A DNA stretch of 64,000 nucleotides from an uncultured Thermococci archaeon (lineage in GTDB: Archaea > CAYQAE01 > CAYVLA01), in NCBI GenBank assembly GCA_964549615.1, contig CAZJVP010000099.1, positions 64,001 through 128,000 on the forward strand, read 5' to 3'. This document shows, piece after piece, positions 1 to 64,000 of the stretch. The translations under genes were made by a program, and so were the position numbers. The notes beneath the pieces are model-generated. The model searched no databases and was not told where the DNA came from. It worked only from the letters and a program-made list of their open reading frames with translations. How positions within the stretch are numbered: position 1 is the stretch's first letter; every line of letters starts with the position of its first letter.

Positions 1-464
1 ACGGCCATGTTCTTGGTGTCCAGTCCACGGTACTGCTTCGCGCGGACAGACTCGAGCCTGCACCCCCTCAGATTCCGCAGGCACAGGTGGTTCGGACCCA
101 TGGTGGCGTCGGCCTCCCCCCGGGCCACCGGACCCGTTAGCTCGGCAAGCCATGACGGGTCAGGGACGCAGTCCGAGTCTGTGAACGCGATGATCGAGCC
201 CCTGGCCGCCTGGACCCCTAGGTTCCGACAAAAGCCGCTTCCCCGGTTGGTCGGTGCCCGGAAAAGGCTGATGGGGCGGCTGTCGGCAAGATGCTCCAGC
301 TTTTGCCACGTGCCGTCGCTTGAGCAGTCATCCACCATGATCAGTTCGTAGCCTTCGAACTTCTGGCGGGAAAGCGACTCCACCAGCCTTTCGACCCTAT
401 TCGCATCATTGTAGATGGGGACCACTACGCTGACGACCGGGCGTCCCTCGACAAAGATCGCCAT
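1..464 (-). CDS. Glycosyltransferase family 2, truncated by window edge (absent from ORF track)
   Basis: Manual translation from ATG 464: MAIFVEGRPVVSVVVPIYND...LIMVDDCSSDGT...RNLGVQAARGSIIAFTDSDC. GT-A motifs including DxD; frame open to window start. Confidence 0.88.
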   Translation of the reverse strand, partial: MAIFVEGRPVVSVVVPIYNDANRVERLVESLSRQKFEGYELIMVDDCSSDGTWQKLEHLADSRPISLFRAPTNRGSGFCRNLGVQAARGSIIAFTDSDCVPDPSWLAELTGPVARGEADATMGPNHLCLRNLRGCRLESVRAKQYRGLDTKNMA

Positions 465-483
465 CACAGCGAGTGCCGGACGG

Positions 484-535
484 AATTTAATAAAGCGTTA
501 CGGAGTGCCGCCCCGACCAGCCAAAGGTTAAGAGC
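484..535. promoter_or_regulatory. Divergent archaeal TATA-type promoters
   Basis: AT-rich island TTTAATAAAG (486-495) about 22 nt before the minus-strand ATG 464, and AAAGGTTAAG about 28 nt before ATG 560, in otherwise GC-rich DNA. Confidence 0.5.
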
Positions 536-559
536 CGTTCTCCCCAACCCGTTCTTGCG

Positions 560-1858
560 ATGATCCTCCACCCGAGGCTGCGGTACAGGGAGATCAGGTC
601 GTTCAGCAACGAGCTCAGGACGCTGTCCGAAGTGATCCGGTTGGAACGTTTGCCCTTGGGGGCGATCAGGGATCGCCAGGCGCGGCTTCTCCGCTGGATT
701 GTGCGGTACAGCTACAGGAACGTCCCGTTCTACAGGGACTCCTTCCAGAGATGTGACATCCATCCTGATCAGATCAGGTCGACGGCCGACCTGGACAAGC
801 TGCCAGTCCTCACCAAGGAGCAGGTTGTTTGCAACTACCCCCACCGGATGGTCGCGGAAGGGTACGACTCCGAGACATCCTTTCGATGCAGGTCGAGCGG
901 AACAAGCGGCATCCCCGCCACATACCTTTCCGATTGGGCGACAAGGGATGCAAACTTCGCGCTGCTTTACAGGGCAAGATCCCTCTTCGGGTACAGGCCG
1001 AAGCATCTGGAATGCATCTTCACCTATCTGGCCCCGGCGACGAGGTGGTATCAGAGGTTAGGCTTCTGCAGGAGGATCAGAATCAGCCTACTCCAGCCGC
1101 TTGAGGATTCGATTGAACAGGCCATCCGTCTTCGCCCCGACGTCTTGTACAGTGTGCCTTCCTATCTCCGGACGCTGTGCCTGGAGGGTTCAGAACGGCT
1201 CGGCGCGCTCCCCTTGGTCTTGGTCGTTTCCTCAGGGGAGGTCCTTGACCCCAAGACCCGGGAAATCCTCCGAGAAGGCTTCAGGGCACCCGTGCTGGAT
1301 CTGTACGGCGCGGCCGAACAGCCCTATGTGGCGTCAGAGTGCCCCCTTCAAAGCGGTCTACACGTAAACATGTACAACACCCTGATCGAGGTGGCGAGGG
1401 ATGGGGAAGGGGCTGCGCCCGGTGAGACGGGCGAGATCCTCCTGACGACCTTGACGAACAGGGCGATGCCGCTCATCAGGTACCGGATGGGGGACGCAAG
1501 CCGAATTTTGCCGGACGAATGCTGCTGTGGGCGGCACGGCGAGATGCTTGACCGGATCCAGGGGCGATGCGACGACTTCCTCAAGAGTAGGACGGGACGA
1601 GAAGTTGCGGCCATAGTTGTGGAGGCTGCGGTTCTCAGCAACGCACGCGTCAAGGCGTTCAGGGTGATTCAGAGGAGCCCTTCTAGGCTTGAGATCCAAT
1701 CCGTGGGGAAGATAGAAGACGAGGCCGCGGCAAGGATCGCCGACAGCATGCGGCAAGCCCTGATGGATCAGCGCCTTGAGGTCGAGTTCCGGGATGTGGA
1801 AGCCATAGATCCGGACCCATCCGGCAAGAGAAGGGTCGTGATCCGCGAAAGCTGGTGA
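560..1858 (+). CDS. Phenylacetate-CoA ligase family (PaaK/CapK-like) adenylate-forming enzyme 1
   Basis: RSSGTSG P-loop, DLYGAAE, LIRYRMGD, GRCDDFL and C-terminal SGKRR motifs. Confidence 0.88.
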   Translation: MILHPRLRYREIRSFSNELRTLSEVIRLERLPLGAIRDRQARLLRWIVRYSYRNVPFYRDSFQRCDIHPDQIRSTADLDKLPVLTKEQVVCNYPHRMVAEGYDSETSFRCRSSGTSGIPATYLSDWATRDANFALLYRARSLFGYRPKHLECIFTYLAPATRWYQRLGFCRRIRISLLQPLEDSIEQAIRLRPDVLYSVPSYLRTLCLEGSERLGALPLVLVVSSGEVLDPKTREILREGFRAPVLDLYGAAEQPYVASECPLQSGLHVNMYNTLIEVARDGEGAAPGETGEILLTTLTNRAMPLIRYRMGDASRILPDECCCGRHGEMLDRIQGRCDDFLKSRTGREVAAIVVEAAVLSNARVKAFRVIQRSPSRLEIQSVGKIEDEAAARIADSMRQALMDQRLEVEFRDVEAIDPDPSGKRRVVIRESW

Positions 1859-1910
1859 ACGGAGCGAGGAACCCTGTTTCCGGGTCTCGGGGAACCACCT
1901 GATGCCAGGG

Positions 1911-2723
1911 TCAGGCGTGCAAGGGGCGGGGATGCTTGCGCAGAGAGCATAGCACTGGGAGGAGACGAAGCGCATGACGCTTCCCGGACACCCTCAGACG
2001 CATCGTGAGAAGTGACAGAAGCAAAGAATGGATGCGCAACGACCTGACCTCCCCCCAGACGTGGATCTGCGCGTCATGTTCCTGGCATATCGATATTCCG
2101 CCATCCTCGATCTGAACGCAGAAAGGTACAATGCCTGATAGATCGAAACTTATGTGCAGCGGCTGTCGCCCCCCCTTCCCTGAACGTGCTCGCCCGATGT
2201 CCGGCAGAACCGTTCTCAGGAACCGCTCCACCGGGCGGACCGAGAGCAACTTCGTGTAGACGGTCCCACAGTCGCGAACCAACGGTGCGCCGCTCACCTT
2301 GGACCAGAAGAACCTGCGCGTTTCGGGGGCGGCAACCCCGTAGCCGACAAGGGCCTCCCCCTCCCGGGCTATCGACCGCCTCCACATGTACAGGCTCGTC
2401 CCGATGCCCAGCCTCCTGTAGTCAGGGTGAACGACAACCAGCCCGCTTGCCGCGGGAACCACGAAGCCCGGTGCGATCTTAAGGTTCTGCAGGGTCGTCA
2501 GCCAACAGCCCACGACCGTGTTCTCCACCTCGGCCACCGCCGAGAGGTCGGCCCTGAATACGGGGCTCCTCAGGAGCGCCCACTCCAGGGATTCGTCCGA
2601 ACGCTCCCCGTACCCGGCCCTGATGATCTCGGCAACGGCCCCTAGGTCCCTGCCCTCCAAGGGCCGAATCCTCGCCCCGGCCCTGTTGGAATTCAGAACA
2701 TTGCCCCCCTCGGCACGAACCAC
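1911..2723 (-). CDS. GNAT N-acetyltransferase with SCP2-like C-terminal domain
   Basis: Motif A VVHPDYRRLGIGTSL; C-terminal beta-rich ISFDL..FCVQIEDGGISI..AQIHVWG segment. Exact start uncertain. Confidence 0.75.
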   Translation of the reverse strand: MVRAEGGNVLNSNRAGARIRPLEGRDLGAVAEIIRAGYGERSDESLEWALLRSPVFRADLSAVAEVENTVVGCWLTTLQNLKIAPGFVVPAASGLVVVHPDYRRLGIGTSLYMWRRSIAREGEALVGYGVAAPETRRFFWSKVSGAPLVRDCGTVYTKLLSVRPVERFLRTVLPDIGRARSGKGGRQPLHISFDLSGIVPFCVQIEDGGISICQEHDAQIHVWGEVRSLRIHSLLLSLLTMRLRVSGKRHALRLLPVLCSLRKHPRPLHA

Positions 2724-3460
2724 TTGGACCTAACCCGCAGTGATCTGACAAGCTTCAGCGCCCTTCGCGCATTCCAGGCGGGCGAAAAAGAAATTTTGCC
2801 CAAGATCCAGTCCCGCAGCCCGGGCCCGCCTTGGAAAAGAATCCGTCCCAGGGTGCTCTCCTCGACCGCTAGGACGACCTCCGCCGTCGAGCCCTCGCTG
2901 ACGGAGACGCCCTCCTCGGTCACCTCCACCCTAAATGCCGAAGCTGTGCCGTCCTTCCTGAGAACCCTGAGAAGATAGGTCCCTTTCGGCGGCGGAGACC
3001 TCGCGAGCACCTCGCAAAGGAGGCCGGAGGCGTTCGCCACCGAGACCGAGAAGGTTCGAAGGAGCCTCTTGCGCCCCATCCTCAGCGACTCACAGGCCTG
3101 CTTCATCACTCCGTCATCGTCAGGCGCGTTCATCACGATCCTGTCGAAGCCGCGCTCGATTGCCTGCTTCTCGGCGGCCCGGAGGAGCGATGTCATTACC
3201 GCTACCCCGTCATCATCCGGATCGTAGCAGGGATCCAGTATCTCCCCGTTCTTGGCAAGCGTTAGGCACCCGACCAGCCTATCGCCCCTGCAGGCAACAA
3301 GGACTCCTGGCCCAACCTCCGGGCGAAGGCGGTTGAACCATTTCCAAAAGTCAGGAGTCCTCGGAGTATGCCCCGCGTAGGCCGAGTAGCACTTCTCGTA
3401 TATCCGCGAGATCTCAAGTTCGTCTCCCTCTATGTAGTGGCGGACCGTGATCGGGGCCAT
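2693..3460 (-). CDS. GNAT-fold protein with SCP2-like C-terminal domain (Eis-like architecture)
   Basis: ITVRHYIEGDE..RTPDFWKWF..LVACRGDRLVG..LLRAAEKQAIERG; C-terminal FRVEVTEEGVSVSEG..LGRILF. Confidence 0.7.
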   Translation of the reverse strand: MAPITVRHYIEGDELEISRIYEKCYSAYAGHTPRTPDFWKWFNRLRPEVGPGVLVACRGDRLVGCLTLAKNGEILDPCYDPDDDGVAVMTSLLRAAEKQAIERGFDRIVMNAPDDDGVMKQACESLRMGRKRLLRTFSVSVANASGLLCEVLARSPPPKGTYLLRVLRKDGTASAFRVEVTEEGVSVSEGSTAEVVLAVEESTLGRILFQGGPGLRDWILGKISFSPAWNARRALKLVRSLRVRSKWFVPRGAMF

Positions 3461-3481
3461 ACGCGTAGGGACGTCGCCGGC

Positions 3482-3491
3482 GGCTTAAAAG
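3482..3491 (-). promoter_or_regulatory. TATA box CTTTTAAGCC (identical copy at 23612-23621)
   Basis: The same decamer lies 22-24 nt upstream of two different GNAT starts (3460 and 23588). Confidence 0.55.
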
Positions 3492-3791
3492 ACTAGCAGG
3501 GTGATAAAGACCACTTGGAAATCCCTATCCGACGGGAAGGCGGAGAGATCGAAACGCATCGATTCGTCAGATATCTGCTTTATCTGTCGCCGTCACCGGT
3601 GAGCTGGACGAAGACCGGGATGGGTCGGCGAATCCGGGACCTGCCACGTCCCGCCCCGGTCAAACGGCCCGGAAGCGATGCCATGTACCACAGATCGGCC
3701 CGCATTATCCGAGCAGAGCTAGATGAAGCGGTGCATTCTGGCCAGCTTGCAGCAAGATCCGAAGCCCGGAGCAGGAAGGCGTGGTGATGGA

Positions 3792-4763
3792 GTGAAGAAG
3801 ACAAAGATGGGCATACTAGGCCTGTGCGCGCTGGCCATAGCCCTAGCGGTAACGGCCGCGTACCTGGCCAACCAGAGGGCGCCGCGCACCTTGACCATGG
3901 CTGGAACCAGCAGATCGGGCACGGCATACTGCGTCTATGCTTACGGGGTCGAGAAAGGCATCTTCCGCAAGCATGGCGTGAACGTCAGTCTCGTGCTTTT
4001 CAAGGATGTCTACACCATGACGCTTAGCTTCATCAGCGGCAGCGTCGACGCCATACCGCTGTCGCCAAGCATTGCTGCCAGCACGTACAACGAGGGCGAG
4101 AAGTTCAGGATAGCCATGGCTCTCAGCGACTCGGCGGAGCACAAGCTCCTTGCCCGCCCGGAGATATCCGACATCTATGCCCTCAAGGGGTGCAAGCTGG
4201 GCGTCCATGGGCGCACGTCCGACGACTACAACGTGATGAAGTGGTACTTCGAAAGCAAGGGGATCGACATCGAAAACGACATGGAGGTGGTCGAGATCAG
4301 GACACCGGCCAACCTCGTGACCAGCTACATGATGGGTCAGCTGGATGCGGTTGTGCTGTGGGGCGGCTACGCCTATGATGTGGAGTCCGCAGGCGCTTCC
4401 GTCCTTCTGAGCACCACGCAAGCCCTGAAAGAGCTCATAGGGTACGCCCACTACCTCCCCGTCTTCGTGTTGAGGGATGACTTCCTCGACACCCAGAGGA
4501 CAACTGCCGACAACTTCCTTCGCGCTGTCAGGGAGATTGCAAGGGAGGTCACCGCACACCCGGACGAGGCTGCTGAGATAGTGGCAAGGTACAACGAAGA
4601 ACCCGTGGAGAAGACGAGGGCAGTCATCGCCATGACTCATTACATGGGGGATCTGGACGAGGAGGTCAAGGAAGGGATCCTCGCCTTCTTCGACTACGCG
4701 GTGCAGAAAGGATTCCTGACAGCTTCCCCGGGCGACGAGATATTCTACGACGATTGGAGGTAG
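3792..4763 (+). CDS. NitT/TauT/SsuA-family ABC transporter substrate-binding protein
   Basis: N-terminal anchor, EKGIFRKHGVNVSLV, LKGCKLGV, GQLDAVVLW, HPDEAAEIVA. GTG 3792 is preceded by GGTGA. Confidence 0.88.
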   Translation: MKKTKMGILGLCALAIALAVTAAYLANQRAPRTLTMAGTSRSGTAYCVYAYGVEKGIFRKHGVNVSLVLFKDVYTMTLSFISGSVDAIPLSPSIAASTYNEGEKFRIAMALSDSAEHKLLARPEISDIYALKGCKLGVHGRTSDDYNVMKWYFESKGIDIENDMEVVEIRTPANLVTSYMMGQLDAVVLWGGYAYDVESAGASVLLSTTQALKELIGYAHYLPVFVLRDDFLDTQRTTADNFLRAVREIAREVTAHPDEAAEIVARYNEEPVEKTRAVIAMTHYMGDLDEEVKEGILAFFDYAVQKGFLTASPGDEIFYDDWR

Positions 4764-4776
4764 GGCCCGGTCGCCT

Positions 4777-5541
4777 TCACGCCGGCTGGTATCTGCGGAC
4801 GCGTCTCTCAAGCGGCCTGAACACCAATTGGTCGAACGCCTGCAGCACCGCCACGATGACGATCGCCCATGCGAATATCTCGTCTGTCCTGAGCCTCTCC
4901 CAGGCGAAGCTTATGGCGTAGCCGATGCCGCTCTGTGCTCCGAGCACCTCGGCGATCACGCTCACCTTCCAGGCGAGCGACATGGCCACCCGGGATCCGG
5001 TCAGGATGTAGGGGAAGATGCTCGGGATGACGACGTTGGAGAAGATGGACTCCTTGCTGTGCCCGAATATCCCGGCCATCTCGACCAGCGTTTGGTCGAC
5101 GTTCCTTATCCCCTGCAGTATGTTCACGGCGAGTATGGGGAAGGCGATGGCCCACACGACGAAGATGGGCGAAAGCGAGCTGATGCCGAACCATATGATG
5201 GCAAGGACGATCCATATCGCGGAAGGTATGGACTGGAGGAAAAGGACGATCATCTCCAAAGAGGCGCGCGCCGACGGGCTGCGCCCTGTCAGGAAGCCGA
5301 GCAGCATGCTCAGCGCGAGGCCTATGCAGAATGCCAGACCGACCCTGAACAGCGTATGCGCGACATGGAACGCGATCTTGCCGGAGGATGCCAGTTGGAG
5401 AAAGGCCGCCGCGACCTCCGGAGGCGAGGGGAGAACGACGCGGGAGAACTGGGTCGATGCAGCCCACCAGATGGCGATGACAAGAGGAATCGCCAAACCC
5501 GCTGCCAAGTAGCTCGTCTTCGAGACTGACATCCTCGACAC
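4777..5541 (-). CDS. NitT/TauT ABC transporter permease
   Basis: LPSPPEVA, IPSAIWI, EAA-like loop LVEMAGIFG..VVIPSIFPYILTG, AEVLGAQSGIG. Confidence 0.92.
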   Translation of the reverse strand: MSRMSVSKTSYLAAGLAIPLVIAIWWAASTQFSRVVLPSPPEVAAAFLQLASSGKIAFHVAHTLFRVGLAFCIGLALSMLLGFLTGRSPSARASLEMIVLFLQSIPSAIWIVLAIIWFGISSLSPIFVVWAIAFPILAVNILQGIRNVDQTLVEMAGIFGHSKESIFSNVVIPSIFPYILTGSRVAMSLAWKVSVIAEVLGAQSGIGYAISFAWERLRTDEIFAWAIVIVAVLQAFDQLVFRPLERRVRRYQPA

Positions 5542-5543
5542 GT

Positions 5544-6824
5544 CTATACGGGCAGATCCGGAATGATCTGAACCCTCTTCTCGCCCCGCTCAGCGGGTAA
5601 CTCGCCCGGCCGGACCAGCTTCACCTCGAAGGTCAGGCCGGTCTTGTTCTTGAGTTCTGCGGCGACCGCCTTGACCAGTTCGTCCTCAAAAGCAGTCCTC
5701 ACCCACGAGTTCAGCTCGCAGATCAAGGCGGGATGGGATCTGGGCCTGACCTGGATGAGGAAGTTGCCCGAGAGTTCGGGACAGTGCTTGACGATCCTCT
5801 CAACCGTGCTGGGACTCACGAGAACCCCGCGGATCTTCAGCATGTCGTCGAGCCGGCTGATGTCCTCGGAGATCCTCTGATGGGTCCGACCGCATGCGCA
5901 GGGCTCCTCGCTGAGGACTTTCCCTCTGTCGCCGGTCCTGTACCTCACAAGAGGCATGGTGAACCTCTGCAAAGTGGTCACCACGATCTCCCCGACCTCC
6001 CCGGCCGCCACCTGCTCGCCGGTCTTGGGGTCCACGACCTCAAGTAGGCACACGTCGTGCCATACGTGGAGGCCGTCGTGGGCCTCGCATTCGTTCCCGA
6101 TTCCCCCGGTTTCGGTGGTGCCGTAGCTGTTGAAGAGTTCGGCGTCAAGCCTTTCCTGTATCTCCTTCCTTGTGCTTGGCTCAAGCCGCCCCGCTGTCGA
6201 AAGTGCTACCCTGAGCGGAAGCTTCGAGAAGTCGACGCCCATCTCCTCCCCGACCTGCGCGATCCTGAGATGGTAGCTTGGCACGGCGTTGAGGACCGTC
6301 GTTCCCATCGTCTTCATCAGCCAGATCTGCCTCTGGGTGTTGCCGGGGCCAGCCGGAATCACAAGGCAGCCCAGCCTCTCGGCCGAGGCGTGTCCGCTAA
6401 GCCCTGCGGCCCAGAGTCCATAGGCCAACGTCATCTGGTAGACGTCGCCCGGCCTGACGCCCCTCATCATCAGGGATCTGGCGCCGAAGTTGGCAAGGGC
6501 GTCGATGTCGCTTCTGGAGAGCAGGACGCCGGCGGGCCTGCCGCTTGACCCCGAGGTCAAGTAGAGCCTCGCCAGTTCGTCCCTGGGGACGGCGCAGAAG
6601 CCGTACGGGAAGCCGTCCACGATCACGTCCTTCGATATGAAGGGAAGCTTTGAGAACTCCTCTCTCGAGGATGGGGCCGAGGTGAAGCCGGACTGGGACC
6701 ACAGCCTCCTGTAAGTCTCCATGTTCCAGGCGTGCCTACAGATCTTGCGCAGCAGCCCTTCCTGAAGCTTGTCGAGGGCTTTCCTGGGCATCGTCTCGAT
6801 CCTCGGATGGTAGTAGTCCGTCAA
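5544..6824 (-). CDS. paaK: Phenylacetate-CoA ligase (canonical PaaK-like)
   Basis: FPYGFCAVP, TSGSSG, YGLWAAGL, PAGPGNTQRQI, NSYGTTE, RYRTGD, RLDDMLKIRGV. Confidence 0.85.
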   Translation of the reverse strand: MTDYYHPRIETMPRKALDKLQEGLLRKICRHAWNMETYRRLWSQSGFTSAPSSREEFSKLPFISKDVIVDGFPYGFCAVPRDELARLYLTSGSSGRPAGVLLSRSDIDALANFGARSLMMRGVRPGDVYQMTLAYGLWAAGLSGHASAERLGCLVIPAGPGNTQRQIWLMKTMGTTVLNAVPSYHLRIAQVGEEMGVDFSKLPLRVALSTAGRLEPSTRKEIQERLDAELFNSYGTTETGGIGNECEAHDGLHVWHDVCLLEVVDPKTGEQVAAGEVGEIVVTTLQRFTMPLVRYRTGDRGKVLSEEPCACGRTHQRISEDISRLDDMLKIRGVLVSPSTVERIVKHCPELSGNFLIQVRPRSHPALICELNSWVRTAFEDELVKAVAAELKNKTGLTFEVKLVRPGELPAERGEKRVQIIPDLPV

Positions 6825-7561
6825 GATGAACTCCCCAGCAGTCTTACGATCTCCTCCCTGACGCGCAGCAGCCGGGGGCTGGAGGGATCGCGCGGCTTCC
6901 CGTCCTCAAGCGTTATGTCGGCCTTGATCGTCGCCGGGCAGGAGGAGTAAACGATGATCCTGTCGGCCAGAAAGAGGGCCTCGTAGAGGTCGTGGGTCAC
7001 GAAGACCGTGGTCTTGTTTGCCTTCTCGATCACCAACACGAACTGCCCCAGAACCCTTTTCCTGGTTGCGACATCGAGCGAGTTGAACGGTTCGTCCATG
7101 AGGAGGAGGCTGGGTTCCAAGACGAGGGCTCTTGCCAGCGCCAGCCTCTGTTTCTCGCCGCCGGATAGGTTGGCCGGGCCATCGTTCTGCCTGTCGCCGA
7201 GTCCCACCATCTCTAGGAGCGCCAGGGACCTTGATCGCCTCGCCTCCGGGTTGGGCTCTATCGGCTCTATGCCAAACTCGACGTTGCCCAGCACGCTCCT
7301 CCAGGGCAAAAGTCTGGGCTCCTGGAAGACGTAGCCGACGCGTGTGCCGGCGGTGCCGACCGGCTTGCCGTCGATCTCCATCTTCCCCTCATCCGGCCTG
7401 ATGATGCCGGCTATGACCTTGAGGGTCGTCGTCTTGCCGCAGCCGGTGGGACCCAGGATGCAAGCGATCCCGCCGTCGTTGATGCTAAAGGAGATGCGGT
7501 CGATGACCTTTCCTCTCTGGGGAAAGGAGACTGATATGTTGTCCAGCGTCAGCGACACCAT
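6821..7561 (-). CDS. NitT/TauT ABC transporter ATP-binding protein
   Basis: Walker A GPTGCGKTT, VFQEPRLLPW, LSGGEKQR, LLMDEPF, FVTHD. Confidence 0.95.
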   Translation of the reverse strand: MVSLTLDNISVSFPQRGKVIDRISFSINDGGIACILGPTGCGKTTTLKVIAGIIRPDEGKMEIDGKPVGTAGTRVGYVFQEPRLLPWRSVLGNVEFGIEPIEPNPEARRSRSLALLEMVGLGDRQNDGPANLSGGEKQRLALARALVLEPSLLLMDEPFNSLDVATRKRVLGQFVLVIEKANKTTVFVTHDLYEALFLADRIIVYSSCPATIKADITLEDGKPRDPSSPRLLRVREEIVRLLGSSS

Positions 7562-7894
7562 GGCACGTTCAAGTAGGCAGTCTCGAGGCTGAAATACCTA
7601 TTTGGGGCATTGGCCTGAAGCCGGATCGGAGCCTGTGACAGGGATCGGATGCTCCTGAAATTCTTCAAATCCAAGATCCTCCACCGGGCAGCAGGGACTC
7701 TGCCCGAGCCGGATTCCTCGGGATACCCGGATGCCGCCTAGGACCTGAAGGCCGGACCAAGGGACTCCAGCTAGGGCGATCGCCAAGACCCGTCTCGGAT
7801 CAACAGCCGTTCCGTCGTCGCACGGGGAGAAAGGCGTGGCAATCAAGCGCCGTATGATGCACACATTGAAATCGTTAGGTTGCATTAGCCTTGG

Positions 7895-9205
7895 ATGCAA
7901 TTGATCTTCCACCCGCGCGTCAGATTCAGAGAGGGAAGGGAAGCATGCTCGAGGGCAGTCCTCCTCGCAAGACTGCACAAACTCCAACACGCCGAACCCA
8001 AGGCGATCGAGACATACACCAAGAGGAAGCTCGCCCGCATCCTTGATCACTGCCGACGAAGGATACCGTTCTACAGGGACTGGTTCACCAAAAACCCCGT
8101 GGAAAGCTACGATCTGAGCCATTTCCCGATCATCAACAAAGATACCCTGAGAACCAGCCCGACCAGCCATCTCCTGCCCGGGATAGACGAAGAGAAGTGT
8201 TGGACCAACCTCTCCTCCGGTTCAACAGGCGAGCCCATGAGATTCCTGTTCGATAGGTATACCGGGGCCGTCGTGGACAAGGCCGCGTCCTACTTCAACA
8301 TGTTCGAGTCCGGATACACGCTTAGGGACCGCTTGGGTAAGCAAGCCGTGCGGGACATCGGCAAGTGGTGGATGAAGCTTGGGATAATGAGGATGAAGGC
8401 AATCCCGATGGTGGGAGACCATTTCCAGACCATCCGGGAGCTCGTCGACTGGAGGGCAACCTGCCTCTACTTTTCTCCGTCCCTTGGCGAGGCCCTTGCG
8501 ATGGCCAACAATCAATCCAAAGAGCATCTCCGCGTCAAGTGGATCTTCACCTCCAACGAGACGCTCTTCCAGTCTGCCGCAGCCCTGCTCTCAAGCTCAT
8601 TCGAAGCCAAGGTGTTCGACAGGTATGGATCCGCCGAGTTCCCCGGAGTTGCTTGGACATGTGAAGAGAATAACTACCACATAATCCCCGAGCAGATCGT
8701 TGAGACGCTGGATTCAAGGGGGGAGCAAGTAGGACCCGGGGAGAGGGGGATCCTCGTGCTCACAACGCTCAACAATACGGTGGAGCCGCTGGTGCGGTAC
8801 GACACGCAGGACTTGGCGATCGTCGGGGACACAGACAGGTGCGGGTGCGGGAGGACATCTCCTTACCTGAGAAGAGTCGAGGGACGCATCCATGACTTTC
8901 TTGTGGACCATGACGGCTGGGGGATAAGCCCGATGATCCTTAATCCCTTGATGGACGACTACAACAACATCAGACGTTTCAAGGTGCGTCAGACCAAGAG
9001 AGGAGAGGCGGTTGTGGAGATCGTCCCAGCGAGACCCGACATCGATTTGGAAACCATACCGGCCCTCAAGGTAGTTGCTGAGAGGCTTAAGGGAAGGATC
9101 AGCCTCAAAGTCAGGGCTGTGGAGAGCGTAGAGGATACGGGCGGCAAGCGGAGGATCGTGGACTCCGCGGTCAAGCCCGATTGGCTAAGGTCCAGCGAAA
9201 GCTAG
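7895..9205 (+). CDS. PaaK/CapK-like adenylate-forming enzyme 3
   Basis: SSGSTGEP, DRYGSAE, LVRYDTQD, EGRIHDFL, GGKRR. Shares N-terminal HPRxRxRE with enzyme 1. Confidence 0.87.
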   Translation: MQLIFHPRVRFREGREACSRAVLLARLHKLQHAEPKAIETYTKRKLARILDHCRRRIPFYRDWFTKNPVESYDLSHFPIINKDTLRTSPTSHLLPGIDEEKCWTNLSSGSTGEPMRFLFDRYTGAVVDKAASYFNMFESGYTLRDRLGKQAVRDIGKWWMKLGIMRMKAIPMVGDHFQTIRELVDWRATCLYFSPSLGEALAMANNQSKEHLRVKWIFTSNETLFQSAAALLSSSFEAKVFDRYGSAEFPGVAWTCEENNYHIIPEQIVETLDSRGEQVGPGERGILVLTTLNNTVEPLVRYDTQDLAIVGDTDRCGCGRTSPYLRRVEGRIHDFLVDHDGWGISPMILNPLMDDYNNIRRFKVRQTKRGEAVVEIVPARPDIDLETIPALKVVAERLKGRISLKVRAVESVEDTGGKRRIVDSAVKPDWLRSSES

Positions 9206-9342
9206 GCACTGGACATGCGCGGGCCCGCGCCATCGATGCTGCCTATCCTGTTGGCAGGCGGCGCGATTGTCGGGCAGAAATCACCGGAACGACCACAGGA
9301 AATGGCCGCCATCCGTTCCAGTGGGCGACCTTGGCATGGGGA

Positions 9343-10821
9343 CTATTTTCGCAGTACGTAGTGGAAGACGTTCAACTCAGCGAAAACGTAGTGAGATTCG
9401 CGCATTCCATATTCCTCGAAGTACTCCTTGGGGTAACCCTCTCCGCTGTAGGCCACGATCGTCCAGAAACCTTCCTTGCCGGCTAGGATGCTAGGCAGTT
9501 GGTCCGTTGTCAGGATCTCCTTGTTAACCCTGGGCACGGTTCCCGGCGTCGGTCCGAGAGGATATGCCTCAGGAGAAGCCTCTCGGTAGTAGTAGTGGAG
9601 GGCTTCATAGAATCCGGAAGGCCAAACGAACACCACCTCATCCACCGAGGCTTCTTCGCACAGAAGACTGGCTACATCTCGCCACTGTTCGTTCTGGAAA
9701 TCCCTGTAGTAGGGGACGAGAGGCTGTGAACATGTGAGGACCATGCTTGCAAGAAGCAGGATTCTCCATTTTCTGGTCTGGAAGAATTGGACCGAACGCG
9801 CTACCAAGATGTAGACGGGAAAAGAAGCCGCTATAGTGTACTTGGTCACGTATAGAGGGATTGCGACAAGCGAAAAGGCCAGCGGAAGGCCGACGATGCA
9901 GCCGAGCCAGAGACCAAGAAAGGAAAGTGCGCCCGGGTCGGCCAGGGAAACTTTCCACTCGAAGGTGTGCAGGGAAGAAATGGGCTTTCGGAGCTCCCAA
10001 GCGCCACGGAGTTTGGTAAAGGAGAAAAGTCCTATGGTGGCCAATGCGGTGAAGAATGCGACTTTCCACTCCTGGCCCCCTATGTACTCCGCGAAAGTCC
10101 TGAAGACGGTGGCCATTGTTGGTTTCTTTATCCACCCGATTAGGGACACCCGATCACTCTGCGCCGTGAACAGGAGCAGCCACAAAACGAAAAGCAAGCC
10201 GATAGACAGCTGAACGACCATCAACGTTTTCCCGACAGGCTCGTTTCGTTTCCGCAGAAGTACCCAGAGCAACTGGAAGCCTAGGGCAAGGACACCGTAC
10301 ACATGCAGGAAGGCCAAAGCAAGGGACGTTACCGCGTAGAGGACGAGATCCCTCCTCCGGCAGCGACGCAGGAGGCGGAGAAGAAGGATAATCGATGCCA
10401 GCGACAAGAACGCCAGTGCCGAGTACATCCGGGCCTCCTGGGAGTGGTGGATGTGGAATCGCGATAAAGCCACGATCAGGGCTGTGACGAGCCCAGTCTC
10501 CTCTTCAAAGAGGGATCTGGCAACGAGAAAGACCAGAGGAATGCACAGGACCCCGAAGACCACGGACAAAGAGCGCGTGCCCCGTTCGGAATCGCCGAAT
10601 GCGGCTGACCATCCCTTGAGAAGGAGGTAGTAAAGGGGCGGATGGGTGTCCTGAGCGACGCGTGTGTTGAATATGTCGCCCAAGGAACCCGAGATCCTGT
10701 TCACGCTGGACACCTCGTCCAGCCAGTAGCTTTCAGCCCCCAACTGGACCAGCCTGAGCACGGCGCCAATGAGGCATATGACGCTTAACGCGATGAGGAC
10801 ACGTCGTGTCTCCAACTTCAC
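9343..10821 (-). CDS. GT-C fold (ArnT/PMT-like, family 39/83-type) membrane glycosyltransferase 1
   Basis: SYWLDE, HPPLYYLLL, RSLSVVFG, SQEARMY; many TM helices; EQWR soluble C-terminal domain. Confidence 0.88.
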   Translation of the reverse strand: MKLETRRVLIALSVICLIGAVLRLVQLGAESYWLDEVSSVNRISGSLGDIFNTRVAQDTHPPLYYLLLKGWSAAFGDSERGTRSLSVVFGVLCIPLVFLVARSLFEEETGLVTALIVALSRFHIHHSQEARMYSALAFLSLASIILLLRLLRRCRRRDLVLYAVTSLALAFLHVYGVLALGFQLLWVLLRKRNEPVGKTLMVVQLSIGLLFVLWLLLFTAQSDRVSLIGWIKKPTMATVFRTFAEYIGGQEWKVAFFTALATIGLFSFTKLRGAWELRKPISSLHTFEWKVSLADPGALSFLGLWLGCIVGLPLAFSLVAIPLYVTKYTIAASFPVYILVARSVQFFQTRKWRILLLASMVLTCSQPLVPYYRDFQNEQWRDVASLLCEEASVDEVVFVWPSGFYEALHYYYREASPEAYPLGPTPGTVPRVNKEILTTDQLPSILAGKEGFWTIVAYSGEGYPKEYFEEYGMRESHYVFAELNVFHYVLRK

Positions 10822-12146
10822 CCAACCCCAGATCTGTATGACGTTCTCGATCTCCCGCTCTTGATGCTCTCAATCAGAATTCCCGGGCCGTGGACCAGCG
10901 CGCGGTAGGACTCGGGCGCCTCCGTGCTCGGTAATCCTTGTCTTGTGAAGCAGAGATGGCAAAACGGTCTGACCCGCTCATACGTATCCGCGTCCATCCT
11001 GACCAACCTCATCTTGGGGTAGCCGAGCCTCATCTGGTCGGCCAGCTGGCAGGGTTGATCGTTCCACTCGATGATTCCGGCGACAATTCTCATGGCCGAG
11101 TCAGGCCTCCCCATGATGTGAGGCGAGGCACGACACTTTCTGGATATTTCGTCCCTTGCGTCCACCACGCCGTGCGCCATCTGGATGATCGTTTCGGTGC
11201 AGCTTCCTACAAGGAAGTTGGCGCGCGCCTCCACCGTCTCCGGCCATTCGGTGTTTCTCCTCAGGGTGAGGCACGGGGTCGCTAAGAGGTAGGCTTCCTG
11301 TTGCAGACCCCCGGAATCGGTAACTATGAACGCCGCATCCTTGATGAGGGAAAGCGCGGCAAGATAGGAGACGGGGGGAATCAGGCGAACTGCACCAGTT
11401 GTATTGAAGAGCCCAAGACGCCTCGCCGCCCTCCGCGTCCTAGGGTGGATCGGAAATACGACTGGTAGGTCCAGCTTTGCAAGTGCGGAGAAAATGGATG
11501 ACAACTTAGCTGGGTCTTCTACGTTCTCCTCCCTGTGAACGGTTGCTAGGACATAGCGCGAGGGCTCTAACCCCAAGCTCTGCGCCGCGTTCGCCTCCGC
11601 AATCGATTCCGAGAGCGATGAAACAAGCGACACGATGGGATGCCCATACTGGAATATTGAAGCTGGACGGATTCCCTCCCGGAGGAGGTTGAGGGTTGCA
11701 GTCTTGGTCGGGGCGAAATGAACCCTCGAGCACGCAGAAATGGTCACCCTATTCCTCTCTTCCGGCATCGCTGGGTCGAAAGACCTACAACCCGCCTCTA
11801 TATGGGCCATGGGAAGGCCCATCCTCGACGCGGCAATCGCCGCGCCGAGAGTGGAGTCAGTATCTCCCACCGCAACGACCATACCGGTCCCGGTATCGCG
11901 AAAAGTCCTTGCCAGCACACGAATCGTTGTGGCCAGACGACTGAGGGGCTCCCGAGGAACGAAAGGCAATATTGCCTTGGGTCTGGGTAGATCGAGCTCG
12001 GGTATGTGTCTCTCGCTGAGCTCCCAATCGTAATGCTGCCCGGTGTGCAGCAACTGGAAATCTAGGTCCCTCCTTCTCATCTCACGGATGATCGGGGTCA
12101 TCTTTATGATTTCGGGGCGCGTGCCCACGACCAAAGCTATGTTCAT
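10818..12146 (-). CDS. wecB: UDP-N-acetylglucosamine 2-epimerase (non-hydrolysing)
   Basis: VGTRPEIIKM, HTGQHYD, GDTDSTL, HIEAGCRSFD..MPEERNR, TVHREEN, TDSGGLQQEA, TEWPET. Confidence 0.93.
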   Translation of the reverse strand: MNIALVVGTRPEIIKMTPIIREMRRRDLDFQLLHTGQHYDWELSERHIPELDLPRPKAILPFVPREPLSRLATTIRVLARTFRDTGTGMVVAVGDTDSTLGAAIAASRMGLPMAHIEAGCRSFDPAMPEERNRVTISACSRVHFAPTKTATLNLLREGIRPASIFQYGHPIVSLVSSLSESIAEANAAQSLGLEPSRYVLATVHREENVEDPAKLSSIFSALAKLDLPVVFPIHPRTRRAARRLGLFNTTGAVRLIPPVSYLAALSLIKDAAFIVTDSGGLQQEAYLLATPCLTLRRNTEWPETVEARANFLVGSCTETIIQMAHGVVDARDEISRKCRASPHIMGRPDSAMRIVAGIIEWNDQPCQLADQMRLGYPKMRLVRMDADTYERVRPFCHLCFTRQGLPSTEAPESYRALVHGPGILIESIKSGRSRTSYRSGVG

Positions 12147-12255
12147 CGATCCTGAGCTTTCTCGCCTGCTCTTAGACCTCGTTTTGGTAGGGCTTCGATT
12201 CATCTCGATCGAGCCTGAGGTAAGCGAGAAAAAGCCTCATGCGACCGGATTTCGA

Positions 12256-13149
12256 ATGAAGGCAGCAATACAGGTTGACGTGGACGGGGACTGGACTTAC
12301 AGAAGCTACCTCGGGCTGGAAACAACGGTTGAAAAGGACGAGCTTTTCGCAGAGGCAATGAACGCAGTTCTGACAAAGCTCGAGGAGCACCAGCTACCTG
12401 CCACCTTCTTCGTGGTGGGAAGGGATCTACAAGTTGATTGGAAAGCTAGGATACTGAAAAGGGCTGCGCGCTCCGGCCACGAGATCTCCAATCACTCAAT
12501 GAACCATATCCTGAATTTCGCCGAACTCAAGGAAATGGATGTGGCTTCTGAGATAGACGAGTCCGCCCGAATGTGCCTCGAGAAGCTCGGAGTCGTGGTC
12601 CGTGGCTTCAGGGCCCCCGGCTTTGACCTTCACCCCAAGGCGCTCAGGTTGCTCCGAGCGAGGTCTTACGTCTATGACTCGTCCGTGATCCCGACATTCG
12701 TCTATCCGTTGGCTCTGGCAGCAGATCGCCTGTTCCACTTGGCCAGAGGTACCCCCATACCACATTGGAGGCACGGGCCAAAGTTTGGCTGGTTTGTTGC
12801 ACCTCTGGCCCCCTATTTCCCCTCCGACGATGACTTCTTGACCGGTGGCGCTATAGAGGTCCTTGAGGTGCCTGTGTCTACCCACCCCACTACTCGGATT
12901 CCGATCCACATGGCCTTCAGCCTGGTCCTCGGGTCGAGATGGTTTGAGATCGGCGTAAGGTCGCTGCGTCGGAAGGGCCTCCCCCTTGTCTTCCTCATAC
13001 ACCTGAAGGATTTTCGTGCCTTGCTGGACGGGCGTAACGCCAAGGCGCTTCGAATGACCGATCACGTCCTGACGAGAATCGCAGAGGAATTTGAACCCAC
13101 CACTACCCTGGAGCTTGCGCGGGAATGGACCGCCAGGCTGGCACCCTAG
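12256..13149 (+). CDS. Polysaccharide deacetylase (CE4/NodB)
   Basis: QVDVDG, ATFFVVG, GHEISNHSMNH, GFRAPGF, YDSS, FLIHLKDF. Confidence 0.88.
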   Translation: MKAAIQVDVDGDWTYRSYLGLETTVEKDELFAEAMNAVLTKLEEHQLPATFFVVGRDLQVDWKARILKRAARSGHEISNHSMNHILNFAELKEMDVASEIDESARMCLEKLGVVVRGFRAPGFDLHPKALRLLRARSYVYDSSVIPTFVYPLALAADRLFHLARGTPIPHWRHGPKFGWFVAPLAPYFPSDDDFLTGGAIEVLEVPVSTHPTTRIPIHMAFSLVLGSRWFEIGVRSLRRKGLPLVFLIHLKDFRALLDGRNAKALRMTDHVLTRIAEEFEPTTTLELAREWTARLAP

Positions 13150-13248
13150 CCGGATGGATTCAATACCATCTACGAACCTGCTGAGGCAGCTCACCACCAA
13201 GTGAAGCGAAAAGTAATCTTCTCAAATAGGAGGTCAAGACGAACCTTC

Positions 13249-14004
13249 ATGCATCGAGAAGCGTCGATCAGCGTCATCCTGCCCATGTTCAATGAGGCGA
13301 CCAACGCCGCCTGCATTGTGGCCGTGGGAGGAATGCTCGAGCGGACTGGCCGCTCCTGGGAGATCATCGTTGTGGACGACGGCAGCACGGACGGCACGGC
13401 CTTGGCCGTTACCGCGGCCGCGAAGGGCATGCAGAACGTCACGATCCAATCCCATCAGCGAAACGAAGGATTGGGGGCCGCGATCCGGACGGGAGTTTCG
13501 GCTTCCACAGGCGAGTGCATAATCGTTCTGGACGCCGACCTGTCCTACGATGTGCGATGCATCCCGAAACTCTTGGAGAAGATGGAGAACAACGATGTGG
13601 TCGTGTGTTCGCCGTACATGAAAGGCGCTTCCTCTGAGGGGCCGCCCAGAACCAGAATATGGGCCAGTAGGGCCGTCAATACCTTGTACAGGGCGCTCAT
13701 AGATCGGGGGCTCACATGTTACACAGGCATGGCGAGGGCGTACAGGCGTGACGCCCTCCGGTCGGTGGAATGGTCGTCCGACGGTTTTGAGAGCCAAGCG
13801 GAGATCCTGGCGAGGCTGGTATTGCAGAACCGTGCTATCTGTGAAATACCTGTCGTCCTCAGCAAAAGAAGAGCGGGCAGATCCAAGCTCGCCGTACATC
13901 GAGAAATACTGGCGCACCTGAAGCTGCTCGCGCGGCTCGCGTTTCTTGCGTCGTCATGTCGAAGATCCCAGAAAGGGCAACGCCAGGGATATGTTCTAAC
14001 TTGA
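13249..14004 (+). CDS. GT2, polyprenol-phosphate glycosyltransferase (DPM1-like)
   Basis: SVILPMFNE, VVDDGSTDGT, GLGAAIRTG, LDADLSY, EIPV..RRAGRSK. Confidence 0.9.
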   Translation: MHREASISVILPMFNEATNAACIVAVGGMLERTGRSWEIIVVDDGSTDGTALAVTAAAKGMQNVTIQSHQRNEGLGAAIRTGVSASTGECIIVLDADLSYDVRCIPKLLEKMENNDVVVCSPYMKGASSEGPPRTRIWASRAVNTLYRALIDRGLTCYTGMARAYRRDALRSVEWSSDGFESQAEILARLVLQNRAICEIPVVLSKRRAGRSKLAVHREILAHLKLLARLAFLASSCRRSQKGQRQGYVLT

Positions 14005-15279
14005 CCTCAGGTAGTTCATGACCCTTGAAGCTGCCAAGAATCCTGACTCGGCGGCGGATCCAATCGTGGGCATTTCAGGGTACATCAGATGAGCGCCCGC
14101 TGTGAAAACGCCCCTTGGCAGGAAGTTTTCTTCGCTAACCAGTGTCTGGAAATCCCTGGTGAAGATCGGGGATGCGAACCGTTCCCTGAACACACGGACC
14201 TCTCTGATCTTCGACCCGAAGCCTGGGAAGATCTTATCCAGACTCGTCTTGGCCTCTTCTATGACGGCCTCGTCGCTCGCCTGCCAAGACGGATCAGCGA
14301 CGCCCAGATAGCGGTAAGCGTAGCAGATGGCCATGCCGCTCGGCCCGCCGTATCGGTCAAACAGGTGGTGAATCAAGCCACCCAAAGGTATATCGTCGTA
14401 GGCGAAGACTATGCTAAGGTTCCGGTCGATCATTCTTTCCTCAAGAATAAAGCACAGGTTGATGATCGACTGATATTGTATGCCATGAAGCTCGCCGCTG
14501 CCGCAAGGAGGCATAGATAGCAATTCCCCGCGAGGGATGCAAGCGACGACCGCGTGGACATCGATTTCATCCTTTCCATCAGTCCCTTGAACCTCCGCTC
14601 GATAGCCTTCGGGCTTCGCCCTCAAGTTCGTCACCTCGCAGCTCGTTTCGACTCTGCCGCTGTTCTTTTCGATGCAACTCCTCAGCGTCTGTACCAAGAG
14701 TTCGAGCCGGTTGCCGAGGACTCCAGTCTTGCTGCCCATCCGTACCGAGTTTTGCAGGCGGTTCCACACCCAGGACGCCGATAGGCCGTGTAAGCCTTGT
14801 TTGTACTTGACCCACGACAGTGGTTCGAAGAAGCCTGTCGTAGCTTCCTTGCCCACCTTGCTCAACAGCCATTCGCTTGCCGACCTTCCCTCAATATCGT
14901 CCCCGGTCAGGCCGAGAAGTGCCTCCAGGGACAGAATTCCCAGCCTAATTCTGCTACCAAAGGGCAGGGGCTTGAAAGTCAGAAGGCTCAGCGGAGACGT
15001 AATGCCATACAACCCTCCGTTGAAATGGAAACACGTCTCAACTCTCTCCCACCTGACTGCTTCTAAGAGTCCCAGCCTTTGCAGGAGGGCGAGCGCAGCA
15101 TCATCGGTTGGCAGCACGTTATGGCAAAACCGCGGCAACATGAGATGTCCCTGTCGAAAGCTTGAACAAAGACCCCCAAGGGACGGGCTCTTCTCGACGA
15201 GGACAGTATCCACATTGGAAGAAAGGCTGAGGGCGCAACAAAGGCCACTGATTCCGCCGCCAACAACCAAGACTCTCAT
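13996..15279 (-). CDS. FAD-dependent oxidoreductase (protoporphyrinogen oxidase/amine oxidase-like)
   Basis: MRVLVVGGGISGL..LVEKSPSLGGL dinucleotide motif; C-terminal GVFTAG..IGSAAESG. Confidence 0.82.
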   Translation of the reverse strand: MRVLVVGGGISGLCCALSLSSNVDTVLVEKSPSLGGLCSSFRQGHLMLPRFCHNVLPTDDAALALLQRLGLLEAVRWERVETCFHFNGGLYGITSPLSLLTFKPLPFGSRIRLGILSLEALLGLTGDDIEGRSASEWLLSKVGKEATTGFFEPLSWVKYKQGLHGLSASWVWNRLQNSVRMGSKTGVLGNRLELLVQTLRSCIEKNSGRVETSCEVTNLRAKPEGYRAEVQGTDGKDEIDVHAVVACIPRGELLSMPPCGSGELHGIQYQSIINLCFILEERMIDRNLSIVFAYDDIPLGGLIHHLFDRYGGPSGMAICYAYRYLGVADPSWQASDEAVIEEAKTSLDKIFPGFGSKIREVRVFRERFASPIFTRDFQTLVSEENFLPRGVFTAGAHLMYPEMPTIGSAAESGFLAASRVMNYLRSS

Positions 15280-15737
15280 CGAATTACCCTCCGGTCGAAC
15301 CAAAGCGAGTGCCCTCCGCCTCTCAATGGAAGATGCAACGCGGCAACCAATAGACCCCGCGTCTCGGGGACGTGCTATTAACGCTTGCCTGACTGAGAAG
15401 TCAGGTTTGGGTGTCGACATTCGAAACACGCCGATGCTAGATCTCGGCTTGACGTAACCGCGTGGCCCCTGCCAGCGAGGGTCGCCTTGTTGTCAGATGA
15501 CCTTCTCCATAGACCGGTCGGTGAGCCAGGAGTGTGCCACAGAAGAATGACGCGGCCCCGCGACTTACGATGGGCAAGGCCGTGTAGAACCCTTGGTACG
15601 CATGCTCGTTCTGGTCGCGTGCCGGGCGGGCCCGGTGCGGCCAGCCTGAAGAGGGCGAGTACACCTAGGGCCATCTCGAAAAACTAGGGCGGCTTGGGGT
15701 AGACATGCGGAGCAAACGCTGCGAACACAGTCAGGCA

Positions 15738-17600
15738 TCACCCGTCGGATCGCCGCCCTGACGCCGCGCCATTGGCGATGTTCAGCGAGTACCAGATCTC
15801 CATGTTCACCAGGTCGGCCAAGAATGGGTCATTCTTCCGAACCAGAGCACGCACAGCTTCTGGGTTAAGGATACCGTCGCGCATCAGGTTCCCGTTCGAA
15901 ACCGCTGTCTCAGCAAAGCCTCTGAGCTCATTGGCGTACCACTCCTCGACAGGCAGGGAGAAGCCGATCTTGGTCCTTTGGGTGATCTCGGGTGGGAACC
16001 CCATTTTTTCTAGATAGCTCCTCAGCAAATCCTTGGTCCGCGGGTTGTGGAAGAGCTCGGCAGGCGAGCTGCTAAGCGCAAGTTCGACAACCGTCCTATC
16101 CATCAGCGGATACGTGGGCACCAAGGAGTTTGCCTGGTGATAGTACCAGAAGGCTCTGAAACCGCCCGGGAGGTTTGACCGAACGCCCAGCAACCGCCGG
16201 GAGTTGAAGGGCCCCAGCACCGCCGCCTCGAGGATCTCCTCGTTCAGAACGGACTTGATGCGACCCCATTCCTCGGCCGGAATGAAGGAATCAGAGAGAA
16301 CCTCGCGTGATCGTGCGAATGCCTTGGAAAGCTCGCGCAGCAGGAAGTAGCCGGGGACAATGCCCTCGATAAGAATCTTCCACAGCCTGATGATGTGCCC
16401 GAGCCTGCCCGGGCCGCGTGCGATATCCATAATCCCCTGGCCGAAGCGCCGCCGCAGCAATCGCTTGGATGATGCGCTGAGACAACCTAGGCACACCAAG
16501 GAGAAGATTGCGTCCGCCGCGGCCCAGTCCACCCACGATGGGTAACCCCCGAAGAGCTCATCGCCCCCGTCACCGCTGAATACGACCTCTGCCCCCTCGC
16601 TTGCAGCCAGGACTGCTGCGCAGTAGTATTGCACCCCCCCGCCCGGCGGTTCCTGTCCCACCATGATCGTCTCTTGCAGCGTTCGGCGGAAATCGTTCCA
16701 ATCTATCGTCCGGCTCCTGTGAGTTGAACCGATGTGTGCGCTTGCCCTCAGCGCGGATGCCCCCTCGTCCCAACCCTTCTTCGCAGCACCCACCGAGAGC
16801 GTCACAATCCGACTACTCAATTGCTGTCGTGCCAGTCCGGACAGCGTGCCACACACGGTCGAAGAGTCTATGCCGCCGCTAAGGTACGCAAAAGGGGGCG
16901 AATGAACGGCATGCATCCTAGCCTTCGTTGAATCCGCAATCGCCTGCCAGACCGCCTCCCAACTTAAACCCTCCTGTCTCCTCGATAGATAAGCTGAAGC
17001 GTCCCAGTACATGGACTCCTCGAACCCTTGTTGGTCTGCTGTGAGTATGTATCCTGCCCTCACCTTTTGCACGCCTTCAAAAATCGTCTTGGAGTCCGCC
17101 CTCCTGCCCCGAACCAGTATCTCGGCAATGCCTGTCCTGTCCAAATTCGGGCGGGGCCGCGTTCGAGCCAGGGCAGTGAGATCCGTCGAAAATAGAATCA
17201 CCCCCTCAACACAGCGGTAATACAGCGGCCGACTACCGAAGTGGTCTCTGACGAGATAGAGCTCTGATCCACCTGGGTCAAAGAGAACGATCGAAAACTC
17301 GCCGTTCAGCCTGGTGAAGAAGCTGGCGCCCTGTGAGGAAAAGCCTGCGGCGAGCGAGATCGCCTGGTTCTCCGTATCGACAGGGTAGATCCTGCCCATC
17401 AGGGCGACGATGGGCCCCTCCTTTTCATGGTGCCATTGCACAGGCTCAGTCGGTCTGTCGAAGGCCCTCAGCTCAAGACGATTGGAGGCGTAGACATGGT
17501 CCGGCCCAGATCGTTCGGAGTCGATGTAGGTCGAGGCCTCGTCGAGCAGCCTCGTTGGGCACCCCCCGCGCAAGACGTATGCCCCGACGAGTCTCGCCAC
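15738..17600 (-). CDS. Asparagine synthetase B-like amide synthetase 1 (no N-terminal Cys)
   Basis: LNGEFS, RDHFGSRPLYY, PP-loop LSGGIDSS, SGDGGDELFGGY, YPLMD, TKIGF. GTG start has a GAGGTG SD and a conserved TATA. Confidence 0.87.
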   Translation of the reverse strand: MARLVGAYVLRGGCPTRLLDEASTYIDSERSGPDHVYASNRLELRAFDRPTEPVQWHHEKEGPIVALMGRIYPVDTENQAISLAAGFSSQGASFFTRLNGEFSIVLFDPGGSELYLVRDHFGSRPLYYRCVEGVILFSTDLTALARTRPRPNLDRTGIAEILVRGRRADSKTIFEGVQKVRAGYILTADQQGFEESMYWDASAYLSRRQEGLSWEAVWQAIADSTKARMHAVHSPPFAYLSGGIDSSTVCGTLSGLARQQLSSRIVTLSVGAAKKGWDEGASALRASAHIGSTHRSRTIDWNDFRRTLQETIMVGQEPPGGGVQYYCAAVLAASEGAEVVFSGDGGDELFGGYPSWVDWAAADAIFSLVCLGCLSASSKRLLRRRFGQGIMDIARGPGRLGHIIRLWKILIEGIVPGYFLLRELSKAFARSREVLSDSFIPAEEWGRIKSVLNEEILEAAVLGPFNSRRLLGVRSNLPGGFRAFWYYHQANSLVPTYPLMDRTVVELALSSSPAELFHNPRTKDLLRSYLEKMGFPPEITQRTKIGFSLPVEEWYANELRGFAETAVSNGNLMRDGILNPEAVRALVRKNDPFLADLVNMEIWYSLNIANGAASGRRSDG

Positions 17601-17624
17601 GGCACCTCTTCTCTCAAGCATACG

Positions 17625-17636
17625 ATAATAAGATTT
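17625..17636 (-). promoter_or_regulatory. BRE/TATA element AAATCTTATTAT (identical at 43251-43262)
   Basis: Identical 12-mer 24-25 nt upstream of the GTG of both AsnB-like paralogues, while the spacer has diverged. Confidence 0.65.
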
Positions 17637-17713
17637 TCGGATCGATTCCCCGATTCTTCGAAAGGACAAACCGACGATAGATGCAAAACCCGCGGTGCCG
17701 CGGGGGCGTGTGG

Positions 17714-18480
17714 CTCATCTTCCTTAACACGAGCCGCCGTCTCCGAATCCCTGCCCGGCTACATCAGGATGTCAGGATGGGCTTCGCTCCCCTCGCTCGA
17801 CGCGACCATCTGGCGAAGCCGCGCCCCCTGCCTTATTAGGCTCCCTGCTTCTCGCCTCTCGCGGATTGAATGGTTCAAGAATTTCGATGGCGGGCGTGGA
17901 GGTCTCCAGTCCAAACCACGAGACTGCCCCTGGGCGAGGCTAGGGAGTCAGTCGTCACCGATCGAGCCCTGCCTTAGGAGATTGCCCAAATCGTCTCCAA
18001 ACAGGGACGCAACCGAGGCCGCCTCATCCTTCGCCAGGATGAGGCATTCTTTCGATGGAGGTTCGCTAGCGGAAGAAGACGCTATCCCTTCTGCCGCCTA
18101 CTGAAGGAGCGGCGGGCGGTAGGCTACGCGGTGATGAGGCTTCACCAGGGACGTGGCACGATCATCGACTCCGGCGGAGTTGATGAGAACTACACCAAGA
18201 TTCTTCTGGGGCCATGGCAAGCACGTTGAGGTTCGACATGCTCTCAATCTGGGATTTCTCGGTGGAAAGCTGGCTGAGGCAACAACTTGAATCACTGGGT
18301 TTCAAGCAAGACGCTTTGACGGCTGTGATTCAGAGGAGGACGTCAGGTCAGGCTACCTTGCCTCTTCTGGTGCGGCCGGTCAAGGAGAACTCTCAGGAGA
18401 GCGACTGGCACGTGGGCGGCCTGGACGTTCGCAGGATCGGTAGCTGGTTCATAAAAGGGGTTTGCTCGGATGCCGAGTAG
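17714..18480 (+). pseudogene. Degraded GNAT, paralogue of 43500-44600
   Basis: Aligns by eye to the C-terminal two-thirds of the intact copy (FLNTS, LPGY.RMGF, QDEAFFRWRFASG, LSIWDFSVES..CSDA). 5' end missing; 8-bp tandem duplication TCAGGATG at 17764-17779; further frameshifts. Confidence 0.85.
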
Positions 18481-18588
18481 CTGCAAAGCCTGACTGAGAT
18501 GTCCTTGCACCACCCGGCGGGCGCGGGACTCCCTTTGATAGCACCCGGGAAACGAAGCAATTCCGCCCGCGGGGGACTGGTCGCATCG

Positions 18589-19421
18589 GTGTCCGCCCGA
18601 CGGGAAGGAAATAGGGGACTTCGGGCCCTCCGCCTAGTGGCCTTATCGCCGATGCCTCTGTTGCTTCTCTACGCCCTGCCCTGGTCCTTTCGCCTCTGCT
18701 CAACTTGGATCGATGGAAAACCTGCGGTATGGGAGGTCCTAATTGAGCCGGGCACGACGATGGCACGTAGCAGCGACAGCATCCAAGGGGACTTCTCGGT
18801 CCAGATGAACACGACCGATTCCTACGGTATCTACCTGCGACAGGAGATCTGGATAAACGAGTCGGTGCGCCACTCGGTCCTCTTGGGTCTTGTGTTCAGG
18901 ATCGACGAGATCGACGACATCGACTCAAGCGGCAGCACAGCCTGACCGGGCTGGAGATAGGCCTGGAGGGAGGAGACATCGATGCGGATAGCCAGCCCGA
19001 GTATATGTATCACTACCTCTTCATCGATCGATGCGTAAGGGTCGAGGACTTCCCAGCCTGGCAGCGCAACACCACGCCCACGGATGCACCACACAAAATG
19101 GCCTTCCTTCACCATGTTGAGTCCATTGGCATCCGGAACTTTTTCCAAGGCAACATCTCGCAGCTCTTTCTCGAGAACCTGGGAGGCTTTCCGCTTGGAC
19201 CCATAGACCTCCGCGTCTGGGCGCTCAGGTGGGGAGACGGAATGCCTGATTCCGGCATAAAGGCGACCATCGACTCTATCAACATCTGGGTGCCCGAGAG
19301 GGTCGCCATGGCCATTCTGTCCCTGAGCCTCCTCTCAGGCATGCTGAGATCGTTGCTTGCCAGAACCGGTAAGGATAGGCAGATCGATCCGCCTTCAACC
19401 GATCGGCTGCCCAAAGAGTGA
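18589..19421 (+). pseudogene. Exported protein with VPE-TM C-terminus, copy 1 (frameshifted)
   Basis: ORFs 18499-18945 and 19005-19421 are the two halves of the 44765-45649 protein. A 1-nt deletion lies near 18933 (GGC AGC ACA GCC TGA versus GGC CAG CAC AGC CTC). Confidence 0.85.
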
Positions 19422-20090
19422 TACGAGCGCGATGACCCTCGATTCCGCTTCCTAGGCACATCCGAATCCGGCCGAGATCCAGTGTTTTGAGCGCGGGTGC
19501 CCCAACGCCCCCGTGCGCTGAAACAATAACAACACTGGCGGACAGAGCGTACACTCAACATCCGGGCCGTTGGATGAAGCGGATCTCGATGGACGCAGAG
19601 ACGAGGCAGTGGGGATGACATCTCGTCCAATGGAATTTCGAAGCGCTACCGCCAGTTCGCCGGGAGATTCCTCAAAGGAGGTGCCCATGAGGTAGCGCTC
19701 ATGGAGGGCCGCTCGGCGGCACGCCAGCGCCGATCTAGGGTTCTCACTGTTGGCAGCAGGCGTATGGGAATTGTTCAGCAGGCATCGGAAAATAATCGAG
19801 GCGCGCTCAAGGGAAACGAGGAGCAGCGTAGAGTGATCCCGATTGCCCGGAAGATCCGCACCGATCATCAATGTCGTCCGAAGCCGTGCGAATCCGAATC
19901 CCGGGTTCACCCTTATGGGCGGGGTTAGCTATGCAAGTCACGAGGCTTCTTGCAGGGCCCGCAATCCCGCAACGAAACACCGCAGAGGTTGGCTGACCTT
20001 GAAAAGCCAAATGCTGAAATGGAGAAATGAGAGGGAACTCACCGAGGTCGACCGCTGTTCTTGGGATGATCGGGGAAGGGCTTTCCCCGG

Positions 20091-21245
20091 GTGGAGAGCT
20101 TGAGGACCGAGATCGTCCAAAGCGCCAGAGAACTCGCCGATATCGGGGTCGACTCCTTCGTGACAGATCCCATGCACACCTCATGGTACCTGATGGCGCA
20201 TGAACGATCGGGCGTCGGCAGGAGGGAACCAAGGCACATCGTTGTCCTCGATTCTTCGCGGCCCGTTGCATATGTGCCGTGCTACGTGCAGCATTCCGCA
20301 GTATACGATGATCTGGCAATCGTCCTTGCCACGCCCACGCTCCGAAGGGCAATCCGGTGGGCCGCCTTGATTGGTGCATTCCCAGGCCTGTCCCCAGCCC
20401 TTCTCTGCTCGTCCCCGGACAGCCTTTACACGACGCTGTCCATCAGCCCCGCCCTGGAGCGGTCCGAGGAGGCCAATGTGGTCAGGGCCGTGGTCGACGC
20501 CTTGTTGCAGGTGGCGAGGGACGAGGAGCTGGACGTTGTTGGTTTCATGAATCTTCCACGGAGGGAAAGCCTTCTCTGGCAGGCGCTGCCGTCCATGGGG
20601 TTCATCTACTCCAAGCGCGTACCCTCAGCGTACCTCCCCGTGAACTTTCGGACCTTTGAAGAGTACCTGAGGCTTGGAGCAAGAAAACGGCGGAAACAAT
20701 ACAAGATCGAGGTTAAAAGGGCTGCCCAGCAGGGCCTGATCATCCATGAAATCGAGGATTATTCGGGCCTTGGCGGACTGCTCTCGGATATCCTGGGCGA
20801 GACCTGGGGGGTGCGTGGTAAGACCTCGCCCTTCCCGCCCAGCTACTTTGAGTCGCTAGCCGAGCATACCAAAGGCAGGTCCTGCGTCATATCCGGATCG
20901 TTTCGCGGCGAGGTGGACGGATTCACCCTCTTGCTGTGGACCGCGGAGGAGATGTGCGCCTACCAGTACGGGGCAAGGAAGAAGGAGCGGGTTCGGCTCT
21001 CCAATCTATATTTCAACATCTGCTACAACGCCACGATTGCCAAGGCGATCTCCTTAGGAGTGAAATCGATCAGATTCGGGCCGGGCTCCCTTCACGTCAA
21101 GACCTCCAGGGGATGCCTATTGGAGGACTTAGGCATGTTCCTCAAGCCCATGAAGAGGATCCACCTACCTGCCTTCAAGGCTTTGATGCTGCGCAACAGG
21201 AGGCGAGGGAGGGCCGCGCAGGATGTCCGAGGGTTACCGGCCTAA
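20091..21245 (+). CDS. FemAB/BioF2-like tandem GNAT protein
   Basis: PVAYVPCY, YLPVNFRTFEEYL..RRKQYKIEVKR, LYFNICYNATIAKAISLG..FGPGSLHVKTSRG. Confidence 0.8.
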   Translation: MESLRTEIVQSARELADIGVDSFVTDPMHTSWYLMAHERSGVGRREPRHIVVLDSSRPVAYVPCYVQHSAVYDDLAIVLATPTLRRAIRWAALIGAFPGLSPALLCSSPDSLYTTLSISPALERSEEANVVRAVVDALLQVARDEELDVVGFMNLPRRESLLWQALPSMGFIYSKRVPSAYLPVNFRTFEEYLRLGARKRRKQYKIEVKRAAQQGLIIHEIEDYSGLGGLLSDILGETWGVRGKTSPFPPSYFESLAEHTKGRSCVISGSFRGEVDGFTLLLWTAEEMCAYQYGARKKERVRLSNLYFNICYNATIAKAISLGVKSIRFGPGSLHVKTSRGCLLEDLGMFLKPMKRIHLPAFKALMLRNRRRGRAAQDVRGLPA

Positions 21246-22390
21246 CCCGAACGCGGTGCGTAAACCTGCCCCACTTTTTCTAGATGCATGGCTAGGTCGG
21301 TGCTGCTCCGAAAGAAGCGCTCCTCGCGGCCAGACCCAAGCTGCCTCCTAGCGCGAAACACTCCCTCGACCAGCATGGACCTCGGCCCGCCCATGAAAAC
21401 CCTCGCCTTGACCCTCTGGCCAACCCCGGTTGAAAGGCGGACAAGGTAAGGGTGTGCGGTGAGGAAGTCGACGCGAGACGGCGGATGTGTTTCCCCAAAA
21501 AGTGCCTTGAGGGACTCCAGTATTACCAAGAGTCCCGGCGAGAAGGTCCCGTACTCGCAATCGTAAGACGTCTGAAGAAGATATGCCGTCTTGCCGTACC
21601 TGAGCAGCAGGGCGAATGCTATGGGTTGTTCGTCGAGGTTGAGGACGTGTAGATCCAGCCAGCCTTCATGACCCAGGAGGGCGAGCAGGTCCTCCCAAAA
21701 CCTCTCCCCCGTAAAAAGCTGCTGGCGCTTCCAACTACGCTCCGAGACCCGCCGGACAGCAGCCCACGCACTGCCCGCGGGGTCGAGCTTGCGGTATCTC
21801 TTGGTCAGCAACTCGCCAGTCTTCCTCAGCTTTTCGCTGGCTCTTCTCGCGTTCTTCCTGAGTTTTGGTCCTCTTTTCTGGTAGTAGGAATCCCACCCTC
21901 CTCGTATCTCGACGAGAGCATTCCGCCACTGGGGCGAGTATGAATACTCGATGCTCATCCCGCTATCTTGAGCCGCCGATTCCAAGAGCCTCAAGGACGG
22001 TGATGAGCCGTTCAGCGCAAAGAACTCTGCCACGGGCACGCCCGACTCGTCCCTGATCGCCTCAAGCACGGTGCGGAAAACCTCCGCCGTCCCGCCGGGC
22101 ACCAGGAAGTCGACCTCAAGCCATGGCCTAGCCACGGCGAACCTGGCCCTTCTGAGCCTGAAGATTCCTCCAGTCTCCGCGATCTGGAGAGGCGCCAGGC
22201 CCACAATGCCGGCCCTGTCCCGGAGCACTATGATGAAAGGGCGGCTAGCCGTTTCGCGGTGCTTCATCCATAGTTCGCAGAAGCTTGGGTGGACGAACGG
22301 GGCGGGCCGGCCGCACTGCTCCATCAGATCGAGCCAGGCACTTCTGATCTCCGCCGCGCCCTCCCAAGTCTTGATTACTTCAACCCTCAA
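21242..22390 (-). CDS. CelD/BcsL-like (Acetyltransf_6) GNAT
   Basis: PFVHPSFCELW, VGLAPL, GWDSYYQKRGPKLRKNARR, TSYDCEYGTFSPGLLV, VDFL. Confidence 0.85.
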   Translation of the reverse strand: MRVEVIKTWEGAAEIRSAWLDLMEQCGRPAPFVHPSFCELWMKHRETASRPFIIVLRDRAGIVGLAPLQIAETGGIFRLRRARFAVARPWLEVDFLVPGGTAEVFRTVLEAIRDESGVPVAEFFALNGSSPSLRLLESAAQDSGMSIEYSYSPQWRNALVEIRGGWDSYYQKRGPKLRKNARRASEKLRKTGELLTKRYRKLDPAGSAWAAVRRVSERSWKRQQLFTGERFWEDLLALLGHEGWLDLHVLNLDEQPIAFALLLRYGKTAYLLQTSYDCEYGTFSPGLLVILESLKALFGETHPPSRVDFLTAHPYLVRLSTGVGQRVKARVFMGGPRSMLVEGVFRARRQLGSGREERFFRSSTDLAMHLEKVGQVYAPRSG

Positions 22391-23588
22391 GACCTTCGCC
22401 TGCCGCTTCCCTGTTTTCTTCTTCTTGCTTCCCGAGGACCTTCCACTCGTCGCCGTCGGGACGTCCCCTGGCCCTCCCTTGGACGCAGCCCAAACCTCGT
22501 TCTCGGTTGCGAAGCAGTCTCCGCCGCCTCAAGCCGTCACTGAGACGAAAAGCCACCGAAAGTAGCCTGCCCCTTGGGTTTTTGGGAAAGCATCGGACTC
22601 TGAGTCTTGATTGTGTAGAGTCCGCAAGTCGTTCCAAGAAGGGATAGGTTGTAAGGAAATCCATCGTCGTCTCCAGCGACTTGTGTTGGAAACAGTCGCG
22701 CATCGCCTTGGTGGTCAGGTAGGTGCCCGGCGATAAGTGGGCGTAGTCCGAGTCGTAGGCGGTCTGCATCCAGTATATCGTTTTGTGGTGTCGAAGTAGG
22801 ACGACGAAGGCCGCGGGACGATCGTCGATGCGGAGGATATAGAGGCTCAACAAACCCTTTTCGCTCATCAATTCAATGAACTCCCTCCAGAAGCCGCCCC
22901 TGAGATAGCTCGATGGATCCTTCCAACTCTTGGCAACAATGCATTCTAGTGTCGATAGGCTTCCTTCCAACCCGTCGGGCCCGCCCGACTTCTCGATCTC
23001 CGCGCTGCCGCAACGACCCATCTTCCTGTCCACCCTCCTCATAACGTACCTCGTCCTGGCAGACCTCCTGGCAAGGTAATCCTCCCATGTTCCATCCAGA
23101 CTTACGAGTGAATTGGTCCATCTCGGGGGTCGAAGATACCCCAGAGTATATCCCTTTCTTGCGCCGAACACCTCGATCGCGGGCAGGGAGGGGGACGAAC
23201 AAGGAATTGCGAAGAGATCAAGCATGTCAAAGTCGCAATTGACCGTCGCCGCGGCGAGAACATCTGGAACCGCTCCGGCTCCGGGATGCATTAGCAGGAA
23301 ATCCGAGTCAAGCCAGGAGACCGCGACCATGAACCTGAGCCTTTTGATGGTGAGGCCCGACTTCCTGGTGGGCGCGATGCATAGAGGGGCCAGCGCCTGG
23401 GGCCTCCCCTGGTCGTCCTTGAGCATGACAACGCGAGGGATGGCTGAAGGGACTCGGTGCTTCAGCCAGAGCTTGCAGAAGTCTGGATCCGCGAAGGGCG
23501 TCGCGTTCGGAGCGTTGCGACAGATATCTAGCCATTCGCCCCTGAGGGGCTCGATCTCGCTCCACCCGTCCGCCAAGACTGCCCGCAA
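22380..23588 (-). CDS. CelD/BcsL-like (Acetyltransf_6) GNAT, tandem paralogue
   Basis: TPFADPDFCKLW, ALAPL, TWEDYLARRS, TAYDSDYAHLSPGTYL. TTG 23588 chosen from paralogue alignment and TATA spacing. Confidence 0.85.
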   Translation of the reverse strand: MRAVLADGWSEIEPLRGEWLDICRNAPNATPFADPDFCKLWLKHRVPSAIPRVVMLKDDQGRPQALAPLCIAPTRKSGLTIKRLRFMVAVSWLDSDFLLMHPGAGAVPDVLAAATVNCDFDMLDLFAIPCSSPSLPAIEVFGARKGYTLGYLRPPRWTNSLVSLDGTWEDYLARRSARTRYVMRRVDRKMGRCGSAEIEKSGGPDGLEGSLSTLECIVAKSWKDPSSYLRGGFWREFIELMSEKGLLSLYILRIDDRPAAFVVLLRHHKTIYWMQTAYDSDYAHLSPGTYLTTKAMRDCFQHKSLETTMDFLTTYPFLERLADSTQSRLRVRCFPKNPRGRLLSVAFRLSDGLRRRRLLRNRERGLGCVQGRARGRPDGDEWKVLGKQEEENREAAGEGLEG

Positions 23589-23711
23589 GACAGCAAAAAG
23601 TAGCCTCAGAAGGCTTAAAAGCCAAGTGGCCGGGCCGAATACTCGGGTTTCAACGTTTCCCATCGGTTCTGTCGGCGGCCGGGGCAAAAGAGAGGTGTTT
23701 CTGACAGCTTG

Positions 23712-24281
23712 CTAGCGCGCCTGCCGCAGCGCCTCAATTCGCCTGACCGTTCCTTCCACCACGCGTCCCACCAACCGAACCCTCATGCACGAGATGATCA
23801 TTCTTCTTACCAGAAGAAGAAATCGGTCTACTAAACCTTCCTGACGAAAGGCCTTGGCGTAGGGCACACATCCCTCCCTCCAACCTCTGAAGCTTAGCCT
23901 GCGTATTCGCACACCCAACGTGCGAACATACCACTGAGCCATCTCCTCATCCTTTGCCTCCCCCACGTAGCCCGCCCCGCCCTGGCGCCACATCATCCTT
24001 TCGGCCTCACGGCACAGCATCTCGCCCAAGCCCCTTCTCCTGTACTCAGGGCGGACGAATAGAGTGTGGACGTGATAGTACCTGCCCGATGTCCTCTCGA
24101 AGCACCTCATCCCGATCACCTTGCCCTCCCACCGGGCAACAAGCGTTGTGCTCCGCTGAATCCACCCTTCCATCCCGGGTAGGTACATGTCGTTGCATTT
24201 GAGCATCTCGATTGCCTCGGCTAGGGAATCGCTTGATGCGACCTCGATTGTTGGAGAGAAATCTGACAACTCTACACCCAA
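23712..24281 (-). CDS. GNAT N-acetyltransferase
   Basis: LVARWEGKVIG, LFVRPEYRRRGLGEML (motif A). Confidence 0.82.
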   Translation of the reverse strand: MGVELSDFSPTIEVASSDSLAEAIEMLKCNDMYLPGMEGWIQRSTTLVARWEGKVIGMRCFERTSGRYYHVHTLFVRPEYRRRGLGEMLCREAERMMWRQGGAGYVGEAKDEEMAQWYVRTLGVRIRRLSFRGWREGCVPYAKAFRQEGLVDRFLLLVRRMIISCMRVRLVGRVVEGTVRRIEALRQAR

Positions 24282-24624
24282 TTCCGGTGCGGAAATGCCG
24301 AGTAAAAGGTTTGTGGCGGATGATCGGATCCGAGCATGTCTTGATCCGCTATTTTGGAATCAGGGACGGATGCCGCATAGCGGGGCGGGCGAAAGTGAAG
24401 ATCTTGCGCACTTGGCAGGATTATCCGAAGCCACCGTGACCGGCGGAAAAGGCCGCCTGTGGAAACAGTTTGCTCCCTGCGTGTGAAGAACCACCGCCAC
24501 CAACCAAGACACCACGAGGATGCCATGAAGGGAACAACTCCGGCCGCGGCTCACCGGCTGCGAGCCACTTGCAAGTATTGCGACAAATGACAAAGATGGA
24601 CCGCCCAGCCCGGTTCCACCCCCG

Positions 24625-24886
24625 GAGAGGTCGAACCCTCCTTTCACCGACTTCAGACCGCCGGCAGCTTATGGCCCGGGCGTGCACTGGCAGGTGTGCA
24701 AAGAGGGCTTTTTGTCATTTTGGGCCTCATGCTTGCAGTCCCCATGGGTGCGGCGTGTCCGGTCCCAGGACCGATGGCAACGGCGTGATTCGCCTGCTTC
24801 ACATCGGCAAGGCATGGTTCTACCCGGGCCACCCAGCCCCCGTCCTGAGCCAGGACCCGCGCATCAACTACTACCCCGTCCCGGCC
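24625..24886 (+). pseudogene. 5' fragment of a paralogue of the 58549-59766 membrane protein
   Basis: 24741-24886 matches 58601-58746 at 143/146 nt. The upstream region is also similar. Homology stops abruptly before vapBC. Confidence 0.85.
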
Positions 24887-24943
24887 TTGCAAGGATCAGG
24901 CGCGCTCAAAGCCAACTCGACGTGGACCCGATGACCGGCTAGG

Positions 24944-25369
24944 CTATCCCGGAAGCGCCTCAAGCCTATTGACATCCCTCACAGCATCGAAGCCGCCATC
25001 AAATGAGAATATGCCGGGCAGCTTCCTATCGCGAACGATGACCACGCTTATGGCATCCGCAAAGCTCAGCTGCCTGTACGTCCTGAAGATGTGATGAGCC
25101 GCGTTGAAGATGTCGTCGTCCACGAAGAGCGTGTCCACATGGGCGGAGTTGAGCATGGCCTCCCCGACCTCGGCCGAGCGGTCAGGCCCAATCTTCCTCC
25201 TGAGATAGGTAACGACCTCCCCGAATATGTGGTTGGTTATGAAAACCCTGCCGAGTGCCCCCTCCGACACGGCCCCGACCCCGACTATGGGCTTCGGCCT
25301 CTCATGGTGTCGATCCCTCGGATTGAATGCGCCGATCCAGACCCCTGAGTCCACAAGGTACAAGCTCAC
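24944..25369 (-). CDS. vapC: VapC PIN-domain toxin
   Basis: LVDSGVWI..NPRDRHH, GEVVT, LSFADAIS, IFSFDGGFD. GTGA overlap with the antitoxin. Confidence 0.88.
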   Translation of the reverse strand: MSLYLVDSGVWIGAFNPRDRHHERPKPIVGVGAVSEGALGRVFITNHIFGEVVTYLRRKIGPDRSAEVGEAMLNSAHVDTLFVDDDIFNAAHHIFRTYRQLSFADAISVVIVRDRKLPGIFSFDGGFDAVRDVNRLEALPG

Positions 25370-25608
25370 CCGCTCCCATGGACGACCTCGTCCAGCTCCG
25401 CTGTGGCGTCGGCCTCCCTTTCCGTCGGCAGCGCGCCTATGAGCGCCTTCAGCGGATCCTCCCCGCTGGCCTTCCGCACCCTGATGTAGACCTCGTCACC
25501 AAGGATGGTCCAAACCACCTCATCGCCAGGCCCCACCCCGAACCTTTTCCGGAGCGATGCCGGCACGACCGTCTGGAAACCCTTTGACACCCTTGTCGTG
25601 GCAACCAC
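25366..25608 (-). CDS. AbrB/MazE-family antitoxin
   Basis: TRVSKGFQTVVPASLRKRFGVGPGDEVVW. Confidence 0.88.
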   Translation of the reverse strand: MVATTRVSKGFQTVVPASLRKRFGVGPGDEVVWTILGDEVYIRVRKASGEDPLKALIGALPTEREADATAELDEVVHGSG

Positions 25609-26808
25609 GGAGGCCGTCTCCTTGGGAAACGAGCAGTCTCAAAGCAGTTCAATCTTTCTCATGCCCAGCCGTGCGCTGCAGATTCATGCATGATGCGCCC
25701 TGCTTCCCCAAGGTCGCGCCAAGCTTCCAGGCATTCCCTTGTTCTGGTCGTCGACCAGCCTGGCCTGGATATGGACCCTCCTTGACTGCTGTGTCACCCG
25801 GATCGAGGCGGGTCCGTAGGCCTCCGGCATGCCGAAGAAGCGACCGTACTGCTCAAGGCTGAAGGAGACCCCTCCACCCTCACTGTGAACTTGCGGTCGT
25901 TGGATGTGACCAGGACCTGGGAGGCAGATCATCCATCACACTTGCCTCAACAACAAGCCGGACACCAAGGCGATCGCGCAGGGCAACCTGAGCTCCGGTT
26001 CCTCCAGAGCTTGGAACGATCCATCGAGGGGCTGAGCAAGGAGCCGCCGCTTCTCAGAACCTGATCCTTGGCCAAGACCGGCAGGCCTGCCAGGTGCCTT
26101 GCGAATCAGTTCCCCGCACGTCAGGCCAGGCATCGCGGTTTGTTGGATTTGCCATGGTCGAGCGCGGCCCGCACCTTGGCTTCCTGATGTGTCCTCACCC
26201 TGCCGGTTAAATATACTGAGCCCGCTTCAGCCAAGCCATATGGTAGGCCTCGCTCAGAGCCGTCCCGAACTCGCGGTACCCGACACGCGGATGGCCCAAC
26301 AACTAGGACGGCCCCCTGCCCGGCTGGTCGGGAGGCAGGGACCATGCGACCATCATGCCGGACGTATTCCCGGCGGCGGTCTGCACCACCATTGCCGTCG
26401 TGGCCTCCGACCCTAGTAAGACGGGCGGGCAAGTCTTCCCATCGAGGAGGCCCGGACAGGAAAATTGCGCCGGGTGAGTTGCCAGTTGCCACGTGCAGGC
26501 TGAAGATACCCCACCGTCGGGTTCTTCCAGCCTCCAAGAATACTCTTATCCCTGCCAGAGAAAACGGTGATCGAAACACAGGCACGAACAGAGGAAATAA
26601 GCCACCTAGGACCTGCTTATCGGGCAACCCTTCCCCCGCGCGAGGGCGCCGCCTGAGGCTCTTCAGCTGCCCATCCCAAGGCATCGATACCTCCCATCCC
26701 AACATCTGACCATCCTTTATCACCCAGCCTCCGATGGTATGGGATGTCCTCCGTCGGGGCCTTCGGGGCTGACCTGAGATGAGGGATGAAAGCTTTGGTC
26801 CGGCTGGC

Positions 26809-27861
26809 ATGATTGAGGAATGGTCGAACCAGCCCAAGGCGAATCACAGCGCGGATGACGGGCCGTCCATCAGCGTGATCATCCCTTGCAAACCATCTGA
26901 CGGGCTTCCGCCAGTAATCGAGTCTGCCTCGAAGCTGGACTACCCGAGCGACCTTTTTGAGATCCTCCTGATCAAAGGAACCAACCCCTCCCTGCAGCGC
27001 AACTTGGGGGCAAGTCTCGCCAAGGGCGACATACTGGCCTTCACTGACGATAACTGCCAGCTTCCCCCCGACTGGCTGAGACTTGCAGCCAAGCACTTCC
27101 GCGACGCTAGAGTCTCCATAGTCGGCGGTCCGAACCTGACTCCTCCGTCGGATCCCCGTCTCTCGAGGATCTTCGGCCTGGCTTGCGCGTCCAAACTGGG
27201 CACCGGCCCGATGCACAGGCGATACCGACGCACTCGGCTGCTCCCGCAGGCGGATGAAAGTGCCTTGGCACTGAGCAACCTCTTCATCCGTCGGAAGCTC
27301 TTCGACAGCGGACTGAGTTTCAGCCCTCTTCTCTTTCCAAACGAGGAGAACCAATTCATGAATGGAGCCTCGCGACAGGGGCACCGCATGGTCTACGATC
27401 CTGACATCGTGGTCTACCATCCCAGGAAGCGAAGCTGGCGGGCGTTTTCACGCCAGTTCGCTCGCTATGGCGCCGGGAGAGCGAGGCAGACCCGCATGGA
27501 CCTCGGAAGCCTGAGGCCCTTCCATCTCTTGCCCGGGGCGCTGGTCCTCGCATCGATGTTCCTACTCGTCGGGGTGTTGCTGTTTCGCCGCTTACTGCCT
27601 TGGGTTCTGCTCCTTGCGGCTGCATACATCGTCCCAATCGTCGCCGAGTCGGTTCGGATCAGTCTCCGTGAGGGCGATCCTAAAGCGGCTTGGCTGCTGA
27701 TTCCGTCATTCCTCCTCATCCACTATTCCTACGGCTTTGGATTCGTCATGGGCTTGATCTGCCCGCTCGGCAAGATCCGCGGGGCCGCCCCGACCCGGGA
27801 CGACGTCTCTCGTCTGGAGCCATCAGGCTACACATGGCCTGCTGGACAGAGGATCTCGTAG
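26809..27861 (+). CDS. GT2 with C-terminal membrane helices
   Basis: ISVIIP, QRNLGASLAKGDILAFTDDNC, VGGPNL, NEE, QFARYGAGR; three hydrophobic segments. Confidence 0.87.
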   Translation: MIEEWSNQPKANHSADDGPSISVIIPCKPSDGLPPVIESASKLDYPSDLFEILLIKGTNPSLQRNLGASLAKGDILAFTDDNCQLPPDWLRLAAKHFRDARVSIVGGPNLTPPSDPRLSRIFGLACASKLGTGPMHRRYRRTRLLPQADESALALSNLFIRRKLFDSGLSFSPLLFPNEENQFMNGASRQGHRMVYDPDIVVYHPRKRSWRAFSRQFARYGAGRARQTRMDLGSLRPFHLLPGALVLASMFLLVGVLLFRRLLPWVLLLAAAYIVPIVAESVRISLREGDPKAAWLLIPSFLLIHYSYGFGFVMGLICPLGKIRGAAPTRDDVSRLEPSGYTWPAGQRIS

Positions 27862-28683
27862 GCAGGTGACCCTGGCGCACAGGATTCCAAGGAGGCACAT
27901 CGCGGCTGATCCTAGGGATACGTCCTCTGCCACCTCAAAGATGCTGACATAGTCCACCTGTATCCACTCGTCCTGAACAAGGTCAACGTAGCCCCTGACT
28001 AAGCGGGTCCCGTCCCAGTAGATGCGGTAGTTGTCTATCCAGATTACCAGTCCCATCTCGGTGTCTGGCGGGGAATCCGTGCCGGCAACCACTCGACCGT
28101 CCACGGTGAACTGCGCCGAGCCGTCCCGCCAGACGATCCCGTACGTGTGCCAGTCACGCATATCCACTCCCTCGACGGGCTGCGTCAGCGTGATGTTGTC
28201 GTTCCTCACCGACATGACGTTAAAGCCGGGGAAAGGGTACTCCGAATGGCGCGATATGCTGATGAACCAGAGGACATTTGAAGGATTGGTCTCGCCCATT
28301 AGGTGGCCGAAGTTTCCGTTCCAGAAGCCCCATCCTCTCGTTCCGCCTCCAGCCTCGCCCGTGAGCGTATTGTCGTCGCTGCACCTGAGCCTTACTTCGA
28401 AACCTTTGTGAAGCCAGTTCAAACCTCGACCCCCCATGATGTCGTTTATCTCAGCGTCGGAGTACTCCTCGCTCGAAGATGCCGCGCTGACGTTGAGGAA
28501 GAGGTATCCGTTGCAAACCACAATTGTGCCCGTGCCTGGGTGATAGCCCCAGTACCAGTGATTATCCATGTCATCGAAGTCGTCGAAGAATATCAACCCT
28601 GAGGCGGATGTGGCGGGTCTCAGGGCCGGGCCGAGGCTGCACGCAAGTGCGGCACCCGCGATGAACAAGCCGAGAAGAACCAT
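27823..28683 (-). CDS. Exported ConA-like/GH16-fold protein with C-terminal membrane anchor
   Basis: Signal peptide, IFFDDFD, WHTYGIVWRDGSAQFTVDG, IQVDYVSIF, then VAE and a hydrophobic tail. Start uncertain (28683 or upstream). Confidence 0.68.
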   Translation of the reverse strand: MVLLGLFIAGAALACSLGPALRPATSASGLIFFDDFDDMDNHWYWGYHPGTGTIVVCNGYLFLNVSAASSSEEYSDAEINDIMGGRGLNWLHKGFEVRLRCSDDNTLTGEAGGGTRGWGFWNGNFGHLMGETNPSNVLWFISISRHSEYPFPGFNVMSVRNDNITLTQPVEGVDMRDWHTYGIVWRDGSAQFTVDGRVVAGTDSPPDTEMGLVIWIDNYRIYWDGTRLVRGYVDLVQDEWIQVDYVSIFEVAEDVSLGSAAMCLLGILCARVTCLRDPLSSRPCVA

Positions 28684-28824
28684 CGCCCTGGGTCTACCGG
28701 TGTAGCCCGATCCCGTGGGGCCCGCCTTAGGAGGCCTAGCCCCCGAGTGCGGAGAAGGGGCCCAGGTTCTCATCCAAGAACCAGCCTCTTCATCAGGTTG
28801 CGGTTTGACCAACTTTCTCGCCCA

Positions 28825-29706
28825 TCACACCTTGTTGCCTCGGGCGCTCCGAAGATCCAGGGACCTTCGGGCCCGCCGCACAATCTCGCTTGCTCTTACG
28901 ACGATGGTCCAGAAGGCGCATAGCAGTCCCGTGCCTGCGGTGGGCCGACCCAATGCCCTGAGGAGGGCCATTCTGCACCTCAGGCTCAGCCACCTGACGT
29001 ACAGCTTCTCGCTTCCGGCATTCCCCGGCGGGTCTGCGTATATCCTGGTGACGGGGACCTCGCCAACCGTTAACCCGATCCTGGCCGCTTGTCCCCACAC
29101 TTGGAAGGGCATGGCATAACCCGTCTCAGTGATCTTCAGCTTCCTAAGCGCGTCCGTCCTGTAGGCCTTGAAGCCCGTGGCGGCGTCCGTGACGCGGTAT
29201 CCAGTCATTTTCGCCACGAAACGGGCCATCTCCAAGTTTGCCTTGAGCCTGTGCGGCGCCGGCTTCCCCACGTGCGGAGAAAGATCATGATACCGGCTTC
29301 CCGACACGATATCGTACGAGACCAGTTTCTCCACCAACCTGCGCAGATCTCTCGGGTCATGTTGGCCGTCGGCATCCATGGTCACCACGCCTTTGTACGG
29401 TCCTGCAAGCGCCGCGGCGAAGCCTGTCAGAATAGCAGAACCATACCCCAGGTTGGCGTGGTGGCGAACGCCCATGAGCCTAGGCATTTCGCTGCGGAAG
29501 CGGTCGATCACCGCCCAGGTCCCGTCCGTTGAACCATCGTCCACGACAAGCACGTCTCCCCTCCACTCCTGGGCAACGAGGTCCAGGACCCTCGGGAGGC
29601 TTTCCTCTTCATTGTGGGCCGGGATGACAAGCAATGCATCTTTGTCTGCGATTGCCAGGATTTCCTGCGTGCAGGTCCCGCCCTCGGAGGACGGGCGAGC
29701 TCGCAT
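28825..29706 (-). CDS. GT2, DPM1-like
   Basis: VIPAHNEE, VVDDGSTDGT, NLGYGSAI, TMDADGQHDP, VSGSRY, TDAATGFKAY. Confidence 0.9.
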   Translation of the reverse strand: MRARPSSEGGTCTQEILAIADKDALLVIPAHNEEESLPRVLDLVAQEWRGDVLVVDDGSTDGTWAVIDRFRSEMPRLMGVRHHANLGYGSAILTGFAAALAGPYKGVVTMDADGQHDPRDLRRLVEKLVSYDIVSGSRYHDLSPHVGKPAPHRLKANLEMARFVAKMTGYRVTDAATGFKAYRTDALRKLKITETGYAMPFQVWGQAARIGLTVGEVPVTRIYADPPGNAGSEKLYVRWLSLRCRMALLRALGRPTAGTGLLCAFWTIVVRASEIVRRARRSLDLRSARGNKV

Positions 29707-29815
29707 CTCGCACAAGCGCCTACGACCAACATCTTGCTTCCGCGTGAGTTGAAGAAACTTCCTGTCGAATGATATCCATCCGGGGATCACCCACACGTTC
29801 ACCGCCCGGCACGCC

Positions 29816-31438
29816 TCAAGCCGAGGGGCGGTCCACGTTTCTGTAGTGGTAGAGCTGTATGCCGACGTAGCTCCTCTTGTCCTGCAGCGAGAAGGCCTCG
29901 TCCAGATACTTCTTGACCTGGCCTTGGGGGTCAGTGAACTCCTGATGGGAAAGGACCAACCACACCCCGTTCACCGAGGGTTCGTTGCGCACGATCTGGT
30001 CCACCTGTTCTGCAGTGTAGGCCAACTTCAAGTAGCTTGAGTTTCCGCGATGCCGGTGGTAGTACCAGAACGGAACTACAACGTAGGGCGCGTTGAAGAC
30101 GACGACCTCGTCCGCGGCTAGGTGTTGAGAGACGTACCCTTCCAGCTCCCTCCACTGCTCCTTCTGCTCCTCGGCGTAGTACTTGGCCAGACTCGCTGAG
30201 CTGGAGATCAACAGGGAACACACCACGAGGATACCTGCTAGTCTGCCGAGGGCCAGAGCGGTGTTGCGCGTCCCGCGCGCGACCAGGATGTAGAAAGCTG
30301 GGGACGCAGCAATGGTGTAGTGTTTCGCATAGATGGGAAAGAGGAGTAGGGAGAAGGTGAAGGGAATGACGATGGACGATCCGAGCCATAGGAGGAGAAG
30401 GACAACCACGTCTAGGCGTGCCCCGAGGGAGAGCGCCCAGCGGAAGCCGGTCAAGGAGTCGATGGGGCATCGAGGCCGGAAACTGCCGCTCAGCTTGGCA
30501 AGCTCGAAGAGACCCAAGACCATGAGGAATGAGTACGCCATTAGCCTGATCTCGTTCTCTCCGCCGTAGTAGGCTAGGGTCTTGGGAAGATCAACGAAGG
30601 TTGGCTGTCTGAGCCAAGAGATCCCCAATATCAATCCGGGCTCCGCCCGCATGCCCCTGAGTACGTCCAGCTGGCGAAGCACGTTCAGAACCCAAGGAAG
30701 GAAGGCGATGAAGGGCAACCCGAACATCACCACCCAGGGAAGGCGCGCAACCGCGTTCGGCTTTGCAAGCGCGGTCATGGAAAGCCCCTCATCGGCCGGC
30801 GGGAGCCCCCCGTTTGCCGGGGTTCCGATGCGAGCTTGGCGCGCGCGGAGGCGGGCTCTGAGGTAGAGCGAGAAAATGGCCTCTGAGGCGACGATGAAAG
30901 ACCCGTAGACATGCGTGTAGAGAAGAAAGACGTTGGTCAGGGAAGCTGCAACCATGTCTCTTGCCCTTCCACTTTCCAGGTATCTGATGAAGAAGTAGTA
31001 GGACGCGAGACCAAGGAAGACCATCATCGAGTAGCCCCGGGCCTCCTGGGAATAGGAGATGTGAAGGCTTGATGCAGCCATCACCAGGGCCGAGATGAGC
31101 CCGACGCCGTCTCCGAAGAGGCGTCTACCCACCAGATAGATCATGAGCAGGGATAGAACCCCAAATGCTGCTGAGGGAATTCTCACCGCCAGCTCGCTGT
31201 CCCCGCAGATCGAGATCCAGCAACGCAGCATAACGTAGTGAAGGGGAGGGTTCGTCTCGCGCCCCATTCGGGACCAGAACTCCGCCGAGTTGCTCTCAGA
31301 CACCAAGACGCTCGTCGCCTCGTCCAGCCAAAGGCTCTCAGAGGAGATCTGCACCAACCTGAGGACTGCGCCTCCCGCGAGGATCGCCAGGAGGCAGAAA
31401 AGCACCCAACCTAGATGGACGTTTTGATCGGATGCCAT
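29816..31438 (-). CDS. GT-C membrane glycosyltransferase 2
   Basis: SLWLDE, NPPLHY, SQEARGY, KEQWRE. Close paralogue of 45974-47614. Confidence 0.88.
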   Translation of the reverse strand: MASDQNVHLGWVLFCLLAILAGGAVLRLVQISSESLWLDEATSVLVSESNSAEFWSRMGRETNPPLHYVMLRCWISICGDSELAVRIPSAAFGVLSLLMIYLVGRRLFGDGVGLISALVMAASSLHISYSQEARGYSMMVFLGLASYYFFIRYLESGRARDMVAASLTNVFLLYTHVYGSFIVASEAIFSLYLRARLRARQARIGTPANGGLPPADEGLSMTALAKPNAVARLPWVVMFGLPFIAFLPWVLNVLRQLDVLRGMRAEPGLILGISWLRQPTFVDLPKTLAYYGGENEIRLMAYSFLMVLGLFELAKLSGSFRPRCPIDSLTGFRWALSLGARLDVVVLLLLWLGSSIVIPFTFSLLLFPIYAKHYTIAASPAFYILVARGTRNTALALGRLAGILVVCSLLISSSASLAKYYAEEQKEQWRELEGYVSQHLAADEVVVFNAPYVVVPFWYYHRHRGNSSYLKLAYTAEQVDQIVRNEPSVNGVWLVLSHQEFTDPQGQVKKYLDEAFSLQDKRSYVGIQLYHYRNVDRPSA

Positions 31439-31513
31439 TCTTCCCATCCGATGCAAGGAGTCCGAGAACCAATAAGAACCTGAGCTAGAGTTGAGGTTGA
31501 AACGCTGCGATGG

Positions 31514-32827
31514 GTGCCCAAGAACAGGTCAGACGGGCACAATGCATCGCAGGCCTGCTGGATGATCGGGTTGTCCCAGAACTATGCTTGCAAGTTCGAC
31601 GTCACGGTGGTCGGAGGAGGTGCTGCTGGATGCGCGGCCGCCCGCTTTCTGGCCGAGGCCGGAAGGACGGTTGCCCTAGTCGAAAGCAAGGGGATCGGCA
31701 GCCAGGCACACACACCCGTCACCTTCACCGAGACCCTCAGGGACTTCGGGCTGGAGGCGGCGGTTCACATATTCTACCGGCGCCTGTCCTATCACAGTCC
31801 GACAGGTGCGCTTTCCACATTGGAGATGGGCGAGCCAGCATGGGGATGCGTAGATTACCGCAAAGCGTGCAGGCTCCTGTGGCATGCCGCGGAGGAAGCC
31901 GGGGCAGTCCTGATCCAGGCGCGCGCCAAATCGCTCAGGAAGTCGGGCCAAGGCTTGGAGATCCTCCTTGATTCGGAAGCCGCGCTGAGATCCACGGTGG
32001 TGATCGACGCCACGGGGAAAGCTAGGTTCTCCGGCCACATTCTCGGGCAGCCTGACCCGCGCTACTATAGCCATAGCTTGGGCAGACGCGTTTCCGGTGC
32101 GGCGGTTGCAGACGAGAACAACTTCTACCTCATCGCGCCTGGAGCGGCATCCGGCACCGGAGGGGGATGGTTCTACCCGCTCGGACAGGGGAAGGCCGTA
32201 CTTGGCTTTGCTGCGGTGACGAGAAGCCCATTCGCACCGTGGAGCCGGCTTGCGGTCATCTGGAGAAAGGCAGCTCGATCTCTTCGGCCCTACTCCGAGA
32301 TGCTGAGGAATGCCCGACCAGGCCATTTCGAGATGGGCTCCATACCGCTTGTTGCCCCGCGCCGTTTCGTCTTCGGGAGGATAGCAGTTGTGGGGGACGC
32401 GGCCGCCCAGGCGACCCCATGGTCGTGCTTTGGTGTCCACGCCGCGCTTCTCAACGCGAAGCTGGTCGCCAGGGCGGTACTGCGAGCCTCCCAGGATGGC
32501 GACTCCGCGGAAAGGCATCTTCTGGCATACCAGCGTGACTGGAAAACCCAGAATGGACTCGCCTACCGATTGGGCGACCTTTGCGCTGGTTCACTTTGGT
32601 GGCGGGACGAAAGGGAGTGGGCCTTGGATGTGGCACGTTTCGGAGAGTTACCGCCCGAGGCGGCGCTCTCAAGGATACGGGACGGGAGCGTTCCCAGATG
32701 CGCTCCACTAGCACGATCGATAGTATGGCGGATGATCATGACGGGCTACATGATAAAGTGCAGGGCAGCCGAGCTCCTTAGACAAGCACGCTTTGAGCAG
32801 GCCGACCTAGGCGTTGGGGATCCCTGA
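31514..32827 (+). CDS. Geranylgeranyl reductase/lycopene cyclase-family flavoprotein
   Basis: FDVTVVGGGAAG..VALVE, VIDATG, GGWFYP, VVGDAAAQATPW..GVHAAL. Confidence 0.8.
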   Translation: MPKNRSDGHNASQACWMIGLSQNYACKFDVTVVGGGAAGCAAARFLAEAGRTVALVESKGIGSQAHTPVTFTETLRDFGLEAAVHIFYRRLSYHSPTGALSTLEMGEPAWGCVDYRKACRLLWHAAEEAGAVLIQARAKSLRKSGQGLEILLDSEAALRSTVVIDATGKARFSGHILGQPDPRYYSHSLGRRVSGAAVADENNFYLIAPGAASGTGGGWFYPLGQGKAVLGFAAVTRSPFAPWSRLAVIWRKAARSLRPYSEMLRNARPGHFEMGSIPLVAPRRFVFGRIAVVGDAAAQATPWSCFGVHAALLNAKLVARAVLRASQDGDSAERHLLAYQRDWKTQNGLAYRLGDLCAGSLWWRDEREWALDVARFGELPPEAALSRIRDGSVPRCAPLARSIVWRMIMTGYMIKCRAAELLRQARFEQADLGVGDP

Positions 32828-33804
32828 TGGAAGGACCATCCAGCTTCGAGCAACACGACCATATGCAGGGCGCGAAGGACGCGCGGCCGACAGGCCTGAT
32901 GCCGGATGGGGACGGACTGACGGCGGCAAACGACGCGAGGTGGCGCAAGCTGCAGGATATGGAGACGCCTAGCAAGCTTCGCCGGCTCCTTGCGGACCGC
33001 CCAGGCGGACGATTCCTCACGAATCTCATCCTGCTCACCCGCGCGTACGACTGGATGGACAAACTCTGGATCATGACCGGTGCAGCCCTGCTTCTCCTAG
33101 CCCGCGAATCAGCAGGGCGAGCCGAGTTCATGGGCCTATCCGTCTTCTTCGCATACCAGGTCTTCGGCCTCTCCTACGGCTATGCTTTGAACGCCTGGAC
33201 GGACCGCCACGAGGACCAAGCGGCAGGCAAGGACAGGGGGACCGCTTACTTCACTCCCAGACAGCTGTGGGCGGCTATCGCCTTGCTTGGGGCGGGCCTG
33301 CTGGCGATCCCTCTCTCCTTCCTCAGGGTCGATCTAGCGGTACTTGCAGGGGTAAACCTCTTCCTTGCAACGTCTTACTCCTGCCCTCCGTTCAGGTTCA
33401 AGTCAAGGGGGCCGCTTGGCCTTCTCGTTGCGGGAGTCGGGCAGCGTTCAATGGGCTTTTTGTTTCTGGTCCTTCTTCTCCCGGGCAACCAGGCCTTGGG
33501 TGTACTGGCACTCGTCTGGCTTGCTGTAGTCGGCATGATCACGGAGATCAGCCACCAGGCCCTGGACTACAAGCTGGACGTTGAAGCGGGTCTCCGCACG
33601 TTGGCGGCGAGGAATACGGCCGACCGGGTTTCCCAGCTGATCCGGGCCTTGCTGGCGATGCTTGTTCTAGCTGTGCTGCTGCCGCTATTTGTATTCCCGG
33701 GGTTTGAGGGTCTCGCGTACTGCGTTGTGCTGGCGGCTTTCTCGACGTATCCGGTTCACTATTCGATGGATGCTATGAGCTACATTCGTGCGCTAGCGCG
33801 ATAA
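32827..33804 (+). CDS. UbiA-family prenyltransferase
   Basis: NAWTDRHED (NxxxDxxxD), YSCPPFRFK, HQALDYKLDVEAGLRT; multiple TM helices. Confidence 0.82.
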   Translation: MEGPSSFEQHDHMQGAKDARPTGLMPDGDGLTAANDARWRKLQDMETPSKLRRLLADRPGGRFLTNLILLTRAYDWMDKLWIMTGAALLLLARESAGRAEFMGLSVFFAYQVFGLSYGYALNAWTDRHEDQAAGKDRGTAYFTPRQLWAAIALLGAGLLAIPLSFLRVDLAVLAGVNLFLATSYSCPPFRFKSRGPLGLLVAGVGQRSMGFLFLVLLLPGNQALGVLALVWLAVVGMITEISHQALDYKLDVEAGLRTLAARNTADRVSQLIRALLAMLVLAVLLPLFVFPGFEGLAYCVVLAAFSTYPVHYSMDAMSYIRALAR

Positions 33805-33870
33805 AAGCCGCCCACTAGCTTCCTGCCCACCGCCCGGCGCATGCCCCGCGTCCTGCCGGTCTCGCGGAGA

Positions 33871-34947
33871 TCAGCCCATTCTAGCCTCAAGCACCTTCGA
33901 GAAATCCCGAGCGATCCTGGTCCAAGAGAACCGGGATCTCACGAATCGCCTGCCCCTGCGGGCTCTCCTCGATTCCCCAATGCTCGCAACCTCCACAAGA
34001 CGCTGCGCAAAATCCTCCGGTGCGGGAGGGGACTGGTAGGTGTAGGGAGCAAAGTCAGCCAGCTCCCCAACGTTCGTCGAGACAACCTTCTTCCCCATCC
34101 AGAGGTATTCCCTCAGCTTCAGGGAGCTTCTGTACCTGTTTGGCTCCCTGTCGCCGTAGTAAACCGTGCAGGTTCCCGCGGTCAGGATTCTCCTTGCCAC
34201 CTCGGATGGAGGCTGCGGCCCCTCAAACGACACGAACGGTGTCAAGCCCATCTCTTGGGCCAGTCCCTTGCACCTGCCAAGCATCGGGCCTCCGCCAACC
34301 ATGACGAACCTCATCCCGGGGTCGAGGCGGATGGCCATCGCGAAAGCTTGTAGAAGCTCGCCCAGGTCAGCCGCAACATCGAAGTGGCACACATTGAGCA
34401 CGGGCCCGCTTTCAGCGGCCCCGCGAACGGTCTGCCCGGGGGCAGATTGCCATAGAGATTGATCGAAGATGGCAGGGTCGACTCCCTGCTCCAGCCTATA
34501 GACGTCATCCCTTTCGATGCCCAGGTCAGCCGTTAGGTATCTCCTCAAGCTTTCGGTGTGGCAGGTGATGAGATCGGCGAAACGAAGAAAGGGTAACTGG
34601 GCCGCCTTTATGCCGAGGGAGAGCAAGCCGGCCCGGTAGGCATGATCCAGGTCGTCGACGTCGATCACCGACATACAGTCACTTCGGTCGCTGCGGGCTG
34701 ACGCGATCAGTGCTGGAACCGAAGCGTTGGCGTAGGGTTTGATCGAAACCACTACATCGTATCCTTGGCTGACCTTCGTCAACCATTTCGGCAAAGCTAG
34801 AACCCTGTCCAACCTCAGGGGCAGGTATTCCCCAGTGGACAGGAAGTCCACCTCATGGCCGATACGTCTGAGTGCGCATGCGACGCCGAAGCCCCGGACC
34901 GAGCTTCCCGTCTGCAGATGCTCGGAGCTCAGGACGAGTATCCTCAA
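33871..34947 (-). CDS. GT4 glycosyltransferase
   Basis: GT-B pattern: IDVDD, GVDPAIF, VGGGP, SSLKLREYLWMGKKVVSTNVG. Confidence 0.87.
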   Translation of the reverse strand: MRILVLSSEHLQTGSSVRGFGVACALRRIGHEVDFLSTGEYLPLRLDRVLALPKWLTKVSQGYDVVVSIKPYANASVPALIASARSDRSDCMSVIDVDDLDHAYRAGLLSLGIKAAQLPFLRFADLITCHTESLRRYLTADLGIERDDVYRLEQGVDPAIFDQSLWQSAPGQTVRGAAESGPVLNVCHFDVAADLGELLQAFAMAIRLDPGMRFVMVGGGPMLGRCKGLAQEMGLTPFVSFEGPQPPSEVARRILTAGTCTVYYGDREPNRYRSSLKLREYLWMGKKVVSTNVGELADFAPYTYQSPPAPEDFAQRLVEVASIGESRRARRGRRFVRSRFSWTRIARDFSKVLEARMG

Positions 34948-36551
34948 CCGGGCTCCCCCTTGCCTAGCGGAGTCCGCGTTTCAGGCGCACACGCGATTCC
35001 GTCTTCTGGGACGGAGCCATCGTCCTTGGGGAGCGAATCCGTCCCGGAACCCAAGATGGTAACCGTTCCCGTGAAACCATCCACGACCACGACCTGCCCG
35101 GTTTGTATCAGCTTTGTCGCATCCTTCGCCCCCACCACTGCAGGCAGGCCAATTTCCCTAGCCACGGTCGCTATGTGTGAGAGGCGGCCTCCTATCTCCG
35201 TGACGATCGCCTTGGCCAGACCGAGGAAAGGAGTCCATCCAGGGTCGAAGGCTGATCCGACCAGCACCTCCCCAAACCTCATCGATTCGGCCTCGGATAT
35301 GTCGCTTACAACCCTTGCGTACCCGGTGCCAATGCCAGGGCTGCACCCCATCCCCTTGATCACCCGGATTTCCACTGAGGCCCGACTAGGGCTAGATTCC
35401 GAGGCGGGGACGCAACCGTCCGTCACCACCGAGGGCGGCCGGAGGAGTCTGTTCTTCTCGTACTCGCTTCTTCTAAGCTCAATTGCGTCGCGAATGCTGA
35501 CTACTGTTCCTCCCTCCATGAGGCCTACCAATTCCTGAAACGTGAGGTAGAACACGTCATCCTGCCGGCCCAGATTTCCCTCCGAGACGAGGGCTTCGGA
35601 TGCCCACAGCACGCTGCGCCGCAGTTGTGCGTAACCCCACAGCAGCCCTTGCTTGGTCTCCTCCCTCAGCCGGACACTTCTCTCAAGGGTTGCTCCTACC
35701 ACCCCGAGAGGAAAACCGAAAGCGGCATGGTCCGAAGTCTGCCTTGGCAACCTTATGGAATCCCTGTTGGCTCTGAGGGTCTCGATTACCGCGTTCAAGG
35801 TCTCGGTTCGTTCCGCCCAGAGGGGCTGTGACAGTTCCAGTTCCTGCACAGGCCTATTGCCATGCGCCATGATGAATCCTGAGACATCCGACTCCAAACC
35901 CAAGTGCGCGGAGGGTCGTCCGCCTCGGGTTGCCAGAGCCAAGAGTTCCGCATACATCGCTCCACCCCTGGTTGACCTTGAACCGGCTCGAAGGTGGACG
36001 CTTGGCTCACCTCCGTGGCGTTTCGAAACCGAACGTGCTATTCCAAACCAGGAAAGCGCCAGCCTGGTCGATCTCAGGTGAATGTGAAAGCACTCCGCGC
36101 TCATCTGGACCATTGTTCGCAGAGCCTGAGCGCCTTCCTTCATGGAAGCATATGGCGGGGCACGGGCGTCCAGCTCCCGCCTGTACGAGGCTAGGAAGTT
36201 CCTGGCGATAGGGGCGAGCAGCAAGGTTTCCTTGAAAAGCCTTGCCCAGGAGATGGCCTTGCGAGGGAAGCTTGAGGCGATGCGGCGCTCGGCAAGTTCG
36301 AAACCGAGTGCCTGTCGCAGGGTTTCCGGGGTGATCGCGGGGAGGCCTGCCAGGGCCGACAGCGCGCTGTCCAGATTCACATACGCCCGCCCAGCGTAGA
36401 GCCTCAAGTGCTGGGAACCTTCTCCTTCCGAATTTCGTCCCTGAATCTTAGCCGCGCCATAGGTGAGGCCTGCCTGGAAAACTGAGAATGTCAGGGGGGT
36501 CACGATTCCCGGCAGGACCTCGCCAATGTTCGCTCGAGTCCAGACCGCCAT
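34944..36551 (-). CDS. PEP-utilising phosphohistidine-domain protein (rifampicin-phosphotransferase-like, no ATP-grasp domain)
   Basis: WTRANIGEVLPGIVTPLT, HGNR..ELEL..W, DDVFYL, GCSPG..G.ARV, DPGWTP, GGRLSHIATVAREIGLPAVVG. Confidence 0.82.
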   Translation of the reverse strand: MAVWTRANIGEVLPGIVTPLTFSVFQAGLTYGAAKIQGRNSEGEGSQHLRLYAGRAYVNLDSALSALAGLPAITPETLRQALGFELAERRIASSFPRKAISWARLFKETLLLAPIARNFLASYRRELDARAPPYASMKEGAQALRTMVQMSAECFHIHLRSTRLALSWFGIARSVSKRHGGEPSVHLRAGSRSTRGGAMYAELLALATRGGRPSAHLGLESDVSGFIMAHGNRPVQELELSQPLWAERTETLNAVIETLRANRDSIRLPRQTSDHAAFGFPLGVVGATLERSVRLREETKQGLLWGYAQLRRSVLWASEALVSEGNLGRQDDVFYLTFQELVGLMEGGTVVSIRDAIELRRSEYEKNRLLRPPSVVTDGCVPASESSPSRASVEIRVIKGMGCSPGIGTGYARVVSDISEAESMRFGEVLVGSAFDPGWTPFLGLAKAIVTEIGGRLSHIATVAREIGLPAVVGAKDATKLIQTGQVVVVDGFTGTVTILGSGTDSLPKDDGSVPEDGIACAPETRTPLGKGEPG

Positions 36552-36561
36552 CTCCTGTCCC

Positions 36562-38070
36562 TCAATCCGGTGCGAGGGTTCCTCCCCGGTTGGGCTCGGC
36601 GAAGTCCGACACATGGCATATCAAAGACCGAACCCCGGTGGTGGCCAACTTGACCTGGTCGATGGACCTGATGGAGAGCAGGCACCTTGAGAGGAAAACG
36701 GGATCAAGGTGCAGCATCCACAGGCGGCGACACCAGCCCTCCGGTTGCAGCGGGGACCTAAGGACCGGTCTGGACATGTCGTACGCCTCGTAGTCGGCAG
36801 GGTCAACCGCGAAGAGATTGTCCCTCAGAGCCATGTCGTGAAGAGGTGTCCCAGGGTAGGGGATAAGTATGCTGGCCTGGAGGCTGTCACCTATCCTCGC
36901 CTTGTACCTGAGCAGCCTTCGCACGAATCGGAGCGTGGCTCGCACCTCCTTGACGCCCTCCCAGGGATAGCCGACCATCACCGTTAGAAGGACCCTCAGC
37001 CCAGCATCCTTCGCATTCCGAACCCCGGCCTCCATCGCCGTGAGGGTCTCCATCTTGCAGATTCTGTCCAGGGTGGACTGGCTGCCCGACTCGATTCCGA
37101 TCTTCAATAGGCGGAAACCGATCTTCGACAAGAGGTTGCATGTCTCCCTAGTGAGAGAGTCCGCCCTCGAGTTGGACGAAAGCATCACTTCGCCCAGAAT
37201 GCCCCTTTTTTCCAGTTCCAACTTGAAGGCCTCTAGCCAGCTGGGGCTCCAGGTCATTCCGCTTTCGTTGTCATCGAATATCTCCTTGGGTTTCTGGCGT
37301 TCAACTATATGTTGCACCTCATCCGCCACATTGCCGGGGCTGCGAGTCCTGCATTGCTGTCTCCAGAAAAGATGTTGCCAGGAACAGAAGGAACATCTCC
37401 CTGGTGCCCGGCCGTCTCCACCGCACCCTCGGCCAGTCATGATGTATGTTGACGGCCTATTTAGGTACGCTTCCCCGTACAGCTCCCACCTCGTTAGCTC
37501 CCTGTCGATGAAGGGAATCTCGTCGAGATCCCTCCACATGGGCGCAGGGCCGTTGCAGCGGGGCTTGCCGTCCACCAGATGCCAGATCCCGCCCGGAAGG
37601 TCGTCCGTGTGCGATCTGCTTTGTGATTCCAGGTGCCGGGCGAGGTTGAGGATGGAGAGATCATAGTCTCCCCCTGTGACGACGTAGTCGGCCCGCGATC
37701 TAAGGAGGCTTTCCTGGGGCCTGGCGGTTACGTGGTCACCCACAAGGACGACGGGCCCAAACTCACACCTGTAGGTGTCTGCGAGCTTCCACAGGACCGG
37801 CATAATGGGCGTCTTAGCCTCCATCACGATCATCTCCGGCGAGAATCTATCCAATTCCGTGGCAAACTGCCGTTGGGTCATGCGGGCGTTGATGCCGTCG
37901 ATGAGGGTTGACTCGAAGCCAGCACGGTCAAGCAGCGTGACGGCTGAGGCGGGAACGAGGGGGTACAGCCGGACATGGGACGAAGACGAGTACCTGAACT
38001 GTCGGTTCTGGCCCAAGAGCGGGAAGCGACCAGGCCCAGCCAGGGGAGGATACACAAAGGCGATTCTCAA
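36562..38070 (-). CDS. Cobalamin-binding-domain radical SAM protein
   Basis: N-terminal YPP..YPL..VLVGDHVT domain; TGRGCGGDGRAPGRCSFC; GIESGSQ..L, MVGYPWE, PYPGTPL. Confidence 0.87.
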   Translation of the reverse strand: MRIAFVYPPLAGPGRFPLLGQNRQFRYSSSSHVRLYPLVPASAVTLLDRAGFESTLIDGINARMTQRQFATELDRFSPEMIVMEAKTPIMPVLWKLADTYRCEFGPVVLVGDHVTARPQESLLRSRADYVVTGGDYDLSILNLARHLESQSRSHTDDLPGGIWHLVDGKPRCNGPAPMWRDLDEIPFIDRELTRWELYGEAYLNRPSTYIMTGRGCGGDGRAPGRCSFCSWQHLFWRQQCRTRSPGNVADEVQHIVERQKPKEIFDDNESGMTWSPSWLEAFKLELEKRGILGEVMLSSNSRADSLTRETCNLLSKIGFRLLKIGIESGSQSTLDRICKMETLTAMEAGVRNAKDAGLRVLLTVMVGYPWEGVKEVRATLRFVRRLLRYKARIGDSLQASILIPYPGTPLHDMALRDNLFAVDPADYEAYDMSRPVLRSPLQPEGWCRRLWMLHLDPVFLSRCLLSIRSIDQVKLATTGVRSLICHVSDFAEPNRGGTLAPD

Positions 38071-38220
38071 TGATGTTCCGCCTCGGCGAAGTCCTGTATG
38101 AGAACCGTGACGGAAAAAGATTCGCGGGATCGCGTTTGATGGCCTCTGGAGCTCCGCAACGTTCCGGGCAGCGAACTCGCACAGGTCCTCAGCCCGAGGG
38201 ATTCTCGGATGGAAGCCCGT

Positions 38221-38656
38221 TGCGGAACCGCGTCAAACCTGCAGCCATTCCTCACTCCATCGAGGCCCCTGCTGAATGAGAGGATGCCAGACGGCTTCGG
38301 TTCGGGAACGATGACCGCGCTCACGGCCTCAGCAAAGATCAGCTGTTTGTACCTCCTTAAGATGCGACGCGTGGGGTTGAAGACATCTTCGTGCAAGGAA
38401 AGCCGTGCCACTCCCCGGCCGATGACACTACACCCCTTCATCGGGCAGGATAACCCGCTTGGCCCGGGCACTAGAGCGAGCGCCTCGGCGTCATGCCACG
38501 CCTCCAAGCAGCGCCAGGCGTACTCCTCAAGCGATACGGTGCGGTACTCCTTCCTCAGATCGTCGATGCAGCGACCCATCTCCACCTCCACTTTCCTGAA
38601 CAGGGCACGACATTCAAACAGCTTGGGAGCAGCCAGCGCATAGCGATCCGTCAGGG
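38221..38656 (-). pseudogene. Two fused VapC relics
   Basis: 38221-38410 reads EDVFNPTRRILRRYKQLIFAEAVSAVIV..GILSFSRGLDGVR, like the C-terminus of VapC 24944-25369. 38520-38656 reads SLTDRYALAAPKL..ALFRKVEVEM..LRKEYRTVSLEEY, another PIN C-terminus. Confidence 0.62.
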
Positions 38657-38761
38657 AAAGCCCTTACCTTGCTTTGGTTCTTCCGGATCCTTGGGGGAGC
38701 GAAAAGGCCCAGGCCAAGCACGGATAGCCTTATATTCCCGAATACCCGAGTATTTTATGCG

Positions 38762-39037
38762 ATCCAGCCCACCATTCAGGTCAAGAACCTCCCTGAAGAC
38801 CTGCTGAAGGAGCTCAGGCGGTTGAAGGTCGAGCTGGGCTGCCAGACTTGGGCCGACCTCCTGGCGCGGCTCGTCGAACCGGAGAGAGTCATCTCCTTGA
38901 GCAAGGAAAGGCTGACTGAGATGAAGACCGGGGTTCAGGAATTCCTCAAGCTCGGCACGATCGTCTCCAACAGATGGACCGGGCCGCCGACGGTGCTTGA
39001 GGAAACGAGGAGGACAAGGAACCATGGCGAGGCGTAG
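38762..39037 (+). CDS. Putative RHH-type antitoxin (start codon unclear)
   Basis: TIQVKNLPEDLLKELRRLKVELGCQTWADLL..TVLEETRRTR; overlaps a PIN gene; CTTATATT box about 25 nt upstream. Confidence 0.65.
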   Translation: MQPTIQVKNLPEDLLKELRRLKVELGCQTWADLLARLVEPERVISLSKERLTEMKTGVQEFLKLGTIVSNRWTGPPTVLEETRRTRNHGEA

Positions 39038-39398
39038 CCGCCCGCTAACCCTGGACTCCAACATCTTCATAGCCGCCCTCAAAGCGGATGAACCGTACAG
39101 CCAGAGATGCCGTGAGATACTGGGAAGGGTGCCGGAAGCATTCATCCTAGCGGAGCCAAGCATAGTCTACACGGAGGTCTGCGGAACCCTAGCAAGGAGG
39201 ATCGGACCGCAGGTAGCCGCCCAGGCCGAGACGCATCTCGACATGGCCATCCATCCCAGGCTGCTGGCAAGCTGCGACAGGGCCTTCTGCGCATCGTCCT
39301 ACCCTCTATGCGCTCAGTGCGGCATCTACGCCATCCATGCAATGTACCTCAAGGTTGCGATACAGAATGGCGCTGTGCTAGCACCCCTTGACAAATAG
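39024..39398 (+). pseudogene. vapC: VapC toxin, probably inactivated
   Basis: LTLDSNIFIAAL, EVCG. The conserved Asp reads His (IYAIHAMY), and TAG interrupts LDK*EFIDRV. Confidence 0.72.
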
Positions 39399-39661
39399 GA
39401 GTTCATAGACAGGGTGAGGGCCAGTATCCGAGTTCCCCTACTAGACCCAGACCGCGCGGGGGCGGGGGATTCAAGGGCGCGCGTACGTTCATAGCCGCTG
39501 CAGCTTACCTTGAAGGCCGGATCGTCGTAAGCGATGATCCTCGCTTCACGAAGATATCGGAAATCGGGGCCCTGACCAAAGGGGAGTTTCCATCGCACCT
39601 GGGTTGATCTCCAAGCGGGTGCGAAAACGGGTACGACCCGCAACCCCACCGGCCAATGAGT

Positions 39662-39685
39662 GGGGGGTTACGGCTCAACCCCCCC
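39662..39685. repeat. Perfect 8-bp inverted repeat hairpin
   Basis: GGGGGGTT-ACGGCTC-AACCCCCC in intergenic DNA; function unknown. Confidence 0.5.
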
Positions 39686-39801
39686 TCTCTTCCTTGGCCC
39701 CGACGTGCTTGTCCCGGGCACGACCTTTCAAGGGGATATGAGCGAGCGCTTGCACTCGGAGCACAGCACATTAATATGCTAACTAATAGGAAATACGGGC
39801 G

Positions 39802-40542
39802 ATGAGATGGATTCCTGAATGGCTCGGCACCTGCTACGCCAGGCTCTTCGCCGAATTCGGATCTGAATCCTTCTCGTCCGGTGAGGCAGCAAGGATCCTG
39901 GGAAAGGGGGGAAGCTACGTCAGGGTCGTGCTGAGCAAGCTCTCCCGGGAGGGGTATCTCTCGAAGGAGAAGAAGGGCAGCGAGATGACGTACAGGTGCG
40001 CGGGTCCCTACGAGGTCGTCCTGAAGGTCGTCGGATCCATTGACCTGCCGCAGCGGCAGCACATCGCCCTTGCATTACGCCTGGTCTGCGAGTCGCTAAG
40101 GGTCCTGGGCGACGACCTTGTATCCGTGGTGGTCTACGGCTCCGTCGCCAGGGGGGAGGCTCGGAAGAACAGCGACATGGATGTCCTATTGGTCGCGAGG
40201 AACCTTCCCCGCACCTTCTACGATAGGGCGGCACTCATCTACCCCGTAAAGAGGGGTTGCAGGGACATCCAGACCGATCTCTGGCGGCGGGAAGGGATCC
40301 ACTGCTCCATCCAGATCTACCCGGTCCTGCCGGAGGAACTCGACGACTTCAGACCCCTCTTCCTCGACATAGCTACGGATGGAAGGCTGCTATTCGACAG
40401 AAGGCGCTTCATGGAGCAGAAGCTGGCGGGTTGGAGGACGAGGCTGGCAGAGATCGGGGCCAAGAAGGTGAAGCTGCCTGACGGGAGATGGTATTGGGAC
40501 CTCGTCCCTAGGAGGTCCGAGTCCAGGGCGGTGGAGCTATGA
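39802..40542 (+). CDS. wHTH-fused minimal nucleotidyltransferase (MNT antitoxin) 1
   Basis: N-terminal FSSGEAARIL..VLSKLSREGYL wHTH; VYGSVARGEARKNSDMDVLLV. Confidence 0.87.
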   Translation: MRWIPEWLGTCYARLFAEFGSESFSSGEAARILGKGGSYVRVVLSKLSREGYLSKEKKGSEMTYRCAGPYEVVLKVVGSIDLPQRQHIALALRLVCESLRVLGDDLVSVVVYGSVARGEARKNSDMDVLLVARNLPRTFYDRAALIYPVKRGCRDIQTDLWRREGIHCSIQIYPVLPEELDDFRPLFLDIATDGRLLFDRRRFMEQKLAGWRTRLAEIGAKKVKLPDGRWYWDLVPRRSESRAVEL

Positions 40543-40988
40543 TGATGGAGCGGCTCGCCCTCAGCTACCTTAGGAGGGCGGAGTCCCGACTCATCGTCGC
40601 CCGCACGGCCCTAAAGAGACGATCCCACCCTGACGCGGTGCGTTACTCGCAGGAAGCTGTCGAGATGGCCCTGAAGGGCGTCCTCAGGGCAGTGGGCATC
40701 GAATACCCAAGAAGTCACGAGGTTTCCACCATCCTGTTTGCCGAAAGGCAAAGGCTACCATCGGAGGTGTCGGAGAAGCTCGAGGAACTGGCCAGGATCT
40801 CCTCCGAGCTATACGACGCCAGGGGGCCCGCCATGTACGGTGACGAGGAGTCGGGAACGCCCCCTGAGGAGATCTTTAGCCAGGACGACGCGGCCAGGTT
40901 CGTGCAGGACGCCGAGTCCGTAATAAAGGTCTGCAGATCGGCCTTTGCGGGGCTTGGGACCGAACCGGAGGGGGAACGCCGACCTTAG
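40539..40988 (+). CDS. HEPN-domain protein 1
   Basis: YLRRAESRL, SQEAVEMALKGVL..IEYPRSHEV, RGPAMYGDE. ATGA overlap with the MNT gene. Confidence 0.9.
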   Translation: MMMERLALSYLRRAESRLIVARTALKRRSHPDAVRYSQEAVEMALKGVLRAVGIEYPRSHEVSTILFAERQRLPSEVSEKLEELARISSELYDARGPAMYGDEESGTPPEEIFSQDDAARFVQDAESVIKVCRSAFAGLGTEPEGERRP

Positions 40989-41361
40989 CCGTACGCCCAG
41001 CCGCAAGCGAAGCGAATGGGATGCTGGTGGGCGAGAGGAGGACACCTTGCCACCGTCGCAAGGTGTTCCGGTTCCCCGCTGGAGGCCGATGAGGCCAGCG
41101 CGTCCTGAGGCTGTTCCAACTCGTTGAGACATATGGCGCGGCGATGGTGTCATGCGGCACAACTCATTCCTGACCGGGCTGCACGACCGCGCATGGGACA
41201 GCCTCCACGCCAGGATGATCCGCCTGTTCTCATCCAAGGAGGTTCTGCCAACAATCCCGAACGAGGCACTCGACCTCTGGGAGACCCGCTTGAGGCCGAC
41301 TCTAAGCGGTCAAGGCAAGGTCCAGACCTTCATTGGGGGGTTGACCTTCAGGCCAACTCCG

Positions 41362-43227
41362 TCAGCCCGAAAGCGGCCCGCCGGGCTTGACGCGATCATC
41401 GGCGAAGTTCAGCGAGTACCAAATCTCCATGTTCACCAGATCGGTCAGATGGGAGTCCTTCTTTCTGAAGAGGGCCCGCACGGCCTCGGGCCTGAGAATG
41501 CCATCGCGCATGAGCTTGCCGTTCGAGACGAGCGTTTCAGCGAATTCGCGCAGCTCGTTGGCGTACCAGCTCGCCACGGGAAGGAAGAACCCGATCTTCG
41601 TCCTCCTCGTGATCTCGGGCGGGAAACCCTTCTCCTCAAGGTAGGTCCTCAGCAGATCTTTGGTTCGCGCAGTACGGAAGATCTCTGCAGGCGAACTGGC
41701 AAGGACCGGCTCGAGCACCGACCTGTCCATCAGGGGGTATGTGGGCACAAGGGAGCTTGCCTGGTGGTAGTGCCATGCGAGTGCGAAGACGCTCGGGAGG
41801 CTTGACCGAACGCCGATCAGCCGTCGGCAGTTGAACGGGCCCAGGATAGCGGCCTCCAAGATCTCGTTGCGAAGAGTGGAATCCACACGCCGCCAGTCTT
41901 CGGCCGAAAGGAAGGAATCGGAGAAGACCCGTCGCGTCCGGCCGAGTGCTATGGAAAGCTCCCGCAGCAGGAAGCGGCCCGGGATGAAGCCCTCGATGAA
42001 GATCTTCGCCAGCCGACTGATGTGTCGCGATCTCTCCGGGCCGCGGGCGACGCCCACGACATGCTGCCAAACGTTCAGCCGCAGAAATCGCTTCGAGGAT
42101 GGGCCGAGATGGCCCAGACGCACAAGCGAGAATACCGCGTCGGCCGCGGCCCAGTCCACCCAGGACGGATAGCCCCCGAAGAGTTCGTCGCCCCCATCGC
42201 CGCAGAACACGACCCTCGCCCCCTCGCCTGCGGCCAAGGCGGCAGCGCAGTATCCTTCCCCGCCCGGGTCACCGCCTTCCTGTGCGACCCGGACCATCTC
42301 CCCAAGCATCCTGCGCAGGTCGTTCCAGTCGATCGACCGGCTCTTGTGGGTTGACCCGATGTGCTCGCTTGCCTTGAGGGCGAAGGGTCTCTCGTCCCAG
42401 CCCCTCTTCGCACCGCCCACGGAGAGCGTCACGATCGGGCAGTTCCATTGCTCTCGTGCAAGTCTGGAGAGCGTGGCACAGACGGTCGAGGTGTCTATTC
42501 CGCCGCTGAGGTAGGCGTATGGAGGCGGTTGCACAGCCTGCATCCTAACCTTGGTCGAGTGGGCGATTGCCTGCCAAATCGTTTCCCACCTCAAACCCTC
42601 CTGCCTCTTCGAAAGATGGACCGCCGCATCCCAGTAGATGGATTGCTCGAAAGCTTGTTGGTCTGCTCTGAGCATGGACCCCGGCCCGACCTTTCGGATC
42701 CCCTCATACATCGTCCTAGAGCCATCCGTCCTGCCCTGGATCAGCACCTCGGCCATGCCCATCCTGTCAAGGGGCGGGCGGGGACCAGCTCGAGCCAAGG
42801 CAGCGAGATCCGTCGAAAACACGATCGCACCCTCAACAGGCCGGTAGTAGAGAGGCCGACTCCCGAAGTGGTCCGTAACGAGATACAGTTCCGATCTGGC
42901 GGGGTCAAAGAGGACGATCGAGAACTCACCGTTCAGCCCCCCGAAGAGGGCGGCGCCTTGCGATGAGAAGCCGCTGGCCAACCCGATGGCCTGATTCCCC
43001 GAGTCGACTGGGTAGATCCTCCCCATCAACGCGACGAGGGGACCTTCCCCTTCATGATGCCATTGCACAGGCTCCCCGGGTCGGTTGAAGGCCCGCAGCT
43101 CAAGGCGATCGGAGACGTATGAATGGTCGGGGCCGGATTGCCCAATGCACATGTAGGTCGACGCCTGGTCGAGAAGTGGGCCGTCGATTCGCCCATGAAA
43201 GGCGTATACGCCGACCAGTCTCGCCAC
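41362..43227 (-). CDS. AsnB-like amide synthetase 2 (no N-terminal Cys)
   Basis: Close paralogue of 15738-17600: LSGGIDTS, CGDGGDELFGGY, TKIGF. Confidence 0.87.
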   Translation of the reverse strand: MARLVGVYAFHGRIDGPLLDQASTYMCIGQSGPDHSYVSDRLELRAFNRPGEPVQWHHEGEGPLVALMGRIYPVDSGNQAIGLASGFSSQGAALFGGLNGEFSIVLFDPARSELYLVTDHFGSRPLYYRPVEGAIVFSTDLAALARAGPRPPLDRMGMAEVLIQGRTDGSRTMYEGIRKVGPGSMLRADQQAFEQSIYWDAAVHLSKRQEGLRWETIWQAIAHSTKVRMQAVQPPPYAYLSGGIDTSTVCATLSRLAREQWNCPIVTLSVGGAKRGWDERPFALKASEHIGSTHKSRSIDWNDLRRMLGEMVRVAQEGGDPGGEGYCAAALAAGEGARVVFCGDGGDELFGGYPSWVDWAAADAVFSLVRLGHLGPSSKRFLRLNVWQHVVGVARGPERSRHISRLAKIFIEGFIPGRFLLRELSIALGRTRRVFSDSFLSAEDWRRVDSTLRNEILEAAILGPFNCRRLIGVRSSLPSVFALAWHYHQASSLVPTYPLMDRSVLEPVLASSPAEIFRTARTKDLLRTYLEEKGFPPEITRRTKIGFFLPVASWYANELREFAETLVSNGKLMRDGILRPEAVRALFRKKDSHLTDLVNMEIWYSLNFADDRVKPGGPLSG

Positions 43228-43499
43228 GTTGCCCGGGTAGGATGGGCCCCATAATAAGATTTGCCGTGCATCCGTGCATCCGTGCATTGAACCTTGACGC
43301 TCTTCGCTGTCTGGTCTCGGGACGAGCCGGCAAAGCGGTTCGTCGAAGCCCACATCGGTGAGTCGCGTCACATCGTGCTCCCGCTGCAGCGTAGCCACCT
43401 CAGGCCATGAAAGGGGTCGGGGGCGACTTTTGGGTAAACCGTCCGCGGCGCGAAGCATTATATGGAGCTTTGTGGCTGCTTGTTCGAGGAAGACGGAAG

Positions 43500-44600
43500 G
43501 TGTCTGGCCAGGAGTACTGTGCAGTTCCCTACAGCCCGGACTTGCTGCCAGACATCGCGCAGCTGATGGTCTATCTGTGGGGCGGCGATCCGGAGGCCAA
43601 CACGTCCTACTTCCGGTGGAAATACGAGCGTAACCCGCATTCAGACGAGCCCCTTGCCGTGGTAGGCCTGAGGGGGAGCAAAGTTGTGGGGTTCCGCGGG
43701 TTCTTCGCCACCAAGTGGACCGCGGGACGGGACCAGACGGTGAGGGTGCTCTGCCCTAGCGATACATGCGTCCACCCGGACCACCGCAGGAGAGGGCTTT
43801 CCGTATTGATGGGCAGGGCGGCGATGCGACTGTATGAGGGCAGATACCCCATATTCCTCAACACGAGCTGCAGCCACCAATCCCTTCCCGGCTACGTTAG
43901 GATGGGCTTCCTTCCTCTCGCTCAACGGAACTACCTCGCGAAGGTGCGTCTTTCAGCGTTTTTCTCATCATTGCCGGTCTTGAGCCCTGTCAGTCGGATC
44001 CTTAGAGGGCAGGGGCCGTCCCAGGCCCAAGGGCTAAGACTGCCGCTTGGTGGTGCCTTGGAGTTCCTGGTCACAGATAGAGTTTTGCCCGAAGAGATGG
44101 CCGGAGTCGTCGCCAAGCGGGGACGAAACCCCGCCCGCCTCACCCTCTGCCAGGATGAGGCGTATTTCCGGTGGAGATTCGCCAGCGGGAGAAGGCGCTA
44201 CTCCTTCTGCTACCTTATGGAGGGGCAGAAGGTTGCGGGCTACGCAGCTCTAAGGCTCTTCCGGAGGGGACGCGCCACGATCATCGACTACGGAGGAGTA
44301 GATGAGAACTGCACAAAGACGCTTCTGGGTGCCGCCGTTGCAACGTTGAGGCTCGACGTGCTCTCCATCTGGGACTTCTCCGTGGAAAGTTCGCTCAGGC
44401 AGTACCTCAGCTCGCTAGGATTTCGGCGGGACTCCCTGACAGCCTTCATAGAGAAGAGATTGTGGGGAGAGGTTTCCCTCCCTCTTCTGGTGCGTCCCGT
44501 CGCGGAGAGCTTCCGAGAGGACGACTGGTACATCGGGGGGCTGGACGTTCGCAGGATCGAGAGCTGGCTCATAAGGGAGATTTGCTCGGATGCCGCGTGA
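43500..44600 (+). CDS. GNAT-family protein (tandem GNAT)
   Basis: YFRWKYERNP, VVGFRG, DTCVHPDHRRRGL, SLPGYVRMG, AYFRWRF. Confidence 0.83.
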   Translation: MSGQEYCAVPYSPDLLPDIAQLMVYLWGGDPEANTSYFRWKYERNPHSDEPLAVVGLRGSKVVGFRGFFATKWTAGRDQTVRVLCPSDTCVHPDHRRRGLSVLMGRAAMRLYEGRYPIFLNTSCSHQSLPGYVRMGFLPLAQRNYLAKVRLSAFFSSLPVLSPVSRILRGQGPSQAQGLRLPLGGALEFLVTDRVLPEEMAGVVAKRGRNPARLTLCQDEAYFRWRFASGRRRYSFCYLMEGQKVAGYAALRLFRRGRATIIDYGGVDENCTKTLLGAAVATLRLDVLSIWDFSVESSLRQYLSSLGFRRDSLTAFIEKRLWGEVSLPLLVRPVAESFREDDWYIGGLDVRRIESWLIREICSDAA

Positions 44601-44764
44601 CCTGCGACTGAGTGCCAAGAGAATTGTGCCACGCGCCGCATCGGGCCGCTCTCTATGAACGAATAGGATGAGTGGGACGGCAGAAGGAAAGCAATTGACA
44701 GAAGTGCCCCGTTTCCCATAAGAATCCCCACAGCTAGTGCACTCAGACGAAGGCGGGTGTATCG

Positions 44765-45649
44765 ATGTTCGCTCGGACCGGGAGGCCCAGAAGTCTGAGC
44801 ACGCTTTGCCTAGTGGCTCTATCGCCGGTGCCTCTCTTACTGTTCTACGTCCTGCCCCCAGCCTCAACGGTTCCCGTCCAACTCGTAGACAACTGTGACT
44901 TCAGATCCTGGGAGGACGGGAATCCTACGTGATGGGAGGTGGTGATGGAACAGGGCACTACGCTTGCACCCAGCCTCGACAGCGCCCATGGGGGTTTCTC
45001 CGTCCAGATGAACACGACCGACTCCTACGATGTGTATCTGCGCCAAGAGATATGGGTAGATGAGTCGGTTTGCCGCTCGGTGATTCTTGGGTTCGTCTTC
45101 AGGATCGACGAGATCGACGACATCGACTCCAACGGCCAGCACAGCCTCACGGGACTGGAGATCGGCCTTGAGGGAGGGGATGTGGACTGGGACGGCCAGC
45201 CCGAGTATATGTACCACTACTTCTTCACCGATGAGTGCGTGAGGGCGGAGGACTTCCCGGCATGGCAGTACAATACCACGCCCACGGATGCACCCCACAA
45301 GATGGCCTTCCTTCACAGGGTCGACTCGGTTGGCGTCTGGAACAGCTTCGAATGCAACATCTCACACCTCTTCCTCGAAAACCTGGGGGGCTTTCCGCGT
45401 GGTGCCATAGACCTCCGCGTCTGGGCGTTTAGGTGGGGGGATGGAAAACCGGATTCCGGGATAAGGGCAACGATCGACTCGGTCGGCATCTGGGTTCCCG
45501 AAGGGACCGCCATAGCCATTCTGGTACTGGGCGCCATGGCCGGCGCATCCCACCGACTGCTTGACAAGGCCTGCGCGGGCCAATCCGCTCAGCCTGCAGA
45601 TTGCCATGAAGCTCCGACGACCGCACGCGCCGAGCACGATCTTAAGTAG
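44765..45649 (+). pseudogene. Exported protein with VPE-TM C-terminus, copy 2 (single in-frame TGA)
   Basis: ATG 44765 gives signal peptide MFARTGRPRSLSTLCLVALSPVPLLLFYVL..NCDFRSWEDGNPT*WEVV. TGA 44930-44932 is in frame with ORF 44939-45649, which ends IWVPEGTAIAILVLGAMAG. Confidence 0.78.
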
Positions 45650-45973
45650 GGCGGGAACCGTCCGAGGTGATCAGAAAGAGGCCGTCCCGCAGTTGGCGAC
45701 GCGAAGCACGCACGGCGCGCTTCGGATCGCTTCGATCGAGAGCGATGCAACCCTTTTCCAACCCGCTTCGAAGTGGATCCGAGTCAAAGCGGGGCGGGAG
45801 TTGTTGAGGGCGGTACCTGGCTATCTCCTGGCGTACGGGCGGCCTGCGTCTGGCTCTCTCCGGGAGCGACGTCCGGTCCGGGCAAGCCGGATAATTCCCG
45901 GTCCGGAGAGTCCCGGAACAACTTTTCGCGCCGGACCGTCCCAGCCGTCCGGGCATCCAAGGAGGACCGATCG

Positions 45974-47614
45974 ATGACCGTGGGAGAGCTCCGCGCATCC
46001 AAGAGCCCCGCCTCGCACCAGGTCGACAGCCGCGGGCTGGCCATCCTCGGATTGCTGATCATCCTCGTTGTCGGCTCGAGCCTGAGGATCTTTCGGCTCT
46101 CGTCGGAGAGCCTCTGGCTGGATGAGACGACGAGCGTACTCATATCACAGGTTGAGTGGGCCAAGTCTTGGGAATCGATGGCGAGCGATCCCAACCCTCC
46201 CCTACACTATCTTGCCCTGCGTTGGTGGATCGGGGTCTTCGGCGACAGCGAATCGTCGGTGAGGATGCTGTCCGTCGTCTTCGGGATCGTCTCGATAGCC
46301 TTCATGTACCTCACGGCGCGGCAGCTCCTCGGCGAGGCCGTGGGACTGCTTGCAAGCCTCATCCTCGCCTTGTCCCAGCTGCACATCACCTACTCCCAGG
46401 AGGCCCGCGCATACGCGATGATGTCCATGCTCGCCCTCGTCTCGACATACTGCCTGCTGAGGTTCCTGCGGCATGACGGGTCGAGAAACCTTCTAGGGGT
46501 CTTCTTCTCGAATGTTTGCATGCTCTACACGCACGTCTTCGCCTCCTTCGTTCTCGCATCCCAAGCACTCTTCGTCGCCTACCTGTGGCTGAGGCAATCA
46601 AACGCGTCTGCATGCGGGGGCCGCGCTTCGTCGGAGGCCGCGGGAGTGTCGGAATCCAAACCTGGCCCCCCATTCGGCGGCGTTGAGAGGAGGGGCCTCC
46701 TTCGGTGGGTTGTATGTCAGTTCTTCGTCGCATTGGCCTTTGCGCCCTGGGTTGCGAACATGCTGGCAAACCTTGCCAGGATAAGGGGCCTCAGCCCTGA
46801 AGGTGTCCCAGGGATGGGAATATCTTGGCTTGGAAGGCCTAGCGTGGCGGGCCTTGCGAGGACCTTGGAGCACTACAGCGGTGCTGGCGAAGTCGGACTC
46901 CTCCTCTTCTTCTGCCTCTTCGTCCTCGGCGTCTTCTGCGTCGGTAAGCACTCCGGCAGATTCTCTTGGCGCGCGCCCGCAGTCTCCCTCTCCACCTATT
47001 CGTGGACCCTCACGCTTGGAAGCCTCGATGCCGTGGTGCTTCTGCTCTCCTGGCTGGCGTTTCCCACGCTTGTCCCGTTCATCCTTTCCATCGTCCTCTT
47101 CCCCATCTACGACCCACGCTACACCATCGCCGCCTCCCTGAGCTACTACATCCTCGTTGCAAGGGGGATCAGAAACGTCGCGGCTGGCACGAACAGACTG
47201 GTCGGCATGCTCTTGGTCTGCATGCTCTGTGCGTCAAGCGCATGGGGCCTTCGGCCCTACTATGCCCAGACCCAAAAGGAGCAGTGGAGGGAGACGGAGA
47301 GATACATATCTGCGAACATGGCCGCCGGCGAGATCATAGTGTTCAATGCCCCCTACGTGCGCGGCGCGTTCTGGTACTACCACCGTCACCACGGAAATAC
47401 GACCTATCTCACAGGGGCGCACACCGTGCAAGAGTTGCACGAGGTGCTGAATCAGAACCCGACGGCGACGGGCATCTGGCTCGTGCTTTCCCACGACCGT
47501 TTCACCGACCCGCAAGGATCCGTCAAGAAAGAGCTTGACGCAACATATCTCCTGCGGGAGGAAAAGCACTTCGTGGGCATAGCGATCCGTCACTACACTG
47601 CAAGGAACGATTGA
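45974..47614 (+). CDS. GT-C membrane glycosyltransferase 3
   Basis: SLWLDE, NPPLHY, SQEARAY, KEQWRE; GGAGG SD before ATG 45974. Confidence 0.88.
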   Translation: MTVGELRASKSPASHQVDSRGLAILGLLIILVVGSSLRIFRLSSESLWLDETTSVLISQVEWAKSWESMASDPNPPLHYLALRWWIGVFGDSESSVRMLSVVFGIVSIAFMYLTARQLLGEAVGLLASLILALSQLHITYSQEARAYAMMSMLALVSTYCLLRFLRHDGSRNLLGVFFSNVCMLYTHVFASFVLASQALFVAYLWLRQSNASACGGRASSEAAGVSESKPGPPFGGVERRGLLRWVVCQFFVALAFAPWVANMLANLARIRGLSPEGVPGMGISWLGRPSVAGLARTLEHYSGAGEVGLLLFFCLFVLGVFCVGKHSGRFSWRAPAVSLSTYSWTLTLGSLDAVVLLLSWLAFPTLVPFILSIVLFPIYDPRYTIAASLSYYILVARGIRNVAAGTNRLVGMLLVCMLCASSAWGLRPYYAQTQKEQWRETERYISANMAAGEIIVFNAPYVRGAFWYYHRHHGNTTYLTGAHTVQELHEVLNQNPTATGIWLVLSHDRFTDPQGSVKKELDATYLLREEKHFVGIAIRHYTARND

Positions 47615-47875
47615 GCAGACGTAGTTCGGCAGGAGTTCGAGAGATCGTCAACAGCGCGCAGCAGCTTTCGAAGACCCGGATTGACTGCTTGATGAGCGAC
47701 CCCATGCACACCATGGTGCCTCGGGGTAGACCAGTTGGGGAACCGTCCATGCGCGCTTGTGGGTAAAGCCGCTCGCAGATCCAACCTTGCCAGCTAGGCT
47801 TTCACCGCTAATCTTTTTCTTCCCAGCGATGGGTCCTGAAGTGAACGAGCGGAGACAGGAAGCCGGGGCGAAAAC

Positions 47876-49162
47876 TTGAAAATCGCCTTCGTTGCACCTT
47901 TCGGACTCAACGTTCTCCCGCCGTACCAGCTATCCGGAGGAATATGGATTTACGAGGTGGCGCGCAGGCTCGGCACCCGGCACGATGTGTGGGTGTACTC
48001 CTGGCGTAACCCCCTCCAAGCCGAACCGCGCAGAGATGACGTTGTACACTATAGGTTCCTCGACTCCGTGCTCGCTAGGCCCACCCGTAAGGTTTTGCAC
48101 CCGCTCATGGGGCTGAGGGGTCCGCGAACACCGTATTTTGCATCGGCGCTCGCCAACCCGGGCTATAGCCTCGCAGTCGTACGAGACATCCTTCGCCAGC
48201 ATTTCGACGCAATCCTAGCGGATGAAGTCTTCACACTTCCCGTCCTCTTGGGCAGTTTTTCCCGTCGGCCTCGCGTGGCTTTCCGCATGCGCGCCGAGTG
48301 GCTCGCTCAGTTCGACCGCTCCTTCGTCGAGCGGCGGATCAGGTCAAGCGACCTCGTTCTCGGCTGCAGCAGATACGTCACCGAGGCCGTGAGGCGACGA
48401 TTCCCAGAATACGCGGACCGATGCCTGACGGTGTACGAGGGCGTAGACCAGGGACGGTTCGCCCCGCTCGGAGCCCGGAATGGTAGAGATCACGATCCAA
48501 CAACCTTGCTCTTCGTGGGAAGGGTTTCGCCCGAGAAGGGGCTTCACACTTTGCTAGATGCCTTCTACAAGGTCCTCAAGGAGTGCCCGGACTGCAAGTT
48601 GCAGGTCGTGGGACAATACACGTCCGCCCCACTTGAGATGATCATCTTGCCGAGCCATGACCCTGGCGTTCGTTCATTGGCTCGCTTCTACCGACCTGAA
48701 TCCCAGACAGCCTACCGCGACTACCTCTTGGTTCAAGCCCAAGCCCTCGGGATTCGTGACCGGGTCAGCTTCTCAGGGCCAAGGCCGTACGAGGACATGC
48801 CGAGCTTCTATCGATGTGCGGACGTACTCGTCAACCCATCGTTCGTCGAAACATTCGGGAGGTCCCTGATCGAAGGGATGGCCTGCGGGCTTCCGGTTGT
48901 CGCGACGAGGGTAGGGGGCATGCCGGAGATCGTCGATGAGGGGCGGAATGGCCTCATGGTCGATCCAGGCGATTCGGAGGCTCTATCCCAGGCCATTCTG
49001 AAGCTGGTCTTGAATCCGAGGCAGGCGCGGTCCATGGGTCTAGCAGGCCGCAAGAAGGCCATCGATCGCTTTGCGTGGGACGTGATTGTGCCCAGACTCC
49101 TGGAGATCATAGAAGATCCTCGTCCCAGGACTGCTCGCTCACTGGTCTCGCCAAAGAAGTGA
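47876..49162 (+). CDS. GT4 glycosyltransferase
   Basis: LFVGRVSPEKG, ADVLVNPS..ETFGRSLIEGMACGLPVVATRVGG. Confidence 0.93.
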   Translation: MKIAFVAPFGLNVLPPYQLSGGIWIYEVARRLGTRHDVWVYSWRNPLQAEPRRDDVVHYRFLDSVLARPTRKVLHPLMGLRGPRTPYFASALANPGYSLAVVRDILRQHFDAILADEVFTLPVLLGSFSRRPRVAFRMRAEWLAQFDRSFVERRIRSSDLVLGCSRYVTEAVRRRFPEYADRCLTVYEGVDQGRFAPLGARNGRDHDPTTLLFVGRVSPEKGLHTLLDAFYKVLKECPDCKLQVVGQYTSAPLEMIILPSHDPGVRSLARFYRPESQTAYRDYLLVQAQALGIRDRVSFSGPRPYEDMPSFYRCADVLVNPSFVETFGRSLIEGMACGLPVVATRVGGMPEIVDEGRNGLMVDPGDSEALSQAILKLVLNPRQARSMGLAGRKKAIDRFAWDVIVPRLLEIIEDPRPRTARSLVSPKK

Positions 49163-49399
49163 TCTGAGGGCTACTGCCCACCGATGGGTCCCCGACTGGC
49201 TCTTTAAGGGTCGGGCTGCCGGTCTAGCCGGCGAGCCTCGGATTCTGCCTCCCCTTCCCGGAGGCCGCCAAGCTGCGACGGACCGCTCTGTCTTGCGACA
49301 AATCCCAAAGAAATAGCGAAATTGCGGTGAATATTTTAAGAAAGTTTTGCTCGATCTCCTCATGAGCGGCGCAAGTCTGCGTCCCGAGGTGTAGAATCA

Positions 49400-50557
49400 A
49401 TGAAGCAGATAGGAAATCTCACAATCGCGCTCCTCATCGTGCAATCCATCACTGCAGCGGTGCTCAGCGTTGACGCCGTGTCCCCGGGTCTTGACGATTT
49501 GGAGGTTTGGGTGGCCCGTGAGGCCATGAATCTGGTCGAACTGTCCCATCTTTGTGACGACCTTGCCGCGCAGATCTCTGGGGGCCGAACGGATGGTACG
49601 AACCTCGCCGACTTGCTTGCCAGCCTGTCCGACCGGCTTGAGGCAGTCAGGACCGCGCTGGATGGCCTCGAGGCGCAGATACGATCGATGGAGATGCCCG
49701 AATCGGATGTAACCGCAGGACTGCTCAAGGACATCGAACTTCTCAGGTCACAGAACGCCGCCCTTCGTGAGAAACTCCAGATCCTGAGGAAAGCAGCCTA
49801 CGCGGGGCCGCCCCTAGCTGAAGGCGGGAGTACGGACTCTAGGCTCGTGACAAGCGCTTTGGGCAAAGCAGCATACGCCATGCTCGTCGTCTCCCAGGAG
49901 ATGCGGGGAAGCTTTTTGGACATCTCGAGCATCATCGGAGCAGGCATCGGGACGCTCGCAAGGCTCAGCGATGCCACGGGTGGCCGGTTGCCAGTGGGCG
50001 CCACGCCCGGGCTCGTGGTCACCGTCTTCGCCGTCCTCCTTGCCTTCGCGCTGGTGAGCATGGCCATTCAGACCTACTACAGGGAAGCATTCGATCATAG
50101 GGCAGACGACACCCGCATCCCGGGCCTGCTAGTAGCGTCTGCCGTGCCCTGGGGTGATGTCTCCTCACCGACAGGTGGGCCATTCTTGGACATTTCTGCC
50201 AAAGGCGAGGCGACGGGCCGCGCTGGAAAGCTTTCGGACGCAGATGAGGAGTACGCCATCATGCTTCTGAAGCTCGGCTACAGGGAGGAGGCCCTCCGGG
50301 TCGTATCCCCCGGAACGACCACTCGGCATTCGCCCCGCGGCCAAGCACCACCCCGGGATGGGGGTCAGACCGATGGATCGCTCGTCGGGCGCGCAGGGCC
50401 CGGCCCCCTGGGCAGGCAAACGCGGCGCGATCCTGCGAGGCATTTCGGACAGGCAAGGAGGCTGTACAAGAAGGCCTTCAACTCGCTGATAATAGCGGGC
50501 AGAAGGAGCAGGCGGTACAAGATGGGGCCCATCCGACGGGCCGGGAAGAAACCCTAG
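49400..50557 (+). CDS. Hypothetical membrane protein with coiled-coil
   Basis: Hydrophobic N-terminus, heptad-rich region, internal TM (LVVTVFAVLLAFALVSMAI); GAGGTG SD and AT-rich promoter upstream. Confidence 0.6.
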   Translation: MKQIGNLTIALLIVQSITAAVLSVDAVSPGLDDLEVWVAREAMNLVELSHLCDDLAAQISGGRTDGTNLADLLASLSDRLEAVRTALDGLEAQIRSMEMPESDVTAGLLKDIELLRSQNAALREKLQILRKAAYAGPPLAEGGSTDSRLVTSALGKAAYAMLVVSQEMRGSFLDISSIIGAGIGTLARLSDATGGRLPVGATPGLVVTVFAVLLAFALVSMAIQTYYREAFDHRADDTRIPGLLVASAVPWGDVSSPTGGPFLDISAKGEATGRAGKLSDADEEYAIMLLKLGYREEALRVVSPGTTTRHSPRGQAPPRDGGQTDGSLVGRAGPGPLGRQTRRDPARHFGQARRLYKKAFNSLIIAGRRSRRYKMGPIRRAGKKP

Positions 50558-50811
50558 CGTTATTCCCCTAGCGGTCGAAGGGGAGATTCCCGTTGAGCGC
50601 TTGTACCCGTACCCGGCCGAGCACGCGTCGAAGACTTGCCCTGCCCGTCCTAGATGCGGTTCGTGGCCATGGATGCCAAGATCGATGAAGAACCGGGCGT
50701 GGTCCGCAGCCGGGTTGGGCCTCGGGTAGGTGCGGATCATGGGTGAGGAGAAGGAGGTCTTGCCGTTTGATCGGGACGCGACTAAGCTCAGGAAGATCTC
50801 AGGGGACGGGC

Positions 50812-51594
50812 ATGGCCGGAGAACCTTGTGAACTGGAGCGGCACAGGCAGACGAAGGAGACCTTCAGGCACCGATACGAGGTTGCATACGCGTCGGGATC
50901 GACGTACGCGGGGTTGGCACAAAGATGGCGCGAGGTCGTCGAGTTCCCGCTGGTATCGTCCGCGACCCCCCCGGGGCTTGTCCTTGACGCGGGTTGTGGC
51001 GACTGCACGTTGACCAGGTTCCTCTGCACCCCCTCAAGACGGATCATCGGACTCGACTTCTCATGCCATGCCCTGCAGGCCGCAAGGAAGTGGTTTCACG
51101 GCGCCAGCGATGAGACGATTCCGGAGCTGATGAGAGGGGATATCGATCGACTACCCTTCAGAGATGGTTGTTTTGACGGAACGGTCTGCGTCGGAACCCT
51201 GGAGTACTTTTCTGACCTGCGAGCGGTCCTCGCTGAGCTGGGAAGGGTCTCCAGAAGGGGCGCACGCTTGGTATTCACCGTGAGAAACAGGAGACGCGTG
51301 ATAGGGGCAACCCGCCACGGAGTTGAGAGTCCAGGGAACGTCTCCCCTTTGTTTGCCTTCCACGATGTAAAACAGGTGAAAAAGGCCGTGGAAGAGGCAG
51401 GAGGGCGGAATCCGAGGATCTTGCCGTACTTCGCCATCTCTCCGGCAGGCTTGGCAGGGCTCCTCGCCGCTTTGCCCGGCCCCCTGCAAAGAGCGGGATT
51501 CCGGGTCTTGTGCCTGCTGGAGAGGATGGCGACAGCTACCCGTGCCGGGTTGCTCATCTCGAGGGTGCTCCTCGTCTCCTACACCGTGACCTGA
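50812..51594 (+). CDS. Class I SAM-dependent methyltransferase
   Basis: VLDAGCGD, GLDFS, GDIDRLPFRDGCFD, LAELGRV. Confidence 0.88.
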   Translation: MAGEPCELERHRQTKETFRHRYEVAYASGSTYAGLAQRWREVVEFPLVSSATPPGLVLDAGCGDCTLTRFLCTPSRRIIGLDFSCHALQAARKWFHGASDETIPELMRGDIDRLPFRDGCFDGTVCVGTLEYFSDLRAVLAELGRVSRRGARLVFTVRNRRRVIGATRHGVESPGNVSPLFAFHDVKQVKKAVEEAGGRNPRILPYFAISPAGLAGLLAALPGPLQRAGFRVLCLLERMATATRAGLLISRVLLVSYTVT

Positions 51595-51668
51595 CCCGCA
51601 TCGTCCGCCTGGAACACCCTCGCCGTAGAAGACCGATCCCCGACGAACGCGTAGCCCATCCCGACCGA

Positions 51669-53534
51669 TCACTTTGGCACCGGTCGACCGGGCCTATCGC
51701 CGAACGTGACGCGGAGCCAGATCTCCAGATTTACGAGCGTCCCGATGAGCTCCCAGTTCCGAGGGATGTCGGAGAAAAGCGAAAGCACGCCGTCCCGATC
51801 CAGAAGCCCAGATGCCATCAGCCTGCCTCCAAGCACCATCTCCTCGGCGAAAGCACGGAGCCCGTTTGCATACCATCGCATTAGAGGTGCGTAGAAACCG
51901 CTCTTGCCCCGCACCACCAGCCGCATAGAAAAGCCCTCTTTTTCCATCAATCTCCTGAGGAAATCCTTCGTACGTGGCCTCTCGTAGAATGCGGCTGGCT
52001 CCCTCTCTAGAACCGGCTCGCACACCCGTCTATCCATGAAGGGGTAGGTTGGGACGACGGACGCAGACCGATGCCAGTTCCACAGCGCCCTGAACCTAGA
52101 TGGGTCCGACTTGGTGAAGCTCGTGAACCTGTAGGCGTTGAAAGGGCCTAGCCTGTACGCCCTGTCAAGCTCGCTTCGAAGGACGGCCATGGCTTTCGCC
52201 CATGCGGAATCTGGCACTAGGCTCGTCGATATCACTGCGCGCGCCTTCCTAGAGGAGCGGTCGAGTCTCTTCCGGGGCAGGAAGGTCGGAAGAACTCCCT
52301 GGATGAGAATCCTGAGCAGGTGCCGAAAGGCGGCCCGTCGGGGGGTTGTCGAGGGATCGAGATACCTTGCCAAGCAGTGCCTAAGCAGCCTGAGGCCCGA
52401 GGCAGTGACCCGCCCCTGGTATACGAGCGAATATAGCGTATCGGCCGCCAACGCTTCCAAGAGCGACGGGCGGCCCCCAAAGGACCCGTCTGCCCCATCC
52501 CCGCTGAAGACGTGCTTCGTCCCCTGCTCGGAGGCATGCAAGGCAGCGCAGTAGTAGGGCAGCCCTCCGTCTCCTTTTGCGCTTTCCTCGGCCACCCTTA
52601 TGCACTTCTCAAGAAGCCTCGGAAACGCCTCCAACGAGAGCGGCCGACCCGCCTTGTGGACTGAGCCGATTCGCTCGCTCGCAAGACGAGCGTATGGTTC
52701 CTCATCCCAACCTCTCTCGTCGATGCCCAAGGACAGGGTCACGAGCCGGGGTTCGGTCTCGGTCTCGCGGGCCAGCTCTGATACCAGACAGCTCACCAGA
52801 CTCGAGTCGGTCCCCCCGCTGAGGTAGGAGTAGAACGGTGGCTCAAGACCCGTCATCCTTTGAGCTACAGACTCTCGGAGACGTTGCCGGAACTCGTCTT
52901 GCGATAGGGCTTCTGTTCTTCTGCGCCGAAGTACCTTCTCTGCGTCCCAGTACACGCACTCCGTGAGCCCCTGCTCGTCGATCTGGATGTAGTGACCTGG
53001 CCTCGCCTTCCTCACAGGCCTCAGCAGTGTCCGAGACGAGCCAATCTTGCCATCGACCAGGAGTTCAAGGAGGCCAGTCTCGTCGTAGTCCGGCTCGGTG
53101 TCAAGCTGCGCCAAAGACCGGAAGGAAGAGGAGAACACCAGAGCGCTGTTGACCATCCTGTAGTACAGCGGCCGACCGCCGAAGTGATCTCTAGCCAAGA
53201 TAGCGCGTGTCTGTCCAGGATGGTATATGACGGCCAGGAATTCGCCGTTGAGACCCTGGAGGACGCTAGGACCGATCTGGCCGTAGAGCCTGCCAATCCC
53301 TGCGGCACTTCCTCCCTCCAGAGGGGGAAACAGCCTACCCGACAGGGCAACGAACACGTCTGAAGTCGATAACCATTCGAGCCTCTCCGCTAGGCTTTCA
53401 TAACCTCGGATCTCGAAAGGGCCCGAGCAGTAGACATGATCCGGCTCGCCTAGATCGATGTTTCCTGCGACCGCATCGATCAGGGATGTCGGGCTGCCTT
53501 CGCCCCTCGAGTAGCCGCCCACCAGGGTGCTCAT
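51669..53534 (-). CDS. AsnB-like amide synthetase 3 (Ser at nucleophile position)
   Basis: MSTLVGGY start, LNGEF, ARDHFGGRPLYY, LSGGTDSS, SGDGADGSFGG, YPFMD, KSGF. Confidence 0.85.
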   Translation of the reverse strand: MSTLVGGYSRGEGSPTSLIDAVAGNIDLGEPDHVYCSGPFEIRGYESLAERLEWLSTSDVFVALSGRLFPPLEGGSAAGIGRLYGQIGPSVLQGLNGEFLAVIYHPGQTRAILARDHFGGRPLYYRMVNSALVFSSSFRSLAQLDTEPDYDETGLLELLVDGKIGSSRTLLRPVRKARPGHYIQIDEQGLTECVYWDAEKVLRRRRTEALSQDEFRQRLRESVAQRMTGLEPPFYSYLSGGTDSSLVSCLVSELARETETEPRLVTLSLGIDERGWDEEPYARLASERIGSVHKAGRPLSLEAFPRLLEKCIRVAEESAKGDGGLPYYCAALHASEQGTKHVFSGDGADGSFGGRPSLLEALAADTLYSLVYQGRVTASGLRLLRHCLARYLDPSTTPRRAAFRHLLRILIQGVLPTFLPRKRLDRSSRKARAVISTSLVPDSAWAKAMAVLRSELDRAYRLGPFNAYRFTSFTKSDPSRFRALWNWHRSASVVPTYPFMDRRVCEPVLEREPAAFYERPRTKDFLRRLMEKEGFSMRLVVRGKSGFYAPLMRWYANGLRAFAEEMVLGGRLMASGLLDRDGVLSLFSDIPRNWELIGTLVNLEIWLRVTFGDRPGRPVPK

Positions 53535-53879
53535 TGGACTAGTCGAGGACCCGGCACGGATAAAGCTTTGGCAATCCCGGTCCCGGCTCGATTGGTCGAG
53601 GTTTCCCGCGGGCAACTCGATCGACGTCTGCCCGGTAAATCCACGTCCCAACCCGACCTAACGTCTAAAGCCAGGGTAGCCAAAGATGACCGTGTGGCAA
53701 CAGGCTCGAATGGAAGCAAGCGCCCACGATAGCCACGGCGAAGTCATTTTCCCGGTCGCGAGATGCGATCGTCAAGGAGCGACCGCGAGGACACCAAGAA
53801 GAGTTCTCATAGAAGCCATCCCATGGAATCATCAGGGCCTTCTTTCCGGGGTCAGCTGTCGTAACGTGGGAGATGCGAC

Positions 53880-54179
53880 GTGTCGCACGACCTGAACGTT
53901 ACCTTCCTGAACCTGCCATATCCCCGGGGATTTCGGGTACACCGGCAATATGCAGGGGGCTTCGGCACGGTCGAACACCTAGAACCGGGTGGTCAGACCG
54001 GCTCGACGCTGATGCCTCGCATATTCTCGGCCCAGGCAGCTGCAATCGCTGAGGGGATGGAACATCGCACCTTCGTCATCGACGCGCTCTGCACCACGCA
54101 CGTGAACCCGGTCGAACTCCCGGTTCCTAGAGATGCGAATGCCCAGCGGGACCGCATCGGACACATGAGATTGCAATGA
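53880..54179 (+). pseudogene. N-terminal relic of a B12-binding radical SAM protein
   Basis: VTFLNLP..RQYAGGFG..MPRIFSAQAAAI..FVIDA resembles the start of cobalamin-binding domains; no catalytic domain follows. Confidence 0.5.
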
Positions 54180-54237
54180 ATACCACGGGATCATTCGGAA
54201 AGGTTCCGGTCTTCCCGGCCCTGGATTCCCCAACCTT

Positions 54238-54247
54238 CTTTATAAAG
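54238..54247 (+). promoter_or_regulatory. Strong TATA box CTTTATAAAG
   Basis: Consensus-like archaeal TATA about 60 nt upstream of the large surface-protein gene. Confidence 0.55.
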
Positions 54248-54306
54248 GCCAGACGGCCCCTCATCATCGGGGCCGCAAGGAGAACCGACCACCGGGGAAG
54301 AATCGA

Positions 54307-56943
54307 ATGTCAAGAGGTCTTGCAAGCGGACTGCTGATTAGGGAGGCAGCCGTTCCACTTACGTCATCCATCCTCTTGTGTTTGCTGTCGGCCATATCCC
54401 TGAACCAGGCATCAGCACTGCCTGCAGGTTTCCAGGAGTTCTACCTGCCGCTGCCTGCCGATCTGACCCAGGACGTCTTCCAATCAATCCACGGCTGGAA
54501 CCAGCCCAGGGAACTCATGCACTACCTCGTCGCCGTCACGGCGAGCGGCGACAATACCGTCGTCTATTACGACCACTGGGAAGTCGACGGCTTGGAGGGC
54601 CCGGGGGCCGCTGGGTACGATGAGGTCGTCCATCTTAACAAGGGAGAAACCCACGTCTTTGAGAGCGCCAACATACCCTCCGACTTCCGCGGCGCAGCCA
54701 CGTACTACGATGGGGGCGACAGGATCTACGTTGCCGGGGGCCTACTGCAGGTTGTTGTGTCAACATGGGCCGAGGCTCTGGGCACCGTCTTCACGGATGC
54801 GTGGGAGATCTACCCCGTCCAGGCGTGGGGCACCAGCTACGCCGTACCGGTGGGTCAGGATCTTGGGCAGTGGCCGCATAACTACGATGATTTCGATGCT
54901 GTATACATCCTGGTCATGTCTGCGACCGACGGAAACCAAGTCACCATCGACGGCGCCACGACAACCTTGAGCCGGGGGCAGAGCGTAGCTTACAGCGTCC
55001 CGAAGGCAGGCACCTGGGTGACCTCCACCCACCCAGTCCAGGTCCAGCTCGTGACCGGGCAGCCGGGCAGCGCCTACGAGATGCGGGGATATACCATCAC
55101 TCCCTATGAGTACTGGGGTTCAAGCTACTACGCCGCCGTCCCGAGCTGGCCCCCAAGCTCTGACGGTAATCCCCTCACCGCCCACGCCCCCTACACCGAT
55201 ATCTTCCTCTACAACCCGAACCCCTTCTTGATCACCATAACCTGGCAGGACCTGTCGGGCTGCGGCACCATCTACCTGGAACCGGGTGAAACCAGATCCT
55301 TCCAAGCCTCGACCTGGCACCACGTTCCGACAAACTCCGGCGTCTACCTGAGCTCCTCACACAAGTTCTGGGGCATCGCCTCATGCGACACCGAATCATT
55401 CATCTGGGACTGGGGATACTCGCTCATACCGGAAGCGCTGCTGGGGACGGACAACTACGTCGGTTGGGCGCCGGGAACCCGCACGCTCAGCGACAACGGC
55501 TCCCCCGTGTACATAATGGCGACGAGCGATCATACGACCATCTTCATTGACTACTCGCCAAACGATGGCATCTTCGACAGGGTGATAAGCGACCTCGACA
55601 GGCTGCACACGATCGAGGTCTACGACCCGGACATGGACAATACGGGCATGCACATCGTCAGCACGGCACCGGTGGCGGTCGTCTGGGGCGAAAGCCCCAT
55701 ATCGGCAGGCGCGGGGGACCCGTACCTCGACATGGGGTATGCGTGTCTTCCGCTCCCGATCGAATGGGTAGACCTCGCGCTGGAAATCGACAAGTCAGCG
55801 GAGCCGGGCGTAATCCGCCCTGGCGAAGCGGCCAACTTCAGGATCATGATAAGGGTCCCGAGCTACGCGGGCTCTCCCGTGACGGGCATAGGCCTCGTCG
55901 ACGCCCTTCCTTCCGGCTGGCTTTACCTTGCAGGCAGCGGATCTCCCACTGATCCAACTGTCACCGGGGATCCCGCCGACGGATGCGTCCTAGCTTGGGA
56001 CCTTCAACGGGACCTTTGCCCGGGCCAGTCCCTGACGGTCACGTTCAAAGCCGTCGCCACCCCATCCGCGGACACAACCAAGCCGAACAGGAACGTTGCC
56101 ACCGTAACGGGGCGGTCCCTGGGAGTGACGCTGGCGGCAGACGACGACGCTTTCGTCCAGGTCGTTGCCGCCCACAACCCAGCCATCCTCGTTACGAAGA
56201 CTGGCCCGAGCACCGCCAGGATCGGAGACACGGTCACCTACACCATCACGGTCCAACACGACCCCTCATCCGACAACTCCCCGGTGCATGATTTGAAGAT
56301 CACCGACAGCTTGACCGAATCGGTCACATTCGTCAGCGGGGACGACGGAGACGGAGTGCTCGATTACCCGGAGATCTGGACGTACATAGCGACCTACACA
56401 GTTCTTCCAACCGACCCCGACCCACTGCTCAACATCGCCACGGCGGAAGGATTAGACCTTGACGGCGATATCGTATCCGACACCGACACCCACAACGGCG
56501 CGGATCTTGAGTTCGCCCCAGCCATCCTCGTTACGAAGACTGGCCCGAGCACCGCCAGGATCGGAGACACGGTCACCTACACCATCACGGTCCAACACGA
56601 CCCCTCATCCGATGGTTCCGACGTAACCAACGTTTCGGTGACGGATGACATCGCTGGGCCGGCTCTTTACCTGAGCGGCGACGACGGCGACGGGATCCTT
56701 GAGCCCGGCGAGGTTTGGGTATTCGCGGTAGAGTATGCGATTCCCGCCGATGCTCCGAACCCATTGCGGAATACGGCCACCTGCTCTGGCATCGACAAGG
56801 ACGGTGAAATGGTCTTCGGCCACGACGACCACAGCGTTCTAGTCCAGAGCGGTGTGGATCCGCCTTCGGTACCCGTCTTCCCGGCCGCGGCAATCGCGGT
56901 GGCGATGCTCGGCCTGTGCGTGCTTTCGAGGAGGAAGAGCTGA
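54307..56943 (+). CDS. Cell-surface protein with DUF11-like Ig repeats and C-terminal sorting/anchor signal
   Basis: Signal peptide; beta-rich N-terminal domain; three repeats (LEIDKSA.., ILVTKTGP..GDTVTYTITV twice) with DDGDGxL calcium-type loops; ends VPVFPAAAIAVAMLGLCVLSRRKS. Confidence 0.85.
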   Translation: MSRGLASGLLIREAAVPLTSSILLCLLSAISLNQASALPAGFQEFYLPLPADLTQDVFQSIHGWNQPRELMHYLVAVTASGDNTVVYYDHWEVDGLEGPGAAGYDEVVHLNKGETHVFESANIPSDFRGAATYYDGGDRIYVAGGLLQVVVSTWAEALGTVFTDAWEIYPVQAWGTSYAVPVGQDLGQWPHNYDDFDAVYILVMSATDGNQVTIDGATTTLSRGQSVAYSVPKAGTWVTSTHPVQVQLVTGQPGSAYEMRGYTITPYEYWGSSYYAAVPSWPPSSDGNPLTAHAPYTDIFLYNPNPFLITITWQDLSGCGTIYLEPGETRSFQASTWHHVPTNSGVYLSSSHKFWGIASCDTESFIWDWGYSLIPEALLGTDNYVGWAPGTRTLSDNGSPVYIMATSDHTTIFIDYSPNDGIFDRVISDLDRLHTIEVYDPDMDNTGMHIVSTAPVAVVWGESPISAGAGDPYLDMGYACLPLPIEWVDLALEIDKSAEPGVIRPGEAANFRIMIRVPSYAGSPVTGIGLVDALPSGWLYLAGSGSPTDPTVTGDPADGCVLAWDLQRDLCPGQSLTVTFKAVATPSADTTKPNRNVATVTGRSLGVTLAADDDAFVQVVAAHNPAILVTKTGPSTARIGDTVTYTITVQHDPSSDNSPVHDLKITDSLTESVTFVSGDDGDGVLDYPEIWTYIATYTVLPTDPDPLLNIATAEGLDLDGDIVSDTDTHNGADLEFAPAILVTKTGPSTARIGDTVTYTITVQHDPSSDGSDVTNVSVTDDIAGPALYLSGDDGDGILEPGEVWVFAVEYAIPADAPNPLRNTATCSGIDKDGEMVFGHDDHSVLVQSGVDPPSVPVFPAAAIAVAMLGLCVLSRRKS
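56178..56612 (+). repeat. Perfect 96-bp intragenic direct repeat (56178-56273 and 56517-56612)
   Basis: Identical nucleotide copies encoding PAILVTKTGPSTARIGDTVTYTITVQHDPSSD. Confidence 0.92.
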
Positions 56944-57113
56944 GAGGGCGTCTTCCCCTCGCGCTAGACCTTCGTTCCGAATGCACCCGGCCTCAGGTAG
57001 ATGGCTTTCGACGGCCCGGAAGACGTTGCTGTGAACCAAGGGGCCCGCATTCACAGACGCCAGCGAAAGAGATAAGTAATCGAATGGCAAACTATCAGCT
57101 GCGAGCTAACAAT

Positions 57114-57851
57114 ATGGAGTGGCCTCCCAGATGGCTCGGTACGGCCTACGCCAGGCTTTACGAAAAGTTCGGCGAGGAGACCTTTAGGCTCGCCGACGCT
57201 AGGGAAAGCCTGGGCCCTGCCTCCAACGCGAGGGCGATCCTGCCCAGCCTGGTGAAGGCTGGCTGGGCCCTGAGGACCGATCACGGGCGATACATGCTCC
57301 TTGACCCCATGCTTGCCGTCTCCACCCTTCAGGAGAAGCCGCTGCAGGAGAGGATCCCGAACACGGACTACCTGCCGGTCGTCGCCAGCTTCGCGTCCTC
57401 GGCCCTTAGAAGGATGGGGAGAGACCTCGTCTCATTGGCGCTCTACGGATCCGTGGCCGCGGGCCGGCCATCGCGGACCAGCGACCTGGACATCCTCCTA
57501 GTTGCAAATGCCTTGCCCTCCCCCTACTCACGTCGGGCCCCTATCGTGGCCGAACTGATCCGGCAGACCGAGAGGGCCCGGATGGAGCTGTGGCGGAGAA
57601 AGGGGCTTTACCCGGATCTCGACGTCATCGCGCTGACCCCGGAAGAGGCCTCCGTCGGCCAGCCCATATACCTAGAGATGCTTGAGTCCTGCATATTCGT
57701 GCTGGACAGGAAAGGATTCCTCAAGGACACGCTGCGGGCATTCGCGGGCGAGCTGGCCCAAAGCGGAGCACGCAAGGTACAGACCCCAGGGGGCCTAACC
57801 TACTGGATGCTTGAGCCCGGCTCAAAGGCCGGGGAGGCGACCAAGACATGA
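57114..57851 (+). CDS. wHTH-fused MNT antitoxin 2
   Basis: WLGTAYARLY..FRLADA..LVKAGWALRTDHGRY; LYGSVAAGRPSRTSDLDILLV. Confidence 0.87.
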   Translation: MEWPPRWLGTAYARLYEKFGEETFRLADARESLGPASNARAILPSLVKAGWALRTDHGRYMLLDPMLAVSTLQEKPLQERIPNTDYLPVVASFASSALRRMGRDLVSLALYGSVAAGRPSRTSDLDILLVANALPSPYSRRAPIVAELIRQTERARMELWRRKGLYPDLDVIALTPEEASVGQPIYLEMLESCIFVLDRKGFLKDTLRAFAGELAQSGARKVQTPGGLTYWMLEPGSKAGEATKT

Positions 57852-58276
57852 AGACAGACCGCCTCGCGAGGTCCTACCTGGACAGGGCCCGGGAGAGGCT
57901 TAGGGCAGCCGAGTCCTCATTCCAGCACGATTCCTACCCGGACGTCGTCAGGTTCACCCAGGAGTGCGTCGAGATGAGCCTTAAGTCCTGCCTGAGGGCG
58001 GTGGGGATTGAACACCCAAAGTCGCACGACGTCGGGGCGTTCCTCCCCTATGCCCGGGATCGCCTGCCGGAATGGTTCAGATCGGAGGCAGACGAGTACC
58101 CCAGGATATCCGCCGAGCTTGCGTCGCTCAGATCGGTTAGCCTCTACGGCATAGAGGCTGACGGGAAAACACCGGGCGAGATGTTTACAAAGCCGGATGC
58201 CGAGAAAGCCCTGGAATGGGCAAGACGGGTCTACTCCTCAGTGGCTAGGCTGATAACCGAGCTCGACCACACCTAA
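57848..58276 (+). CDS. HEPN-domain protein 2
   Basis: YLDRARERL, QECVEMSLKSCL..IEHPKSHDV, RSVSLYG; ATGA overlap. Confidence 0.9.
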   Translation: MKTDRLARSYLDRARERLRAAESSFQHDSYPDVVRFTQECVEMSLKSCLRAVGIEHPKSHDVGAFLPYARDRLPEWFRSEADEYPRISAELASLRSVSLYGIEADGKTPGEMFTKPDAEKALEWARRVYSSVARLITELDHT

Positions 58277-58548
58277 CCATCAATCTCTCGAAAGCGCGTG
58301 CCATCGGGGGCTTTCAACGCTTGGCGAAATACGAGAGGTGCTGGCCAGTCGCGTACGGCGCAGGCCTCCAACCAGCCGGCTGATAGTCGCCGACCGGCCA
58401 CCGCTTTCCAGCGACGCTGCAATCGACACCATCCTTGACGGAACCTGCCTGATCGTGCCGCGAAGCCCATCGCTTTGCGGAGAGGGTCGAACCCTTCTAC
58501 CCCGACCTCAACGCACCGTATGCTTTTTTACGGCCCGGGCGCACACTA

Positions 58549-59766
58549 GTGGGCGTGCGGAGAGGGCTTCTTGTCCTTCTAAGCCTCGTCCTCGCACTCC
58601 CCCACGGGTGCGGCGTGTCCGGTCCCAGGACCGATGGCAACGGCGTGATCCGCCTGCTTCACATCGGCAAGGCATGGTTCTACCCGGGCCACCCAGCCCC
58701 CGTGCTGAGCCAGGACCCGCGCATCAACTACTACCCCGTCCCGGCCCACGCATGGTCGATGGGGCAGGAGGCCTTCCGGTGTCTCCGCATATACCTTCCA
58801 AGAAGCCAGCGCGCGCTCTACGACAACTTCGACGTGGTCATAGAGGACGGCATGGATGCAAGCCACCTGAGGGACGAGTTCCAGAACTGGCTAAAGGAGG
58901 GGGTCTGCAAGGAGGGCATGGGCTTCCTTATGGCCGATGACTCTTCAAGCTTTGCGACCAGCGGCAGCCACACCTCTTGGTACCTGCACCCGATCGGGGA
59001 CATCCTCCCGGTCGACGACAAGCCGGGAATCTTCTACGAGGTGCACGGCTTCCACATAGTCGTTGAGGAGGAGTACCGCGACCATCCCCTAATGCGCAAC
59101 CTTCCATGGCACGAGATAAGGATATGGGCGCACAACCGCCCCTGGGAGAGGGAGGGAGCCATAGTCCTGGCCAGGATGTCGCCTGAGCTGTGGTGCAACC
59201 GCGGCAAGCCCGTGATCGTCTACTGGGACTACGGCGAGGGGAGGTCCGTAGCCTACGTGCACAAGTGGCACGGCACGCCCGATTTCTACCGCTGGAAGTG
59301 GCACATCGATGTGCTGTCGCATCTGATATACTTCCCGGCCCGCGTGCCCATCCCGCAGGAGCTGGAGCTTGTACATGAGATAAGGGCGCTTCTTAACCAG
59401 TTCCACTACAGAAGGACCTACCTGGCCTCGACGATCGATTTTGCTGACAGGTTCGGGGCCAACCTGAGGCATGTGGAGGTGAAGCTTGCCGATCTTGCCG
59501 GCGCCAAGACGGCGCTGGACAGGCAGTATGTGGCCCAGGAATTTGAGGAGTGCCTTTCATGGCTGTCAAGCCTTCTAGCCGAGCTGGAGGCCATGACGGA
59601 TGAGGTCCTGGAGGCCAAGGACAGGGCACTGTTCTGGATCTTCGTGGCAGAATGGCTCGTCGTATCGGGCACCTCGATGGTCGCCGGCTTCCTCTTGTGG
59701 ACCCTGATGGTGAAACGGAGGCTGTACAAGGAGGTAGTGGTCACCAAGCTGACCGAAAAGCTCTGA
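58549..59766 (+). CDS. Membrane-anchored exported protein, possible class I glutamine-amidotransferase-like fold
   Basis: Signal peptide, FDVVIED..GMGFLM..SF..W..PIGDILPV, PVIVYWDYGEGRS, helical stalk, TM and basic tail. Confidence 0.65.
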   Translation: MGVRRGLLVLLSLVLALPHGCGVSGPRTDGNGVIRLLHIGKAWFYPGHPAPVLSQDPRINYYPVPAHAWSMGQEAFRCLRIYLPRSQRALYDNFDVVIEDGMDASHLRDEFQNWLKEGVCKEGMGFLMADDSSSFATSGSHTSWYLHPIGDILPVDDKPGIFYEVHGFHIVVEEEYRDHPLMRNLPWHEIRIWAHNRPWEREGAIVLARMSPELWCNRGKPVIVYWDYGEGRSVAYVHKWHGTPDFYRWKWHIDVLSHLIYFPARVPIPQELELVHEIRALLNQFHYRRTYLASTIDFADRFGANLRHVEVKLADLAGAKTALDRQYVAQEFEECLSWLSSLLAELEAMTDEVLEAKDRALFWIFVAEWLVVSGTSMVAGFLLWTLMVKRRLYKEVVVTKLTEKL

Positions 59767-60099
59767 TCGGAGCCCAGCCCGACACCGCTGGCTTGTCGCC
59801 CAGCCGGTTCCTCGATCGGCAGCCAGCGATGAGAACTCTGCACTCCGCACCGCACGACACCACCGCCGCAAAGCTTATTTCCAGCTCGCGGGCGCTCGTG
59901 ACCTCGGCCATCAAACCCGGTTCGAAGAGAGTCCCCAAGGTCCACGCTACGCCTCGCCGTCCCGCGTATGCTCAGTGAACCTCTACGCCGCCATGACCTC
60001 GCGGAGAACCGCTGCGTAAACCACTTCTTGATGCATGCTGCAAGCCGTGCTGGGACCCTGGATGATTGATCAACCCCAGGGGAATGATTCCAAGCGGGA

Positions 60100-60484
60100 T
60101 CACCATTTTCTCCATTTGAGCCCCGCTATGCGGCTGAAGTGATCCGCATTCCGGCTCCAAAGCTCCTCGCCATGTGCCATGACAATCGCAGCTATCAGAA
60201 CATCCAGGACGTTGACGGGCTTGCCGTCCTGTTCAAGCACCGCCTGCACCTCTCCGGCCTTTGAGGCCGCTGTCATATCCAGATCGAGGATCCCAACAGA
60301 TGCCAGCAGGGAGCTGACCTCCCGCAGCGAGGAATCCGGTCTTTTGGATCGCTGCGCCCCCTAGTAGAGCTCAAAGGCGTTGATCGTCGTCGTCCTAGGA
60401 GACGATACGAAACGAGCAAGATCCGCTGCCTCGGGACTACCCCCGGAGGAGAGCAACCAGAAAATCCGTGTCAAGAACGGTCAC
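60100..60484 (-). pseudogene. vapC: VapC toxin pseudogene
   Basis: VTVLDTDFLVALLRG, then an extra G in a G run, ..TTTINAFELY*GA..DVLIAAI..SRNADHFSRIAGL. One frameshift plus one TAG. Confidence 0.87.
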
Positions 60485-60711
60485 AGTTGGACGATCTCCA
60501 GACGTGTTTGCAAGACCGATCGGCGGATCTCCCTAGTGGCCGCTTCGAATTGCTCGTCGTCCCTTAGCCTGCCCGCGAACTCCGCCAACGCCCTCTTCTC
60601 CTCGTACGCCGCAATCCGCTTCACCACGTCCGTGAAGCTCTCCCCCGGCCTCTTGAACCGAGCAAGGGCCTCATAAGCTTCCTCCGAGATGGTCAGCGTC
60701 CTGCGCGCCAC
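60481..60711 (-). CDS. vapB: Archaeal VapB-family antitoxin
   Basis: RTLTISEEAYEALARFKRPGESFTDVVKR..LAEFAG. Confidence 0.88.
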   Translation of the reverse strand: MARRTLTISEEAYEALARFKRPGESFTDVVKRIAAYEEKRALAEFAGRLRDDEQFEAATREIRRSVLQTRLEIVQL

Positions 60712-60940
60712 GCCTCTCCGCATTCATGCGTGCATTTAAGTTGCTCGGCCAAACTCGTCGAGGACATCGCTGACGCCCGCCATGACCTCGCTGCGGGGAG
60801 GCAGGGCTCATCTTGAACATCTAGACCCGGGTTGGGTAAGACCGCCACCCAACGGACGTAGCCTGGGAAACTAAGTCGCCCGGAGGTACTGCCGACACGA
60901 AAAGTCTGTCCGCGCCCCACGCCTCACGCCCCGGTCTCGC

Positions 60941-61240
60941 TGTCAAGCGGGAATCGCCACGCTACTACTGAACGAGTGGACGGCCGACCAAGCAGGCTGC
61001 ACACCCTCCCAACTCTACACCATCAAGGCATCATACGGAACCCACCAAGCCCAAGCCGATCTGAACATATCCACGTCCCAGCAGCTCGCTCTCAAGATGG
61101 AAGGTCTGACCATTCCGGAACACGGAGTGTGGCAAGCCATGGCTTCGGGGCTGCTAATCGTCCTGCTTTTCCTCCGGGCCTCGAGCATCGAGAGATTGGG
61201 TGTTTCCGGCGACCACCGAGCCTGTCGCGCCGGGTTGTGA
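60941..61240 (+). pseudogene. Orphan C-terminal fragment of a surface protein with IPE-TM tail (absent from ORF track)
   Basis: Frame without a plausible start: GIATLLLNEW..YTIKASYG..KMEGLTIPEHGVWQAMASGLLIVLLFLR. Confidence 0.55.
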
Positions 61241-61548
61241 GGTGAGAGTCATCTCGGCCGATCTCGCCGCCCAAGGCACGACCATGTTTACGGCTGAGTG
61301 CAGCGCAACCGGGAACGCCGCTTTACTTTTACGGCAGGGCAGACGGCGACTCGGTCTACAAGTACGTCGGGCCTACCTACGAAGGCGCGCGTTGAATTTC
61401 GCCTTCCAGCAAGAACCTAACCTGTACAAGTTGGGACCCCGCTCGACCCCAGGGCCCCAACGAAGGGTTTTCGGCAGCGACGCCGCGGCGACCGCCTGCA
61501 AACCGTTTGAGAAGTGCAGGCGACAGAAAATTCAAGAGCGGCCGACCG

Positions 61549-61980
61549 CTACAGTCGCTCCAGCAGCTTGCGCGGGCTGGTCACCTCGACGCCTCCCACC
61601 CTCTCGAAATGTGCAAGCTTCCGGGTCACCAAGGGCATTGCATGGGCCCTTGCCGTAGCACCGATTAACAGGTCACGCACATCCACGGCCTCGCCTTTCC
61701 TTTCCAGGGAAACGCAGATCTCAGACGCTATCCTCGCGCTCCCCTCATCAAATGGCAGGGCGCTGACGTGCGACCGCAACGCCTCGACCGCATCCATGCT
61801 TCTTTCCGGCTCGGCGGAAAGCATGGCCCCGCGGCAGAGCTCGAAGACGGTCACCGTTGTCATGTTGGCGGTCAACCTTCCTGACCTGACCGCCCCGAAC
61901 AGCTGTACGGCATCGGGATCGGGCCTTTTCTTGAGGTAGTCGACTATCACGTCCGTGTCGAGTATCGCCCGGATTTCCAT
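61549..61980 (-). CDS. vapC: VapC PIN-domain toxin
   Basis: ILDTDVIVDYL, TVFEL, DLLIGATA, LVTRKLAHFERV. Confidence 0.9.
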   Translation of the reverse strand: MEIRAILDTDVIVDYLKKRPDPDAVQLFGAVRSGRLTANMTTVTVFELCRGAMLSAEPERSMDAVEALRSHVSALPFDEGSARIASEICVSLERKGEAVDVRDLLIGATARAHAMPLVTRKLAHFERVGGVEVTSPRKLLERL

Positions 61981-62198
61981 GTCCTCCACAACTCTCTGGC
62001 CGCCTTCATGAACTCCTCCGTTCTCTCGATATGGGTCCAGCACCCGGCCAGATCGTCCAAGTCCACGGATTTCTCCATGACGATTCTTCGTTCGGTCCCG
62101 CTGACCAGGAGCTCGTCCCCCACCCGCACGCCGGCCCTTTCTCTCACTTCCTTTGGGATTGTGACCTGGTACTTTCTAGTGACCTTGACCTTCTCCAC
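61947..62198 (-). CDS. AbrB/MazE-family antitoxin
   Basis: KVKVTRKYQVTIPKEVRERAGVRVGDEL..DLAGCW. Confidence 0.9.
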   Translation of the reverse strand: MEKVKVTRKYQVTIPKEVRERAGVRVGDELLVSGTERRIVMEKSVDLDDLAGCWTHIERTEEFMKAARELWRTWKSGRYSTRT

Positions 62199-62240
62199 TA
62201 CCTCACCGTACTACCAGAGGTACTACCGGCACAAAAAGCT
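62197..62240 (-). promoter_or_regulatory. Putative autoregulatory operator repeats and promoter of abrB-vapC
   Basis: GGTAGT three times at 12-13 nt spacing (GGTAGTAC twice) between a T-rich box and the start codon. Confidence 0.5.
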
Positions 62241-62851
62241 TGTCCACCGGCCACCTGCCTGTATTATCCGAAAATCATTTCGCCCCGCCTGTTCTGACCG
62301 TGTCGGTGGTCAAGCTAACTGACTCAAGGATCTGGTGGATGATGCGACGCAAGGAGAAGGGCAGGATGACCAAAGCAAGGATCGCCGGGGCCTAGCAGGT
62401 CAGCACCGGAGGACTCCAACAACCATAGACCCGCTACGGATCGCCCCGTATGAGCATGAGCACGGTTACCCTGACCAGGCCTTCTGGAATAGGATAAGCT
62501 CTGAGGGATCGTTTGGAACAACCAGCCACATGCTCTGCCACGGACTGGACCCGCAACTCGACCGGCGCAAGGCGAGGTGAAAGCATGACCCAAGAGACGA
62601 GGGGACCGCCCAGTCAAGGGCAACGAGTTATTTCCCGAACAACACACGCCAGCCACCCGCCGCACCGCATGCCGCCCAGGGGCCTCGCCTTGCAACAAGA
62701 ACCTAACCTGTTCAAGTCAGGGCCGCGCTCGACGTGCGGCAGATTGTAGAGAACGCGTGGGAAGGCACGAATGAAGAGTCCGCATCGATTGAGAAGTGAA
62801 AGACGGAGCAAGAACGGAAAAAGTTTTATGTGTATTCAATGCATTTATCCC

Positions 62852-63070
62852 GTGGCCACCAAGACCGTCACAATCACGGTGGAGGCGTACGATGCCCTTC
62901 TCAGGCTCAAACGCCCCGGCGAGAGCTTCTCCCAAGTCGTGCTCCGCATCGCCTCGAAAAAAGGTTCCGCCAAGCTGTCGGACCGCCTGGCAGCCGGGCG
63001 GCCGGACGACGAGCTGGCATCGCGCGTCGAGGAAGCTCACCGCATCCTGAACAGGATCCGCTTGGAGTGA
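62852..63070 (+). CDS. vapB: Archaeal VapB-family antitoxin
   Basis: [30 protein letters not shown]; AAAAGTTTTAT box about 22 nt upstream. Confidence 0.88.
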
Positions 63071-63075
63071 CGCAA

Positions 63076-63471
63076 ATGGCATGTCTGGAGACCACCTTCC
63101 TTGTGGACCTGTTGAGACGCAGCCCCAGCGCCCTTGCCAAGCTTAGGGATCTCGAGGATGCGGGAGAACGGCTTGCGACAACACAGGTGAACCTGGTCGA
63201 ACTCTACGTCGGGGCATACCGCTCTCCCGACCCTGAAGCCGCGTTGACGCAACTGGAGGAACTGGTCGGGAGCCTAGATCTTCTGGAGTTTGGCAGGGAG
63301 GAATGTGCTGTCTGCGGACGCGTGATAGCCGGCCTTCTATCCGCCGGTGAATCCATAGGGGCAATCGACGTGATCGCGGGCTGCCTGGCCCTCGCCCACG
63401 GCGAGACAGTCATCACCAGGAACGTTGAGCACTACAGAAGAATACCGGGCTTGTCGGTCGAATCCTACTAA
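63076..63471 (+). CDS. vapC: VapC PIN-domain toxin
   Basis: CLETTFLVDLLR, NLVELYVG, IDVIAG, ITRNVEHYRRIPGLSVESY. Confidence 0.9.
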   Translation: MACLETTFLVDLLRRSPSALAKLRDLEDAGERLATTQVNLVELYVGAYRSPDPEAALTQLEELVGSLDLLEFGREECAVCGRVIAGLLSAGESIGAIDVIAGCLALAHGETVITRNVEHYRRIPGLSVESY

Positions 63472-63666
63472 CTCGCATTCCCGTCGATACAATCTTACGT
63501 CTTCCCTCGCGTCGATGCCTCATGACCCACAGCGAGCCGCACTCCAGCCGGCCTGCGGGGCTTGCCTGCGCAGCAGGGGCCACAAAGGTCGTATTCGCCA
63601 ACCGGCCGCCATCAGTCCTTGGGACGGGTGGCCGGGACTTCGCCTCAAGCTTTCTCACAGAGGCCA

Positions 63667-63750
63667 TCATCGGTCGTGTGACCAGTTGATGCTCACGGAT
63701 CGCATTTTCCTCCTAAGTTCGTCGTCTACCTTGACCGTAACCGTACCAAC
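63667..63750 (-). pseudogene. Truncated RHH-type antitoxin
   Basis: TVTVKVDDELRRKMRSVSINWS then a stop; no intact toxin follows. Confidence 0.6.
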
Positions 63751-64000
63751 TAGCGCTACAAGAGCAACCCTGTCGCCTCCCACCTCAAAGCGGAGGCGAG
63801 CCGGCAAGAAAACCGAGATCGTTGAGAGTTTGGCCGGGCAGTTCCAACCATAAGCGATCATCTCGCCGGGCGCCTTCGTTGATTCTTGCTTCGTGACCCT
63901 TCGATTGGCCTTGGATCCGTAGCCCAGTCGGCAGGCGGGATCAACTGCCTGGGCCGTAGATCCAAAAATCCCCTGACTTGTTTAGCAAGGTGTAGTTCTC

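Follow-up and report, generated by a model that had tools for sequence, protein, structure and literature searches.

Known systems and closest relatives

Archaea and bacteria can transfer surface sugars from lipid phosphates outside the membrane. In the archaeal precedent, mannose is loaded onto dolichyl phosphate by AglD, flipping is helped by AglR, and the outside transfer is performed by AglS (PMC3871713). The bacterial precedent is a set of three-component systems, among them one with a UbiA-type lipid-phosphoribose synthase and a GT-C (PMC11127046). The lipid-phosphate-sugar to GT-C steps that we propose here from the genes follow the logic of AglD/AglR/AglS, GtrB/GtrA/Gtr* and ArnC/ArnD/ArnT. 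The present island is a surface-sugar cluster of an already familiar kind, noteworthy in its details.

The window (the whole stretch of 64,000 nucleotides analysed) was annotated with Pfam and NCBIfam profile searches, in which 67 plus 81 ORFs were scanned. Glycan-synthesis genes predominate, in line with a first-pass annotation of the same DNA; its enzyme families were recovered, and its VPE-tailed exported proteins only in part. On balance, we regard 560–53534 as a mosaic island in which an uncultured Hadarchaeota-related archaeon encodes the synthesis and tailoring of cell-surface glycans, and not as one integrated system. The island appears to combine lipid-phosphate-sugar to GT-C steps with adenylation and acyl-transfer tailoring.

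The closest relatives are loci in Hadarchaeota MAGs, with 55–74% amino-acid identity and local synteny, so that the archaeal origin assumed earlier is the most likely one; a Theionarchaea protein with 46% identity is also among the relatives. Locus L001 of a Hadarchaeota MAG has the order GNAT, ABC permease, PaaK-family ligase B, ABC ATPase and PaaK-like enzyme C (58–74% identity), followed by methyltransferases, a GT4, an epimerase and a GT2. The predicted co-clustering was found in part: glycosyltransferases adjoin the PaaK-like gene in three of four related loci, but AsnB-like and GT-C genes co-cluster in none of the four, the three archaeal contigs among these being just 4.4–12.8 kb long.

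Mosaic structure

The segment 15738–19421 is duplicated at 41362–45649 with 71–86% nucleotide identity, and one copy has decayed. The range also contains three toxin-antitoxin modules: a PIN toxin with a MazE/AbrB-type antitoxin (24944–25608, minus strand; PIN 42.4 bits, MazE_antitoxin 31 bits) and, on the plus strand within 38997–40988, a PIN toxin (38997–39398, 26.2 bits) followed by a nucleotidyltransferase/HEPN pair (39802–40988; NTP_transf_2 34.8 bits, HEPN 73.8 bits). Toxin-antitoxin modules, pseudogenes and gaps with few ORFs break up the region, which is a mosaic and not the single system proposed earlier. What the island shows directly is the order of its genes, their identity at family level, the duplication and the lesions.

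Genes for proposed lipid-linked sugar transfer

Eight of the nine glycosyltransferases previously counted are located within 560–53534 (three GT2, two GT4 and three GT-C of the PMT_2 type), while the ninth is a GT2 cut off at the window edge and outside the range (3–467, minus strand; Glycos_transf_2 102.4 bits). The three GT-C enzymes scored 50–57 bits with PMT_2 (cut-off 26.1). The first (9343–10821, minus strand; 50.2 bits) is contiguous with WecB, a CE4 deacetylase and the GT2 named GT2_a. The UDP-GlcNAc 2-epimerase WecB (10818–12203, minus strand) was confirmed by TIGR00236 at 270.8 bits against a curated cut-off of 210.15; all other NCBIfam equivalog matches lie below their cut-offs. The CE4 polysaccharide deacetylase (12256–13149, plus strand) was likewise recovered, with Polysacc_deac_1 at 55 bits; its ORF is open from 12043, the Met at 12256 is the likely start, and the protein has no signal peptide. 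GT2_a (13201–14004, plus strand; Glycos_transf_2 113.3 bits) is of the polyprenyl-phosphate sugar synthase type (ArnC/DPM-like), with ArnC as top NCBIfam match (87 bits vs. 529) and a haloarchaeal Dol-P hexose transferase at 63 bits.

The second such synthase, GT2_c (28825–29802, minus strand; Glycos_transf_2 91.3 bits), is PpgS/DPM-like, its top NCBIfam match being PpgS (77.1 bits vs. 370), and it directly adjoins the second GT-C (29816–31456, minus strand; PMT_2 57.3 bits), for which a PDB sequence search gave no match. The third GT-C (45773–47614, plus strand) scored 56 bits. The earlier idea of a DPM-like GT2 feeding a GT-C fits this layout, as each ArnC- or PpgS-like GT2 is near a PMT_2-type GT-C and the signal-less CE4 is beside the first. 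The remaining GT2 (26779–27861, plus strand; Glyco_trans_2_3 36.7 bits, MftF-type 80.1 bits, below cut-off) has C-terminal membrane segments, visible as hydrophobic stretches at the end of its translation. A GT4 at 33871–34947 (minus strand) is weak (Glyco_trans_1_4 28 bits), and another at 47876–49162 (plus strand; Glycos_transf_1 139.1 bits) has homologues, 35–44% identical, beside PaaK-like genes in loci L001 and L002.

Acyltransferases and AsnB-like enzymes

Eight GNAT genes had been counted, of which seven are intact with Pfam matches of at least a gathering score and the eighth is a pseudogene. Two are weak: 1911–2723 (minus strand; Acetyltransf_1 22.6 bits vs. cut-off 20.7) and 2693–3460 (minus strand; 23.6 bits), the latter kept beside the ABC/PaaK operon with a 58% identical homologue in L001. 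A FemAB-like acyl/aminoacyl transferase (20091–21245, plus strand; FemAB_like 40.6 bits) is followed on the minus strand by two FemAB-related Acetyltransf_6 proteins (21242–22390, 81.5 bits; 22380–23687, 80.9 bits) and a small GNAT acetyltransferase (23712–24281; Acetyltransf_1 46.8 bits). The seventh is a 397-aa protein (43407–44600, plus strand; Acetyltransf_1 28.1 bits, Acetyltransf_9 26.1 bits). Its decayed copy (17705–18474, plus strand) was recognised by tblastn in two frames; it covers only residues 145–396 of the paralogue, has at least three stops and a frameshift, and is also marked by repeats D4, D6, D9 and D11.

All three AsnB-like enzymes reported earlier are present, with Asn_synthase scores of 155.2, 145.0 and 124.5 bits, but the amidation role given to them needs revision. 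They are located on the minus strand at 15738–17669 (enzyme 1, 155.2 bits), 41362–43458 (enzyme 2, 67% identical to enzyme 1) and 51669–53651 (enzyme 3, 40% identical to enzyme 1). LVG replaces MCG in these proteins, where 90 of 120 homologues among those listed begin with MC, and SGGxDS/T is kept. Since the N-terminal Cys nucleophile is gone in all three, they are not glutamine amidotransferases of the usual kind.

PaaK-family ligases and alternative readings

Three PaaK-type ligases were found, as annotated earlier. Enzyme A (560–1858, plus strand) has no Pfam match (NCBIfam PaaK 136.8 bits, DVU_1553 136.2 bits, both below cut-offs). Enzyme C (7895–9205, plus strand; DVU_1553 family 108.1 bits, AMP-binding 18.4 bits) has relatives in Hadarchaeota MAGs at 60% and 55% identity. 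These two were detected only via PaaK/DVU_1553/F390-type NCBIfam models. Acid-CoA ligase B (5544–6824, minus strand) matched Pfam AMP-binding (77.8 bits) and AMP-binding_C_2, and NCBIfam PaaK at 279.7 bits (PaaK models 264–280 vs. cut-offs of 646–700); among proteins of known structure, PDB 4r1l is its top match (295 bits). All three score under every equivalog cut-off, and their adenylation motifs are kept (alignment A5).

Ligase B is embedded in an ABC-importer operon whose arrangement is kept in a Hadarchaeota MAG. The operon comprises a permease (4777–5541, minus strand; BPD_transp_1 76.5 bits), the ligase and an ATPase (6821–7561, minus strand; ABC_tran 114.2 bits), which are 70.5%, 69.6% and 73.6% identical in L001, respectively; an NMT1/SsuA-type substrate-binding protein is encoded at 3723–4763 (plus strand; NMT1 45.9 bits, SsuA_fam 58.2 bits). 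This context suggests that an acid is taken up and activated. A role in catabolism or other metabolism fits the position of the gene inside an importer operon equally well, and the context neither proves nor excludes a glycan acylation role.

Several other enzymes could act on membrane lipids: a UbiA-superfamily membrane prenyl/phosphoribosyl transferase (32827–33804, plus strand; UbiA 58.4 bits, no match in a PDB sequence search), a geranylgeranyl-reductase-family flavoprotein (31514–32827, plus strand; TIGR02032 76.2 bits, below cut-off 158.8), an FAD amine-oxidase/desaturase-type oxidoreductase (13996–15429, minus strand; Amino_oxidase 80.2 bits, PRK07233 235.4 bits vs. 252) and a B12-binding radical SAM enzyme (36562–38070, minus strand; Radical_SAM 44.9 bits, HpnJ model 123.2 bits vs. 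577.6). We also counted against the glycan-island reading that one deacetylase stands against seven acyltransferases, that no carboxylate source for the AsnB-like enzymes is visible in the window, and that AsnB-like and GT-C genes were not seen in the four related loci, whose contigs are short. The Pfam and NCBIfam scans revealed no uronate-forming UDP-sugar dehydrogenase in the window. Among the 67 plus 81 ORFs, there was no flippase (Wzx, GtrA, MATE or SMR), AglB/STT3 oligosaccharyltransferase, initiating phosphosugar transferase, carrier protein or sugar aminotransferase, so that only part of the pathway is encoded in the window.

Proposed working of the island

Preferring the glycan-island reading, we infer the chemistry of all island enzymes from their families; substrates are guesses, and the equivalog matches other than WecB are below curated cut-offs. 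WecB would convert UDP-GlcNAc to UDP-ManNAc. The two DPM/ArnC/PpgS-like GT2 enzymes would load single (amino)sugars onto polyprenyl or dolichyl phosphate at the cytoplasmic face, where the CE4 may strip an N-acetyl group, and the UbiA-family enzyme may play a similar loading part. After flipping by a component that the window does not encode, the three GT-C enzymes would transfer the sugars outside the membrane to a glycoprotein or glycan, with chain extension by soluble GT2 and GT4. The three PaaK-family enzymes would activate carboxylic acids to acyl-AMP or acyl-CoA, one acid probably being imported via the ABC system containing ligase B, and the seven GNAT/FemAB-like transferases would move acyl or aminoacyl groups onto amines. 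The AsnB-like enzymes, with the glutaminase Cys lost and the ATP-pyrophosphatase loop kept, would activate a carboxylate by adenylation and then couple it with an amine or free ammonia instead of nitrogen drawn from glutamine. Of the earlier glycan-decoration interpretation, the GT2 to GT-C layout and archaeal origin are supported; the single system, the sorting link and the PEP-CTERM analogy are not, and the amidation step needs revision.

Other genes of the island encode a class I SAM methyltransferase (50743–51594, plus strand; Methyltransf_11 63.6 bits), a membrane protein with two hydrophobic segments and no Pfam or NCBIfam match (49400–50557, plus strand), and a PEP-utiliser swivel-His domain protein (34944–36614, minus strand; PEP-utilizers 79.7 bits). 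The last resembles the C-terminal half of PEP-synthase/rifampicin-phosphotransferase-type kinases (PDB 5fbs, 103.6 bits over residues 313–521).

Tailed surface proteins

The link proposed between the island and a new signal for protein sorting is weak. When all six frames were scanned for PE plus a hydrophobic stretch near the stop, four matches resulted, two of them in ORFs without a Pfam match. The other two do carry VPE and a membrane tail, as annotated, but are paralogues from the one duplication; paralogy thus explains why the motif recurs, and its recurrence does not demonstrate an independent signal. Copy 1 (18499–19421, plus strand) is frameshifted by a 1-nt deletion at about 18933–18936. 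Copy 2 (44765–45649, plus strand) encodes a signal peptide, a beta-rich body, VPE with a membrane segment and then about 30 residues, and an in-frame TGA at 44930–44932 divides the signal peptide from the body. Because both copies are interrupted, these genes may go unexpressed. Copy 2 lies within a co-directional run of GNAT, VPE, GT-C, GT4, unknown and methyltransferase genes. The VPE motif is not conserved in the sole outside homologue with a tail (P0080).

The tails matched none of the sorting-domain models (PEP-CTERM, PGF-CTERM and others), and no exosortase or archaeosortase was found in the window; the suggested xPE-CTERM link thus comes down to two paralogous lesioned genes. A family-level analogue of exosortase/PEP-CTERM loci was also rejected, as the XrtA-associated models scored far under their cut-offs (TIGR03108 124–154 vs. 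817, TIGR03006 51.5 vs. 276, TIGR03098 40 vs. 592). N-x-T/S sequons are conserved among the VPE-family proteins, which also carry signal peptides. The small beta-rich tail proteins could be cargo of a new sortase; they are more simply explained as membrane-anchored, probably N-glycosylated accessories that bind or process glycans. A third exported beta-rich protein (27823–28812, minus strand) has weak GH16/ConA-like matches, both below cut-off (Glyco_hydro_16 18.5 bits, 3keto-disac_hyd 15.2 bits). It carries a membrane/signal segment at the N-terminus, and its C-terminal tail is hydrophobic but not VPE. Outside the range, an 878-aa secreted DUF11-repeat surface protein (54307–56943, plus strand; DUF11 63 bits, IgGFc_binding 66.2 bits, MYXO-CTERM just 13.8 bits vs. 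cut-off 20) is the only intact protein with the classic motif-TM-basic end.

Gene Content of the Island

Long, non-overlapping open reading frames (ORFs) with high third-position GC were chosen, and 67 of them were scanned against Pfam and NCBIfam. A further 81 small or intergenic ORFs were scanned against Pfam only. The G+C content of the window is approximately 0.60 throughout, and tRNA and Rfam scans of the whole window gave no match. About 35 long ORFs are intact, with a third-position GC of 0.67–0.83 and retained catalytic motifs.

The enzyme inventory of the first-pass annotation for 560–53534 was essentially right. Pfam and NCBIfam recovered three PaaK-family ligases, three AsnB-like proteins, WecB, and one CE4 deacetylase. 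Eight GNAT genes had been counted; seven are intact GNAT/FemAB-type genes, whereas the eighth is a pseudogene. Eight of the nine glycosyltransferases claimed lie within the range (three GT2, two GT4, and three PMT_2-type GT-C), but the ninth is a truncated GT2 at 3–467, outside it. WecB scored 270.8 bits, above its curated cut-off of 210.15, and all other NCBIfam equivalog matches fall under their cut-offs. Flippase, oligosaccharyltransferase, initiating transferase, carrier protein, and aminotransferase genes were not detected among the 67 + 81 ORFs of the window, nor did Pfam or NCBIfam detect a UDP-sugar dehydrogenase for uronate supply there.

It is plausible that the region is devoted to glycan synthesis, and several points weigh against a complete, single integrated pathway. 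It fits better within the broad category of variable islands for surface-glycan biosynthesis in which GT-C side-branch steps are combined with tailoring enzymes, and as a variable glycosylation island it is plausible but looks ordinary. Its lineage-specific families are a PaaK-like clade, cysteine-less AsnB-like proteins, and orphan membrane-anchored beta-rich proteins.

Host Lineage and Related Loci

The ligase PaaK-like C (7895–9205, forward strand) belongs to a small clade whose members share 33–60% identity, the sole named one coming from a Theionarchaea MAG (46%). A profile scan with the alignment of this clade, covering one genome per species, found four loci. Three belong to MAGs named 'Candidatus Hadarchaeota archaeon' (60%, 55%, and 38% identity), on contigs of 4.4–12.8 kb, and the fourth belongs to an uncultured bacterium (29%). 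The related locus L001, from a Hadarchaeota MAG, retains the order GNAT, ABC permease, PaaK_B, ABC ATPase, and PaaK-like C, with identities of 58%, 70.5%, 69.6%, 73.6%, and 59.7%, respectively. A taxonomy look-up places both Hadarchaeota and Theionarchaea in the Archaea, kingdom Methanobacteriati. Because the nearest named relatives are both archaeal, an archaeal host is well supported, though only through the PaaK-like C clade and the genes syntenic with L001, in agreement with the archaeal origin given by the first-pass annotation.

In L001 and two other related loci, L002 and L004 (three of the four), the neighbours of the PaaK-like gene include GT4, GT2, sugar epimerase, C-methyltransferase, or Wzx genes. 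The AsnB-like and GT-C genes were found in none of the four, of which the three archaeal contigs span just 4.4–12.8 kb. To our knowledge, the cell envelope of Hadarchaeota-like archaea has no experimental description, and none of the papers listed by a literature search on Hadarchaeota glycosyltransferases and S-layers mentions Hadarchaeota. The region thus provides a parts list for such an envelope: three GT-C, two Dol-P-sugar-synthase-like GT2, WecB, CE4, three ligases, seven acyltransferases, and three cysteine-less AsnB homologues.

Putative Acyl-Activating Ligases and the ABC Importer

PaaK_B (5544–6824, reverse strand) is a clear family member, with an AMP-binding match of 77.8 bits, PaaK models at 264–280 bits, and PDB 4r1l at 295 bits. 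PaaK-like A (560–1858, forward strand) and PaaK-like C are divergent and are detected by NCBIfam models alone (137 and 108 bits). In the alignment, the adenylation motifs are retained in all three proteins. The fold family and these motifs are shared with PaaK and with PaaK-like ligases of natural-product pathways (PDB 4r1l, 2y4o, 6siw, and 6wuq, the last being AjiA1). In contrast to the PaaK equivalog, whose cut-off is 700 bits, the three window proteins score only 279.7, 136.8, and 72.8 bits and lack paa genes nearby; Pfam and NCBIfam detected neither paa (phenylacetate) catabolic nor beta-oxidation genes in the window. Unlike classic PaaK, the two divergent copies belong to the small clade with Hadarchaeota and Theionarchaea members.

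In an operon for a NitT/TauT-type ABC importer, the PaaK_B gene separates the permease gene from the ATPase gene (5544–7561 in the window and 769–3554 in L001, 70–74% identity). A substrate-binding protein gene adjoins the importer in the window and is absent at that place in L001. The location of this ligase in the importer operon suggests that an imported acid is activated, for a purpose that the gene order leaves unspecified. We propose that the PaaK-like ligases and the GNAT/FemAB-like transferases would add acyl or aminoacyl groups, because three of the four related loci carry glycan genes beside the PaaK-like gene. A literature search tying PaaK or F390 synthetase to polysaccharides found no relevant paper. 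If the tailoring chemistry is true, archaeal glycans would bear a wider range of substituents than is known so far. The enzymes of interest would be the divergent PaaK-like clade and the cysteine-less AsnB homologues.

Proposed Lipid-Phosphate Sugar Donors and GT-C Transferases

The best-supported working reading is that the island serves extracytoplasmic glycosylation from lipid-phosphate monosaccharides. A GT2 enzyme would make the lipid-phosphate monosaccharide, and a GT-C enzyme would transfer the sugar outside the cell. We propose this logic because the gene layout and the best matches fit both the archaeal AglD/AglR/AglS system and bacterial three-component systems. The GT2-to-GT-C route given by the first-pass annotation is therefore plausible from ArnC- and PpgS-like matches and gene adjacency.

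The GT2 at 13201–14004 has ArnC as its best NCBIfam match (87 bits, cut-off 529), followed by a haloarchaeal Dol-P hexose transferase (63 bits). The GT2 at 28825–29802 best matches PpgS (77 bits, cut-off 370) and abuts GT-C 2 (29816–31456). PpgS is a synthase that is paired with Rv3779. For both window genes the GT2 domain is certain, and a role as polyprenyl-phosphate sugar synthase is tentative. GT-C 1 (9343–10821), WecB, a CE4 protein without a signal peptide, and the ArnC-like GT2 are contiguous. The GT-C fold of GT-C 1, GT-C 2, and GT-C 3 (45773–47614) is indicated by three PMT_2 matches (50.2, 57.3, and 56.0 bits; cut-off 26.1). Among the 67 + 81 window ORFs, Pfam detected no dedicated flippase (GtrA, Wzx/AglR, MATE, or SMR). 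In the Arn pathway, the CE4-fold enzyme ArnD removes the N-acyl group from a lipid-linked amino sugar. The CE4 protein of the window best matches TIGR03006 (51.5 bits), with no ArnD model at E ≤ 0.001. A UbiA-family gene stands beside a GGR-family reductase gene 1.4 kb from GT-C 2; neither the UbiA protein nor GT-C 2 matched a PDB sequence at E ≤ 1. An Atlas search with a 385-aa membrane protein returned no usable match.

In the AglD/AglR/AglS step of N-glycosylation in Haloferax volcanii, a GT2 charges dolichyl phosphate with one sugar inside the cell, and a PMT-like GT-C transfers this sugar outside (PMC3871713). The window resembles this system in that it has two candidate GT2 genes of this kind along with three PMT_2 GT-C genes. 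Its weak NCBIfam matches, all under their cut-offs, include the haloarchaeal Dol-P hexose transferase at 63 and 43 bits and AglJ at 58 and 55 bits. Unlike the Agl system, the window has no AglR/Wzx-type flippase and no AglB, belongs to a host of a different phylum, and carries three GT-C lanes with many acyl and adenylating enzymes that Agl lacks. PMC11127046 describes three-component systems (GtrB/GtrA/Gtr*, ArnC/ArnD/ArnEF/ArnT, and PPPRS/MATE/GT136) in which a donor synthase, either GT2 or UbiA, works with a GT-C. The signal-less CE4 beside the ArnC-like GT2 and a GT-C recalls the Arn system, whereas the window differs from the three-component systems in having no flippase gene, a CE4 without an ArnD match, and a UbiA protein without a detectable sequence match to solved structures.

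On the reverse strand, 33871–38070 forms a tight run of a GT4, a swivel-His PEP-utiliser protein, and a B12-binding radical SAM protein (HpnJ-like, 123 bits), with the GGR-family and UbiA genes divergent alongside. The swivel-His protein matches the C-terminal part of rifampicin-phosphotransferase-like PEP synthases, and its first ~240 residues have no match.

Cysteine-Less AsnB-Like Proteins

The AsnB-like proteins 1, 2, and 3 are encoded at 15738–17669, 41362–43458, and 51669–53651. Copies 1 and 2 share 67% identity, the third copy shares 40%, and the nearest outside relative reaches only ~31%. In the alignment, all three have Leu-Val-Gly at the Met-Cys-Gly position of the family, so that Val replaces the catalytic N-terminal Cys, and they carry N-terminal extensions of 20–70 residues. 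The MC start is present in 90 of the 120 best homologues listed. In Ntn amidotransferases, glutamine hydrolysis requires the N-terminal catalytic Cys. Because this residue is missing, the window proteins are predicted to be unable to hydrolyse glutamine.

The PP-loop (ATP-pyrophosphatase) motif is retained as SGGIDS, SGGIDT, and SGGTDS. The synthetase domain scored 124–155 bits against Asn_synthase and 140–174 bits against TIGR01536 (under its cut-off of 267). Among solved structures, the closest relatives are the hydroxyamidotransferase 7ylz (63.9 bits) and beta-lactam synthetase. The three window proteins could still activate a carboxylate by adenylation and then join it to ammonia or an amine. 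Amidation of uronic acids is only one possibility because the window has no UDP-sugar dehydrogenase. The three AsnB-like genes of the first-pass annotation are confirmed, but the missing glutaminase Cys means that its amidation claim needs revision.

VPE-Tail Proteins and Other Exported Proteins

All six frames were scanned for 'PE' preceding a hydrophobic stretch near a stop codon, which yielded four matches. Two fall in ORFs without a Pfam match; the other two are paralogues with a long identical lead-in before VPE, the motif preceding the C-terminal membrane segment. Copy 2 (44765–45649) has a signal peptide, an in-frame TGA at 44930–44932, a beta-rich body, VPE, about 20 hydrophobic residues, and about 30 more residues. 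Copy 1 (18499–19421) has GTA (Val) at the place of this TGA, and a 1-base deletion at ~18933–18936 shifts its frame. Each copy thus carries exactly one lesion, which could be true decay or an assembly error. Recoding of the TGA at 44930 as selenocysteine or another residue was ruled out, since copy 1 has Val (GTA) at the aligned position and the outside homologue P0080 has Ser. The alignment instead favours a nonsense change, or else an error of assembly, at 44930–44932.

The VPE-tail family is almost an orphan. A word-indexed search across 5.8 billion clusters found no entries beyond the window's own two. A full HMMER scan of 1.84 billion representatives gave seven matches: four are the window's own entries or fragments, two are weak repeat-protein matches, and the only real outside relatives are P0080 and the fragment P0082. 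P0080 (276 aa, 41% identity) shares the body and carries a signal peptide, and its C-terminal membrane segment ends in RFRR. It lacks VPE at the aligned place and has VPY eight residues further on. N-x-T/S sequons are conserved across the family, as is expected for exported archaeal glycoproteins.

The last 60 residues of both VPE copies and of a DUF11 protein were scanned against NCBIfam at E up to 10, and these tails, together with that of the protein at 27823–28812, against Pfam at E up to 0.01. PEP-CTERM, PGF-CTERM, and other sorting-domain models had no match to the VPE tails at these thresholds. The sole tail match was MYXO-CTERM in the DUF11 protein (13.8 bits, cut-off 20). A structure model of the VPE protein from a five-row alignment was poor and not usable (mean pLDDT 50.3, pTM 0.50), and a PDB fold search with this poor model gave no match at E ≤ 0.001 (TM ≤ 0.35). 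An Atlas model showed TM 0.55–0.60 to DUF3047-type beta-sandwich clusters, and a language-model feature search gave 0.86–0.91 to small PEP-CTERM/VPDSG-CTERM proteins of Verrucomicrobiota and Planctomycetota; both are leads only. A third exported protein (27823–28812) has weak GH16/ConA-like matches under cut-off and a hydrophobic tail differing from VPE.

The claim of exported VPE-TM proteins is therefore confirmed only in part, as there are just two, interrupted and paralogous. A new sorting signal tied to glycan decoration would rest on these two interrupted paralogues and is unsupported.

Comparison with Exosortase/PEP-CTERM Loci

The first-pass annotation likened the island to bacterial exosortase loci. 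By class, the window shares with XrtA/PEP-CTERM loci an AMP-forming ligase, an AsnB-like amidotransferase, a CE4 deacetylase, GT4, and FemAB-like proteins, as well as small secreted proteins with a C-terminal proline-containing motif and membrane segment. In contrast to those loci, it has no exosortase, PEP-CTERM HMM match, chain-length determinant, or bacterial sugar transferase, its AsnB-like proteins lack the glutaminase Cys, and its tail proteins are only two interrupted paralogues. Unlike PEP-CTERM ends, the VPE membrane segment is followed by ~30 residues, with no short basic end. Exosortase_EpsH or archaeosortase was not detected among the 67 + 81 ORFs, which cover the window only. For the archaeosortase system (PGF-CTERM and relatives), neither the sortase nor a cognate C-terminal domain was matched in the window.

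The XrtA-associated models scored 4–15 times under their cut-offs: 124–154 against 816.9 bits for TIGR03108, 51.5 against 276.2 for TIGR03006, and 40.2 against 592.35 for TIGR03098. The FemAB-type XrtA-associated model was absent from the NCBIfam matches of the 67 ORFs. A literature search for PEP-CTERM/exosortase with FemAB and ligase found no relevant paper. The analogy holds for enzyme classes but fails at each defining feature tested (exosortase, PEP-CTERM match, and cut-offs). The proposed link from glycans to sorted surface proteins found no support, there being no sortase in the window and no sorting model on the tails.

Duplication, Interruption, and Decay

The segment 15738–19421 is a diverged duplicate of 41362–45649, with eight repeat families at 71–86% nucleotide identity. 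Both segments contain an AsnB-like gene, a 397-aa GNAT gene, and a VPE gene. In the first copy, the GNAT gene is a pseudogene: only residues 145–396 remain, split between two frames and containing at least three stops. The run of glycan genes is broken by a PIN/MazE pair (24944–25608), a PIN gene (38997–39398), and a nucleotidyltransferase/HEPN pair (39802–40988), and ORF-poor stretches occur at 17.7–20.1, 24.3–26.8, and 38.1–39.8 kb. The window has at least seven toxin/antitoxin genes or pairs. A 147-nt piece at 58600–58746, the start of a GATase1-like membrane-protein gene (58549–59766), recurs at 24740–24886 with 98% identity. The latter looks like a recent fragment copy, in an ORF-poor gap beside a PIN toxin gene. 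Overall, the region looks like a recombination-prone variable island of several sub-clusters, not one operon-like system.

Alternative Readings

Two blocks of the island may have functions other than protein glycosylation. The left block (560–9205) may be a metabolic unit unrelated to surface glycans, in which the ABC importer takes up an organic or aromatic acid, the three PaaK enzymes activate acids, and the GNATs produce N-acyl amino acids or other small molecules, or else catabolism consumes the CoA esters. The strand run of PaaK_B with the permease and ATPase genes, kept in L001 at 70–74% identity, the adjacent substrate-binding protein gene, and the close structural-family match of PaaK_B to solved phenylacetate-CoA ligases (295 bits) would all suit such a unit. 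However, phenylacetate-catabolic and beta-oxidation genes are lacking in the window, the PaaK-like genes of L001, L002, and L004 lie directly beside GT4, GT2, epimerase, C-methyltransferase, or flippase genes, and the neighbours of the block are a GT2 at one end and GT-C and WecB at the other; we consider this reading unlikely. Somewhat less unlikely is that the middle block (28825–38070) and the FAD oxidase gene (13996–15429) serve isoprenoid membrane lipid modification or glycolipids rather than protein-linked glycans, by way of UbiA, the GGR-family reductase, the B12-radical SAM protein, the swivel-His phosphotransferase-like protein, and GT4/GT2. UbiA, the GGR family, HpnJ/HpnR-like B12 radical SAM matches, and HpnE/PRK07233-like FAD matches agree with lipid chemistry, and the GT4, PEP-utiliser, and radical SAM genes overlap or abut on one strand. 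The matches fall far under the lipid equivalog cut-offs (DGGGPL reductase 47 against 580 bits, HpnJ 123 against 578), the reductase and UbiA could equally tailor a carrier lipid, and the same block holds a GT-C and a Dol-P-sugar-synthase-like GT2, which fits carrier-lipid glycosylation.

Two further readings concern the island as a whole, and we regard both as very unlikely. The full model of the first-pass annotation is an integrated archaeal analogue of exosortase/PEP-CTERM systems, with deacetylation, re-acylation, amidation, and proteins sorted through xPE-CTERM by an archaeosortase encoded elsewhere. The ligase, amidotransferase, deacetylase, and GT4 classes do exist as XrtA-associated models with weak matches here, and PMC1569441 reports that EpsH has deacetylase, GT1-group, and chain-length genes in its neighbourhood. 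The VPE gene sits between GNAT and GT-C genes and was duplicated along with the AsnB-like and GNAT genes, the language-model leads of 0.86–0.91 point to PEP-CTERM/VPDSG-CTERM proteins, and the C-terminus of P0080 likewise consists of a proline-containing motif, then a membrane segment, then RFRR. Against this stand the lack of a sortase in the window and of a sorting-domain HMM match on any tail, the XrtA-associated scores 4–15 times under cut-off, the confinement of VPE to two interrupted paralogues and its absence at the aligned place of P0080, the ~30 residues beyond the membrane segment with no short basic end, a family of seven matches in 1.84 billion representatives (four from the window itself), and the toxin/antitoxin modules and pseudogenes that split the island. 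Alternatively, much of the region may be a decaying, recombination-prone variable island whose parts no longer cooperate. The decayed GNAT copy, the two interrupted VPE genes, the 147-nt fragment copied at 98% into 24740–24886, the three ORF-poor stretches, and the seven or more toxin/antitoxin genes or pairs speak for decay. The ~35 intact long ORFs, with their third-position GC of 0.67–0.83 and kept catalytic motifs, speak against it, and the single-base lesions could be assembly errors. The preferred reading remains glycosylation from lipid-phosphate monosaccharides. A bolder version of it is improbable: a Hadarchaeota-related archaeon would decorate its envelope by three parallel lipid-phosphate sugar-to-GT-C lanes, on sugars bearing unusual N-acyl and amide groups attached by a lineage-specific group of PaaK-like, FemAB-like, and cysteine-less AsnB enzymes. 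The duplicated cassette of AsnB-like, GNAT, small secreted beta-rich tail-protein, and GT-C genes would mark an undescribed anchoring or processing of a glycan-binding surface protein.

Other Features of the Window

Further toxin/antitoxin loci lie at 56916–58276, 60481–60723, 61549–62198, and 62830–63471. The types present in the window are four PIN/VapC toxins, MazE/AbrB and VapB antitoxins, and two nucleotidyltransferase/HEPN pairs, and 38067–38591 may contain a PIN-like remnant. A 49-nt repeat (61399–61447 and 62685–62733, 86% identity) is located near two PIN genes. The stretches 25608–26779 and 59766–61549, each longer than 1 kb, contain short ORFs only, with almost no family match, and may represent either decayed genes or DNA that is regulatory or non-coding.

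The DUF11 protein (54307–56943), outside the range under study, is the only intact protein with a textbook motif-TM-basic end. This secreted protein of 878 aa has an IgGFc_binding-like N-terminal region, DUF11 repeats, a C-terminal proline motif, a membrane segment, and RRKS. Its gene contains a perfect 96-nt internal direct repeat at 56178–56273 and 56517–56612.

Follow-up and report, generated by a model that had tools for sequence, protein, structure and literature searches.

The window analyzed here, a 64,000-nucleotide stretch of an archaeal contig, contains three AsnB-like genes, referred to below as A, B and C, which share 39 to 69% identity at the protein level.

15738 to 17600, minus strand: AsnB-like paralog A, 620 aa, GTG start, N terminus M-ARLVG; dead glutaminase domain followed by an intact PP-loop synthetase domain
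41362 to 43227, minus strand: AsnB-like paralog B, 621 aa, GTG start, N terminus M-ARLVG; 69% identity to A
51669 to 53534, minus strand: AsnB-like paralog C, 621 aa, ATG start, N terminus M-STLVG; 39 to 40% identity to A and B

An earlier note on this DNA had described three AsnB-like enzymes with these N termini and with intact synthetase motifs, and both descriptions were accurate. Scores against the Pfam Asn_synthase model (PF00733; gathering cutoff, 21 bits) were 155.2, 145.0 and 124.5 bits for A, B and C, respectively, and the match to GATase_7 was partial in each protein, covering only the C-terminal half of the profile. The PP-loop motif, of the SGGxDS type, reads SGGIDSS in A, SGGIDTS in B and SGGTDSS in C, and the second, GDGxD-type motif reads GDGGDE, GDGGDE and GDGADG.

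The absence of the glutaminase Cys nucleophile, proposed previously, was upheld, and the site was found to be dead at several positions besides the Cys. Removal of the initiator Met would expose Ala in A and B and Ser in C, where class II Ntn amidotransferases have Cys. In a 150-row alignment this column held Cys in 129 rows, another residue in 17 (including A, B and C) and a gap in 4. Residues are numbered here as in Escherichia coli AsnB (R49, N74, E76, D98, E398, R400, K429 and K449), by profile alignment to structure 1ct9. The glutamine-site columns were 98 to 100% conserved among 124 Cys-bearing relatives, and A, B and C lack the glutamine-binding and oxyanion set formed by R49, N74, E76 and D98. 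In the order A, B, C and P0006, a metagenome protein with 47% identity to C, the Cys1 column reads A/A/S/G and the N74 equivalent M/M/S/N; the E76 equivalent is Arg in all four, the R49 equivalent is retained solely by A and B, and no Asp is present at the D98 equivalent, where the alignment is uncertain because of a 9- to 10-residue deletion. The idea that Ser1 might serve C as its Ntn nucleophile was considered and rejected, as the same position is Ala in A and B and Gly in P0006 and the remainder of the glutamine site is gone. The Ntn alpha-beta-beta-alpha fold is present in the AF2 N domain (pLDDT of 78 to 97), which matched AsnB and, in Foldseek searches, also GlmS and PurF. The N-terminal Ntn-glutaminase domain of these proteins has, thus, retained its fold and is catalytically dead.

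In the synthetase half, the SGGxDS motif, the G-D-G-x-D block and the K429 and K449 equivalents were invariant in the alignment, with the K449 column 100% conserved and occupied by Lys in A, B and C. Changes unique to the clade were detected elsewhere in the synthetase pocket: the Asp of the DRxSMA motif is replaced by Trp, and the E398 and R400 equivalents are replaced by Val and Thr, at positions that are 99 to 100% conserved in relatives. C and P0006 are also changed at the E352 and Y357 equivalents (GDGADGSFGGR). Judged from the alignment, these pocket changes would fit an altered substrate; they could equally signal lost catalysis. The AF2 model of A (pLDDT, 93.1; pTM, 0.93) retained the two-domain AsnB fold, and its best Foldseek matches in the PDB were TsnB9 (7ylz), AsnB (1ct9), beta-lactam synthetase (1mbz) and CarA.

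The start codons were also examined. Met1 and the first beta-strand of A, B and C line up with the MCGIxG of Cys-bearing relatives, and the nucleotide similarity between A and B stops one base upstream of the GTG. The earlier note had cited TATA spacing in support of these starts, and a conserved BRE/TATA-like block was indeed present, ending 23 to 25 nt 5′ of the start codon in A, B and C and in an orthologous metagenome gene (locus L011).

17625 to 17636, minus strand: BRE/TATA-like block AAATCTTATTAT, with its end 24 nt upstream of the start codon (GTG) of A
43251 to 43262, minus strand: BRE/TATA-like block AAATCTTATTAT, with its end 23 nt upstream of the start codon (GTG) of B
53558 to 53569, minus strand: BRE/TATA-like block AAAGCTTTATCC, with its end 23 nt upstream of the start codon (ATG) of C

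The block before A is a putative promoter, and an mRNA initiated there would be leaderless or near-leaderless. A different true start that places Cys first, a possibility raised in the earlier note, has one candidate: the sole ATG-TGC in the three genes, encoding Met26-Cys27 of B (window positions 43152 to 43147). This start was rejected, as Cys27 is misaligned with the Cys1 column (the pair aligns some seven residues ahead of the GPD motif), no SD-like sequence lies upstream, no counterpart exists in A or C, and initiation at Met26 would remove beta-strand 1. The database gene call for B (P0005) begins further downstream, at MGRIYP.

Together with P0006 and a fragment (P0124), the three paralogs form a very rare, long-branched clade; these two were the only outside members found, and P0006 was the only full-length relative outside the window. 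The tree places this clade beside other Cys-less proteins, as their sister group, within a WbpS/eps_aminotran_1-like radiation. All three enzymes lack the Cys, as the earlier note counted them, but alignment and tree indicate that they are not independent cases and that the Cys was lost in a single ancestral event. A metagenome scan yielded 12 loci, with clade membership restricted to L011; among nine further loci, eight encode proteins with M/V-CGI starts and one (L022) has an unclear start, and two fragments (L017 and L019) were left out. No relative was present among 17 pattern matches in species-representative genomes, none of three other genomes of the same order gave a match at an E value of ≤1e-20, a search of the ESM Atlas returned only generic Asn-synthase clusters, and a cluster look-up supplied no names.

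Scores against curated NCBIfam models were low throughout. For A, B and C, respectively, they were 154.4, 139.6 and 124.2 bits for TIGR03108 (eps_aminotran_1; cutoff, 816.9) and 173.7, 144.0 and 140.1 bits for TIGR01536 (glutamine-hydrolyzing asparagine synthase; cutoff, 267.1). The lasso-peptide cyclase model NF033535 gave 72 to 84 bits (cutoff, 525) and the macrolactam cyclase model NF033561 gave 68 to 78 bits (cutoff, 300). TIGR03108 ranked first or second among the NCBIfam matches of the three proteins and was the top match for four of five Cys-bearing relatives tested (571 to 613 bits). Transfer of function by family is weak here, because A, B and C fall far below every curated cutoff. 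The usual pipeline label for relatives, "asparagine synthase (glutamine-hydrolysing)" in JGI names, is almost certainly wrong for these proteins and would mislead metabolic reconstructions.

The genes are maintained by selection. Between A and B, dN/dS was 0.22 overall, 0.27 for the N domain and 0.19 for the synthetase domain; these figures are rough, as dS is approximately 1, but indicate purifying selection and not the value near 1 that the earlier note had listed as an adverse outcome. A and B belong to a segmental duplication whose other genes had a different fate beside A.

17705 to 18474, plus strand: pseudogene remnant of the 397-aa GNAT adjoining B, with the first 144 aa missing, in-frame stops and a frameshift
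18736 to 19316, plus strand: frameshifted copy of a 236-aa gene located at 44939 to 45649
43407 to 44600, plus strand: intact two-domain GNAT, 397 aa, divergent neighbor of B

Thus, the GNAT and the 236-aa gene beside A have decayed to pseudogenes while A has remained intact. Gene decay of A, B and C was rejected on the basis of this contrast with the decayed neighbors and of the dN/dS values of 0.19 to 0.27.

A, B and C are situated in a large archaeal glycan biosynthesis island, which extends further upstream on the contig. The island encodes GT2, GT4 and GT-C (PMT_2) transferases and several GNATs, in addition to the following genes.

10818 to 13149, strand not specified: UDP-GlcNAc 2-epimerase and polysaccharide deacetylase
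20091 to 23687, strand not specified: three FemAB/Acetyltransf_6 (VimA/CelD-like) genes

The locus has the FemAB-like, deacetylase and glycosyltransferase genes of the polysaccharide loci in which TIGR03108 proteins occur. The best NCBIfam match of the deacetylase was the XrtA-system deacetylase, with a score far below cutoff; exosortase or archaeosortase homologues were absent from the window and were found on other contigs (C88 and C51). The island is syntenic with the P0006 locus, where the neighbors are GT2, GT4, GNAT and PAPS synthesis genes. No UDP-sugar dehydrogenase is encoded in the window, the nearest on this contig being approximately 52 kb upstream. Also present in the island are B12-radical-SAM, PEP-utiliser-domain, RedH/PigC-like and three PaaK-like genes. 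A GATase1_like protein is weakly predicted at 58549 to 59766 (27.5 bits; cutoff, 27).

The best explanation of these data, to which we assign a probability of roughly 0.6, is that A, B and C are functional AsnB family members with a dead glutaminase that carry out glutamine-independent, ATP-dependent amide formation on a surface-glycan carboxylate. The C-terminal PP-loop domain would most likely still adenylate a carboxylate with ATP, and the acyl-AMP would be resolved by a nitrogen nucleophile not derived from glutamine hydrolysis, yielding an amide. The surrounding island makes a sugar carboxylate the likely substrate, most likely one borne by a surface-glycan sugar that is linked to a nucleotide or a lipid; this sugar is probably a uronic acid. 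As the three genes form no tight operon with any single sugar-modifying gene, the only basis for a glycan substrate is membership of this island. We infer that A, B and C catalyze a reaction at all, and likewise the identities of the acyl substrate and the amine. The proposal of the earlier note, that these are ligases attaching an amine or amino acid to sugar carboxylates, is sustained by the dead glutamine site, the intact ATP half, purifying selection and the glycan island, but its uronic acid substrate and its preference for an amine over ammonia did not gain the same support. An organic amine or amino acid as the nitrogen donor is a tentative suggestion, falling short of an even chance.

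Among known systems, A, B and C share the two-domain fold of E. coli AsnB (1ct9) and human ASNS (6gq3) (Foldseek E value, 3e-21; TMt, 0.74) and retain the PP-loop and both Lys equivalents, but identity is only 16 to 17%, the glutamine site is absent, the E398 and R400 equivalents are replaced and the synthetase domain has a helical insert of ~70 extra residues. The best match among solved structures in both sequence (E value, 8e-17) and fold (E value, 1e-22) was TsnB9 (7ylz), a hydroxyamidotransferase that presumably acts in trichostatin biosynthesis; unlike A, B and C, it starts with MCGVAG and so keeps the Cys nucleophile. Beta-lactam synthetase, carbapenam synthetase and lasso cyclases are AsnB homologues that also lack the Cys; they adenylate a carboxylate, and their nitrogen does not come from glutamine. 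This group gave structural matches to A (1mbz, E value of 9e-20; 1q15, E value of 4.5e-19), whereas the match in sequence was weak (1jgt, E value of 3.8e-8), and these enzymes differ in having an intramolecular nucleophile and another genomic context. The precedent invoked by the earlier note, that AsnB homologues without the Cys ligate other amines, is borne out by the contrast between PdmN (Ser) and FdmV (Cys): by published reasoning, a non-Cys N terminus goes with amine or amino acid ligation and not with glutamine-derived amidation (10.1101/2025.10.30.685158). PdmN-type ligases of type II polyketide pathways, with N-terminal Ser or Ala, thus resemble A, B and C in placing a non-Cys N terminus on an AsnB scaffold; their hosts are actinomycetes and their substrates aromatic polyketide carboxylates, and the likeness is drawn from the published description.

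Amide-substituted uronic acids are common in bacterial and archaeal surface glycans. The three paralogs might be uronate-amine ligases of differing specificity, each adding a different amine or amino acid amide to archaeal surface-glycan uronic acids; this extension is somewhat doubtful. If so, the long-missing class of enzymes behind uronic acids amidated with amino acids, which include ManNAcA6Thr of Methanococcus N-glycans and those of many bacterial O antigens, would prove to be Cys-less AsnB homologues. A candidate gene name for the Methanococcus threonine step is aglU; a literature search for MMP1084/aglU found no relevant paper. A 2010 review gives the threonine-adding enzyme as unidentified (PMC2952790), and the link from A, B and C to this threonine amide would be by analogy only. 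Literature searches found no paper tying AsnB homologues to archaeal glycans and nothing specific on Cys-less AsnB proteins in polysaccharide or archaeal glycan work. A triplicated, selectively maintained and glutaminase-dead AsnB scaffold in an archaeal glycan island is, in any case, a concrete and cheap candidate for assay.

The strongest alternative falls within the best explanation as a special case and contradicts the "other amine" reading of the earlier note: A, B and C would be WbpS-like uronamide synthetases using free NH3/NH4+ directly, with the dead N domain merely structural. The origin of the lineage as an offshoot of the eps_aminotran_1/WbpS-like radiation is in keeping with this. 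Moreover, the chain of 1ct9, which we take to be the C1A mutant of E. coli AsnB, lacks Cys1 and aligns from residue 2, and AsnB mutants of the C1A type retain ammonia-dependent synthetase activity. WbpS and PGN_1234 convert uronic acids into plain uronamides, and in some described loci an AsnB-like gene is accompanied by a deacetylase and a VimA-like gene (PMC7468200). The uronamide-forming WbpS/WbqG/PGN_1234 amidotransferases (TIGR03108) have superfamily and length class in common with A, B and C, and both sets of genes occur in glycan loci with FemAB/VimA-like and polysaccharide deacetylase genes. A, B and C differ in their archaeal host, in scores of 124 to 154 bits under the 816.9 cutoff, in an altered pocket and in lacking Cys1 and the N74, E76 and D98 equivalents, the N terminus of WbpS itself lying outside this comparison. 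Three diverged paralogs with a remodeled synthetase pocket exceed the needs of an unchanged NH3 reaction, and the characterized non-Cys homologues are ligases or cyclases. Ammonia as the donor is rather unlikely.

Amidation or cyclization of a peptide, lipid or small-molecule carboxylate, as by lasso cyclases, beta-lactam synthetase or PdmN, is less probable still. The cyclase model matches (68 to 84 bits), the structural matches to beta-lactam synthetase and CarA and the radical SAM, RedH/PigC-like, PaaK-like and PEP-utiliser-domain genes of the island suggest such a role. The cyclase scores are, however, far under their cutoffs and weaker than those for the AsnB and eps_aminotran_1 models, no precursor-peptide gene was noticed in an unsystematic look, and the orthologue P0006 is placed among glycosyltransferase, GNAT and PAPS synthesis genes. 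A pseudoenzyme role, with neither half active and the proteins scaffolding or regulating the glycan machinery, would account for the loss of near-invariant synthetase residues (D to W, E to V and R to T) and the E352 and Y357 changes in C and P0006, but is distinctly improbable given the invariant PP-loop, G-D-G-x-D block and Lys equivalents and a synthetase domain that is the more constrained half. Continued dependence on glutamine, through another start (Met26-Cys27 of B), the exposed Ser of C or a separate partner such as the GATase1_like protein, is extremely improbable, as Cys27 lies off the Cys1 column, the N74, E76 and D98 equivalents are gone from all three proteins, the nucleophile position is Ala or Gly in the other clade members and the upstream starts fit the promoter-like block.

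The window contains three genes for AsnB-like proteins, designated paralogs A, B and C, each encoding an Asn_synthase domain together with part of a class II amidotransferase domain:
15738-17600, minus strand, paralog A (PF00733, 155 bits)
41362-43227, minus strand, paralog B (PF00733, 145 bits)
51669-53534, minus strand, paralog C (PF00733, 124.5 bits)
In a Pfam scan, the GATase_7 match in all three products was restricted to the C-terminal half of the model. Identity is 69% between paralogs A and B and 39 to 40% between C and either of these. With the starts proposed in the earlier note, the N-termini read as described there, namely, M-ARLVG in A (GTG start), M-ARLVG in B (GTG) and M-STLVG in C (ATG). 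The synthetase motifs that it had reported as intact were also found (SGGIDSS, SGGIDTS and SGGTDSS in A, B and C, with GDGGDE, GDGGDE and GDGADG in the same order). The observation of three Cys-less AsnB-like enzymes was confirmed and is extended in scope here.

Four lines of evidence agreed on the proposed starts. In an alignment with Cys-bearing relatives, M1 of each paralog lines up with the M of MCGIxG, and residues 3 to 9 line up with the first beta-strand, a strand (E3-9) present in the AF2 model. Nucleotide similarity between A and B (74% over 1842 nt) ends one base 5' of the GTG codon. An A/T-rich BRE/TATA-like block ends 23 to 25 nt ahead of the start codon in all three paralogs and is found at the same spacing, in an otherwise unalignable flank, ahead of the L011 gene, which encodes P0006, the only full-length clade relative outside the window. 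Database gene call P0004 (620 aa) for A uses the same start; P0005 (554 aa), the call for B, begins later, at an internal ATG. Several other window genes have A/T-rich blocks ~30 to 35 nt ahead of their starts, and such blocks would be consistent with leaderless or near-leaderless archaeal mRNAs. An internal ATG-TGC in B (43152-43147; Met26-Cys27), which the earlier note had missed, was rejected as the true start: the Cys lies ~7 residues ahead of the 'GPD' motif and not on Cys1, no SD-like sequence precedes the ATG, neither A nor C has an equivalent, and a start here would delete beta-strand 1.

Residues of the glutaminase half were numbered after E. coli AsnB by profile alignment to 1ct9, and conservation was scored in 124 relatives starting MC or VC. 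The Cys1 column (100% conserved) reads A, A, S and G in A, B, C and P0006, respectively, the N74 column (98%) reads M, M, S and N, and the E76 column (99%) is R in all four, while R49 (99%) is retained only in A and B. None of the four has Asp in the D98 column (100%), where alignment is uncertain because of a 9- to 10-residue deletion in this clade. Even so, the N-domain adopts an Ntn-type fold in the AF2 model (pLDDT of 93.1 overall and 78 to 97 over the N-domain), with Foldseek matches to GlmS and PurF; the whole protein matched TsnB9, AsnB, beta-lactam synthetase, CarA and human ASNS (E values of 1e-22 to 1e-18).

These proteins are rare. When 5.8 billion proteins were queried through a word index and 8000 candidates were scored (1965 with E<=1e-10), P0006 (40%) was the only near match among those scored, the window's own products aside. 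A HMMER scan of 1.84 billion representatives detected P0006 (1080 bits), the B product (992 bits) and a 342-aa clade fragment, P0124 (310 bits), followed by P0125 to P0127 (222 to 258 bits), with all others at <=198 bits. No relatives were found in 185,579 species genomes or in the three other genomes of the order. Trees (FastTree, 150 rows; IQ-TREE quick, 43 rows) were built from synthetase-domain columns only, leaving out the region of the Cys trait. A plus B and C plus P0006 formed one clade (support, 99 to 100; stem length, 1.45), so that the C-type and A/B-type copies diverged before the lineages of the window's host and of the P0006 organism separated. The sister group was P0125 to P0127 (support, 98 to 99), and all seven proteins are Cys-less, indicating one old loss of Cys; the three copies do all lack this residue but do not represent three independent losses. 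Cys is absent from 17 rows of the 150-row alignment, two of which look N-terminally truncated, and the trees require at least 4 to 7 changes of Cys state, indicating that loss has been recurrent in this radiation. Asp occupies the N74 position in 11 of the 17 rows. TIGR03108 (eps_aminotran_1, the WbpS type) was the best model for four of five tested Cys-bearing relatives (571 to 613 bits; the fifth, P0128, scored 364), and scores fell to 216 to 353 bits for P0125 to P0127 and 116 to 154 bits for the window clade. This clade thus derives from the WbpS-like radiation, from which it has diverged strongly.

The genome is archaeal, with a TBP that matches archaeal controls only, and the paralogs lie among glycan genes. 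The window encodes GT2, GT4 and three PMT_2 (GT-C) transferases, a UDP-GlcNAc 2-epimerase, a polysaccharide deacetylase, three FemAB/Acetyltransf_6 proteins and several GNATs, together with UbiA, geranylgeranyl-reductase-like, B12-radical-SAM and methyltransferase genes:
560-1858, plus strand, PaaK/F390-synthetase-like adenylating enzyme 1
5544-6824, minus strand, PaaK/F390-synthetase-like adenylating enzyme 2
7895-9205, plus strand, PaaK/F390-synthetase-like adenylating enzyme 3
9343-10821, 29816-31456 and 45773-47614, PMT_2 GT-C genes
20091-23687, three FemAB/Acetyltransf_6 genes
The diverged PaaK-like enzymes flank an NMT1-type ABC importer (3723-7561), and several island functions (PaaK-like, FemAB/Acetyltransf_6 and PMT_2 GT-C) occur in sets of three. 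The 20 kb upstream (G000:C99:44001-64000, L026) encode FemAB-like, radical SAM, four GT4, DUF354, epimerase, PIG-L and GT2 proteins. A UDP-sugar dehydrogenase, an NTP-transferase and a PF00953 initiating transferase are located at ~10 to 16 kb of the same contig; uronic acids are therefore available, and a link between them and A, B and C is inferred. The P0006 locus (L011, on a 111-kb metagenome contig) shares epimerase, PIG-L, GT2 and GT4 families with the island and additionally has PAPS-synthesis genes (ATP-sulfurylase and APS-kinase). Its AsnB-like gene directly adjoins the GNAT pair of a GNAT-GNAT-GT2 run similar to the left end of the window (1-3460; 39 to 59% protein identity).

The best reading is that A, B and C are Cys-less AsnB-superfamily ligases, here triplicated and very divergent, in an archaeal glycan island. 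They would catalyze ATP-dependent, glutamine-independent amide formation on a glycan carboxylate, to which we assign a probability of about 0.6. The mechanism in the earlier note, ligation of an amine or amino acid to sugar carboxylates, has partial support and is plausible; its substrate and nitrogen donor are putative. An organic amine or amino acid is tentatively proposed as the donor. In type II polyketide biosynthesis, Cys at the N-terminus (FdmV) is associated with amidation from glutamine, and Ser or Ala at this position (PdmN and others) with amino-acid ligation (bioRxiv 10.1101/2025.10.30.685158); A, B and C resemble the PdmN type in their non-Cys N-termini. Methanococcus N-glycans carry threonine amides of mannuronic acids, according to PMC11407970, and a 2010 review described the responsible enzyme as unidentified (PMC2952790). 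Our literature search found no paper linking AsnB homologues to archaeal glycans. Ammonia is a somewhat less probable donor within the same reading; bacterial WbpS, WbqG and PGN_1234 (eps_aminotran_1) convert uronic acids to uronamides. AsnB-like genes of PEP-CTERM-type loci accompany VimA (a FemAB-like aminoacyl transferase) and VimE (a deacetylase), as described in PMC7468200. A non-sugar substrate or cyclase chemistry, as might be suggested by the structural match to beta-lactam synthetase, is unlikely.

In the synthetase half, the PP-loop, the G-D-G-x-D block and the K429 and K449 equivalents are invariant in the alignment. Three clade-only replacements affect residues that are 99 to 100% conserved in relatives, namely, the D of 'DRxSMA' (to W) and the E398 (to V) and R400 (to T) equivalents, and C and P0006 also have altered E352 and Y357 equivalents (GDGADGSFGGR). 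These replacements may represent a remodelled acyl or amine pocket; they could also reflect lost activity, although pseudoenzymes are improbable when set beside the evidence for selection. A dN/dS near 1, named in the earlier note as evidence against ligase function, was not seen: A versus B gave 0.22 for the whole gene, 0.27 for the N-domain and 0.19 for the synthetase domain (Nei-Gojobori; values are rough, with dS of ~0.96), and C versus the L011 gene was saturated. A segmental duplication (15770-19319 for A, 41397-45523 for B) carries the AsnB-like gene, a 397-aa GNAT gene and a 236-aa gene without a family assignment, and in the A copy two of these have decayed:
17705-18474, truncated remnant of the 397-aa GNAT gene, with stops and a frameshift
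18736-19316, frameshifted pseudogene of the 236-aa gene
Paralog A is intact despite the decay of both co-duplicated neighbors, which serve as an internal control. Residual glutamine dependence is very improbable with Cys1 and E76 replaced.

No canonical MCGI-type AsnB was seen in this genome, which has two further Asn_synthase-domain genes:
G000:C78:45045-46334 (L004 1285-2574), 429 aa, synthetase-only, between GT2 and GT4 genes
G000:C104 (L005 1168-2598), 476 aa, with an N-terminal region (...MPWICAAAS) lacking a clear M-C start
STT3/AglB and two archaeosortase (Exosortase_EpsH) homologues are encoded on other contigs, the latter on C88 and C51, with the C88 copy ~3 kb from a UDP-sugar dehydrogenase gene. 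A surface protein of the window ends in PVFP, a hydrophobic stretch and basic residues, a C-terminus that resembles an archaeosortase-type sorting signal; CTERM models gave no match to this protein:
54307-56943, plus strand, DUF11/DUF7507-repeat surface protein, 878 aa

The island is absent from the three other genomes of the order. Many toxin-antitoxin-type modules (PIN-domain genes and two nucleotidyltransferase/HEPN-like pairs) are scattered through it, which fits an accessory, mobile-looking island:
24944-25369, 38067-39398, 39802-40988, 56916-58276 and 61549-63471, toxin-antitoxin-type modules
Both nucleotidyltransferase/HEPN-like pairs were named from their sequences alone. A short open reading frame (24470-24934, plus strand) and a 405-aa GATase1_like protein (58549-59766, plus strand) share a run of 49 residues with 100% identity, located in the N-terminal part of the latter, which suggests that a partial duplication took place recently or that a repeat ends here.
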